Below, in pieces: positions 1 to 64,000 of a stretch of DNA of 64,000 nucleotides (positions are counted from its first letter, which is position 1; each line of letters begins with the position of its first letter). The position numbers were made by a program, and so were the translations under genes. The notes below the pieces were generated by a model. The model did not search any database, was not told the DNA's origin, and worked only from the letters and a program-made list of their open reading frames with translations. The stretch lies in the NCBI GenBank assembly GCA_950097015.1, contig CATNEN010000001.1, positions 19,406,001 to 19,470,000 on the forward strand, written 5' to 3'. The stretch is from Macrostomum hystrix (lineage: Eukaryota > Animalia > Platyhelminthes).

Positions 1-1199
1 CAGCCTCCGAGCCGGCCTCGTCTCAACGGTTGGCACAGGCTCAGGCTGCGGGGTGTAGTTAAACATGTTTTAATTTGCTTTCTCATCCGTCTAAATCGAA
101 AACTCCCCTTTAGAATCTAAATTCCCCAAAGAGAGACAATTACACATAGAGAAACTTGGGCTCCTAAATCAATTTTATACAGCCACACCAATCGCTATTA
201 GTTGACGTACCTCTAATCCACATACGGCTAGGGCGATGCGAAGCGATTGATCCACTCGTGACTTGCCTTCCTGGCCCTCTTCCTCGCTGTCGGTGAAGGA
301 CAAATCGATGTTGCAGATGGGTTCAACATCAGGGACGGCGCGGTTTTTAGTCTGGGAAGTTGTTGTGCAAAATTATAATTTATCAAACCTCTCACTCTAC
401 CTGTCACTCCACCTCTCACTCTACCTCTCACTCTTCCTCTCACTGCACCTCTCACTCTTCCTCTCACTCACTCTTTCTCTCACTCTACTTCTCACTCCAC
501 CTCTGACTCTTCCTCTCACTCCACCTTTCACTCTACTTCTCACTCCACCTTTCACTCTACCTGTCACTCCACCTTTCACTCTTCCTCTCACCCCACCTCT
601 CACTCTTTCTCCCACTCCACCTCTCACTCTACCTCTCACTCTTCCTCTCACTCTACTTCTCACTCTTTCTCTCACTCTACTTTTCACTCCACCTCTGACT
701 CTTCCTCTCACTCCACCTTTCACTCTACTTCTCACTCCACTTTCACTCTACCTGTCACTCTTCCTCTCACTCCACCTTTCACTCTACTTCTCACTCCACT
801 TTCACTCTACCTGTCACTCCACCTTTCACTCTTCCTCTCACTCTTTCTCCCACTCCACCTCTCACTCTACCTCTCACTCTTCCTCTCACTCCACCTTTCA
901 CTCTACCTGTCACTCCACCTTTCACTCTTTCTCTCACTCCACCTTTCACTCCACCTGTCACTCCACCTTTCACTCTTCCTCTCACTCTTTCGCTCACCTC
1001 TCACCCTACTTAAGTTAACCATAATAGACACAGACTGTTAAAAGAATAAAGCAGGTGTAAAAATAGCTGTGAGTTGCTGCTTCTGATGTCTCACCTCACT
1101 GAGGGCGATCGATGCGCGCTTCAAACGAATTTTTAAACTGGGCCTGAATGTGCCCGCACCTTCGCAGTCGGATATTAGCCACTGATCACTGTTATCCAT
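1..1199 (-). CDS. Spliced gene of unknown function, 5' part only (exons 1199-1095, 351-226, 45-<1); cargo of the upstream element copy
   Basis: ATG at 1199; exon 1 MDNSDQWLISDCEGAGTFRPSLKIRLKRASIALSE then GTGAG donor; CAG acceptor then TKNRAVPDVEP...LRIALA then GTATGT donor; CAG acceptor then PEPVPTVETRPARRL. All junctions phase 0, no stops. Not in the ORF track. Confidence 0.6.
388..1000. repeat. Degenerate 12-bp CT-rich minisatellite (CTCACTCCACCT variants) in intron 1 of the 1-1199 gene
   Basis: Directly visible; explains the low-complexity ORFs at 228-1018. Confidence 0.95.
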
Positions 1200-1530
1200 C
1201 GAAAGGTAATTGCTTCTGTGATGACAATGAATCGCAAAAGAATTTCATGTGCGCTGACAATGAATGTCAATGCAAATACTTCAGAGCTTAAAACTCGCAA
1301 TTTAACGGCTGCCTAACGGGGTTATAAGCAACCCCACCGCCGCCAATCCCACTGGCCCGCTCTCCATGAATGTGTACTGGACTTCGAGTGTCATGTTCAA
1401 GTTTTCAACCTAGATTCCCCCAAATGTGTTTTCAAATGTTTATTTAAAAACAAAACTAATCAAGCAGCTCACTTATAACTAATATTTTATACTTACCTAC
1501 CTCTAACTTTCACTCTACCTTTCACTCTTC

Positions 1531-2461
1531 CTCTCACTCTTTCTCCCACTCCACCTCTCACTCCACCTGCGCTGACAATGAATGTAATAGATTCTAGCCT
1601 AGATTTTCCCAAAAGTGTTTTTAAATGTTTGTATAAAAACAAAACTCATCAAGCAGCTCAATCATAAATTATATTTTATATTTAAAAAATATTGACAATA
1701 ACTTGTTTTTCGTTTAAAAATGTACTTTTTTCGGAAGCTAGGCCTTTTGACATTGATAGCTTCCAGAATTTTTTCAATTCCTTCTCGTCGTGGCTCGGAG
1801 GCATGACTGCAATTTAGGGAATTAAATATTAGTCAGCTTCCTTTCTTGGTTTGATCGTCAGGGTCTTTTGTTAACCGAGAAGGAGGCCCTTCCCTGCCGC
1901 ACCAGCAAGCATATAGCCTATGCTCTTGAGAACATTTCGGAATTATGAAGTGGTGTTGATTACCCGAGACTAGTTTTTTTATAATTTACTTTGCTTATTA
2001 TGGCCAAGTGATATCACTTGTTTATTTAATTATGCTTGCTGCTGAAGAACCAAGTCGAAGCCACTATCGCATGTAAAATATTGGTTTAAAAAGAATGTCG
2101 AAAAGAACAGTGCAGGTACTTGCTACGGTGCTAGGTGCTAGGTGTGCGGGCATGTGGAAAGTAATTTATTGTTTTTTCTGTCTATTTTTCAGATGTAATG
2201 ATGCGGGAGTTTATCATGACACAATTGTATGAACAGGATAAATTGTATGTCTCATATATACAGCTTAGCCAAGACAAACGATTTGTAATTTTTTTGTGCT
2301 TTTTGTACAATTTTAAGATGCGATGGTGCCAAAAGAAATGGAGTATACATACACGCAGTTCTGTGAACGGGATAATTTTTTTATGTCCAGTAACATGTAT
2401 GTCTGTAACAAATAGCAAAAATCCTGACTAGTTGAGTTGGCAAATAACAGTTACAGGCCTG
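1531..2461. repeat. Right terminal ~930 bp of an upstream copy of the large TIR element (direct repeat of 27388-28312)
   Basis: Near-identical to 27388-28312; both end in ...GGCAAATAACAGTTACAGGCCTG. Confidence 0.9.
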
Positions 2462-3531
2462 AAACTGTTATTTGCCAACTCAGCTAGTCAGGGGACACTT
2501 GTCTTATCTGCTTCGAATTTCCATAGAATAGTGAATTTTAAGTTGCTACCTTGCCCCACCCCAGAGGCAAGTCAAGTCAAAGTCAAGGGTAAACAAAGTA
2601 ACCTATTTCTTATTTCACGCCAGACCAAACGCCCTTCAGCTTATCTCCGTCTGTTGTGGTCCCTTTTAGGCTCGTCTGAGTTGCAAGCGAATTTGGGAAG
2701 CAGAAAATCGGCGGCCGTTTTGTCAACATAGGTGGGTGGATTCTGCCTAGGGCTCAAGTTCCCACACTATTTGCTCCGTATCTCTCCTCACGTCGATAAG
2801 GGCGCAAACCTGTCCTGAACAATTTGCAAAGTTTCCTGTTTGCTAAACCCAAATCCAAGTTTAGAGTTGTGTAGAGTAGATAAGAAAATTTATGAACATG
2901 TGGCACTCGTAGAAGGGGATAAACAAGGCTAGCTTTCCTGTCCCGTTAGCGGAATGACGTAAAAAAAGTCGTCATTTTGGGCCGGTCTACTAAGAGCTTT
3001 CGGAAGCAGCCAACATTTTTGCCCTGGGCGGCCAGTTGCGATTTCGGATGTTAGGCGGTAAACTCCAATCGCAAGTGCAGGGAGTCGAAAGTATGAGGGA
3101 CAAAATAAGTAGAAATACAAAGAAGCATAGAGGGATATAGAAAAGAGAAAAGGCCCAGACATGAACGAATGGGAGAAACCAGCAGAGAGAGAGGAGCCAG
3201 GAACGAGAGGTCGAGACCGGACCGGGGATGAAAAGGAGCAAGAAATATCATGCACATTTTATGTGAAATATTGTACGTGAAAGGATGGCAAATAAATATA
3301 ATATCACGAGCGCGGAGCTACAGCTCTCTCGCTTTTTTCCCCTCTGCAGCCCGCTTGACGGAGTCGATCTCAGGCATTAACCCAAAGTGTTTTACTCATT
3401 ATCAATCATTTGATTTTTAAAGGTATCATAAGAGAACTCGAATCGTGTCAGTCCGAGTCGGTTTTTCATTCAATCTTATAAGGAGGCGATCTCTTCTTTG
3501 ATCGGCGCAGAGGAGAGGTCGTACCGCAGAA

Positions 3532-5331
3532 TTAACACCTTATATTATAGAAAGGATAGTTGTAGACATTGTCGAATTCCTGAAGCACTCTGCCACTTAT
3601 TATGCCGTCCGGTTTAACTTCATCAATATGAATGCATGTCGTCCCAACGAAGCAGCAATTGTCACCCTTCTTCGTGCTGAATTCTATAGTTGTTTCTGCT
3701 GGCTGGCTGAGGTACATATTTCGTACTTGTAGTACTTGACATACTGAATGAGCGGCGACATGCCTGGTGACTTTGACCCTTCTCTTGATTGCTCCCAGAT
3801 AGCTTTCGAATGGAAATGTACTAAAATTATTTAAGTTACCTAGCCTTCTAACAAACTGGTCGAGGTGAAGAAGTGCATGAATGTTGTAGCTAATTGATTT
3901 TTGGCCAAATATCTTTGACATCTGTTCGACGAATACCCCGATGCAGCTTTTCGCTGAATCCCATAGATTAGCATACCTTTCCGTGGAATAGCAGTATACG
4001 GCGAAGTGCAGTAGGAGAAAATTTTTGTATAACTGTTCCTTAACATATCCCTTAAAAATTATTGGTCCCAGGTAAAGAATAATTTGTCTGAACTCTGTCG
4101 CCTTAAAATAGTTAAGACACTTATCTATGCGGCGAGGTCTTCTCTGGAAATTAGACGGAGTCCAGCTGGCAATACCGGCAATGATGTCAGACAAAGACTT
4201 CATATTCCTGCGACTAAAGCGGCAGCCTCCTTCTCCAAAATACAAGTGCATTAACTTCCTTACTGCTCCCAGACAAACGGCATGTTGAAAATCCAGAGGA
4301 AAACAGTTGACGAAGTCAATGTTGGGCAGGTCCAACAGTGGTGACTTGATGACCGCTCCTGTGGCGTCTTTTTTCTGGTTGTTCTCTACTAGGGATCGGT
4401 ACGCTTCCCCACATCTATTCTGGCCAGCAGTTACGGAAAATGATACTCTGCCTTCAGCACGCAAGCCCACAGCTCGACAGTAACTGCATCCTAAGTAGCT
4501 TGTGTGACCCAGAGTGCACATTAAAAAACTGCGGGCAGGGGTGTCGCAGACAAAATAAATAGTGGAGAACATGATGCTGATTTTCTCACTGATTTTGACT
4601 GGACCAGACAGAAAGTTTTTTGCCTCTTGGCAAAACTGTTGCAGGTACTCCTGTACTGGTGGCTTTCCAGTGCCGGCCCAAACAGCCACTGGAAAAGGCT
4701 TAGCGAATGCGGATTTAATTTTCATTAGGAGTGGCCATAGACTAATCGTACTGGATCGATAGAGGGGAAGTCCGTCACTGTTTAGAAATGCGTCGAACTT
4801 GTAACACTTGGTTGAACCTTCATGCAGCAAATTTTCTGGTCGCAGTGTCAACAAATTCTTCGAAAGTAGTTGCTGCAGATTCTCCAGAATAGAAATGTAA
4901 CGAAAGTGCCCGTCTCCCATGGCCACCAAGTCACCAGTAGGACAGTTTTCTCTGGCCAGGCGTTCAAATGTTTTGTAAGATTTTGTGACAGGCAAACCAA
5001 TGTCGCGTAAACCCGCAAGTAGGAAAGCCATGGCGTCACGGGGAATGTTGTATGTAGAAAAGAACAAAACAAGGAGTGCCTGTAGCCTTACCTCCAAGGG
5101 CCGATTGTCTTCATCCTCTTCGCTGTCCATGTCGTCATCGCTTTGAGTTTCCTGCTCAAACTCGTCGAATTCTACCCTACTAAAATCTTCTTCCGTCTCC
5201 ATTTCCACATCGCCTTGACTTGCCGACTGCCCTCCAACCTGGACACTTCTGGGCCCCTCAGCTTCTTCTCTGAACATGGCCAACAAACTCTTGTTTGTCA
5301 GTCTCCTAATATTCCTAGACGCAGAGGACAT
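3532..5331 (-). CDS. EnSpm/CACTA-superfamily transposase (animal type, intronless)
   Basis: Motifs NSDGLPLYRSS..SLWP, FVCDTPARSFL, H..Y.GCSYC, PLDFQHAVCLG, FKATEFRQIILYLGP, SYNIHALLHL, FSTFPFESYLG. Confidence 0.85.
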   Translation of the reverse strand: MSSASRNIRRLTNKSLLAMFREEAEGPRSVQVGGQSASQGDVEMETEEDFSRVEFDEFEQETQSDDDMDSEEDEDNRPLEVRLQALLVLFFSTYNIPRDAMAFLLAGLRDIGLPVTKSYKTFERLARENCPTGDLVAMGDGHFRYISILENLQQLLSKNLLTLRPENLLHEGSTKCYKFDAFLNSDGLPLYRSSTISLWPLLMKIKSAFAKPFPVAVWAGTGKPPVQEYLQQFCQEAKNFLSGPVKISEKISIMFSTIYFVCDTPARSFLMCTLGHTSYLGCSYCRAVGLRAEGRVSFSVTAGQNRCGEAYRSLVENNQKKDATGAVIKSPLLDLPNIDFVNCFPLDFQHAVCLGAVRKLMHLYFGEGGCRFSRRNMKSLSDIIAGIASWTPSNFQRRPRRIDKCLNYFKATEFRQIILYLGPIIFKGYVKEQLYKNFLLLHFAVYCYSTERYANLWDSAKSCIGVFVEQMSKIFGQKSISYNIHALLHLDQFVRRLGNLNNFSTFPFESYLGAIKRRVKVTRHVAAHSVCQVLQVRNMYLSQPAETTIEFSTKKGDNCCFVGTTCIHIDEVKPDGIISGRVLQEFDNVYNYPFYNIRC

Positions 5332-6499
5332 GCTGTAAATGTTTACTACTGTCTGTACGTCTGTAGTAATTAATATGTAATAGTAAAAGTATGTAATAGT
5401 GTAATATTTGTCAACTCTTAGTCGTAGTTTTAGTCGTGCTCTTAGTCTTGCAACGCACTTTCAATAGCTACACTACAAAGATCCTCCAAAACAAACTGAC
5501 TCCACTCTCCATAGTCGGCACCAATGGCACAATCGGTAGCTAGCGGATAGTGGGTTTACAGGATTTTTCATAACTAACCAATGAGCGCGCGACGAGCCTT
5601 CCCACTGTCTAGGCCGTGCAGTTTGATCTGACATAAGTAAAGCTTTAGCTTATCTTCGCTCCCCTAACCTCCTGTCGTTCTCAAATTTTCTCAAATCTCA
5701 ATTCTCAAATATTCTGCAGACATGAAGTTTTTAGTCGTATTTGAAGCCGACAGGCAGGTTATTGAAGCTAATGAGAGTGATGTAGGTGAATGTGAGTTAA
5801 AAAATCGGACAGTTTCTGAATTGTCACTGTTAAAGGACAGTGAAGAGAGGTGGCGCTGCACGGCCAAATATGCAGGCAGAGTCTACGCAGCTGAAGTCCT
5901 CCAGGTGAGATCTAATGCACATTTTTGCTTTTTTTACGATATATGCCGCATATATATGTCAGTGACAGGTGGAGTGTATGGCAGAGTGAGAGGTGGAGTG
6001 AAAGGTAGTGAGACGTGGAGTGAGAGGTAGTGCGAGGTGGAGTGAGAGGTGGAGTGAGGTGGAGTGAGAAAAATGTCTGTCAGTTAAGTCAGTTTGTCTG
6101 ACAATTTGGTTCAATTCTTTCTCTACAAGATCTTTTCTAAAAATGACCAATTTAGGTATACCTGGATGACTCTCTGGAGCCGCCCAGCCTACGCTTCGTC
6201 CGCAACATGATCGAAAAAAGACGGTCAATTGTCGATATAATTCGGCAATTGAAACCGAGGGTTCTCTGCGCTGAAGATATGCGGCAGGCGCGACGCAAGT
6301 TTCAGTGTGGTGTAAGTTACAATCTGTTTGTCTGTCCACTCTATATCTCTCTCTCTCACGCACACACATTTAGATATCTCAGTACAATTAATCACCTCAG
6401 TAAATTATCAGTCAACATCATCAATTATCAATCACTAACAACGATTGTCCATCAAAAATATATTATCGAATGTTTATCAACATTTTCGATAATCAATTA

Positions 6500-6912
6500 C
6501 TGTTATCCAATGTCAATCATCCGAATCGATAATCAATCACTGTTATTCAATGTCAATCATCCGAATCGATAATCAATCACTGTTATTCAATGTCAATCAT
6601 TCGAATCGATAATCAATCACTGTTATCCAATGTCAATCATCCGAATCGATAATCAATCACTGTTATCCAATGTCAATCATCCGAATCGATAATCAATCAC
6701 TGTTATCCAATGTCAATCATCCGAATCGATAATCAATCACTGTTATCCAATGTCAATCATCCGAATCGATAATCAATCACTGTTATTCAATGTCAATCAT
6801 TCGAATCGATAATCAATCACTGTTATTCAATGTCAATCATTCGAATCGATAATCAATCACTATTATTCAATGTCAATCATTCGAATCGATAATCAATCAC
6901 TGTTATCCAATG
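6500..6912. repeat. 40-bp intronic tandem repeat (~10 copies)
   Basis: Unit AATCAATCACTGTTAT[C/T]CAATGTCAATCAT[C/T]CGAATCGAT. Confidence 0.95.
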
Positions 6913-7134
6913 CTAGTAACCCCAACATTTTCCTCACTTACTTATCCCCTAACTTATCCGACCTAACAGAACATCTCGACTGGTTCTGCGTCCGACACGG
7001 ACGATTTTTTCGTCTGTCCGGAGGAGCAAGCGGAATCCGAAGCGCAGCTACTAAAGCTGCCCTGCGTAGACGTGCCGCTGACTTTAGCAAAACTGGTGCC
7101 ACTGCCATCAACGATTCCGAAGTCTGCGGCCACA

Positions 7135-7372
7135 GAAGCTGCAAAAGCCGCGGCAGCTAAGGCGGCAGCTGCAAAAGCAGCAGCTGCGGCAGCAGCGGCA
7201 GCAGCGGAAGCAGCAGCGGCAGCAGCGGCAGCAGAAGCAGCAGCGGAAGCAGAGGCAGCAGCTGAAGCAGAGGCAGCAGCGGAAGCAGAGGCAGCAGCGG
7301 AAGCAGAGGCAGCAGCGGAAGCAGAGGCAGCAGCGGAAGCAGAGGCAGCAGCTGAAGCAGAGGCAGATGCAG
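7135..7372 (+). repeat. Coding GCA-rich/18-bp repeat encoding poly-Ala and (AAAEAE)n
   Basis: GCAGCAGCGGAAGCAGAG units inside exon 3 of the accessory gene. Confidence 0.9.
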
Positions 7373-9274
7373 AGGATACCGGACTGACATCAGCAGGTTT
7401 CCGAAGCTTCCAGGGCATCTCCATCGGACGACTGGAGCAGCAAATACAGTCGGGGGTGGATTTCCCATTAGAAAGCAATCGCGGCATTCTCTACGTCGCC
7501 CTGTTCGCAGTACGCGAGAGTACCCGATTGTTCAAGAAGATGGAAGCAACACAGCAGAAACTAGCCACCGAGCTGGCCTCTGTTAAGGAGGAAGTGCAGC
7601 AACTGCGCCTGTCATTAACGAAGGACCAGCAACCAGTGCAACAGCTCCAATTCTGGCCCATCGACTCCTGGCAGAGGTATGTCCACTACGCGGAGAACAC
7701 GCCTGCAGAGTGGACGTACCAGTTGAAACAAGCCCTGCCCAACAGAAAAATGGCGACTGTCGGAGCCACCATCCGGGTGGTTGGACACCTGCTTGACACC
7801 TGAGATGCAGACGAAGGTGAATTATAGCGGTGCAGGCCTACGCCAGAAATGCATCCAGGACGGTGTCGAAACGCAGTTTTCCGACGCATGCCTTGGCTTC
7901 AAGGCCGTTTTATTGCGACACGTCCAAGGTACGAAATGTTCAGGAATCTGATTGGTACTTTCACATTTCCTATCCGACAAACTTTACCTGTACTTCTCAA
8001 TTTACCTACCTCTCACTCTACCTCTAATCTAGATGCCGCCACCAGCATCTACGGCACGACAACCGAACAACAATTGACCGCCACGTACGTCGGTAGCCGA
8101 TTATGCGACATGCTCCATCGAGGCAAGGACCGTCAAACGAGCAGACCGCATCGACGCCTGTCAGCCTCTGGTGCATCAGGAGCATCTGCCACACCTTCGC
8201 CAGCCGGCGCTAAGAGACCTGGCTCGCAGCTGCTCAGCCATGCCTCGCGAAAAAGGCATTCTTTGCAGCCGCATCACAGTCGAGCAGAGCTGCTGGAGTG
8301 CTCCGATGAGGACGCTGATGGCCTGATGAGCGAGATGACTGAGGAGGATTAAACTCGGTAGAGATCCGACCGAGTTCTCCTATATGACAAGGCTTCCGGC
8401 GGAACAGGAAAGATAAGTGGCTTTTAAATATCTTTACTGCCTACTACGAGTACAAGTACTAGGAATTTGCACTGCTTATTTCTGCAACTCTTGCTCGTCG
8501 TATAGTCGATGAAAAACACAAAAAATTACTATCTACATGCCTACACGTCGTCTTTATACCCGGAAATCTTGTTCGTGCCTGCAACTCTTGCTCATCGCAT
8601 CCTGTAATCAAAAACACTAAAATTCGCTATTTACATGCCTGCAGCTCTTACTTAAGTCTGCAACTCAATTGCTTATCGTATCTAATAATTGAACAAACAC
8701 ACAAAAAATTATTTGTACATTCTACTATTAGCAGTACAAAAAGCACAGTGAATTTTTTTATTTAGAACTAAGTTTACAGAAGCACTAGTTTTTTTGCATG
8801 AATTACATAATGAATATTTCTTTCCAGTTCTACCATGGTGCCGGACGTCTACCAGTTGCGGGACCTGGTTGACTTGCTATAAAAGATAAGTAGCGTTTAA
8901 AATTTAAGTTTTTTATGGTTAATCTTATGCTCGATCTTGTACTTCATCTCATTCTGAATCTCATGTCTGATCTTATTCTAATATTTCCGCTTATTAAGAA
9001 TCTTTGCTTCATCTCGTTTACAATCTCAAATGTCGTGTACCTCATTCCATATACATCTGGATTCTATCTCACTGGATCTCTATTATCTGCATTGCTGTAC
9101 AGTGTATGTAAACAAGTAATTTTACAGTAAACCTTGCACACACAAATAAATCGTGGATACTTTCCAATTTCTCCAGAAAACCAGTCAGCCGGTTACGGGA
9201 CGACATGGTCGACTGGCGGAGGTGGCGTGGCACGGACGACTCGCAGAGGTGGCACAACGAGGACGACTGACTGG

Positions 9275-9724
9275 CGCGCAGTGCAGGGCTTGACAGGGAG
9301 GATTGGCAGAGCTGGCATGGCAGGGACAAAATGTGGACTAATTTTCGTGCTTTGTATTTACTTAAACCGTACTGTCTTCGCTTGATGATACTGTAAAACA
9401 TTCTTTACTCTTCTTTTCAATCATGGCTTGCATATTCGCTTTGAAATTGATAATAAATTTGTACCTTTAGCTGCGTCAGTAAGAATTTAATTATAACATT
9501 ATAATTATAAGATTAACAAAATCGCGCAGTGCAGGGCTTGACAGGGAGGATTGGCAGAGCTGGCATGGCAGGGACAAAATGTGGACTAATTTTTGTACTT
9601 TGAATCACTTATACCGTACTGTCTTTGCTTGATGATACTGTAAAGCATTCTTTACTTTTCTTTTCAATCATGGCTTGCATATTCGCTTTGAAATTGATAA
9701 TAAATTTGTACCTTTAGCAGCGTC
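9275..9724. repeat. ~200-bp direct duplication (9275-9480 / 9524-9724)
   Basis: GCGCAGTGCAGGGCTTGACAGGGAGG...GTACCTTTAGC occurs twice. Confidence 0.9.
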
Positions 9725-10224
9725 AAAAGTATTTAATGAGACTAGAATGAACATATTCGTAAACCATTTATAGCGGTGACGAATAGAAAAATTACATGAG
9801 CATGTTCAATTTTATTTATTTAAAGTGACTTTAAATTCAAAGTAAAGCTTTATATATACGGCATGCATACAAAAAATGAAACATACGTATGAAAAGTACA
9901 TGGTCAGGAGGGAGGGGGCAGCGTGGCGAGCGGAGCTGCTGGGGCAGGAGCGGAGCTGCTGGGGCAGTAGCGGAGCGGCGTACAGAGGGGGCGTATAGTA
10001 ATGTCCCACCGGGTAGAAGTGTAAGGTACGAATTACTATGGTAGTTAGAACTACAAGTGGAGTATAACAAAATATATGAATAATAATATTAACTATACAA
10101 TAAAGTAGGGCGGAAAATTACAAGAGCAGCACTGTAGAGAATGCGGAGTCATTATTTATTTAGAAAACTGCGATTTATAAAAACTGTTGTTTATCTGCGT
10201 CCCATTACTTTCATGATACAGTGC

Positions 10225-10400
10225 AGGATGGGCTGTGACCCACTGATGATACAGTGATGGGCTGTGACCCACTGATGATACAGTGATAGGCTGTGACCCA
10301 CTGATGATACAGTGATGGGCTGTGACCCACTGATGAGACATTGATGGGCTGTGACCCACTGATGAGACAGTGATAGGCTGTGACCCACTGATGACCCACA
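10225..10400. repeat. 29-bp tandem repeat (~6 copies)
   Basis: Unit GGGCTGTGACCCACTGATGATACAGTGAT. Confidence 0.95.
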
Positions 10401-10469
10401 GTAGCGGAGCTGCTGGGTAGGAGCGGACCTTTTAAAAAGCTAGGCTTTTTACGGCGCTCAAAAATACTG

Positions 10470-12688
10470 CACAGCCTACTAACAGTAGACTTTGAGGATA
10501 TGCGCCGAATTTTATTTACACTGCACCCCCACCCCCCTTCCACCTACCCTGCGCCCCGCGCCCGGCGGGGCGCTGTCGCGGGCGCACGGACATTCTATAC
10601 TCCCGGGCGCTGTGCGCCCGGCGGGAGGCGCAGGGTGGGGCGTACAGAGGGGGCGTATAGTAATGTCCCACCGGGTGGTTTCTTGAATTTTCCTAAACGG
10701 CAATAGGTGCCCACAAGCTCCAGTTCAAGTTTATAAATCTGGCTACAATAGTAATTAAGTATAGTCTTTGTAGTGCGAAAATCATGTAGTTGAGGCCAAG
10801 CGTGGCACCAATTGTTGGTTTCTTGAATTTTCCTAAACGGCAATAGGTGCCCACAAGCTCCAGTTCAAGTTTGTAAATCTGGCTACAATAGTAATTAAGT
10901 ATAGTCTTTGTAGTGCGAAAATCATGTAGTTGAGGTCAAGCGTGGCACCAATTGTTGGTTTGTTGAATTTTCCTAAACGGCAATAGGTGCCCACAAGCTC
11001 CAGTTCAAGTTTATAAATCTGGCTACAATAGTAATTAAGTATAGTCTTTTCTTTGTTGCTTTTTTAGCAGCGTGTATGATAATATAGATTAGGCATTATT
11101 ACTCTAAAGATGTTTGTTTGATCGAAAAAAACCAGATAATAAGCCAGTGATTTACTATTTTGACGTATAAAACTTCATTCTTTGTTGCTTTTTTAGCTGC
11201 GTGTTTGATAATATAGATTAGGCATTATTACTCTAAAGATGTTTGTTTGATCGAAAAAAACCAGATAATAAGCCAGTGATTTACTATTTTGACGTATAAA
11301 ACTTCATTCTTTGTTGCTTTTTTAGCTGCGTGTTTGATAATATAGATTAGGCATTATTACTCTAAAGATGTTTGTTTGATCGAAAAAAACCAGATAATAA
11401 GCCAGTGATTTACTATTTTGACGCATGAAACTTCATTCTTTGTTGCTTTTTTAGCTGCGTGTTTGATAATATAGATTAGGCATTATTACTCTAAAGATGT
11501 TTGTTTGATCGAAAAAAACCAGATAATAAGCCAGTGATTTACTATTTTGACGTATAAAACTTCATTCTTTGTTGCTTTTTTAGCTGGTTAAAAACTTTCC
11601 TGGTTAAAAAAATCGAGTAGAAATCATTTAAATCACTAAAGTATCACTAAAGAATTTTCAAACCTACTGGTGATTTGAAAACTGATCGAATCCTATCCAA
11701 TCGAATCAGTCTTGATAGTACGAGAGTCTAATTGGCCACCTACTCAAGATTAATTAAAACTTGAGTGGCACAGCAAGATATTAATTTTCGTAAAAAACTT
11801 TTTTATATCAACTTTCGCCTCGAGACCATTAAACGCAGCCTCGGACATTCAAACCACAGAATGTGAATGAAACGGCGTTTATTATTTACGTAAAATGCTT
11901 AATGGACCGTATTTTTGCTATATAAAGTGTTACAGTATCAGTCATAAAGTGACATCATTATAACTTTTCAATTGTCATGCATTCTCTTGCATTTTAGTTC
12001 TTGTGCTTTTCCTCGCTTTGTAAACTGAGAAAGGGGTGCTTTATTGTTCTTGTAAATGAAAGAAACATTTTTTTCAACACTTTTTTTTTAGTTTTTTTAA
12101 AATACGATTCTAGGAAAGTGTTAAAATCGTGGAAACGCCCGTGTATCAAGCTCCTATAAAGTGCATTAAGCTCCTATAAAGATCTTCTACTAAGTGTACA
12201 AACCTCCTGAGGTGGTGTATACAGCACCTAATAACCGTATACGGCTCCTATAAAGCTCCTATGCTGGTCGCGGTCGGCGACAACGTGGCCCAAAGGGTTC
12301 ATCTACTGGGCACGGTGAGTACAGGTCATGCCCACTGTGTGGGGCGACTGACCTGCGCTCTGATAACCTGCGCACTCACCTTATCGCGGTCCATCGCGAG
12401 GCCCACCCGATTCGCCGATCTGCGATCGCAGGTCTGGCAGCGCTTGAAGCGCGCATAGCAAAAAATGCGCGCCCCGGTGGGACACCGGCGGGTTGGGCGC
12501 TAGCGCCCCTCTGTACGCCCCGCTATGCGCCCTCCCACCGGTGACCGGCGGGGGGGCGTATAGTTTGGCCAAGCGCCCCGCCGGCGGGGCGTATAGCCAA
12601 ACCGGTGGGATCCCGCCGGTGGGAGGTGGGTGAGAAGGGTAAATTAAATTCGGGGCATATCCTCAAAGTCTACTGTTAGTAGGCTGCG
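10470..12688. mobile_element. Non-autonomous CACTA-like TIR element with 3-bp TSD (CTG)
   Basis: Left end CACAGCCTACTAACAGTAGACTTTGAGGATATGC is inverse to right end GCATATCCTCAAAGTCTACTGTTAGTAGGCTGCG. CTG at 10467-10469 and 12689-12691. GC-rich subterminal repeats (GGGGGCGTATAG, CCCACCGG). Confidence 0.8.
10677..11586. repeat. Tandem arrays inside the CACTA-like element: 140 bp x ~2.7, then 129 bp x ~4
   Basis: Unit starts at 10677/10817/10957 and at 11051/11180/11309/11438/11567. Confidence 0.9.
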
Positions 12689-12706
12689 CTGTATTTTTTT
12701 AACTTT

Positions 12707-13103
12707 GACTTTCCAGGTTAATAAGTTCGAGTGGAAATCATTTGAAATAATGAAACCAACTCAGTCGTGTAGGAAATCATTTCTAGATTGATTTTCAATT
12801 GAATCCCACTCGATAAAGTGTGCTCAAATCTATTGGGACACTGATGACAGCCATATACTGCTGACATAGTCAGAGTCAAGATAAAATTTTCTAGGTGACT
12901 TTCCAGGTTAATAAGTTCGAGTGGAAATCATTTGAAATCATGAAACCAACTCAGTCGTGTAGGAAATCATTTCTAGATTGATTTTCAATTGAATCCCACT
13001 CGATAAAGTGTGCTCAAATCTATTGGGACACCGATGACAGCCATATACTGCTGACATAGTCAGAGTCAAGATAAAATTTTCTAGCTGACTTTCCAGGTTA
13101 ATA
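12707..13103. repeat. 189-bp tandem duplication
   Basis: TGACTTTCCAGGTTAATA recurs at about 12707, 12896 and 13086. Confidence 0.9.
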
Positions 13104-13344
13104 CGTAAGTCATAATACGTAATACGTAATACAGGTAAGTCAGTTCTTTAAAATGGCATGAGCAAGTCAGAAAGAGATCAAAGAAAAGAATTGATCGACA
13201 GTGAAAGCATTTAAATTTTTTGTTTCGCATTAGTTGATTTCTAATGCGGCGACATCGGAACTGACTCTCGTAGGTACCAGTTAAGTTTGGCATGCTTATA
13301 GTCACTCTTTAACTGAGCATATATTGATTTATTTATTTAATGAT

Positions 13345-14414
13345 TTGTATTCAACACAACAACAATGATACAACATTGATACGATACAACGATACAATGA
13401 TACAACAATATATAAACATTTAAAGCTCAGTTTAATGACAATTATCCCAGATCCTCAGTTTGGTTACAATCCCAGATCCTCTGTTTGGTGACAATCCCAG
13501 ATCCTCAGTTTGGGACAATCCCAGATTGGTGATAATCACCCAGATAAAAAGTTTTAAACAATGAAATGAACTAAGCATTGATACAACACTGATACAACAC
13601 AACAACAATGATACAACATTGATACGATACAACGATACAATGATACAACAATATATAAAAATTTAAAGCTCAGTTTAATGACAATTATCCCAGATCCTCA
13701 GTTTGGTTACAATCCCAGATTGGTGATAATCCCCCAGATAAAAAGTTTTAAACAATGAAAAGAACTAAGCATTGATACAACACTGATACAACACAACAAC
13801 AATGATACAACATTGATACGATACAACGATACAATGATACAACAATATATAAACATTTAAAGCTCAGTTTAATGACAATTATCCCAGATCCTCAGTTTGG
13901 TGACAATCCCAGAACCTCTGTTTGGTGACAATCCCAGATCCTCTGTTTGGGACAATCCCAGATCCTCAGTTTAATGACAATTATCCCAGATCCTCAGTTT
14001 GGTGACAATCCCAGATCCTCAGTTTGGTGACAATCCCAGATCCTCAGTTTGGTGACAATCCCAGATCCTCAGTTTGGTGACAACCCCAGATTCTCAGTTT
14101 CGTGACAACCCCAGATCCTCAGTTTCGGGACATCCTAGATCCTCAGTTTAATGACAATTATCCCAGATCCTCAGTTTGGTGACAATCCCAGATCCTCAGT
14201 TTGGTGACAACCCCAGATTCTCAGTTTCGTGACAACCCCAGATCCTCAGTTTCGGGACATCCTAGATCCTCAGTTTAATGACAATTATCCCAGATCCTCA
14301 GTTTGGTGACAATCCCAGATCCTCAGTTTGGTGACAATCCCAGATTCTCAGTTTCGTGACAATCCCAGATCCTCAGTTTCGTGACAATCCCAGATCCTCA
14401 GTTTGGGGACAATC
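13345..14414. repeat. Compound minisatellite (GATACAAC-rich blocks plus ~24-bp GACAATCCCAGATCCTCAGTTTGGT units)
   Basis: Directly visible, immediately downstream of the Hes-like gene. Confidence 0.95.
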
Positions 14415-14502
14415 AGTCCATGACAACTAAATAAAAAAACGACGAAACTAATTCACTAAGTTGACTTATGCTGGAATGCCGGATGCTGTTGCCAGGGGCC
14501 GG

Positions 14503-14871
14503 TTACCAAGGACGCCACACAGGCTGGGCTCCCTCCTGGTCCATCGACTGGCTAGATTCTTCGTCAGTAGACAAAGCCGACACCGTTGACGAGGCCGAAG
14601 ACTTGCAGCAGAAGCTCATGGCCGTAGATTGAGTCTTGGCTGAGCCATTCAGCAGCAGCTCCACAGTCAGCTCCAGGATGTCGGCCTTCTCTAGGCGCTT
14701 AATCCGGTACGGTTTTATCACCTTGTTGGCCTGCAGCAGCTCTTTGAGTCTGTCCAAGCTGGCATTAATTCTGGCTCTGCGCTGCTGCTCCATCACCTGC
14801 TTGCTGATTCTCCTATGCTCCATCAACTCTACTGGGCGCGTGGTTTGTGTTTTTTTAATTCGGAGCTCCAT
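14503..14871 (-). CDS. Hes/Hairy/E(spl)-family bHLH repressor, intronless, 122 aa, no Orange domain, C-terminal WRPW
   Basis: RRISKQVMEQQRRARINASLDRLKELL...RLEKADILELTV matches the Hes bHLH; ends VWRPW-stop; TATAA about 40 nt upstream of the ATG. Confidence 0.9.
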   Translation of the reverse strand: MELRIKKTQTTRPVELMEHRRISKQVMEQQRRARINASLDRLKELLQANKVIKPYRIKRLEKADILELTVELLLNGSAKTQSTAMSFCCKSSASSTVSALSTDEESSQSMDQEGAQPVWRPW

Positions 14872-16321
14872 CGAAATTTCGAAATCGACCGGCCGAGTTT
14901 ATAATTTTATAAGTACCCCCTGCACCGCCAACCCCCTGTTTCCTTTCCTCTATCCCCGCTTCCCTCGTGAAATGAATTCTGTTCCAGAATGTTCTAGAAT
15001 GTTCTGCAGTTTTAGCTGTCATGTTCAGCCTAGATTCTCCCAAATGTGCCTTATCTAAAAACAAACCTCATAAGCAAACAATATAGATCATCTTCGTTGC
15101 AACGAGCGTGTGAATTAAAAAATGACTGTCAACACAGGTGGACAGGCGGCTTATTCTGAAGTTCTGACGGGCTTTAAGTTCTCTGAGTCGTTGTTCCCTT
15201 TGAGAAAACAAACTTCAGAATTTTTAGATAAGGGTCAGCATGGCGTAACCCAGTCCATGGACTGAACACTTCTGCAGCCAGCAGCTTGATCTTCGTAAAA
15301 ATATTTTGTTTTATAAAATTAAAAAGCGAGAAAACCAAAACCGAATTGATATTTAGAACTGCAGCAGCATTACACAGTTGTAGTTAGAATTTTCATAATG
15401 TACAGCGCTAATTTCCTACGGCATTGTCAGTCTTGACGCCACTTTGGCTTAACAACAGCCAGTGAAAAAGTGTTTTTGTCCTTCAAAAAGCCAGTCACAC
15501 AGCAATAGTTAGAAAATCATAAACATATTTCATATATCACATACTTCTCAAACGTAGAATTTGAAAATTCACATTTATTTTGGCTTGAGCAAATCACTTT
15601 TTAAGCTGCAATGCACTGCAAACCTTTGTTTTCACTTTCACTTTCACTTCTCCGTTAATCTAATGCAAGTGTGAAATTTCAAACCGATAAACATAAGTTG
15701 ACACTGAAATTAATTAGACAAGACGAAATAAATACAAAGACTCATGAGATTTTTTCCTGCCATTTCTTCACGAAACATAGGGAAAGTTTATTTTGCAAAG
15801 CTAATTATTATTTCAAGCATTTAATTGCTAGGAATTTCAGCCATGTCATAATTATTTGAGTTGGCATTTGTATTTAGAGTATGTTATATGAATACAGCAG
15901 CAAAGTGTGTTCTTATGAAGTTTGTGAATAGGTTCTTAATTATTTTATGCACTGTAGCTAGTTTTTACAGAAGGCACATTTTTACCACTTACCTTTAAGT
16001 CTCTTATAGCAGCTCAAGTTCTGTGTTTATCTATATTAACAAAATTTGAAATGTCAACTAGGGATAAAAAGAGGGCCTCAGTTTAATCAATATTCATAAA
16101 GGCATTCAGAACAATATTAGTTTATTCACAGTTAGTCCATCATGTCTTTTTGGTTGGCACTCAGCAGGCTATTGTTGATTGTTGGCCATTCAGCTTCAAC
16201 ACCAGACTCAGATTCTTGGGACTCCTTGTCCTGTTAGGTGTGAGAGGTGAGACAGTTGGTTTGCTGTTTGTATTTAGATCTTATCGACTAATTTTATCGA
16301 CTCTGACTATGTCAGTAGTAT

Positions 16322-16800
16322 ACTTTCTCCTCTCTGTGGCTCACTCTCTCCTCTGTGCCCTCACTCTCTCCTCTCTGTGCCCTCACTTTCTCCTCTCTGT
16401 GCCCTCACTTTCTCCACTCTGTGCCCTCACTCTCTCCTCTCTGTCACCTCACTCTCTCCTCTGTCACCTCACTTTCTCCACTCTGTGCCCTCACTCTCCT
16501 CTCTGTGCCCTCACTCTCCACTCTGTGCCCTCACTCTCCACTCTGTGCCCTCACTCTCCACTCTGTGCCCTCACTCTCCACTCTGTGCCCTCACTCTCCA
16601 CTCTGTGCCCTCACTCTCCTATCTGTGCCCTCACTCTCCTCTCTGTGCCCTCACTTTCTCCTCTGTGCCCTCACTTTCTCCTCTGTGCCCTCACTTTCTC
16701 CTCTGTGCCCTCACTCTCTCCTCTCTGTCACCTCACTCTCTCCTCTGTCACCTCACCCTCTTCTCTGTCACCTCACCCTCTTCTCTGTCACCGCACCCTG
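16322..16800. repeat. 20-22-bp CT-rich minisatellite (CTCTGTGCCCTCACTCTCC[A/T])
   Basis: Directly visible. Confidence 0.95.
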
Positions 16801-17772
16801 TGATTCCAAGAAAGAAGCAATAATAAAAACATAATAGTAATTTTAGTCAGTATACCTTGCAGCAGGTCACCTATGCCGTGCCTGTGCGGCACAATTTTTG
16901 CCAATGAGATGCGCTGATATGTTTTGATAAATTAGCTTATGTATTTTCCCTGAAGTTTGACACGGAAAAGAATTGGTGAAAAGTCCTAGTTAGACAGAAA
17001 CATTAATTGAACAAAGTACAGACCCTCACGTAAAAACACATACAGTGCATGCACAGTGAGCATAAAGAAAGCAGGAATTAGAGTTTGAGATTTTATCATT
17101 GTCAAACGCGTTTAGAACTTCAGAACTCTCTCCTCTCACTCCGCTGCTCGTTTGCAAGGGAGCACGACCATTGAAGAAATTGCATGACTACCAGGGAAAA
17201 CTGAATAATTTAGTCATCGGAACATATTCTGAACAGTTTGACTCTAGCTCTCCTCTGACCATCCAAGAAATTGCATGATTACCAGGGAAAACTGAATAAT
17301 TTAGTCATCGGAACATATTCTGAACAGTTTGACTCTAGCTCTCCTCTGACCATTGTTGCCACACCTGGGCTAAATTACTCTAGCTAAGTGTAATGACTAT
17401 AGGTAAGTCAAATACATGCACAAGTAGGATTGCAGGCAAGCAGACACGAAAGGTGTACACACGCATATGAGCATTGACACTTGTATGCATATGAACGCAT
17501 ATGAAGCAATTATGAAGTCAGATTGGCCGAGTTCGCATAACAACAAAACGCCTTGGACGACTGGAGGGAATTGAAAAATGACATTAGACAAGGCTAAAGG
17601 CGTAGAAGTGCGTAGCCACGTACCTTTAATTGTGCAAATATTTATAAAAGCTAAAATAGCGTTAGCAAGATGCTTCTTCAAAGATTGGTCACAATGGTTG
17701 AAAGACCAGAAACACCGCCTAAAAAATTGTATGGATCGTCATTTCCATTGTGTTGAATGCTCGCGCACGTCA

Positions 17773-18309
17773 TCATGTTGACATCGCGCACGTCATCATG
17801 TTGACATCAGAATTGTAGCTTAAAGCTGCAGCGGAGCGTTGATTACAACTGTAGTCTTGGGCCCCAGGCACCTGTGGATTTAAATCAACTGAATGAGCAC
17901 TCGTAGGTTGACCAGCTGCTGGAAGAGCCGGCGATATTTCGTTGGCAGGAGTTTTACCACCAACAGCGATGTTGCGTAGCTCGTCAATGAAACTTAATGC
18001 AGCAAGGTTAGCAGCTTTGAAGTCCTCAGTCGTGATGATGATTCTATCGCCTCCTCTTCTCCCGCGATTGTGAATGAGCATGTGCATATCGAATCCCGAA
18101 GTGATAGTAGAGCAATATGGACAGAGATAAAAAATAGGAGACAACTCCAGCTTATGTTGTAGGCGACAGTAGCGAAAGTTGGCGTCGATTCGCCTTTCAG
18201 ATAGGTCCGAATGAGCTCCGCGGCAATGCTGTTTAAAACCTGATGCCCTGCTACTCCAGTGGCACTGAAGACACGTAATCGCGGCGTGAATGTTGGGAGG
18301 TGTCATCAA
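17773..18309 (-). CDS. Small protein with two degenerate C2H2-like zinc fingers; 3' end altered by a 23-bp tandem duplication
   Basis: CLQC..(FKQ)HCRGAH and CPYC..(FDM)HMLIH; TCGCGCACGTCATCATGTTGACA duplicated at 17761-17806. Confidence 0.55.
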   Translation of the reverse strand: MMTPPNIHAAITCLQCHWSSRASGFKQHCRGAHSDLSERRIDANFRYCRLQHKLELSPIFYLCPYCSTITSGFDMHMLIHNRGRRGGDRIIITTEDFKAANLAALSFIDELRNIAVGGKTPANEISPALPAAGQPTSAHSVDLNPQVPGAQDYSCNQRSAAALSYNSDVNMMTCAMST

Positions 18310-18578
18310 CTTTCAATGGAAGTGATGCTGGCCTGAAATTTATTCGAGATTGAAGTTTGAAAGGTTGACAATTAAAGCTAGACCCTAAATGAAGGCGTGA
18401 ACGCTAATATATAAACGCTAATAAGGACATTGATCTGCCATGCATATAATTGTATAAAGCAGGCAGTCTATTCTCAAATGCACATCTATCTCCATTTGTC
18501 CTAGTTGTTCCCTGCACAGCCAACTAATGAGCAGAAAGAAAGCGCATCTAAAAAACAAGCAATTAAAAACGAAAACGC

Positions 18579-21000
18579 GAAACACTGTTTAGGAGCCCCT
18601 CCATTTATTTGACAGACAATGAAACTGTGAGCTATATAATAATAATAAAGCGGAATTGAACGGAAAAGCTGATAAATGAACGAATTTAATAGTGTCATAA
18701 GTCCCACGAATAAAAACAGCTAACGTAAGTACACTGCCAGTCCGCTGGATAGTGCAAACATGCACGGTAAGATTGGCAGCGCACGGTAATTAGCAGATTT
18801 TATTCGCGCTCAACGAGTCCGCCGCGAGAAGGCTGACACATGGGCTCATTAAATTAGCGCTTTAAAATGTAGCGCTTCACAGCACATTGAATTGCATGTG
18901 CAAAGTGACCTGTAAAAATTTTGCTAGTTGAAAGAAATGTGTCCAAACTTTGGGCTTACTGGTATTAATTTTAGCGCTCTTAAACTTAACGCTTCACAGC
19001 AACCACACAAAAGTAGGTGCAGAGTGACCTGCTGTAATGTTTTATGCGACAAGTTTTGAAGAAATTTGTCTGACACATGTGCAACAAATTCAAAATGATT
19101 AGCAGTGACTTGTTGGTACAATTTTTTGAACTTTTAAGATTGCAGCCAGGGAAACCTCTTTAGACACTCTTCGTCAGTTTCAGAATAATCGAAGAGCAAT
19201 TCTTACCCTTCTAGAATGTCCCGAATAGCAAAAAAAGCGATCCTGCAGACGTTCCGTCCGATTTCTTTACATGGTGGTATCGCCCTTGGCATTAGATTTG
19301 GAGTCAACCGACTGTGATTAATAAACCGACCAAGGGAAAAACTATCAGTAGCATCTTCGCAAAGCGATTAAGAGCCATAAAAAAAGAAAAACGCAAAACA
19401 AGGTGACTCGCCTTTAGATGCCCTCTCCTGCTCTCTGGCGAGTCCTTGTTTTCTAGATATTACGGTGCCACCATAGAAGCACACGAATGAATCAGCTCTA
19501 ATTAGTTCACCAGCAAAAATACCGAGACCCTTCTCACCAGAAGGCTTCACGAAAACCTTGGCTGGGACGAAATTTGAACTTTTCCTGTAGACATCTATGC
19601 ATGATCGTTGGCCAGCAGAAGATTCGCAGCGCCTGTGGGAAGTGTTGACAAGTCTTAGAAAATACAGATGGCACAGGCAGTTTGCATTTTACGTAACTAA
19701 GCTTTAAATGAGATCGTGACATGCCCTTCACAAATTAATTACCTTTGTTCTTCCAGCTTTCCAACACAGTCGCCATCTGAGGACGGATACTTTGGCAACG
19801 GCTGATTGGAAGTAAACCACCAGAATATTTGACCAAAACGTTTAACACCACGCTTTCGCGCGAGTCGCATGGCTGGTTGACCTGTCAGCAAAGTGTTAAG
19901 TCGCCGGAATTCGATGGTGTGAATCAGCTTATAGTGCTGCCGCAAATGTACATAGAATGTATCGCATAGCTGGCACAATTTTGCATCGGCCTTCTTCGAC
20001 CAACGTAGATATTGAACGATGCATTCCGTCTTCCCTTTCGCGTTTGGATGATGCGTTTCAATATGCAGAGCGAGCCTGTCAGGTCTGGCCGAATAGGCAG
20101 ATAAACCAGGAAGACATAACGGACAATCGAGCTTATCAGTGGGCATGCTGTCTTTTGAATTTCAAATCTGAATTTTTATTTTTTAAATAGTTTATTTAAG
20201 TTGCCTGCGTTTCGCTGAAATCGGTGACGTATATAGGCGCAAGTATGTAAATGCTAAAAAAGGAAAACATGTTTATCAAGCACGGCAAGCAATGAAAAAA
20301 ATAAGAACGAGAAACACTGTTTAGGAGCCCCTCCATTTATTTGACAGACAATGAAACTGTGAGCTATATAATAATAATAAAACGGAATTGAACGGAAAAG
20401 CTGATAAATGAACGAATTTAATAGTGTCATTAGTCCCACGAATAAAAACAGCTAACGTAATTACACTGCCAGTCCGCTGGATAGTGCAAACATGCACGGT
20501 AAGATTGGCAGCGCACGGTAATTAGCAGATTTTATTCGCGCTCAACGAGTCCGCCGCGAGAAGGCTGACACATGGGCTCATGAAATTAGCGCTTTAAAAT
20601 GTAGCGCTTCACAGCACATTGAATTGCATGTGCAAAGTGAACTGTAAATATTTTGCTAGTTGAAAGAAATATGTGTCCAAACTTTGGGCTTACTGGTATT
20701 AATTTTAGCGCTCTTAAACTTAACGCTTCACAGCACATTGTATTGCATGTGCAAAGTGACCTGCAAAAAATTTGCTAGTTGAAAGAAATATGTGTCCAAA
20801 TTTTGGGCTTACTGGTATTAATTTTAGCGCTCTTAAACTTAACGCTTCACAGCACATTGTATTGCATGTGCAAAGTGACCTGCAAAAAATTTGCTAGTTG
20901 AAAGAAATATGTGTCCAAATTTTGGGCTTACTGGTATTAATTTTAGCGCTCTTAAACTTAACGCTTCACAGCACCCACACAAAAGTAGGTGCAGAGTGAC
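18579..21000. repeat. Direct repeats (18579-19028 and 20311-21000) flanking the ZnF-SET gene; second copy has an internally triplicated ~120-bp unit
   Basis: GAAACACTGTTTAGGAGCCCCT...GGTGCAGAGTGAC near-identical in both copies. Confidence 0.9.
19134..20146 (-). pseudogene. Zinc-finger + PR-Set7/SETD8-like SET methyltransferase gene (exons 20146-19743, 19632-19134) with two in-frame TAA stops
   Basis: Exon 1 has CPLC..HIETHH and CQLC..HYKLIH; phase-2 intron; exon 2 reads KGLGIFA..FVCFYGG..RE..CFAFFFFYGS*SLCEDAT..LGRFINHS..PNL..FFAIRDILEG*ELLFDY..FPWLQS*. Stops at 19368-19370 and 19203-19205. Confidence 0.8.
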
Positions 21001-21072
21001 TTTACAAGGCAGCGCTTGACTTCAATTAAAAACACAAGTAACGGTGGAATCATTAGTACACTGGTTGGATAC

Positions 21073-23520
21073 TTAATCGGAGTCGCTATCAGAAGACCCC
21101 GAATCTTCTGAAGCAACCGGTTCATTACCGCTCTGACTCAGTGTGCTTAGGGAGAACTTATTCGCAAGAAGATATTTTACAGAATCAGTCACGCTTTTAC
21201 TTGCAACATCTTCAAGCAGTCTTCTAAACAATTCCCGAAATTGAGCGGCTAAGCCCGGCTGATTCGCTAAGTCATCACAGAGGCTCTGCAAATTAACCTG
21301 AAGGTCAACCCACTCATCTGAAATAATATGTGCTTCTTCTTTTAGGCGTTTATATTTGTTACTGACGTCTATAGCCCGCTGACGAAATCGGATGGAAAGG
21401 TCGGTTGCAGACAAATGTTCATATTTTGCACTACGCGGTTTTTTATATTCATCGAAAGAAGCTCTGTCTTCAATTGGAAGACGAGCGTAGAGTTTTTTCA
21501 TGTCGGATGCATAACTTTTAACCTTTCGCAAGCACATTCTAGTTTGACTTTGGCCAACTGACTTACCAACCTGTTTACTCCAATGATCTCTGTGCACTGC
21601 AAGAGCGCGTAGCTCACATAGGATATCATCTTCCGAGTTGTGTACAGCTACTCGGAGGGAATCTTCATACCATTGGGAGCCTAAATCCAAAATTTCATCC
21701 TCAGAGATGACCAGACTGTCATTTAGGACCCCCGAGTGCTGCAAAATCGCAGACTGGCTTTGTAGCTCTTTTAGTTCACTTAGAATGCTTTTTCCCGCAC
21801 CTACCATAAGCTTAATACGTTGTGTAAACCACCCAGAAGCGCTAAGAAGCTGTTGTGCATTAAAGAAGTATAGAATATGCGCCATGAATTGTGCTCGTCG
21901 GTCTTTTCGCATGTACTTTAAAAAGTTACTGAACGGCCTGAGTTGAGACCAGGCTCGCTCAGTATTCTCTCCATCGCATAGACCTGCGCCTGGAGTAACG
22001 CGAACAGAAAACTTTTTTTGACAACTGGGCAGGTGACCAAGAGCATGAAAAGCGTTTATTGCACAGCTACTCGCTTGAATGTTGGCACCAGACTTCGCAA
22101 TAGCGGACGTAACCCGGCTAGATACGCGACAGCCTGTGAATTGGGATAAAGAGTAAGTCATGTTGTCATATAACTGTACACAAGCAACAGTATTTCATAG
22201 ATTGTATGCATTTTATAAAATAATAATAAACTTACCCACGTCATATACGACAAGTAATTCCTTAGACACTTTGACGTTTCGCAGAAAGTGTTCAAGGCAC
22301 TGTTCCAGGTAGCAAAACTTTTCTCCACCAGTTGTGATATTTGAGCCACACAAAAGGCGATTGTGACGACAGAATAATCCAAAGAAACCCGTGACATCAT
22401 GTCTCTGCTCACGGCTTAATGGTTCATGAGCACCGGCCTTCCAATTAGGACAATTCTGTTCCTCTGCTCGATTTTTTGGCACATCCGCTTTAATATCTAC
22501 ATAGACAAGCGGCGTAGGTAATGGACGACCATCTGATGGTATTTCCAGTTGTGTACGCCCCCTGGCTTTAAAGCGCTGCCAACCAAATAGAGCATCTGCA
22601 CAGACAACAGTTTTGCGCACAGCGTGATTATCTGGACAGAGAAGACAATTATTTGGCCATTTTGCTGAGGCCATTTTCAGGTGGCGAAACCGCAGCAAAA
22701 CATCATGTAGTTGAATGCGTTGATAAGTGCTTTTTACAAGAGCCAAATTATATGTACCTTGTCCCAGAGTTGGCCCAATGAGCAGTGTACTGACCGCTCT
22801 GTGAACAGGCAACTGCCCAGTCATACACAAACTGTCTAGCAGGGACAAAAAGGTAAAAGAAAAGAATGCATACCCATCTGAATCAGGCTTTGACCCTTCG
22901 CAACAAGGGAAGAACCCTTGGGAAAGGAGTGCACCAATAAGATCACAGGAGTCGCAGGTAATAAAAATGACCTTTACGCTTCCAGCCAGATCTATAAGGT
23001 CAACTTTTGTAGCCGCACAGACATTCAGATTCAATTTACTAGAAGCGCAGCAAAACATTTCAAAAGCATCGTGAGTAGCATCCAGTTCCTGAAACATTAC
23101 ACACTCCTTATTCCATATGAGAAACTTGTGGGCTGAAAACTTTTTATGCGTCTCATTCTTACAGCTGGCACATAAGCTAAGTCGACAAGTAACACATCGA
23201 TATACACCTTCGTGCTCATAGCAAGAGGAACACAGATTTAAGAGAAAATGCTTCTCGTAACTACCTCTGTATTTCTCAGCAAAGCTGTCAAAATCTACCC
23301 ATTCAACATCTTCTACTGTAGGAGCAAAAGACTCAGGCATACCGACATCATTCTCGGTGCTAGCTTCCACTGGAACAGGAGTAGTTTCAGACACAGGACG
23401 CCGAGATGTTGAGCCTCGATTTCGGCCGCTAATGATTGTCTTAATCTTTCTGGGTCGCCCACGACAGCCAGTTTGCAGTGTAGCTTTGACAACACGCTTC
23501 AGTTCGATGCCGCGATACAT
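21073..23520 (-). CDS. KDZ (Kyakuja-Dileera-Zisupton) transposase with CxC domain; exons 23520-22236 and 22133-21073, ~781 aa, open
   Basis: CSSC..YRCVTC..CASC..H..H cysteine cluster, GFFP, CLLCP..VCADALF, TGFFGLFCRH, GEKFCY, YDVG|C across a phase-1 intron, FHALGH..CQ, GAGLCDGENTERAWS. Confidence 0.88.
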
Positions 23521-26184
23521 TGTCTGGAAATGAGAAAGTAATTTATAAGCATTGCTCCAGTATTTAATATTGTAGACAGACAACTGTTTTCTATTTAATA
23601 CTATAAAGTTTTATATATTCTACAATGAAATCATAGCACTTATATTCAACATATATTCCCACAAGTATTGTGGCCATGTAACTACAGTCTGTGGAGATTG
23701 CTGACCTGCACTTAGGCATCATTTCTATACACTTGCTTGAATATAAAGAATTGAACATATACTTAAAAATTTGCACACAAATCCCTTTTTCTCACTCTCA
23801 CAAATTAACACATTACTGCCACCCATGGACTCCATGGAATGTGACAAAGATTGGCAGACTTGGGGTGGCAGTTTGCTCAGCTTTGCCAGGGCCAGACTGT
23901 CATGCTGCAGTGTCCAGCTGCAGCTATTCTGCCAGACACACTGCAGTGTCCAGCTGCAGTTGTTCTGCCTAGATGATCAGCCTGTCTGATACTGATACCA
24001 GCATGGACTTCTCTAATCCTCCAATGGATTGCCACTAATCTCAGTCTAATACCCTCTCAAGTGATTGATTTCAAGATTTCAAGATTTCAATTTCACGATT
24101 TACGATTGATAGATATAAATATTGATCTCAAGTTCAAGGTCCACTGGAAAGAAGCCTTTATGTGCAAAGAGTATGCATTAGTTTTTTTTGAGATCTTGCC
24201 CTATTAACTATTTACTTTATTTACTATTTACCAAAGCCTACTTGACTCAATGTTAAAGTTACTTATATTGGTGGTGCATGTCACATATTACATTGTTTAT
24301 AATTTCTTTCTGGCACACAGAGCCACCTTTCTGACTCTGGAAGTAGGCTAGGAGGCTAGGTCTAAAGACCAAATGAAATTAGTGACTGTGTTGCTTCATA
24401 AAAAGTTGCAGAGCTTGGTACACTGTTAAGCAAGAAATGCAAAGAAACTAGCAGCAGAACTTAATAAATAAAAGTGAATATTATAGTCGGACAACTGTTT
24501 CTAATTTAATACACACTGGCACAACCTCTAACAAAATTTTGGATTAACCTATCTTCAATGTAAACTAAATATGAGTAAATGCTTATAGGCACTAACTATA
24601 GTACTGGTTTACTGCCGAGTTAACTAGTTTCTAACCTGCCAAAGATAGTCAGATAATATTTCCTATTCAATACTAGGCCTAGCTATCTAGAGTGTTATAT
24701 TACATCATATTAACCATGTAATTTTGCCATATAGCGACATATGTTATTTTCCAACTGACATTGTTTAGACATTTATCGAGTTTTTAATTACCTGCAGGCG
24801 CAGCTAAAACTTGTGCAAATGACTCTGATTTGTCCAAAACTAAGTGAAGAGTGAAGTAAACAATACAAATATTTTCTTTTTAACCTTAATTACGATTTAC
24901 GAAGAACGAAATTAGCTACCAAAGTGGCAATAATCTAGAAAAAGTAACAGTAATGTTGAATGATTGCAATTGGTAAAATCTTGTACTTTTTTGTCCCGAT
25001 TTACCTGTCTTTCACTTTCAGTTGAGCTGAAAGAGAAAATTAAATTACTTAATTAATTAAAATTCAGTTCAAAATTAAAATTTTAAAAAGCTAAAAACAA
25101 CATGGCGGACAACTCCGACGAACATGCATCTGAAATTATTAAAACCGCGCCAAAAAAATCTGCAGAGCCTTCTTTATGTATATGTTTAAGAACTTTATTA
25201 TTTGTTTTTTTCAAAGCAGTATTAAGTAGCCTATACCTTTATTACGATTTTGTTTTTTTTTAACTCGAATGTTACGAGTACGTTACGGTTTACATACGTA
25301 AGTTGCGGGTAATATCGAGACGATCTTCAAGAAAGGAAAATAATGTGTTTCGTAGCTAATTATTTGGAATACCTTGGTTTTTCGAGAATTATTAAATTAA
25401 GACCTAATATACCAGAAAGTCTCACGGTTTCCCTACTTTGTAGCAGAACACGAAAGCTCAGACACTTTTATTAAAAATATATATAATATTTGTAGATGAA
25501 TTAACTAAATCGATGTTTCAGTAGGTTGAACTCGTGCGATTATACTGCTTTTGCGACAGAATGCAATGACTTTGCATTAATTAGATTTATAAATTGGTCG
25601 ATTATTTATCATGTTGATTTCTGTTTAAAAGGTTAAATGTTCCGGAAACTTTATGTAACTCTAAACAAAGTAAAACATTTAGATACTAGTGTGAGGAATA
25701 GTAAGGCATTGCACTTCGTACCCTACAAAATTTAAACGCTGTTTTGCTGTTTTTATGCAGTATGTGTTAAAAAAATTCTTTTAGCGAACTATTTTCGCTT
25801 CAACCTTTCTTTTAAGTTACTTTTATGCTTTAAAAATAATTAATGATTTAATGATTTTTGCCTTGCTGGTCTTTATTTACAACTTTATGGATTACATGTA
25901 ATGACAAAAATAAGTAGAATGTTTGGTGCAACGATAAATCGATGACTTTCGTTACGGGTGCTAATAATTTAGACTTTTGCTGATTTGTAATATTGACGTT
26001 CACCCTTTTGGTTTTTGAAGCTTTGCAGATAAAATTTGGGGACCTGCTGGACCCGATCGTTAGAAAATGGAGCGATTCGCTAGCTTGCGATATATTTGCT
26101 TGCGTTGCTAATATTGCGTTGCGAATTTGATCGCTACGATGACCATTGCTTAAAATAAGTAAGCACAAGCTGCAGCCTGCAGCC

Positions 26185-26808
26185 AAAAAAGTATTCGAAC
26201 GAAAGAATATACTAATAAATAGTAATTCTTCGTTGGATATGGGCAATGTTATGTGGTGAAACTGGTAGCACGTCTGCCTGACAAATGCGGGTCGTTGGTT
26301 CGACTCATTTTTTATTTAAATTAATGATTATATGTTTTGCAGAACAACAAGAACATCATATAAGCCTATTCATTTCTTAATCTGGCTGAGTAAGAAAAAA
26401 AGCGGTTTTACGCTGATTTACATAAATATCAGCACTATACAGTACACTCGAAGCACCAAAGGATAGCCTATATGTTTTGGAAAACTCTGAAAAAGTATTC
26501 GAACGAAAGAATATACTATTAAATAGTAATTCTTCGTTGTATATGGGCAATGTCATGTGGTGAAACTGGTAGCACGTCTGCCTGACAAATGCGGGTCGTT
26601 GGTTCGACTCATTTTTTATTTAAATTAATGATTATATGTTTTGCAGAACAACAAGAACATCATATAAGCCTACTCATTTCTTAATCCGGCTGAGTAAGAA
26701 AAAAAGCGGTTTTACGCTGATTTACATAAATATCAGCACTATACAGTACACTCGAAGCACCAAAGGAATCACATACAGTAGGATAGCCTATATGTTTTGG
26801 AAAACTCC
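26185..26808 (+). repeat. ~305-bp tandem duplication, each copy containing a degenerate tRNA-like Pol III cassette
   Basis: TGGTGAAACTGG (box A-like)...GGTTCGACTC (box B) followed by a T run at about 26254-26314 and 26558-26617. Confidence 0.6.
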
Positions 26809-26929
26809 TAAATTAAGAAAACTCTTAAAGAATTCATTTTCCAAACATATCGGCAGCATCCGAACCCCACAGAATTGCCGCACAGAACTGCTTTATTCCA
26901 CGCCAGCCGGAATTATTATTACCCGACGA

Positions 26930-27082
26930 AATGTCGGTACTCATCTGCAGCTGAGTAGACTGTGTGCACATCAGGGCAAAGCAGCTTGCCAAGGGCTGCA
27001 CGAATAGTTCTAGACTAGGTCGGGAGTCGAACCCAGGACCATCTGATCCAGAGTCCGACACCTTACTGACTGAGCTATCCGC
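26930..27082 (-). mobile_element. tRNA-derived SINE
   Basis: Minus strand GGCGGATAGCTCAGTCAGTAAGG (box A)...GGTTCGACTCCCG (box B), followed by GCCCTTGGCAAGCTGCTTT...CTACTCAGCTGCAGATGAGTACC, resembling a conserved SINE central domain; no acceptor stem. Confidence 0.75.
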
Positions 27083-29670
27083 CCTCATGGGCAACCTCTC
27101 CCCCTCCTCCTTTCCCCCATGAGCTGGGATTCCCCCCATTCCCCCCATGGCCCATGAGCTGCGATCGGCTAGCCCAGCTCACCTCACCATGAGGGCACCC
27201 TGGCTAGGCGCACGATAAACGCATGAGCTGAGGCCGGCTAGCCCGCGGCCATAGACTGCACACAATGCAGAACAGGCACACAGAAGGTAGGAGCGAAGCT
27301 ATCCCACTCCACCTCTCACTCTTTCTCCCACTCCACCTCTCACTCTTTCTCTCACTCCACCTCTCACTCCACCCTTCACTCCACCTCTCACTCTTTCTCC
27401 CACTCCACCTCTCACTCCACCTGCGCTGACAATGAATGTAATAGATTCTAGCCTAGATTTTCCCAAAAGTGTTTTTAAATGTTTTTATAAAAACAAAACT
27501 CATCAAGCAGCTCAATCATAAATTATCTTTTATATTTAAAAAATATAGGCAATAACTCATTTTTCGTTTAAAAATGTACTTTTTTTCGGAAGCTAGGCCT
27601 TTTGACATTGATAGCTTCCAGACTTTTTTCAATTCCTTCTCGTCGTGGCTCGGAGGCATGACTGCAATTTAGGGAATTAAATATTAGTCAGCTTCCTTTC
27701 TTGGTTTGATCGTCAGGGTCTTTTGTTAACCGAGAAGGAGGCCCTTCCCTGCCGCAGCAGCAAGCATATAGCCTATGCTCTTGAGAACATTTCGGAATTA
27801 TGAAGTGGTGTTGATTACCCGAGACTAGTTTTTTATAATTTCCTTTGCTTATTATGGCCAAGTGATATCACTTGTTTATTTAATTATGCTTGCTGCTGAA
27901 GAACCAAGTCGAAGCCACTATCGCATGTAAAATATTGGTTTAAAAAGAATGTCGAAAAGAACAGTGCAGGTACTTGCTACGGTGCTAGGTGCTAGGTGTG
28001 CGGGCATGTGGAAAGTAATTTATTGTTTTTTGTCTATTTTTCAGATGTAATGATGCGGGAGTTTATCATGACACAATTGTATGAACAGGATAAATTGTAT
28101 GTCTCATATATACAGCTTAGCCAAGACAAACGATTTGTAATTTTTTTGTGCTTTTTGTACAATTTTAAGATGCGATGATGCCAAAAGAAATGGAGTATAC
28201 ATACACCCAGTTCTGTGAACGGGATAATTTTTTATGTCCAGTAAAATGTATGTCTGTAACAAATAGCAAAAATCCTGACTAGTTGAGTTGGCAAATAACA
28301 GTTACAGGCCTGTAAATTTAAATTCACCGCGCATAAAATTTAAGAAGTTATAATGAAGTGAGGAGAAGAAATTTACTATAAATACACGAGCAGAATCAGG
28401 GAGAAAAAGAACGTTTTGTCTGCACATACGTTCTGATAAAGAAAGCTTGAATCTTTAAGTGTTTGTGTTAAAGAGTTATTTGAAAGAGACATTGCGAAAG
28501 AAAAGTAACCAGAGTGGAGAATAGCTGTAACTCTAGATCCACTGGAAAGCCCTATGAAGCAAACTGAAGATTGAATTGAAGACTGAATGAAAGACTGAAT
28601 TAAAGACTGAATTAAAGACTGAATTAAAGATTGAATTTAAGACTGAAATTGAAGAGAAATTGAAGAGTGATAAAAACAGATAAAGACGAATAAAGACTGA
28701 TATAGAAAAAGTTATAAGTAGGGTAAAGCATCATCAACCGAACAAGAATGTAGTGCTTTTGAAAACTTAACTAGCAATAACTTTTTTATCTTACTAGCTG
28801 TAAAATTCAAACTTTTTTAAAGTTGTGTAAAACAATTTTTTCTTTCAGAAAAACATAAAACCCATATTTTCAAGCAAATACAACTCGAAAAAAATAAATT
28901 TTAGTGCTCGATCCGAACGAAGATTCTGTGGGATCTTTAAACCGAACGAGGGATTTGACTTCCGAACGGCACGTTTCTACTGGTATTACAAGCAGCAGGG
29001 TGAACATTTGCGCAAATCTTTATTACATCATGTTCAGGTACTCTAAATGCATCAGTTAAGTGTAGATTTATTTACTTTTGGCGTCTGAGTTTTGCAATTC
29101 TCAACTTCTTTTTCAGGCGTCCATTTTGCTTATCAAATTTAATAAATGAAGCATTTATGCGTTCGACAGCATTTCTTTGTGCTACAGTTCCAAACTTCTT
29201 TGCCAAATAGTTTGTGCTGCATGTGAATACTTCAATGCAAGGCTAAAATATCATTTATGCGTTGATTGATGCGCCTACTAAACAATAAAGCGCCATAAAC
29301 TTTATTTACCAAAAATTCCGAACGCCAGAATTTGACATCCGAACAGAAGATTTTCAGTTCAAATACATTTTTTTCCTTCGATAAACTATACAGGTCATCG
29401 TGTAATTGTGTTATCTTGGTACTTGTAATCTCTTGGCGCAAGATTCAGCTTTAAAATCACTAATCACTGCGCATTTCCGTTTGCAACTTAATAAGATTCA
29501 CTCAAAATATAAAAACAATTCTGTAAAAATATTTCTTAAAAAAGAAACAGATGATCGTTCAAGCTTACTTAAAGTAGGGCATCCAGCATCGTTCCAAACT
29601 CAAATTTGATTAAAATAAACAAAACGAAAGGAGTCGAAACTAGAGGGATGAGAGATCACGGTAAGTTTGC

Positions 29671-30202
29671 GAGCTGGCCGGCCATTCCCCAGCAGCCAAC
29701 GAGAGAGCAACACTGGCACTTGGGACTGGGGCGAGAGGAGACGAGAAAAACTGTCGCAAATTAAGACTGGCTTCTGGAGGCAGTGAATTGCGCAATCATG
29801 CGGCTTTCGCTAGCCCTAACGATTTTATGCATGTCAAACTGAGCACACTTGAGAAACAATGGATGTGTGAAATAACTGAGGGGTGGGTGGCTCTGGGGGC
29901 TCCGCCCTATAAGCTTCATATACACATAAGCTTAATATGCCTTAGCAACTGCATGCAAAGCCCTGATCCATGACATATAAGTCACCCTTCCGCTGGCCTA
30001 TATTAAGAAGAAAACAAATAAACAATTGAATTCTTGGTTAGGCTCATGAATGCTCATTTTCGCACATTTTCCAAAACCAGAGCACATTTTTTAAAACTGT
30101 TCCCCTTGGCTTTGCTCAAGCATCCCCCATTCTCATTCCCCCACCGCTCATTACAATCACAATCTCGTTGGTGTTATTATTTATGACGCCATGATTGCGC
30201 AA
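29671..30202. repeat. ~530-bp internal inverted repeat, left arm (pairs with 42121-42648)
   Basis: Near-identical reverse complement; the same peptide appears in ORFs 29788+ and 42350-. Confidence 0.95.
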
Positions 30203-32088
30203 ACTGAAAATGCAAACAAAAAACTACTGAAATCATACTGGCTAAATTGCACAGTGGACACGAGTTCAGCATCAACGGGGGGTCGGATGTCCCTGCGCGG
30301 TATAGGCTTATAGGCTGTCTAAAATATCTAAAAACACGTGTCTACGTGTCTAAAAACACGTAATCGCGGCGTGAATGTTGGGAGGTGTCATCAACTTTCA
30401 ATGGAAGTGATGCTGGCCTGAAATTTATTCGAGATTGAAGTTTGAAAGGTTGACAATTAAAGCTAGACCCTAAATGAAGGCGTGAACGCTAATATATAAA
30501 CGCTAATAAGGACATTGATAAGGCAGATCAATGTCCTTATTATAATCAGTGTGCGAAATCGGCACATTTTAGAGAGTTGAAAATTGGAACATTGCAAAGC
30601 TACTGGTGTAATTTTCATTTTCTCACCTGTAGCTAATATTGATTTTCAATGAGATAAAGTGAATGAATCTTAGGAAAAATGTTGAATATTAGGGTTTGTT
30701 AGCTTAAATATTGTCACACATAAGTGATGCAGATAGGGCCAAATTCAAGAAACCAATAAGTTCTTTTGTGCTAAAGATCTTGGCTCAATAGTTTTCATGA
30801 TGAAAATCAAAGCGATCAAAGTCCAACAACACTGTTCGAAAAGAATAAACAATTAAGCAAATATGAGTCTTCGGTGCCTTTATAAGGGCTACGGATAGTA
30901 AATTAAATTATAAGCCCTCGGTCTGGTAATTGTGTTCCCTTCTGTGTCAATGCCTTTGTGTCAGGGGCCCGCAAGTATAGGCCTAAGCCTAACTCAATTT
31001 GCGTTTTTACTGCCATATTTTTTAACGACTCGACTCAGAGTCCATGCAAAGTCTTGCATATGTGTAGGATTAGGATACGTTGCTTTATACGCTTGGTATT
31101 CAACGGAAGCTGCAGAAATCTGCCTTCTGATAATAATTCGTCATTAAAAAAATGATCAATGGTCCAGCTTTAGGGGCCTAAGTGACCGCAGGATGATCGC
31201 TTCGCAGCATGCAATATGCTGCAGCAACCTGCCTTTTCAGTAGCTTCAGTAGCGCTAAAGCAAAATTTGGGTCAGTAGGTCAATATGCGGCGTAATACTG
31301 GATACACGATAAACTGGCATTGACTGTTTATTTAAATAATTATTGATGGATTTTATATTATTTTACTGATTTTATTGATGGATATTTTTACTGGTTATTT
31401 TTGGGCAGCTGCAGATTAATGATTTTCTTTCCTTCTCTGCTTACAAGCATGTCTAAGCCTACTATACCTATACTATATTTTTATTAGCGGCAATTACTTT
31501 ATTAGCGACAAAGTAATTGGAATTTCGGAATTTTGAACATCGGTTATTCAGGTCAGCATGGGTCTTGCCAATATTTTACAATGCGCATCGTTCAGTGCTT
31601 GTTAAAGGACTAGATGCGCAAAATTTAATAATTCGACTATATCTACGCACTAACTGCACTTCATATTAAACAGGCTCATTAGCAATCTTGTTGAATGAAC
31701 TAAAAAACTAAAAAATTAGTTTCTAAAGCAAATGTATAGATGAGTGCAACAAAAAACTAGGCACAGCAAAATTCTAAAATAAAAAATGGGCTAAACTAAA
31801 AAAAACAAAAAACTTTTTTGAACGGCCTGCTTGCGGCAGGAAGCAGGCAAGGCGGCAGCAAATAGGAGACGGCGGCCCATGGCGACCAATAGAAATCGTC
31901 TGCTGGGTCGAAGAAGGAACGGGGAGGAATCATGCCATTGGTCAAACGGATAGGGTACAGTAAAGTCTATGGCCGAAGTAAAAAGAGGTTCATATTTAAT
32001 CAGCTTGAAATAAAAAATAAAAATTTACCCACAAAACTCTCGAAAGCTCTCGGTAAATCTCTGCTTTGTCTGCTTACAACTATCAGCT

Positions 32089-35000
32089 GGGTATTTCCCA
32101 ACGGTGTTACACACTAGTTCGGAAAAGTGTCATATATAATTTTTTAATCAAATAACTCACAACTAAGCTTAGGAAATTGTGATATTATGTTCTGTTATGT
32201 TATTATTGTTTAATTTAGTATAATTTGTTTTACTTTAGACCTATTTATTCCAGTTTTTATTACTTTTTAAATTCGAAAAATACTGTAAACAATGTAAAAC
32301 TCCATGTCCGAAAATATGGTAGCCTAGTTCCCTGTCTATAAAAACGTGACTATATGTTCATTTCTTATTGCTTCTATGTTGTATTCAGCCACTCATATGT
32401 TATACCTGATTGCACAACCGTTATTTCTAGTTTCTAAACAGTTTTGACGGAATTTTAAAGGTTCCTAGCATGTCCTACAAAATATGTGTCATCTGAGCGA
32501 CGCTAGACATGCGTAAATTGAAGTCAGATATTTAAGCTATGGAAAGTGTATTAAACAAAGGCATTGGCTTAAATAATTGTCATGCTGTATAGTCTATTAT
32601 AATGTCTGGTCTCACCCTGTGACTCGTTGAGGAATATAGTTTTTTCACAACCTCAAACATTTTTACGTTTTTTCGTGTACAGTTTTTGTCATCTGAGCGA
32701 CGCAAGAAAAATTAAATTTTTTATTACACAGTCAAACTAAAGAAAGAAGTAGAATTTTATTCTTAATTGAGAATAAATTTTGATTATAATGACGTATGAT
32801 TTGACTATGAATATATTTGGATTCAACTAAAAAGTTGACAATACACCAGTTTGTGTCGCTCATATGACATACCAAAGTGTGCAAATTAGGTTGGATTTAT
32901 AGCCTTTATGTTAGTCATTCCAGCTACATCAGAATGCCAGAGAATCCCGAGCTCAAGAAGATGCGGCAGTTAGCCTACCGACAACGAAAAAATGAGGATG
33001 ACAATTGGAGAAAGAAGCGAAATGAGACAAGCAAAAAGAGCTATCATGAAAAGAAGATGGGGCCCATGACAGAGCGCGACTGGCGTATGAAACGTCGTGT
33101 CTGGAAGAAAAATCTGAAAAAGTGCCGACTGCAAAAGAAGTCTAAACTCGAGCAGGAGACACTGCAGCCTCTGAATTTTGCTAATGGTGAACATACGTCC
33201 GACTCTGACACCAGTGTTAATACGGTGCCACTCGTGTCTGTCGATGTCCAAGTAAGCACACCAAAAACTACAAAAAGAGGGCGTGAACGTCATTCTGGTG
33301 CTGGCCGCACCTTGGAGGGGACACCCCGAGGGACCGTGCGAAACGTCACGCCAGCTTCATTGGCAGCACAGCGTCGTGAAAAGCGCAAAACTGAGCAGCG
33401 GATTCACAGACTGCGCTCAGAGCTAGCTAAGTACAAACGGTACTACTGGCGCTTGTACACGAGAGCTAATCGGCAAAAAAGGTATGCATTGCCAGTACAC
33501 ACGTGTAGGACTGTGGCAGCTTCGACTGTCATGGCAGAGCGAGTCATGCAGACCAGGCAGCGTGGCGTTCGGTGTCCAGTGGCCATCATGCGCGAAAAGC
33601 TACAGGCACATGAGGTGTTTCTGCAGCACCTGCGAGAAGTGAAGACAAAGCGCCCAGTGATGCGCCTGACAGTGGCTCTGCTCAACCGATCGCGAAAAAT
33701 ACTACGAATGGGCGGAGCAGCTGGGGTAAAGAGGAAATTTTTATCTTACATTTATTTTGGACAGTTGCGCAACTAGGATTTTTTAATTTTTTGTCGGTCT
33801 CCAAGCAAGCAAGTGAAGTTGCATTTAAAGCATAATTTGAATCATTTTCAGGTAACATTTTATAAATCTGTTGCACTTCTCACAGGCCCGCAGCGCTCGC
33901 TACCTGGTTCGCTTGTTGGCCGTCGACCCCAGGACGGCCAAGAAGCATGAGCAACCACGACCAGTGGAAGAGCTGCCAGCCAGTGCCCAAAGACGACAGT
34001 ATGTCGAGTCATTCTTCTGTCGTGACGAGAATTCCCGCCTCGCTGCTGGGAAGCGTGAGACGGTCCCACGAAACAAGGTCAAACAGCAGAAGCGGTACTT
34101 AAACTTCAGCATTGCCATTCTGTACAGCAAGTACGTTGCCGAAGTTGGTGAAGAGGTGGCTGTCAGCGCTACGACTTTCTACCGTTGGCGGCCATTTTAT
34201 GTTGTGTGGCCTCAGCTGAATGACCGGAGCCAATGCATGTGCATGCCATGTGCCAACATGAGGGTAAATTTAAGACCAAACATCATATGATTGTAAGTGC
34301 ATGAAATGAAATTATAATAAATTTGAATGCTAATTTTCTCTGCATTTTTTACAGCTTCTGGTCGATGGCCTCTATGCACGCCAGTTACTGCGATGCCGTG
34401 GTCTTGACGATCTTGTGGAAAAGATTGTTTGCCGAAGCGACAGCACTGACTGCATGTATGGCAGATGCAACCTCTGTTGCGACCGCACTGTGCGGGCAGC
34501 TGAAGGCCCGCTCAGTGATGCCCAGTTGAATAGCTCAGTGCGCTACCATGAGTGGGGTGAATCGGGCGGGTACAATGGTGTTGTCTGCATGCAGGTAAAA
34601 ATGAAAATTATCAGTATTATTACCTTGAGGAGCCTTCTGGTCCAATGAAATCTGAAGTATTTACTAAATATTACCCTGCCTTTCAGAAGTCTGCTCTGGC
34701 TCTGGAACTCTGTGAGCAGTTCGAGCAGCAACTACGTCGCTATGCCCAACACACTTTGCGCGTGCGGCACCAGCTGCAAGCATTCCGAGTGGCACGCACC
34801 ACCTTAGCGCCGGGAGAAATCATCCTGCATGTTGATTACTCTGAAAACTTTTCTGCCAAATACGCCGAAGAAGTTCAGTCCTGCCACTTTGGCGGCAGAG
34901 CCCAAGTCGTTATTCATCATGGCATCCTGTACACGGCTGACGTAAGTGACATATACTATGTGCATTATCAATATACTTACTGCATGGGAGTGAAATCAGA

Positions 35001-36906
35001 GTGCATGCACGGTAATACTATGCAGCAGTGATACATTTACAGACGTCTACAGTATGTATTCTCATTTCAGGAGACTCCTCAGGCATTTGCCTCGCTGTCA
35101 GCTGACACGAGGAAGAAAGCAGCTGGGGTCATGGCACATTTGCGCAGCATCCTTGACTATGCCAGTGACCGTTGGTCAACCCTTCGCAAGGTCACCATCC
35201 TGTCCGACTCTCCGTCCTCGCAATACCGCAATCGGTACTGCTTGTACCTAATGCGACAAGAGATGCAGGCACGTGGCATCAACGCATGGGAGTGGCTCTT
35301 TTCTGAAGCAGGCCACGGCAAGGGTGCTGCTGATGGAGTTGGCGCCGCCATCAAGCGCAGATGTGACGCTGCCGTCTCAAAAGGCTTCACTGTAGAGACC
35401 CCTAGCCATGTCATCAGTGCTGTCAAGGAGTCTGATGATTCGACGAAGATCCTGCTATTTGAGGTAAAGTCAGTATAATTACATTTATCATATTTTTCCT
35501 ACTTTTTATTGTGCCATTTGTACTTATCACACCCGTAGGTCACTAGCCGCGACATCGACCATGCACAGGCAGTGCTGGATGAGGCCACCGTCCCACCAAT
35601 GAAGGGTCTATCACGCTGTCATCAGGTGTGCGGAAATGCACTCCAGCAGTCCACTGTGTACCGTGAGCTCGCCTGCCGCTGTGCAAGTGACCCCATGCAG
35701 TGCACGTGCCACGGCACCAAGGTTTGGGGTGGCACGGACACCGATCAACGCCAACCAGCGCGGGATATGACTCCTGAAGCTCCTGAAGCTCATGTGGGCA
35801 GCTACGTGGCTGTTTCGTATGAGACCAGGGGTCGCATCGACTGGCACATTGGCCAGGTCACAGCTGTTGATGGTGGGAACCTGACAGTTTCTTACATGAC
35901 CAAGCTGCCAGGTGACAGGTATGTTGTAACAGTGAATGCTACAACTTTAAATTATATTGAATACTTTCAAGCTCAGTTACATTCTGGGAGGTCATATTTA
36001 CTTTGCAGACTGTACTGGTCCCCCAAACCTGATGTCCTTGATGTTGAGCGCGCGTCGGTGCTGTGGGTCCTGCAGACAGTGCCAGAGATCTGCCCAGGGA
36101 CGTCTGGCTCCAGGCGTGTTGTGTGTCAGCTATCGAAAGACGATGTGGAGCATGTCCAGTCCGCATTTGCTGCCGAAGGCTGACACTCAATTCAGCTTGA
36201 GTCTCGAACTGTCCACTGAGCACTTCATCAGACTTAATGCTACTTACACTTGCTTACACCAACTGTACTTTAAGTCCCGCGTGTTGCTTGATATGCTTGC
36301 TAAGTTCTGTTGTTATATTACTGGCATTCATCAAGTTTGAACTGCACACGCGGTGAAGCAAGAAAAAAAGGAAAACGCATTATGGACACGAATTTTGTGA
36401 AGTAAATTAGTTTTAGTTTTTATTCTATAAAAAGCGAGCGGTATATCCGAATGAGTTATCTAGAGATAATAGCTGCAAACCTAAAAACGTTATGCACGGC
36501 TTTATAGTGTATTTAAATTACGACATACTAATATAACAAATCAAACTAAATAGCATGTTTAACTTAGAACTACACGCTTAAAAACTTGCACATGTGTCTT
36601 TAGTTTTCATTCTGATCGAGTAATCTAGCACATAAAGCATATAGGAAGTATACAAATAGTTGTCATCTGAGCGACGCGTCATTGTCATCTGAGCGACGGT
36701 AGTGTCATCTGAGCGACGGGTGAATGTCATCTGAGCGACGGTCTGTAAAAAAAATATAATATTTAAGACAGTTAGGCACAGGAAAACTGCTTTCGACTTA
36801 ATATTTATACAGTATATGATGTGAGTGATGATTTAAAATGCTTTCGCCAATACATAAGTAAAAAAATTAAATTTACAACATGTGTGTATTTTTTTGGGAA
36901 ACACCC
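32089..36906 (+). mobile_element. Sola2-type DNA transposon, 4.8 kb, 4-bp TSD AGCT
   Basis: AGCT|GGGTATTTCCCAA ... TTGGGAAACACCC|AGCT; subterminal TGTCATCTGAGCGACG motifs at about 32487, 32687 and four times at 36661-36740. Confidence 0.85.
32934..36183 (+). CDS. Sola2-type DDD transposase, 7 exons (32934-33725, 33886-34263, 34355-34594, 34687-34941, 35071-35463, 35539-35918, 36009-36183), ~870 aa, open
   Basis: All GT-AG junctions in phase; motifs KQQKRYL, FYRWRP, CMCMPCAN, VDYSENF, QSCHF, SDSPSSQYRN, EAGHGKGAADGVG. Confidence 0.85.
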
Positions 36907-37090
36907 AGCTGCTTGTTTCGTACTCAATCGAGTCGATTCATTTGATCAATTACATTTTTCATATTTATTCTTTAAATTCGATCCCCCGCTCCCTCTATCC
37001 TTACTTTTATATTTAATTCTTAGGCCAAGGCCTATTTAAATTAGGGCCTATTGTGAAGACAATTAAGACTATACATACTATATTTACTTA

Positions 37091-37345
37091 ATTGCACACT
37101 GCGTAGCACCTAATTCAGTTTATTTGCACACTGCGTAGCACCTAATTCAGTTTATTTGCACACTGTGTAGCACCTAATTCAGTTTATTTGCACACTGCGT
37201 AGCACCTAATTCAGTTTATTTGCACACTGCGTAGCACCTAATTCAGTTTATTTGCACACTGCGTAGCACCTAATTCAGTTTATTTGCACACTGCGTAACA
37301 CCTAATTCAGTTTATTTGCACACTGCGTAACACCTAATTAAGTTT
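37091..37345. repeat. 32-bp tandem repeat (~8 copies) just upstream of the pogo transposase
   Basis: Unit TTTATTTGCACACTGCGTAGCACCTAATTCAG. Confidence 0.95.
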
Positions 37346-37401
37346 ACTGACTTCATTTTATTTATTATTTATTGGCTCGTATTTAATTCATCTGCCAAAC
37401 A

Positions 37402-40400
37402 ATGAAGACTAATTTTAAGGCCAGGCAACTCGTTAAGAAGCTTAAGCAGGAAAGCTTTAATGCAGCTATTGATGAGGTCGTGCACCGAATTCAAAGCAGG
37501 CAGAGTGTTGACTATAGGCGCATCGCAGCTTCCCATGGAGTGTCAACAACCACACTCTACGACAAGGTGCGCAAGCTGCGAGATGGCCAGGAACTCGTGG
37601 AGCGCAACACCAACAAGCGTTACTTTACCGACGCTGAGGAGGCGACTTTCGTGGGCGCCATTGTGCAAGCCGCCAAGCAGCAGATTCCGGTAACACGGAA
37701 GCAGCTGCTTGAGATGGCTTCCAAGACCCTCGTCAATTGTGCTGCGGATGATCGAACAGGTCTGCGCATCATCAAGGAGGTAAGAAGTGGCTTTTAGCTT
37801 TGAAAATGCATAATTTTCAAACTGACCTCTATAGTGTAACCATGCATATCCCCCTCATCCTTCCGCATCTCTCCTAGGTCTAATCATCCCACAACTCCCC
37901 TAATCATCCCGCATCTCCCCTAATCATCCCACATCTCCCCTAATCATCCCACATCTCCCCTAATCATCCCACAACTCCCCTAATCATCCCACAACTCCCT
38001 AATCATCCCACAACTCCCCTAATCATCCCACAACTCCCCTAATCATCCCACATCTCCCCTAATCATCCTACAACTCCCCTAATAATCCCACATCTCCCCT
38101 AATCATCCTACAACTCCCCTAATCATTCCGCATCTGCCCTCATCGTTCGGAATCTTCCTCCTCATCATTCTCTATTTTTTATGCTGAAAATGCCTATTAG
38201 CTTTTGTTGCCGTTTATAATTGGTCTATCTCAAACAATTTAAAATTCTTCGAGCTATTCATATCGTCCTAATATTTATTAAAGTTTTGGTACTGAAAGTC
38301 TATAGAAAGTCGTGCTTTGCTACGTAAATATTATAAGTTTTCCTTTTTTGTTTCTGAGGAATTCGGGGCGATTATTCTAAGCCTCTGAGGTATTCTTATT
38401 CATTCATTGTACTCCTAGATAATTACTCATATGAGCTCATGCTGACACTGATGAAACTGAAACCACAACCACCAGGCCAGTAGCTTCACATTGACCAAGG
38501 GTTGGCTAGATTCATTTCTGAGTCGCCATCCTGTGCTCGCACTGAGGACACCCCAGGCAGTAAATCCGGCTCGGACCCTAGTTACGGAGAAGCGAATCCG
38601 CGACTGGTTCATTGAACTGGCGGACTTTGAGCTGGAGGCCACTGCTCTGTTGGACGGCGCCCTGCAGGATCCGAGCCGTATTTTCAACTGTGACGAGCTA
38701 GGCGTCCCCCAAGGGCTGAAGTCACATGCGGTTTTGGCCCCAAAGGGAATGCTGAACGTCATTCAGAAGGTGTACGGCAGTGACCGCAAGCACACGACCG
38801 TCCTGGCTGCCGTGCAATGCGCTAGCAAGCTGCTGCCGCCACATTTTGTACTTCCTGGCAAAAAGCAATTTTCCGATAATAAGTACCCCAGCGACTGCCG
38901 TTTCTCTGTGTCAGAAACTGGCTGGATGACAGCTGTCGTTTTTCAAGAATTCATCCGCAAAACCTTCATCCCCTTCCTGCAGCAGGAAAACATCCGGCGG
39001 CCAGTAGTCCTTTTTACAGATCTGCATGAGTCCCGGCTGTCAATCGATGTCCTGGAGTTGCTGAGGGAGGAGCGGATCGTCCTCTACGGTCTAGTGCCCA
39101 ACGCAACCCATGTGATGCAGCCGCTGGATCTGGCTGTGTTTCGTTCGGTGAAGGGCGGCTGGCGTGAGCTTCTGGCAGAGCGATCACGGCAGATGGCGGT
39201 TGGTGAAACTATTAGCCGACTGCAGTTTGTCCAGCTCTTCCGCAAAACTATCCAGCAGAGAGCGACTGAGCAGAACATCCGCTCAGGATTCAGGAAGGCT
39301 GGTATCTTCCCGCGAAATCCTAACGCATTGGCCTTCGACAAACTGACCTACAAACACAAAGCTGCATTTCCGATCTATGCCGGGACGCCGGAAGCAGCAG
39401 CCAGCTATCCAAGCAGTGCTGCGCAACTGGGACAACGGCCAGAAAAAGCCAATCGCGCCTGCCAGACAGTATGCGGCTCAGTCGAACAGTGCTTTGAGCA
39501 TGTCCTTGGCTTTCAACGGCTGCAGCAATTAAAGACAGGTCCGTTGATAGACTCCGACCGTCCATGGAAGGATCTGCTGGACTTGTTGACAGGCAATGTC
39601 GACTGCTCACTTGCTAGCGAGGAGCACGTCTCACCCCCCTTCTCTGCCGCATCTGTGAGCCACGACGTTTGCAGCAGCCCGAGAGCTTAGAGCCTGGACG
39701 ACACCTGTGACACCCAGCCCATGGTTAACGAAGAAAGGATGGACACAAATTCCGAGCCTTCGAAAGGTAAGATTATTAGATTTCTTAAAAAGCGGAATTT
39801 TCACGCCTCTTTTCATCGATCATTCCCTCTAGCTCTTATTACACCATTCCCTCGCTTATTCCTCCATTCCCTCTTTTATCCCGCCATTCCCTCTCTTATT
39901 CCGCCATTCCCTCTCTTATCCCGCCATTCCCTTTTTTATTCCGTCATTCCCTCTCTTTTTCCGCCAACTTGTTTTCGGTTATTTCTCTATTTATCAATCA
40001 TTCCTGAACTTTATAATTTCCCAGTTCAGTCTTTGGAATGTAATATCGAGCCTTCTTATAGTTTTTTACTGCATTTTGTACATATTGACAGTATTAAATT
40101 TGTAAACATTTCGTTCTATCATATATCAACAGGGCAATTCTCGCCAGCTTCATCGGTGTCGGATGCCTGCAGGGCCACTGTCAACGACCTGCTAGCAGCG
40201 GCTCAAAGGCGCCCATCGACAAGGCCTGGACCAACTCGACGGCGCAAGTCTGTCTTTCAGGAGATACCCCATTCCAACTTAACTAGCAAATCAACCCTCT
40301 CTTATTTTAGAAATAGAGACCATCGCCGGAGAAACTTTTTGCAGGCAGCCAAGATCAAAAAGATCGTACGCGAAGACAAGCTGAGGAGGCGTCGCGAACA

Positions 40401-41280
40401 ACTAGCTGCCAAGCAGAAGGGCGCAGTTCACAGGTTGGCATCCAGTACCGCTCAGCCTGTCAGAATGCCGGAGTCCGATGCCATCGCTGCGCTGACTTCA
40501 ATTGCGGCAAGCCTCGAATGCCGGCTAGGAGACGTTGCCCGTCTGGGAAACTGCTTCTTCGAGAGCATCGAGAAGCTGCTGGCGGTCGAAGGCATCAAGG
40601 CGAACGCAAATGAACTGCGGCAAAAGGCTTGCGACTATCTGCTTGAAAATCCAACGATTGCTGGAGAGCCTGTGTCGCGTTTTCTGCAGGAGCCTTTCGA
40701 TTCTTATCTGCGAAAAATGCGGTCTTTAAGTACATATGCTGATCATGTAATAATTCATTCACTTATCCATGCATTGAGTAGGGAGATCAGCATCTATCAG
40801 CCTGGTGCAGTGGTGCCGATCCTGATCAAGCCGCATTCAGCAACCGGAGCTCAGTTAAGGGTGGCCCACATCCCCGAGGCCCACTACATGCCACTTTTGC
40901 CACTCGAGTGCACGCTGCCATCTGAAACATCGCCTGGTCTCACTGTGGACGGATGGGCGCTCGTAGCAGTACAAGCGATGCGTGCTGGAAGGTCCAGCAA
41001 GGCCTCTAGCTGCCAGTTCTACCCTTGCCGTGTACTACAGCTTGCCAATGGTCATGCGCGAGTGTCTGCTTGTCGCGAGACTCTGTCCGGCTGGTTAGCG
41101 GGAGGCATGAAGCCATTCACTTTTCCATGCCCAGACGACATCTTCGATGCGGCCGAATCTGAGCTGTGTGCCTTGCCAGCACCCCATGGACCACGGTACG
41201 GCAGAGGACACAGCTTCCTGTGGGACAAGGCTACCCTGATCACGGCGCGCAACTGCATTCAGCTTTCCAGCAATCAGTGA
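37402..41280 (+). CDS. pogo-like transposase (HTH + CENP-B-like HTH + DDE_1) spliced to a C-terminal OTU-like cysteine protease; exons 37402-37779, 38476-39766, 40133-41280; in-frame TAG at 39688-39690
   Basis: YRRIAASHGVSTTTLYD; GWLDSFLSRHP; IFNCDELG; SETGWM; LFTDLHESR; PNATHVMQPLDLAVF; OTU motifs LGNCFFESI, LRQKACDYL, YLRKM..TYADH, AHY. Confidence 0.8.
37880..38135. repeat. 20-bp intronic minisatellite (TAATCATCCCACA[A/T]CTCCCC)
   Basis: Directly visible. Confidence 0.95.
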
Positions 41281-41427
41281 GCTTTTAAAAATGTTATACA
41301 TTCTATCACGTTAATTTCATCACTTTAAGTCATCCAAAGTTTTCATTTTCTGCTTTCATCTCAGAATGTATTGTTCTATTTAATTTGTTCTGTAATTGCC
41401 TTTGATGTTTTTCCATATCCCTGTCAA

Positions 41428-41914
41428 CTGTCATTCCCATCCTCTAATACCTGTCATTTCCATCCTCTATTACCTGTCATTCCCATCCTCTATTACCTGT
41501 CATTCCCATCCTCTATTACCTGTCATTTCCATCCTCTATTACCTGTCATTCCCATCCTCTATTGCCTGTCATTTCCATCCTCTATTACCTGTCATTTCCA
41601 TCCTCTATTACCTGTCATTTCCATCCTCTATTGCCTGTCATTTCCATCCTCTATTACCTGTCATTCCCATCCTCTATTACCTGTCATTCCCATCCTCTAT
41701 TACCTGTCATTCCCATCCTCTATTACCTGTCATTTCCATCCTCTATTACCTGTCATTTCCATCCTCTATTGCCTGTCATTCCCATCCTCTATTACCTGTC
41801 ATTCCCATCCTCTATTGCCTGTCATTCCCATCCTCTATTACCTGTCATTCCCATCCTCTATTACCTGTCATTCCCATCCTCTATTACCTGTCATTCCCAT
41901 CCTCTTTACCTGTC
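41428..41914. repeat. 23-bp minisatellite (TCATT[C/T]CCATCCTCTATTACCTG)
   Basis: Directly visible. Confidence 0.95.
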
Positions 41915-42120
41915 GATTCAAAACCCAGGTGAAATATGTAGCGCAAGCGAGTCAGTGACGGGCAGAATTGCATATGCACACACATTGAATTCAGCTTGTT
42001 AAAAATGTACTTCTGCCCGTTGCTGGCGGTGTGCACTGCTAACACAACAGTCCCCTCTCGCTTTCCATCCACGTCCAAATTTTTTACTTCAATGATCACT
42101 GATTAAATTATCTTTAATTA

Positions 42121-42648
42121 TTGCGCAATCATGGCATCATAAATAATAACACCAACGAGATTGTGATTGTAATGAGCGGTGGGAGAATGAGAATGGGGGA
42201 TGCTTGAGCAAAGCCAAGGGGAACAGTTTTAAAAAATGTGCTCTGGTTTTGGAAAATGTGCGAAAATGAGCATTTATGAGCCTAACCAAGAATTCTATTG
42301 TTTATTTGTTTTCTTCTTAATATAGGCCAGCGGAAGGGTGACTTATATGTCATGGATCAGGGCTTTGCATGTAGTTGCTAAGGCATATTAAGCTTATGTG
42401 TATATGAAGCTTATAGGGCGGAGCCCCCAGAGCCACCCACCCCTCAGTTATTTCACACATCCATTGTTTCTCAAGTGTGCTCAGTTTGACATGCATAAAA
42501 TCGTTAGGGCTAGCAAAAGCCGCATGATTGCGCAATTCACTGCCTCCAGAAGCCAGTCTTAATTTGCGACAGTTTTTCTCGTCTCCTCTCGCCCCAGTCC
42601 CAAGTGCCAGTGTTGCTCTCTCGTTGTCTGCTGGGGAATGGCCAGCTC
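42121..42648. repeat. ~530-bp internal inverted repeat, right arm
   Basis: Reverse complement of 29671-30202. Confidence 0.95.
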
Positions 42649-45600
42649 CATTCAACTGATCTTTCTCTCATCTGTCTCTTTTAAAGAAAGGTTTAACTCG
42701 ACATACCATTCTCCCTGCAATTTGGTCTAGTAGGCCAGAGGAGGAGGTCAATTTTTTCAAGCTTTGTAGAAACTGTGTCCCTGGGCTGTTTGGTTCTGAG
42801 CAAGTGTATAATTTAAGAGTAAGTCCGTTTTCACTTGGCTTTGCTTTAGGTCTTTCATTTTTTTATTTGAATTTTTAATAAAGAAAACAAAATTGTGTCG
42901 TTATGCATCATGACCGGGTTTAACTACTGTAAGTAGACACAATAGAATTATTTGCGAAATGCACAACAGCTACAAAAAATGAAAATGCGGCAATGGCATT
43001 TAATCTATAGGCACAAAAACCAATTTTTAATTCCACAAATCTGTGAGTTTTTGAGTCTAAGAAGCAATATATCCATACCTTACGATTTGTACAAACCATA
43101 AACTCTTTTAAGAGGCTCAATTTTGTTTTAAATATGTGTTTTTTTTATGTTCGGTTTTGTGATTTTTCTGTTCAGTTGATGACACCAGGTATCTGAAATC
43201 CGAACAGATAGCAAATTTGGCATCATCAACCGAACAGACTATATTTTCAGCTAACGACTTTAGTAAACACAACGAATCATATTGCTGATGAGAGGATATT
43301 TATTCCTCTACTTAGCTCCGAAGACTATAAGGGGATATTCAAAACCATTTTTTTGTAATACAGTTTTTAGTAGAGGGCTGTATTTCCGCACACCTATGCT
43401 TCTAGGCAACATTTGAGACTTTTGCTTAACTTTGAATATGAATTTTACATGGGTCCTGATGTCTCTTTTCAGTGAAATCTATCTTATTTGATAGATAATG
43501 ATGTCTAGTTTATATGAACATGCAGCTTAAAACAGCCTAACAATATAGACAGCTTTGAGCAAACAATTTTCATTTCGACTCCCTTGTTCGGTTTTGAAGA
43601 TTCCTTGTTCGGTTTATGATGCTTCACCCTAAACAAATAGAGGAGATAAATACCGGCCATATTGTAAACGCTACCAGATTGAATACATAACGCTACCATA
43701 TTTGAATATCTAAACGCTACCAATTTGAAATTGAGATAAGAAATACATAAAGCGAAGAATTAAAGACATTCATAAGATTGACAAAGGTATAAAAGGCCTA
43801 CAACAACTTTGGTAACAGCAGTTGGATTGGCATTATTGGAAATAGAGTTTAGTAAGAATATAGACAGAGGCCTGTAACATTTCTTGCACTCACTCCCGCC
43901 CAACTTTTCCCGACTCCTGAGTCTCACTCCCGAGTTGTCGGGAATGGTGAAAAAAGCCCGACTCCCGAGTTTTCGGGTCCTGGTCGGTCTCTATTATCTA
44001 GCTTACCTCTAAATTCTAAAAAATGGCTAAAAAATATAACAAATTATGACAACATGCATATTTTAAAGATCCAATCTTATTGAAAAAATCGAAATCACAA
44101 ATGCAACAATAGTTGCTTATTTTGAGATTAGAAATTCATTTTAACTAAATTAATTTATAAAAAGAAATTTTAAAGCATTGAATCTAAATTATTGTTTAAC
44201 AGCAAGTACTGCCAAACTTATATATAAAATATACAAAAGATTGATAACATTATGACTTAACCATATTCATAAAAACTTACCTTTTGATTTGACTACCATA
44301 TCTAGTGTAAACACAAAATAGTATTTTAATTAGTTTAGGTGGACATCCTGTCATGGCACTGGAAACGACAGCTACACCAGATTCTCAGCTCTTGACAATG
44401 GATTCCAACAACTTGCTTCAAGGCTTATGTTATGTATTTTAGTTTTGGCTTAATGATTTCTATCCCACTAATGCTACCAAAGTTGTTTGAGGCCTTTCTT
44501 CTATCCATGATTTAGACCTATTTATTTCACTAATGTTGCCAAGTTGTTCTAAGGCTGTACCGGTTTGCATTAGCATTAGTTGTACCGGTTATTTCACTCG
44601 GCACGAGCAGGTTTTAAGTAGGCCCTACTGTATACTCTCATAGGCACTCAGTCCAATAAGGCATTACAATGGGGTGCCTCAACAGGGTCACAGCAATTCA
44701 GTCTCTCGTTGACTGCATCACAAGCTTCTCCCACTCTCTATCTCCTTAGAAAAATTAAATAACTCTTAACTATTTAAAGTGCCTAATTTCCTTGAGTTAT
44801 TCTTTTGCTTCATGCAGCACTGTCGCGTGGTGTATGAGATGGCAAATCGTCTTAATTATTTCGTCGGAGCAGTTTTATTATAGTTTTGTAATTTTTTTTA
44901 ATTTAAACAAATGATTTTCCAATGGGTCTATGAATTTTGCTAGCAGGAATTTTGCTTGCCCAACTTTGCTAACTTTGTTTTGCATAGGCGTTGGAACGAT
45001 TATAAAAGTGGGGGGCCAAGGCCCCCAATTTTTACGAGGTTCCAATTTTTTAAGCATTTTTTATCATGCATTCTATAGCAGGTTTTCTTGCTGCCTGCTA
45101 CCTTCTGCCGACACTAACCGAAAGACTTGAACTCGTACTGACCACAGAGGCCAACAATTATGAGTGTGAGACTCACATCTCAAAGCTTCAGTGCAGGAGC
45201 ATATCTACGAAGCAGTGTATTTTATATTCAAGCGATAAGGCACAGTGTTTAGCAGTAGGGGGGTCAGAGAGAGAGAGAGAGATATAAAAGATAACACACA
45301 AGCAGTTATCTCTCTGCCCCGCGTTGCCATGGCCCCCAACCCAACACACCAGCCCCGAGCATTCTAGGCACGAGTTCGCAGGCTGATAGGGTGCATAGGT
45401 TCTCGGTCTCTGCGTCATTGCTTTTCAGGCCGTCAGGTCAGCCGGTCTGGCTCGGTCAGGTCTATTTTGAGCGCTGGGTGGGTCGAAATGCAGATGAAGG
45501 TCGCTGATTGAAAGGAGAACCGATGTAAGCGCTTTTCAATCGCTTACACATTCATGCGAACCAGTAAAAATATAAACTATGAGTAAAAAAAACAAAAAAT

Positions 45601-48121
45601 CAAATTTCGCATTTAAAATGTGGAGGGACCAGATACAATTAAGTTGGATGCCATCCATTCTCAGGCTTAAGGTCGCATGGTTGCCTCCAAGGACTACAAG
45701 GATCAGTAGACTAACTCCTACAGTGGTCCTTTAGGTTGCCTGCAGACGACTGGGATAGTGTCGGGCATTTGTAGTGTGAGCATATTTTGTTATTGTAGGT
45801 TAGTAATAGCGAGTGTCCAGTCTACTTTAAGAACAACTAACTAATAGTAAGAAATTCACGCCTAGCCGGTCCGGGCCAGTCAGACGGGCAGCTAGACGCC
45901 AACCAACCCCGTCAACTCTCCCTGGGCTGGAGCCCCGGCCAATCAGATTGAGTTCCGGCCTCGCTGATTTTTCACCTTGGTGAGAAGACCACCCTTAGGC
46001 TATAGAAAGTGGCCGCAGGTCTACTGGCAGCCGGAGAGCCACCCCGCCAACCTCCCTAATCAGGGGCCAGTTCGGTCTATTTTAATAAACCGGGTTTTCG
46101 CCGTGTCCGAAAGCCCTTTTTGTCTAGACCTTCTGATTTTGATTCGCCTCACTTAGTGAGAAGCAAGAGAGCCTCACTCTAAGCGTGAGATTGCCAAGCT
46201 TTGATTTGTTCCACACGTAACCGACCACAAGCTGATCGCCGTCAGTTAGGTAGCTCTCGGCGTTCCGCGTCTTGAGGTGCACCGCTGGTCACGAATGGTC
46301 TAGATAGGCGCATGTTGTCAAAGTCAGTAAAAGTGCTCTCTTCGGAGACTCCGCCGTCCGGCAGAAGAAGTGCTAGCCGATAGGATCTGTCGGTGCAGCG
46401 CCGAAAGCCGAGATAGCAGGGCCTCGTCCGCAGAGAGTTGGGCGTGGTTTGGGCCAGCTAAGTAAAACAATATAATTTTTCATCTTTTTTCTACTGAGTC
46501 TCGCTGTTTAACTCCTAACTATCTACTCTCATAATTTAATATATCAGTATTTGCGTTTTAAACCGTGTTATTTATTTTCTCTGGGAGATTCTAGTTGTGT
46601 CAATTATCCACTGCTACTCTGAACTGATTGGTAGTACACCAATCCTGTTGAGTAGGCTCTTACTCGTAGCTTTAAATCCTGTTGATGCTCCAAGTAGGTT
46701 TTCTATTTGTCAAATACGAGCTATTACGCCTTTGGTTGATTTTTGCTAGGCTCTGAAGTCTCATAAGAAATTTCCTACTTGCTGTAACACTGTCACTTAA
46801 AAAATGAAACACTGCAGAGATGGATACAGATGACATATTTGAAACTGGGCACTGAAAGCAAAAGCTAAATCATTGTTTTGATGGCAGATGCATTTATATT
46901 TCTTGATTGTAACTTTAGTTTAACAAGAATGGGCCAACTAATCGTACTTTGTATATTTACAACTGGACAGTAATGAAGTGTTACACAAAGCAAAACAACA
47001 AACTGAATGTGACAGCCAAGGCAAATCACAATTACGAGCACAATCACAGACGCGATTTCAAACTTTCTGGACTCGATTGTGAGTACATATTTTCCGGTTA
47101 ATCATCCAATCACGAAGCTAGTGTGGGGTGGTTGTGACAATCCCCATGGCCTATATCTAAATCCACACAGTGACCAGATCAGCAGATGAAGAGAGAAACG
47201 TTTTTTGCTGGGCCATTGCAAAACTAATACAGAAAGAAACACCAGGTAAAATAGAATTGCGAATTACACAGACACAAACACTGAATACTACAATAGTCAG
47301 CTAACGCGAATGAAACTGCTCCGATGACATAATTGGGCCATTCCAAATGTTTTTGCACTCATGTTGCTACATGACAAGACATGACGAGACGCTATTTAAC
47401 TAACATTTGAAATGACCATTGAACACAAACTCTCTAGAAATGAACGATAAACAACACTGACATTGTGTCGATACAAACTTCAATCACATTGGTCGCATGA
47501 ATGACTCGGATCACTGAAGCAACAATTAAGACAATACTGGAACAGAGGATTAAGCTGGATAGAAACACGAAAAACAGCAAGCAATTCGAAATGAAAAGAG
47601 AAACAAAAGCAGACTTTTAAATCAGTCCAAAAAATTCTAACCTGCTGTTTAAGCAGAGGTAACAAAAGTTAGTTTAACACAATTTATAAAGAAAAACGCA
47701 ACAACAGGACTAAAAAACACACTGATTGGAGACAGAAAAAGCAAATAAAGAAACTGGAATACCGAATCTGGTCAGAATCTCAAAATCAACTCAAAGTGAA
47801 TTATGCCTGCATGTTTGCACGAGAAGTCGCCACTGGATGTGCTACAAACAGCGACGAACAAAATTACTATTTATATGCTTTATGGAATTCTAAATCTATC
47901 TAGAAAGAAAAACAGCGAATAACAACAGTAACCGAAACTTAGGAGTAAAAAGCCAGCGTCGATCAAGCAATCAACAATCAGCAGTAGATAAAAAATCAGA
48001 AAATTGATCAATCGACTTATCGGGATACAAAATTGGCAAGACACAGACAGACAGTGTTTGATGATTGAGGTTTGACTGCAAATAAAATGACGAAGGAACA
48101 AGGACATGGATGGTTCTTGAT

Positions 48122-48368
48122 TCATTTTCCCGCCTTTTGCTGCTGCTGCTGCAGGGTTCTCCGCCTCAGCTTGTCGCTGGGCGGTAGGATCTTGTCGTGC
48201 CGGACAAACAGACCGTGTCTCGGCCGGCATTTGAAATATTTAACGCCTTTCACTGAGCCGTCATTCCTGCCCTCGGGCTGGTCGAGCTCGACCCCCACCC
48301 AGGTGCCAGGCGCGAACTGGGTGGCGCCGCAGAATCTGACAAAGCCGGGCAGCTTGCTAGAGACCTGG

Positions 48369-48407
<39 letters not shown>

Positions 48408-51400
48408 TGGAGAAGCACTAGACAGGGCTCTCCAGGTTTAATCCAGACTGGCACAGGTGTGTCAACAATTTTTGCACTCAAATCTAATCTGGAGCCAAAG
48501 GCTGAGGCGGAGTCTGAGAATTCATCGTCACCATTCAGCGGTGGCTGCTGCTGCTGCTGCTGTGCATGAGAAGGCTGGACAGCTGTTGACCGCTTCGGAC
48601 TCTGCAGCAGGCGAGTGAGTCTGGCAAGGTCATCGCTTTTGTTGTCTTCGCTCAGCTGATCATCAGCAAAGGAAACTGGTGAGGATGTTTGAGGAATTTC
48701 GGCTGCCGCTGCTGCTGCAGTTGCTGCTGCTGCCGAGGCGAGGCCGCTGTTCTCAGTGGCTGAGCGGGGCAACTCTGGCTCTCGGATCGGCTGAGCACCA
48801 GCCTCGAACTCGGCAGGCTTCTGCACCTTATGGTGTTGTATATTGTTTGTCTTACTACTTAGTGCATCACATTCTGGGGTGTCATGTCATTCCATTTGGT
48901 CACTGCCCTATCCTGAAGTGTCATTTATCATTCCATTTGGTCACTTCCCTATCCTGAAGTGTCATTTGTCATTTATCATTCTATTTGGTCACTGCCCTAT
49001 CCTGAAGTGTCATTTGTCATTTATCATTCCATTTGGTCACTGCCCTATCCTGAAGTGTCATTTGGCATTCCATTGGGTCACTGCCCAATCCTGAAGTGTC
49101 ATTTGTCATTCCATTTGGTCACTGCCCTATGCTGAAGTGTCATTTTGCATTCCATTGGGTCACTGCCCTATCCTGAAGTGTCATTTGGCATTCCATTTGG
49201 TCACTTCCCTATCCTGAAGTGTCATTTATCATTTATCATTCCATTTGGTCACTGCCCTATCCTGAAGTGTCATTTGTCATTCCATTTGGTTACTACCCAA
49301 TCCTGAAGTGTCATTTATCATTACATTTGGTCACTGCCCTATCCTGAAGTGTCATTCGTCATTCCATTTGGTCACTTCCCTATCCTGAAGTGTCATTTGT
49401 CATTCCATTTGGTCACTGCCCTATCCTGAAGTGTCATTTGTCATTTATCACTCCATTTGGTCACTGCCCTATCCTGAAGTGTCATTTGTCATTTATCATT
49501 CCATTTGGTCACTTCCCTATCCTGAAGTGTCATTTGTCATTCCATTTGGTCACTGCCCTATCCGGAATTGTCATTTGTCATTCCATTTGGTCACTGCCCT
49601 ATCCTGAAGTGTCATTTATCATTCCATTTGGTCACTGCCCTATCCTGAAGTGTCATTTATCATTCCATTTGGTCACTGCCCTATCCTGAAGTGTCATTTA
49701 TCATTCCATTTGGTCACTGCCCTATCCTGAAGTGTCATTTGTCATTCCATTTTGTCACTACCCAATCCTGAAGTGTCATTTATCATTACATTTGGTCACT
49801 GCCCTATCCTGAAGTGTCATTCGTCATTCCATTTGGTCACTTCCCTATCCTGAAGTGTCATTTGTCATTCCATTTGGTCACTGCCCTATCCTGAAGTGTC
49901 ATTTGTCATTTATCATTCCATTTGGTCACTGCCCAATCCTGAAGTGTCATTTGTCATTCCATTTGGTCACTGCCCAATCCTGAAGTGTCATTTGTCATTT
50001 ATCATTCCATTTGGTCACTGCCCAATCCTGAAGTGTCATTTGTCATTCCATTTGGTCACTACCCAATCCTGAAGTGTCATTTATCATTACATTTGGTCAC
50101 TGCCCTATCCTGAAGTGTCATTCGTCATTCCATTTGGTCACTTCCCTATCCTGAAGTGTCATTTGTCATTCCATTTGGTCACTGCCCTATCCTGAAGTGT
50201 CATTTGTCATTTATCACTCCATTTGGTCACTGCCCTATCCTGAAGTGTCATTTGTCATTTATCATTCCATTTGGTCACTGCCCTATGCTGAAGTGTCATT
50301 TTGCATTCCATTGGGTCACTGCCCTATCCTGAAGTGTCATTTGGCATTCCATTGGGTCACTTCCCTATCCTGAAGTGTCATTTGGCATTCCATTGGGTCA
50401 CTGCCCAATCCTGAAGTGTCATTTGTCATTCCATTTGGTCACTTCCTTACCCTGAAGTGTCATTTGTCATTTATCATTCCATTTGGTCACTGCCCTATCC
50501 TGAAGTGTCATTTATCATTCCATTTGGTCACTTCCCTATCCTGAAGTGTCATTTGTCATTCCATTGGTCACTGCCCAATCCTTAATTTAAATTTACCTTT
50601 CCCTGGCCCTCCTGCTGCTGCTGCTGCTGTTGCTGAAAAGCAGTCCACGAGGTTTCTCTATCCAGGTACATCGACTGGGTGAGGTGGGCCCGCTCGGAGC
50701 GACTCTTGCGCATTCTGGCACCGCCGCCGCCGCCCCCGACGCAGTAGGAGTCATCGTTGAATGGATTTCGGCGCAAACTAGCCGAGCTGACGCCGTTGTC
50801 GCGACCGTCTTCGTCGCTAGCATCGTCGTCGTCTTCACCGTCGCCACGTCGGTCGATGAAATCCGATTCGACCAGGTAGCCTCCGCCGCCGCCGCCACCG
50901 CGTTGGACCCCGGCCTCCTCAGCCAGGGGCTTCATTGGAGTCAGCACTGAGGAGCGCGTCATCAGGCTGCCGCCACCGCCAGCTGTGCCGCCACCGGCGC
51001 CGACGGAGACTCCAATGAAGCCGCCCGGATGGGCTGACAGCGGGCTGATGAGCGGATTCTTCGCTGCGGCTGAGTTTTGAAATATTTCATTTGGAAAGGC
51101 TTTAACTCGAATTTCGAATAAATTCTCCTGTCAGCTACTGTTAGTAGGTCAGTAAAAATAAGAAAAAATATTTTTGAAGACAAAAACTAATAAACTGACG
51201 ACAAAGTTTTGGACTCAAACAATAAGGTCCTTGGTTCGATTCAGGCTCTCTGAAGTTGTTTTCGAATCAAATGAGAAACAAAAAAACGCATTTAAAGCTT
51301 TTGTGGTTAATTCCGCTCGACTTTTATATACGCGCGCTCTGCAGTGAGCTCTCTACTTATAGTAGTTTTACACGCCCATTATTTGTTAAAAATTAACCGA

Positions 51401-54400
51401 AATTGAAAAAAATGGAAAATTATTAGTAACTGCGAAATATGAAATTTTCTTATTCAAATAGAAAGCATGCGACATGCAAAATAAGGGGATAATTTGCTTG
51501 GGATTTAGGAAATAAAAAATAGGGTTCTTTTCTACCTATGGAATTTGGTGACTGTGGAATTAGCTTTCTGTGTGGAGATTATTTGGGGATAAGTTTACCA
51601 GCATGGGGATAAAATACCTGGGGCATAATTAGCCTTTAGAAGATTTGCCGATTAGGGGAAATTTACCCCATTTGGGGAGCTTACCAACCTAAGGAGGATT
51701 TGCTACCTGGGGGGATAACTTTGTCTTTAATTATCTTACCGATACACAATTATTTTATGCAACAATTTTTTACACAATTAAAATAGTATTGCTAAGATTA
51801 AGTTTATCGCGAGCTAGTAAGTAAGTGCAAATGTACTGTATATTGTTCTTTAAAGTGCAAGTCTACTGTTAGTAAGTTTGCTACAACTGCTCACGACTGC
51901 GAGAGTACGAGATCACTTTGCATCTCACATCAGAGTATCTCAGTAACACCTAACGAGTAACTTGCTCTCACTGCATAGTACGTCAATCTCACCCCATAGA
52001 TGTCAATCTCACTCCGTAGTATGTCAATCTCACCCCAGAGTATGTCAATCTCACCCCATAGTATGTCAATCTCACCACAGAGTATGTCAATCTCACCCCA
52101 GAGTATGTCAATCTCACCCCATAGTATGTCAATCTCACCCCATAGTATGTTAATCTCACCCCATAGATGTTAATCTCACTCCGTAGTATGTCAATCTCAC
52201 CCCAGAGTATGTCAATCTCACTGCATAGTACGTCAATCTCACCCCATAGATGTCAATCTCACTCCGTAGTATGTCAATCTCACCCCAGAGTATGTCAATC
52301 TCACCCCAGAGTATGTCAATCTCACCCCATAGTATGTCAATCTCACCCCATAGTATGTTAATCTCACCCCATAGATGTTAATCTCACTCCGTAGTATGTC
52401 AATCTCACCCCAGAGTATGTCAATCTCACCCCAGAGTATGTCAATCTCACCCCATAGTATGTCAATCTCACCCCATAGTATGTCAATCTCACCCCATAGT
52501 ATGTTAATCTCACCCCATAGATGTTAATCTCACTCCGTAGTATGTCAATCTCACCCCAGAGTATGTCAATCTCACCCCAGAGTATGTCAATCTCACCCCA
52601 TAGTATGTCAATCTCACCCCATAGTATGTCAATCTCACCCCATAGTATGTTAATCTCACCCCATAGATGTTAATCTCACTCCGTAGTATGTCAATCTCAC
52701 CCCAGAGTATGTCAATCTCACCCCATAGTATGTCAATCTCACCACAGAGTATGTCAATCTCACCCTAGAGTATGTCAATCTCACCCCAGAGTATGTCAAT
52801 CTCACCCCAGAGTATGTCAATCTCACCCCATAGTATGTCAATCTCACCCCAGAGTATGTCAATCTCACCCCAGAGTATGTCAATCTCACCCCATAGTATG
52901 TCAATCTCACCACAGAGTATGTCAATCTCACCCTAGAGTATGTCAATCTCACCCCAGAGTATGTCAATCTCACCCCAGAGTATGTCAATCTCACCCCATA
53001 GTATGTCAATCTCACCACAGAGTATGTCAATCTCACCCCAGAGTATGTCAATCTCACCCCATAGTATGTCAATCTCACCCCATAGTATGTTAATCTCACC
53101 CCATAGATGTTAATCTCACTCCGTAGTATGTCAATCTCACCCCAGAGTATGTCAATCTCACCCCATAGTATGTCAATCTCACCCCAGAGTATGTCAATCT
53201 CACCCCATAGTATGTCAATCTCACTCCGTAGTATGTCAATCTCACTCCAAAGACTGTCAATCTCACCCCAAAGACTGTCAATCTCACCCCAAAGACTGTC
53301 AATCTCACTCCAAAGACTGTCAATCTCACCCCAAAGACTGTCAATCTCACTCCAAAGACTGTCAATCTCACCCCAAAGACTGTCAATCTCACTCCAAAGA
53401 CTGTCAATCTCACCCCAAAGACTGTCAATCTCACTCCAGGGCACAGACAGCACAAAACGCAGTCAATGAAGCCAGACGGCAATAAAAACAGCAACCAAAT
53501 ATCAGAAAGCAACTCAAACGCAACATAGTTTCGGATGGCGCTTTAGAAGCTTAGTCTAAGAAATAATGACAAAAATGATGGCACACCCCAATGGCAGTTA
53601 CGAAATGGCACAACAGAGATTTGAAAGCCTAGAAAAGTAGATATAATCTGTTGAACAAATTTCAGCTAATTCACATTGAGACGTACACAAAGCTACGAGA
53701 TATTTATTCCTTACACTAGCAGGTATTAATAATAATATAGAAAGTAATAATAGAAAAATAATAATGAAAAATATAGAGGCTAATGGAAGCTAGAATAATA
53801 TTTACCAATCGGCCAATATTTCCTAATCTTTTGAGTGTTCAAATTTAGAAAATTTGGTCGACTACCTGCGCAAAAGATGTAGTTTGTTGCAGTTAGATTT
53901 CGCACTTACTCTACTGTTTTCTACTAATAGTAGTATGACTTAAAATAAAAATGTCATAGAATTTTTATTTTAAGATATACATATGCATAGTGTATGAAAA
54001 ATGGCAGGATTATAGGCTTAATAGTAAAATTGAAAAGCACTCTATAACAGACGATAAATACACAAGAAATTTCCATATCCGCAGTCGCCAAGTCAAAGTT
54101 ACAGTGGTTAAAGCATGGAAGAATTAATTAAATTTCTATAAAAGTTCATTGTAAAAAAAGATGATTTAAATGAGATGCAAAATAGGACCGTTTACCATCC
54201 ATGATCTCTGAGTGATCTAACATGAAGCATTGACAGCAAGTGTCATAAAACTTTTGTTTCTTTTTTATTACATTTGTTTGTTAGCGAGAAAACTGAGTTG
54301 TGGGTATTGCTTGCTAGATGAAAAAATTATCTGATATGTTATTCGCTTTTTTAGATAAGATATTCGCGTAAAGCAAACGAAAAGAGTTCGGAGATAACAG

Positions 54401-57400
54401 GTGAGATAAGAGATGGGAGATGACAGGTGAGATAAGAGAAGGGAGATGACAGGTGAGATAAGAGATGGGAGATGACAGGTGAGATAAGAGATGGGAGATG
54501 ACAGGTGAGATTAGATTTGAGAGATGACAGGTGAGATTGGATTTAAGAGATGACAGGTGAGATGACAGGTGAGATAGACTAAGAATATTAAATTCAAGAG
54601 ACAGCAAGATCGACGAAATCTCAGGTGAATCGCTACAAGGTAATCCTCTAATTTATCCATAGAAAATGCTCTCCTATGTCGGTAGCTGATTGCTAGAAAA
54701 GCTAGAAAAGGAAACTTCTATGGTTAGAGGAGCAATGAGAACAAAGAATCGCAACTCACTGCCAACTGGTCCGAGTAGGGCATTGGGCGGATCGACTCTG
54801 CGCAGGGCGGCATGCAAATTTTGCACCGAGCTGCTTGGGGCTGCGTGGCCACCGAGGGCTGTGGCTGAGGCGGCGGCCGCGGCGGCGGCGGCAGCGGCAG
54901 CTGCTGCGGCTTGATTGCCGCCAGTGACGTAGGAAAGATCGCTGTTCGGCTTGAGCAGACTCAGCGAGCCCAGAGATACGGAGCGAATCATCTGCTTTAA
55001 AATAAATTTGCGTTTTGTACTACTTATAGCGAGCGACTAGTAGGATAAGGCAGATTTTTACAAAAAAATTAGGACGACATGTCCGTTTCACTCTACTAAA
55101 AATAGGGCAAGTAGGCGACGTAGGAATTTTATTAGATTTATTAGCTATTTTTCTAAAAACAACTCACCCCTCCATCCACGCCCATCAGTTGCAGTGACTT
55201 CCTGGTGCCTCTGGTTTTGTTAGCATTCTTCGTGAACTTCACAGCCGCCTCCTGTCTGGCCTTCTCTTCGCGAAGAAAGTATTCAACGGCGGACACGGCG
55301 CTGAGGTACTGCTTGATGTAGGTCTCGCTATCCGGCTGGGTTGGCCTCCAGTTGCCATTGGACGATGACGAGGTCGCGGGAGCGGCTGCGTTGGAGCCAA
55401 TGGAAGCAGCCGCCGGAGAGGTTGCAGAGGCCGGCGATAATGGAGTGGAGGCGGAAGCAGACAGAGACTCGCGGCTCATATAGGAGGGATTGCTGAGCTC
55501 ATCGGCTGACTGAGCAGCAGCCAGCGAGCTGATGGCATCAGAAGATGCGGCAGCCAGAACAGCTAAAGATTTGCGATCCTCAACTTCCCCGGTGGCTGGC
55601 GGAATACTTGACACAATCTGGTAGGTGATGCCAGTCTCGGAGATGAGGTCCTATTTAATGCCGGTATAAAATAGTGGCGCAGAGTGACTCGATTAGCAAA
55701 TGGTCTATGGTGGACCTTAAAAGGGCCGTTTTAACCACTTTTTCTACTAATTCTAGTTAGAGCTAGTCTAAGCAAGTATTCATATTTTCATGGTTCAAAG
55801 GCTGTACAGAGTGTTATCAGAATTTTGTCAGAACTAATCAGAAATACGGACTTCTCCCTTTCCATTTTATTACAAGTAATTCATAATTCATAACTTTCTA
55901 GTTAAAAAATGCACTAAATTAATATCCAACTTTAGCAACAGCGATAAATAAACACAATTATGCAAAAACAACAACAATATAAAATTAAGGATCAAAACAG
56001 CTAATAAAGGTGAAAAATAATACAAAACAACAGGTTTTCAACTACTAGCATGCTGAAAAAAAATACAAACCAAGCTGTCTACTATAAGTAGGGTGTTGGG
56101 AAATGCAATGAAATTCAAAAGTTTGCTCTGGCCGTGCTAGCATGGCAATAGCATGGCAATGCTATTTAATAACTTTGCAACCTGGTTGTTACAAATAGAA
56201 TATTTTCGATAAACTACGAGAGTTTCTAGCAAGAAAATGACACCAAGACAAATGATATCAAATGACACTTACATTGCAATACATTGGTGCCACGCTTCTA
56301 CAAACAGAACTTCTCTTTACGTGTGTACTTCTGTTTGCATGTTTTAGAGTTTATGACGAACCTTGGATATCTATTGATACACCTGTGATACCTGTTCAAC
56401 TGACTTCTTGATATGTCCACCTGTTATATGGGATCTGTCTACCTGTGATACGGGATCTGTTCACCTGTGATACGGGATCTGTTCACCTGTGATACGGGAT
56501 CTGTTCACCTGTGATACGGGATCTGTTCACCTGTGATACGGGATCTGTTCACCTGTGATACGGGATCTGTTCACCTGTGATACGGGATCTGTTCACCTGT
56601 GATACGGGATCTGTTCACCTGTGATACGGGATCTGTTCACCTGTGATACGGGATCTGTTCACCTGTGATACGGGATCTGTTCACCTGTGATACGGGATCT
56701 GTTCACCTGTGATACGGGATCTGTTCACCTGTGATACGGGATCTGTTCACCTGTGATACGGGATCTGTTCACCTGTGATACGGGATCTGTTCACCTGTGA
56801 TACGGGATCTGTTCACCTGTGATACGGGATCTGTTCACCTGTGATACGGGATCTGTTCACCTGTGATACGGGATCTGTTCACCTGTGATACGGGATCTGT
56901 TCACCTGTGATACGGGATCTGTTCACCTGTGATACGGGATCTGTTCACCTGTGATACGGGATCTGTTCACCTGTGACACGGAATCTGTTCACCTGTGATA
57001 CGGGATCTGTTCACCTGTGATACGCCTGTCCACTTGTCTTAATCAATCTGTCCACTCGATGTTCAACTGACTCAGAAACCAGTATGCAGCAATAGAAATG
57101 AAACGCAAGCATTGTGCAAGATAAGGGGTGCTCAGGTCAAGCGCTACAGGTGTGACACAACACAGACTCACTCGCATTGGATCAGCCGAGGCCGCACTCA
57201 CGTAAGCCCGCATGTAACCAAACAGAGCACTGCGAATACCCTTGGACTTGTAGACTGACACGCAGGCTCGCTTCCTCAGTATGACATCCATGGGAGCCGG
57301 GTGTGACAGGCGGACTCGAACCCGCACAACCAGATAGATGAGCTCGTTATTGCCGGTGATTCGATTCAAATAGATGGAATCGTGCAGCGAAGCGTCCCAC

Positions 57401-57989
57401 TGGCAGATGACGCAGCAGTCTTTGTCCAGGCTGCGCATGATTGGCACCTGGACAAACTCGCTGTTATGCTCCTTTGGCAGCTGTGACTGATGCCCGGCTG
57501 CTGGCAGCTCCTGGCGCTGATGATGATCGGGCTGAAGGTCCAGGAACAGCACCGGGATGTGCTCCTCCATGCCCAGCGGCGGGTCCCAGTCGGCTGGAGC
57601 TCCGGGCACGCAGGAGTGCGGCCTGGGCACCAGCACCGCCTCCTTCTCCACAGTCATGCGGCTCCACTGTTCCATAAGCGAGCGCTCCCGGGCCTCATCT
57701 GCCGGAGTCTTGACCGGTTTGGATGTGATCAGGCTCAGCTGCGACTGCAGGTGGCCCTGGCGACGGGACACGGCCTCGCGCCATTTGTCACGAAGGCGGG
57801 TCAGGTCCTCCTCCTGGTAGCTGTCCAGGCCACGCTGCATGTTGCGATCTCGGCGAACAACGCAGCCCACCGAGACATCCATGATGCGCTCGCAGATGAC
57901 AGGCAGGCTGCCCGACTCTGGCCCGCTGACTGGGCGAACCCGGATCAGCAACCTGCGAGACTGACCGTGCTTCAGCCGGTAAACACCAC
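48122..57989 (-). CDS. KIF13: Kinesin-3 KIF13A/B (Khc-73)-like, 3' exons 57989-57172, 55650-55168, 54991-54760, 51069-50597, 48826-48122; motor-domain exons lie beyond the window
   Basis: GGVYRLKHGQSRR, LDSYQEEDLTRLRDKW, PGAPADW.PP.GME.HIPVLFLDL, WDASLHDS..LNRIT, GITYQIVSSIP; terminal CAP-Gly [40 protein letters not shown]; splice phases consistent. Confidence 0.9.
48878..50581. repeat. 40/47-bp intronic minisatellite
   Basis: Unit TCATTCCATTTGGTCACTGCCCTATCCTGAAGTGTCATTTG, with or without an extra 7 bp. Confidence 0.95.
51966..53437. repeat. 21-bp intronic minisatellite
   Basis: ATGTCAATCTCACCCCA[G/T]AGT, switching to a ...CCAAAGACTG variant at the 3' end. Confidence 0.95.
54389..54575. 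repeat. Short GA-rich tandem repeat (GGGAGATGACAGGTGAGATAAGAGAT)
   Basis: Directly visible. Confidence 0.9.
56420..57024. repeat. 22-bp near-perfect intronic minisatellite (ACCTGTGATACGGGATCTGTTC)
   Basis: About 27 copies, no spacers. Confidence 0.95.
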
Positions 57990-58032
57990 CTGCGGTGCGA
58001 GTTCGGGATGCGGTCTTTAGGATTCCCCGTAA

Positions 58033-58315
58033 GTCTGTACAATCCCCTGTCAGTCTCTACAATCCTCTTGTCAGTCTGTACAATCCTCTTGTCACAGTCT
58101 GTACAATCCTCTTGTCACAGTCTGTACAATCCTCTTGTCACAGTCTGTACAATCCTCTTGTCACAGTCTGTACAATCCTCTTGTCACAGTCTGTACAATC
58201 CTCTTGTCACAGTCTGTGCAATCTTCTTGTCACAGTCTGTACAATCCTCTTGTCACAGTCTGTACAATCCTCTTGTCACAGTCTGTACAATCCTCTTGTC
58301 ACAGTCTGTACAATC
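58033..58315. repeat. 23-bp intronic minisatellite (TCTGTACAATCCTCTTGTCACAG)
   Basis: Directly visible. Confidence 0.95.
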
Positions 58316-59071
58316 AGCGAAAATCTCCACTAAACGGGACTTGGAAATTCAGGAGCGGGAAATTCTAAAATCTAATTATCCTAGCTGAATTTCATTCAAA
58401 TAGGAAATAATGAAATAGCAATTTCACATGCATTCTCTATATACTGATCCGAGTTCATTAGCTGTGTATGGATGTTAAGATGACACTCAAGATGCTAGCT
58501 AAAACACAAGCCAATCTAATTAAGTCCTTCAGTCGCATAGTGGGCAGGTGTCAGAATCGTTAAGCGCACCTGCTGCAGCTAGTTTCTGATATAGGATGGA
58601 AAAAAATCATATTTTAGTTTCAGAATAAGAAATAAGAAATGGGGCGTGTGAGTGGATTTTAACAGATCAAATATGAACATACTGGTAGATTTAGTAACTA
58701 GCAGGCTAAACCCAAATAAATCATGGGCAGTAAATAATTTCATAGAAACTGTGCAACTCGAGGACTGAAGTCATAAATCATTAAATCATAATCCAAGACT
58801 ATAGACTCAAATCTATAATCATAATATAGCTTTGAAAAGTACACATTCAAATAGTTGCTATGCAGAATGGAATCTGGGAATCTCGATAATAAATTTTCAA
58901 AGACGAGAAAATGTAAAAAATGCCCCTATTCTGACAGATTTACGACTTAATTAGGGTCTCACACTCGCTCCAGACAGGAATGCCGCCCAAAAAAATGTCG
59001 CCTATGCTAATGCAAATTCCTGAGTTGCAAAGTATGCATATTGCATGAGGTTTTATCGATTGTTTTGCTCA

Positions 59072-62303
<3,232 letters not shown>

Positions 62304-62816
62304 CTATTTAAAAAAGAGGACAACTTATAAAAATAAATAGTCAGTGATTATTATTGAAAGCCATAAGCTTAGTTTGAGTAAAGCTACAGGCAAGCCCACA
62401 CACACACATACGGATAGCAAACACAATCTTAGCAGGTAAACACGGCATGCAATATAATTTTGGATCTCCTTGTGAATCTGTTGCAAATAAAAAATCACAG
62501 TTATTGGAGTAAGAGAGGAGTGACTTGCTGTTTTAGAAGACAGCATTAGATAAGAACAGACAAGGCCGATTCAATGAACTCTGGCGGTGGGCTAAACTGA
62601 CTAACTAAACTTGGTCAGTGTGTTAGATAAGTTGTGCTCACAGTGTGCTCAAACTTGTCACAAATGAGCATCTATCTAGCATATCAGTTTAGAGTCAGAG
62701 CTTTTCAAATATGTACGCCATTTTTTGCTTGACTGCACAAATTTAATTGTCCCACATTCCCGAGTGTAACAATTTACGTTTTTAAATTCACGTTTGAGCT
62801 CTTGTAAATAGAAATG

Positions 62817-64000
62817 GACTAGCAATCCATTCTACATATGCTCCATTCACAGACTGGTATTGTATGTACAGATGGCATAGACTAGCAATCCATTCTACAT
62901 ATGCTCCATTCATAGACTGGTATTGTATGTACAGATGGCATAGACTAGCAATCCATTCTACATATGCTCCATTCACAGACTGGTATTGTATGTACAGATG
63001 GCATAGACTAGCAATCCATTCTACATATGCTCCATTCATAGACTGGTATTGTATGTACAGATGGCATAGACTAGCAATCCATTCTACATATGCTCCATTC
63101 ACAGACTGGTATTGTATGTACAGATGGCATAGACTAGCAATCCATTCTACATATGCTCCATTCACAGACTGGTATTGTATGTACAGATGGCATAGACTAG
63201 CAATCCATTCTACATATGCTCCATTCACAGACTGGTATTGTATGTACAGATGGCATAGACTAGCAATCCATTCTACATATGCTCCATTCATAGACTGGTA
63301 TTGTATGTACAGATGGCATAGACTAGCAATCCATTCTACATATGCTCCATTCACAGACTGGTATTGTATGTACAGATGGCATAGACTAGCAATCCATTCT
63401 GCATATGCTCCATTCACAGACTGGTATTGTATGTACAGATGGCATAGACTAGCAATCCATTCTACATATGCTCCATTCACAGACTGGTATTGTATGTACA
63501 GATGGCATAGACTAGCAATCCATTCTACATATGCTCCATTCAAAGACTGCTATTGTATGTACAGATGGCATAGACTAGCAATCCATTCTACATATGCTCC
63601 ATTCACAGACTGGTATTGTATGTACAGATGGCATAGTCTAGCAATCCATTCTACATATGCTCCATTCACAGACTGGTATTGTATGTACAGATGGCATAGA
63701 CTAGCAATCCATTCTACATATGCTCCATTCACAGACTGGTATTGTATGTACCGATGGCATAGACTAGCAATCCATTCTACATATGCTCCATTCACAGACT
63801 GGTATTGTATGTACAGATGGCATAGACTAGCAATCCATTCTACATATGCTCCATTCACAGACTGGTATTGTATGTACAGATGGCATAGTCTAGCAATCCA
63901 TTCTACATATGCTCCATTCACAGACTGGTATTGTATGTACAGATGGCATAGACTAGCAATCCATTCTATATATGCTCCATTCACAGACTGGTATTGCATG
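62817..64000. repeat. 63-bp tandem repeat running off the window end
   Basis: ACTAGCAATCCATTCTACATATGCTCCATTCACAGACTGGTATTGTATGTACAGATGGCATAG. Confidence 0.97.

Follow-up and report, generated by a model that had tools for sequence, protein, structure and literature searches.

KDZ (Kyakuja-Dileera-Zisupton) elements are transposons of which the Zisupton and Dileera groups produce 8-bp target-site duplications. EnSpm/CMC elements are recognised by a transposase of the Tnp2/Transposase_21 type, CACTA/CAC termini and target-site duplications of 2-3 bp. The WRPW motif, found at the C-terminus of Hes/Hairy-E(spl) repressors, binds Groucho/TLE. Kyakuja elements have 5'-CA..TG-3' ends, no terminal inverted repeats (TIRs) and a 7-bp target-site duplication, and fungal members carry TET/JBP genes (PMC12730594). 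The same paper cites SET-carrying transposons from oomycetes, the HarbingerS and MuDR families. For flatworms, a literature search brought up no report of KDZ or SET-carrying transposons.

The window analysed here is a stretch of 64,000 nucleotides on contig C1 of the flatworm Macrostomum hystrix. The preliminary description had presented its interval 2454-28312 as a single 26-kb element bounded by TIRs. We conclude instead that the interval very probably consists of nested pieces of three separate insertions, which belong to two DNA-transposon families and lie in a repeat-rich region of the contig. The first family (element 1) is a multicopy EnSpm/CMC-like TIR transposon carrying a Hes-WRPW cargo gene. 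The second is a KDZ (Kyakuja-like) transposon in which a zinc-finger (ZnF) gene, a zinc-finger-SET (ZnF-SET) gene and the transposase move together. The analysis shows where the families begin and end, how many copies there are, that these are collinear and that the KDZ genes are transcribed; the features concerned are these.

387-1600: minisatellite with a 12-nt unit, element-1 copy 1 (TRF 387-988; repeats to about 1562)
1371-2458, plus strand: 'A' region of element-1 copy 1, to the palindrome centre (95-99% collinear with C33, C38 and several C1 loci)
2423-2492: 70-bp palindrome internal to element 1 (self-inverted, 94%); its right arm is the claimed 'left TIR'
2459-10674, plus strand: 'B' region of element-1 copy 1, to the right terminus (copy A collinear to 10675 at 98-99%)
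3535-5331, minus strand: EnSpm/CMC-like transposase ORF of element 1, 599 aa (from homology and Atlas neighbours)
10460-10674, minus strand: right TIR of element-1 copy 1 (...TGTCCCACCGGG at 10674; inverted match to 12506-12698)
10675-11586: tandem arrays of 140-bp and 129-bp units (TRF; the 140-bp unit is that of the array found inside KDZ elements)
11587-12472: flank of element-1 copy 2, piecewise common with the paralogous locus C1:18.70 Mb (96-100% matches ending exactly at 12472)
12473-16281, plus strand: left 3.8 kb of element-1 copy 2, with TIR (12473-12705), 190-bp repeats, 25-nt repeats and Hes; broken at 16281
14503-14871, minus strand: Hes-like bHLH-WRPW gene, intronless, 122 aa, element-1 cargo (PF00010, E 2.2e-10)
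16287-27258, minus strand: KDZ transposon, right 11 kb, without the family's left part (KDZ-linked matches start at 16287-16289)
17769-18333, minus strand: zinc-finger-only gene of the KDZ element (RNA contigs, ORF; spliced leader at 18333)
18999-20215, minus strand: ZnF-SET gene of the KDZ element, intron 19632-19741 (spliced contigs, spliced-leader loose end)
21073-23520, minus strand: KDZ transposase CDS, 781 aa, open across a 102-nt GT..AG intron at 22133-22234 (transcript 20973-23524; spliced-leader loose end)
27302-28315, plus strand: element 1 (probably from copy 2), minisatellite and 'A' region as far as the palindrome centre; the final 40 bp form the claimed 'right TIR'
28316-28720: unrelated dispersed repeat, LTR-like (copies paired 2.5-8 kb apart), cutting off the 'A' copy; at least 35 copies start at 28317

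Element 1 runs from CCCGGTGGGACA to TGTCCCACCGGG, with subterminal tandem repeats, and contains the Hes gene, some 2 kb in from the left end, a variable minisatellite, an internal palindrome and the 599-aa transposase-like gene. The minisatellite array ranges from 0.05 to 13 kb between copies, the long arrays being in copies B and C. The left terminus is fixed at 12473, where the similarity of four to five other copies begins, each continuing into the Hes segment, and the right terminus ...TGTCCCACCGGG recurs with five different flanks. Both termini have different neighbours in the window from those in copies A, B, C and L006. At C1:18.70 Mb the flank ending at 12472 is followed by the same element, unbroken through A, palindrome and B to the right TIR; at other loci the Hes segment lies 4-10 kb upstream of A. 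Both ends were seen in one copy only, on C38, where the flanks are TTT and TTC and the duplication is ambiguous between TT and TTT/TTC. The window holds the right part of copy 1 to 10674, the left part of copy 2 with Hes (12473-16281), and a piece (27302-28315) that probably belongs to copy 2. No left end of copy 1 was found within 20 kb upstream, and a 457-bp indel in its B region (3095-3551) is common only to locus L009.

The 599-aa ORF had no direct Pfam hit; its Atlas neighbours carry PF02992 and DUF1258, and it has 295 animal homologues (the best from M. lignano, 74%), some with PF13960 or PF16064; those with PF13960 are annotated as 'transposase domain-containing' proteins. The TIRs of about 200 bp, the 190-bp repeat arrays at both ends, the many internally deleted derivatives and the captured host-type gene are as in EnSpm/CMC elements. 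In contrast, the termini are CCCGGTGGGACA rather than CACTA/CAC, and the captured gene is an intact bHLH-WRPW gene in 16 copies.

The first point at issue is the pair of 39-bp stretches (2454-2492 and 28274-28312) that had been taken as the TIRs of one element. They are indeed inverted copies (CAGGCCTG... arms; 42 bp at 95% identity, BLAST E 1e-13), and the homology is real, yet a single element does not begin and end with them. The left stretch is the right arm of the copy-1 palindrome; the right stretch is that palindrome's left arm, probably as it stands in copy 2, where it closes a 965-bp direct repeat of 1501-2464 (27355-28315, 97.4%; 27302-28315 also matches copies B and C). The palindrome lies between A and B in eight young and four older copies, so that in 12 other genomic copies the sequence continues through the left arm beyond its outermost base. 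At three loci there is a variant palindrome with longer arms and a deleted centre. No target-site duplication surrounds the arms, whose flanks are AACAGTTA and TAAATTTA.

A single 26-kb transposon with 39-bp TIRs at 2454 and 28312, carrying KDZ, EnSpm-like, SET, ZnF and Hes genes together, would account for the inverted match and for the common orientation of the enclosed genes. All the genes named in the preliminary description are present and on the minus strand: the KDZ transposase, two zinc-finger ORFs, the SET gene, the bHLH-WRPW gene and the 599-aa EnSpm-like ORF. We nevertheless find this reading scarcely credible, given that the arms are internal elsewhere, that there is no duplication and that the interval spans two true element-1 termini (10674 and 12473) as well as a KDZ terminus (27258). 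Among the genomic copies compared, no other locus has the same gene content between such ends. The KDZ copies on C26, C25 and C7 lack Hes, and of the 13 or more other Hes segments not one passes into KDZ sequence at 16281, so the proposed joint travel of Hes, SET and KDZ is not borne out. The open 599-aa ORF beside the left arm is the EnSpm-like gene and not KDZ; the KDZ gene lies at 21073-23520. The matching 'ends' are not those of one element because the interval is a patchwork of two EnSpm-like copies and a truncated KDZ transposon.

The palindrome could also be read as two abutted true ends. Element 1 would then form head-to-tail tandems with the unit B...right part...left part...Hes...A, and 2454-28312 would be one such unit with a nested KDZ element. 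The palindrome is symmetric about CAGG/CCTG, the second A copy in the window stops exactly at its centre, as a true end might, and copy A has a right end directly against a degenerate left end. Against this, the variable flanks belong to the CCCGGTGGGACA termini and not to the palindrome, the isolated C38 copy has those termini at its two ends and the palindrome within, and the variant palindromes look like decay of a long internal palindrome. We therefore regard abutted ends as very improbable, and treat the palindrome as internal to element 1.

The KDZ family has a fixed right end, at which at least 22 copies on six contigs stop (27258-27259), with a different flank on C26. The ZnF, ZnF-SET and transposase genes are collinear at 96-99% identity in at least ten copies, on C1, C5, C7, C25 and C26. 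In the C26, C25 and C7 copies the element goes on to the left for over 2.3 kb, in sequence that the window lacks, and the C26 copy has 3.5 kb of the 140-bp array beside the equivalent of 16287. Spliced genes were searched as proteins exon by exon, and the joined KDZ and ZnF-SET proteins were translated as a check of frame. PF18758 was found on both exons of the transposase, at 36.7 bits (exon 1) and 58.5 bits (exon 2) against a cut-off of 26.6, whilst the N-terminal CxC cluster matched PF18802 below the cut-off (E 0.031) and a B-box-like zinc finger was likewise weak. No inverted counterpart of the rightmost 150 bp turned up in the window or the flanks on C26, and when the ends of the C26 copy were compared with each other, only chance matches appeared.

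In having a KDZ transposase domain, a right end in ...TG, no detectable TIR and a large, multigene structure with a chromatin-related enzyme gene beside the transposase, this family resembles the TET/JBP-carrying Kyakuja elements of fungi (PMC12730594). It differs from them in its animal host, in its cargo (a zinc-finger-SET methyltransferase-like gene and a zinc-finger gene, not TET/JBP), in the spliced-leader trans-splicing of its genes and, for the window copy, in being truncated with a broken SET gene. With the oomycete HarbingerS and MuDR families, as cited in that paper, it would share the carriage of a predicted SET-domain lysine methyltransferase gene by a DNA transposon. The flatworm element belongs to another transposase superfamily and another host kingdom, and its SET domain forms one protein with zinc fingers and is accompanied by a second zinc-finger gene.

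RNA assemblies contain spliced and spliced-leader trans-spliced transcripts of all three KDZ-element genes, and the letters at their loose ends match the M. lignano spliced leader as given in PMC8629364. The SET gene reported earlier is present, with pieces matching PF00856 positions 1-37 and 51-97 and PDB 4ldg, but it is not intact in the window, where translation meets in-frame nonsense codons at 19368-19370 and 19203-19205. At both stops the transcripts read C where the window has T, and those from other copies are open there. By the standard of SET8/PR-Set7-like lysine methyltransferases, the window copy lacks an uninterrupted frame for a full SET domain.

The right 11 kb of the KDZ element (16287-27258) appears to be lodged within the second copy of element 1. 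The left segment of that copy (12473-16281) is 95.8% identical to the upstream copy, and at least 13 copies of the segment end at 16281. In the order of events that we infer, a KDZ element would have inserted into copy 2 of element 1, and a later deletion would have removed roughly 2.4 kb of copy 2 together with the left part of the KDZ element. No copy compared contains a match to the 43 bp at 27259-27301, so that it is likely, as a reconstruction, that copy 2 runs on beyond the KDZ piece. Part of this arrangement might alternatively be an artefact of assembly, with near-identical repeats misjoined in a repeat-rich region. The copies are 97-99% identical, and the junctions 16281/16287, 27258/27259 and 28315/28316 are unique in the genome, as misjoining might give. 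However, the sequence to the left of copy 2 is found again at C1:18.70 Mb, every junction coincides with a family terminus or a defined break, and the assembly is long-read and, by its authors' report, of high quality (PMC10468722). We consider an artefact improbable, and retain the reading of a KDZ piece nested in copy 2.

The Hes-like gene has 16 open copies, all on contig C1, with amino acid identities of 94-100%, whilst the nearest non-repeat paralogues in the genome are 33-46% identical. Its Hes-like basic region and C-terminal WRPW are those of Hes/Hairy-E(spl) proteins. It is unlike them in its length of 122 aa, in the lack of an Orange domain (no Pfam hit for it in the ORF), in having Gln in place of the Hes-specific Pro in the basic region, and in being intronless, multicopy and transposon-borne. 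WRPW is present in the window copy; one of the four copies compared reads WRPR.

It is possible, though doubtful, that this gene may be a selected accessory gene of the EnSpm/CMC-like transposon and not passive cargo. The 16 young open copies would be consistent with this, as would the older copies, of which four of seven are open and in which amino acid identity (81-84%) exceeds that of the surrounding DNA (78-79%). Purifying selection among the young copies was considered and rejected: most of the substitutions are nonsynonymous and WRPW is gone from one copy, so no constraint is evident. Nor did the ends of element 1 contain any Hes-type site (E-box, class C or N-box; 0 observed against 0.3-2.8 expected), and there is therefore no support for Hes binding to the element's own ends.

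The locus illustrates that matching inverted repeats 26 kb apart do not prove one giant element. A tempting but wrong annotation is corrected, and each regulator gene is now assigned to the transposon that carries it. The idea of regulator genes on animal DNA transposons holds, with the genes divided between two families instead of gathered in one: ZnF, ZnF-SET and KDZ are collinear and transcribed, and in several copies of the EnSpm-like element Hes lies a short way in from the left terminus. M. hystrix does have cargo-carrying transposons, but the single 26-kb element is not among them. What the cargo genes may do is something that we infer. If the cargo does act for the elements, there would be two independent animal cases of DNA transposons with transcription or chromatin regulators, one an EnSpm-like element that carries a Hes-type repressor and the other a KDZ element that carries a zinc-finger-SET enzyme, the latter an animal counterpart to the fungal KDZ elements with TET/JBP. 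If Hes is selected, an animal transposon would bring its own Groucho-recruiting repressor, beside a KDZ element with a zinc-finger-SET enzyme. As both families are young and multicopy, and at least the KDZ genes are transcribed, a genus of laboratory flatworms offers a way of putting the question to experiment.

The preliminary description of this region placed a single ~26-kb transposon at 2454-28312, with 39-bp terminal inverted repeats (TIRs, here 'arms') at both ends. The two arms are truly related, being inverted and 95% identical over 42 bp; that they form the ends of one element is ruled out by their sequence context. The right arm closes a 965-bp direct repeat, forming its final 40 bp (27355-28315 corresponds to 1501-2464, 97.4%), and the left arm forms the second half of a 70-bp local palindrome at 2423-2492. 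The sequence 2100-2464 adjoins 2465-3094, with the order kept, in at least 10 other genomic places (95-99% identity). If the regions left and right of the palindrome are called 'A' and 'B', unbroken A-palindrome-B is present, among the copies compared, in eight young (L001-L007) and four older ones (L009, L011-L013). At three loci there is a variant palindrome with longer arms and its centre deleted, which looks like the appearance expected from decay of a long internal palindrome. No target-site duplication was found around the arms when their flanks in the window were checked. The 26-kb single-element finding, as first stated, is not supported.

The palindrome belongs to element 1, an EnSpm/CMC-like transposon family, for which the window plus 20 kb upstream was compared with copies on contigs C1, C33 and C38. 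The unit shared by these copies extends from far left of the window up to 10674-10675, and the true termini of the element are CCCGGTGGGACA... (left) and ...TGTCCCACCGGG (right). Five different flanks follow one and the same right end (at window 10674 and in copies A, B, C and L006), and the left end is seen at window 12473 as well as in copy C. Similarity starts exactly at 12473 in 4-5 further genomic copies, one of them a diverged copy on C12, each followed 1-5 kb downstream by the segment carrying the Hes-like gene, in the same orientation. Both ends are present in the C38 copy, whose 15.75 kb include the palindrome. TIRs of ~200 bp and 190-bp subterminal repeats characterise the family, as does a 12-nt minisatellite whose length varies widely; deletion derivatives are numerous. 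A second copy of the right terminus (...TGTCCCACCGG) lies at window 10012, 660 bp inside the real end, and copy A has it too; a 457-bp stretch at 3095-3551 is shared with the copy at C1:19.51 Mb (99%) and missing from other young copies. The resulting layout is as follows.

Layout of the mosaic
...-10674, element 1 copy 1
10675-11586, arrays of 140-bp and 129-bp units
11587-12472, flank, recurring piecewise at C1:18.70 Mb and ending there at the same base
12473-16281, element 1 copy 2, left part with Hes
16287-27258, right part of the KDZ element
27259-27301, 43 bp, unplaced
27302-28315, minisatellite and 'A', to the palindrome centre
From 28316, a different repeat, at least 35 copies

Open reading frames of element 1
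3535-5331, minus strand, 599-aa ORF, transposase-like
14503-14871, minus strand, Hes-like ORF of 122 aa, bHLH (PF00010, E 2e-10), ending in WRPW

The 599-aa ORF had no Pfam match. Its 295 homologues, headed by an M. lignano protein (74% identity), include many animal 'transposase domain-containing' proteins, some with PF13960 or PF16064, and the nearest ESM Atlas clusters carry PF02992 Transposase_21. Because of these homologues and clusters we call the ORF EnSpm/CMC-like by function. Element 1 itself, whose termini are not CACTA, is a candidate and not a proven member of that group.

The second family, the KDZ element, carries ZnF, ZnF-SET and KDZ transposase genes. When a query spanning 27258 was searched, at least 22 copies ended at 27258-27259 and none ran on, and the flank of the C26 copy diverges from that of the window after ...GACTGC. 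No inverted partner of the right terminal 150 bp was found in the sequences compared, in agreement with Kyakuja elements, which have CA..TG ends, no TIRs and a 7-bp target-site duplication (PMC12730594). On the left, KDZ-linked similarity begins at 16287-16289. Directly before the equivalent of 16287, the C26 copy has 3.5 kb of tandem 140-bp units (window 10676-11049), and the C26, C25 and C7 copies extend more than 2.3 kb further, with 100% mutual identity, in sequence missing from the window. The copy in the window has thus lost its left part. Nested in its right part (26850-27085) is a 235-bp unit with at least 20 copies on many contigs (98-99%), which suggests a young repeat of SINE or MITE type.

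Element 1 continues without interruption at C1:18.70 Mb, through A-palindrome-B as far as the right TIR. In the simplest history, with the order of steps as we infer it, the KDZ element would have landed in element 1 copy 2, a deletion would then have taken the KDZ left part and ~2.4 kb of copy 2, and another repeat would later have broken the palindrome centre. The repeat at 28317-28720, of which the window holds a single copy that cuts the palindrome at its centre, occurs elsewhere (at least 35 copies) with many copies paired on one strand at spacings of 2.5-8 kb, an arrangement expected of LTRs. Further right, a 526-bp inverted pair (29677-30202 and 42121-42646, 98% identity) encloses 11.9 kb and may bound another large element, and 59008-62000 is a long satellite of 16-bp period with strong G and A skew.

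Hes had been described as joint cargo with KDZ; it belongs to element 1 instead. At least 13 copies of the Hes segment (14420-16281; 94-98%) all cease matching at 16281, where the KDZ sequence of the window begins. At other loci 4-10 kb separate the segment from the 'A' region downstream of it, and only 2 of the 16 open Hes copies in the genome are within 10 kb of a KDZ gene. These observations make Hes cargo of element 1. The 122-aa ORF lacks an Orange domain, and its Hes-type basic region, as we read the sequence, has Gln where Hes proteins have Pro. All 16 open copies (94-100% amino-acid identity) are on C1, whilst identity to the closest other bHLH genes is just 33-46%. Four compared copies show few differences, mostly nonsynonymous, and one of the four reads WRPR. 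There are also about seven older copies (81-89%; four of seven still open), and their protein identity of 81-84%, against 78-79% for the surrounding DNA, hints at constraint on Hes in active lineages. Two partial copies (L010:8813-8941, upstream of the window, and L004:1317-1445, at C1:17.82 Mb) keep the last 43 codons, including WRPW, in a duplicated element 1 block. Like the open Hes copies, most element 1 and KDZ copies are on C1, many at 14-23 Mb; local hopping may explain this, or a chromosome region rich in repeats.

The claim that regulator genes travel with KDZ holds for ZnF and ZnF-SET, though not for Hes: at least 10 copies on C1, C5, C7, C25 and C26 are collinear with window 17700-23700 (96-99% identity), and the three genes of this stretch are transcribed. 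RNA contigs came from two runs of the same organism and one labelled as another organism.

Transcripts of the KDZ element
17769-18333, ZnF, from RNA contigs
18999-19631 joined to 19742-20215, ZnF-SET, 110-nt GT..AG intron
20973-22132 joined to 22235-23524, KDZ, 102-nt intron

For each transcript, at least one run shows a loose 5' end carrying spliced-leader sequence; on the gene strand these ends read ...GCGAAGACTCAATTTATTGCAT, which corresponds to the 3' portion of the 35-nt Macrostomum lignano spliced leader (PMC8629364). Protein searches for ZnF-SET and KDZ were run exon by exon. The joined KDZ exons translate to an open protein of 781 aa, both exons matching PF18758, and the SET pieces align in order with both PF00856 and PDB 4ldg. 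The ZnF-SET frame in the window has two stops (19368-19370 and 19203-19205), both C-to-T at the first codon position. The transcripts read C, so the window copy is broken and the expressed copies are open at both codons. The run with the other label (X7, which comes from the study that also produced the genome runs) contains the same spliced KDZ contig over window 17701-23700, with the variant letters of the organism's own runs; this might stem from a close relative, carry-over or a mix-up of labels.

Fungal KDZ elements with TET/JBP cargo and oomycete transposons with SET genes are known (PMC12730594), and our literature search found no paper on flatworm KDZ elements with cargo or on SET-bearing flatworm transposons. 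What remains once the 26-kb element falls is a variant on known cargo-carrying transposons.
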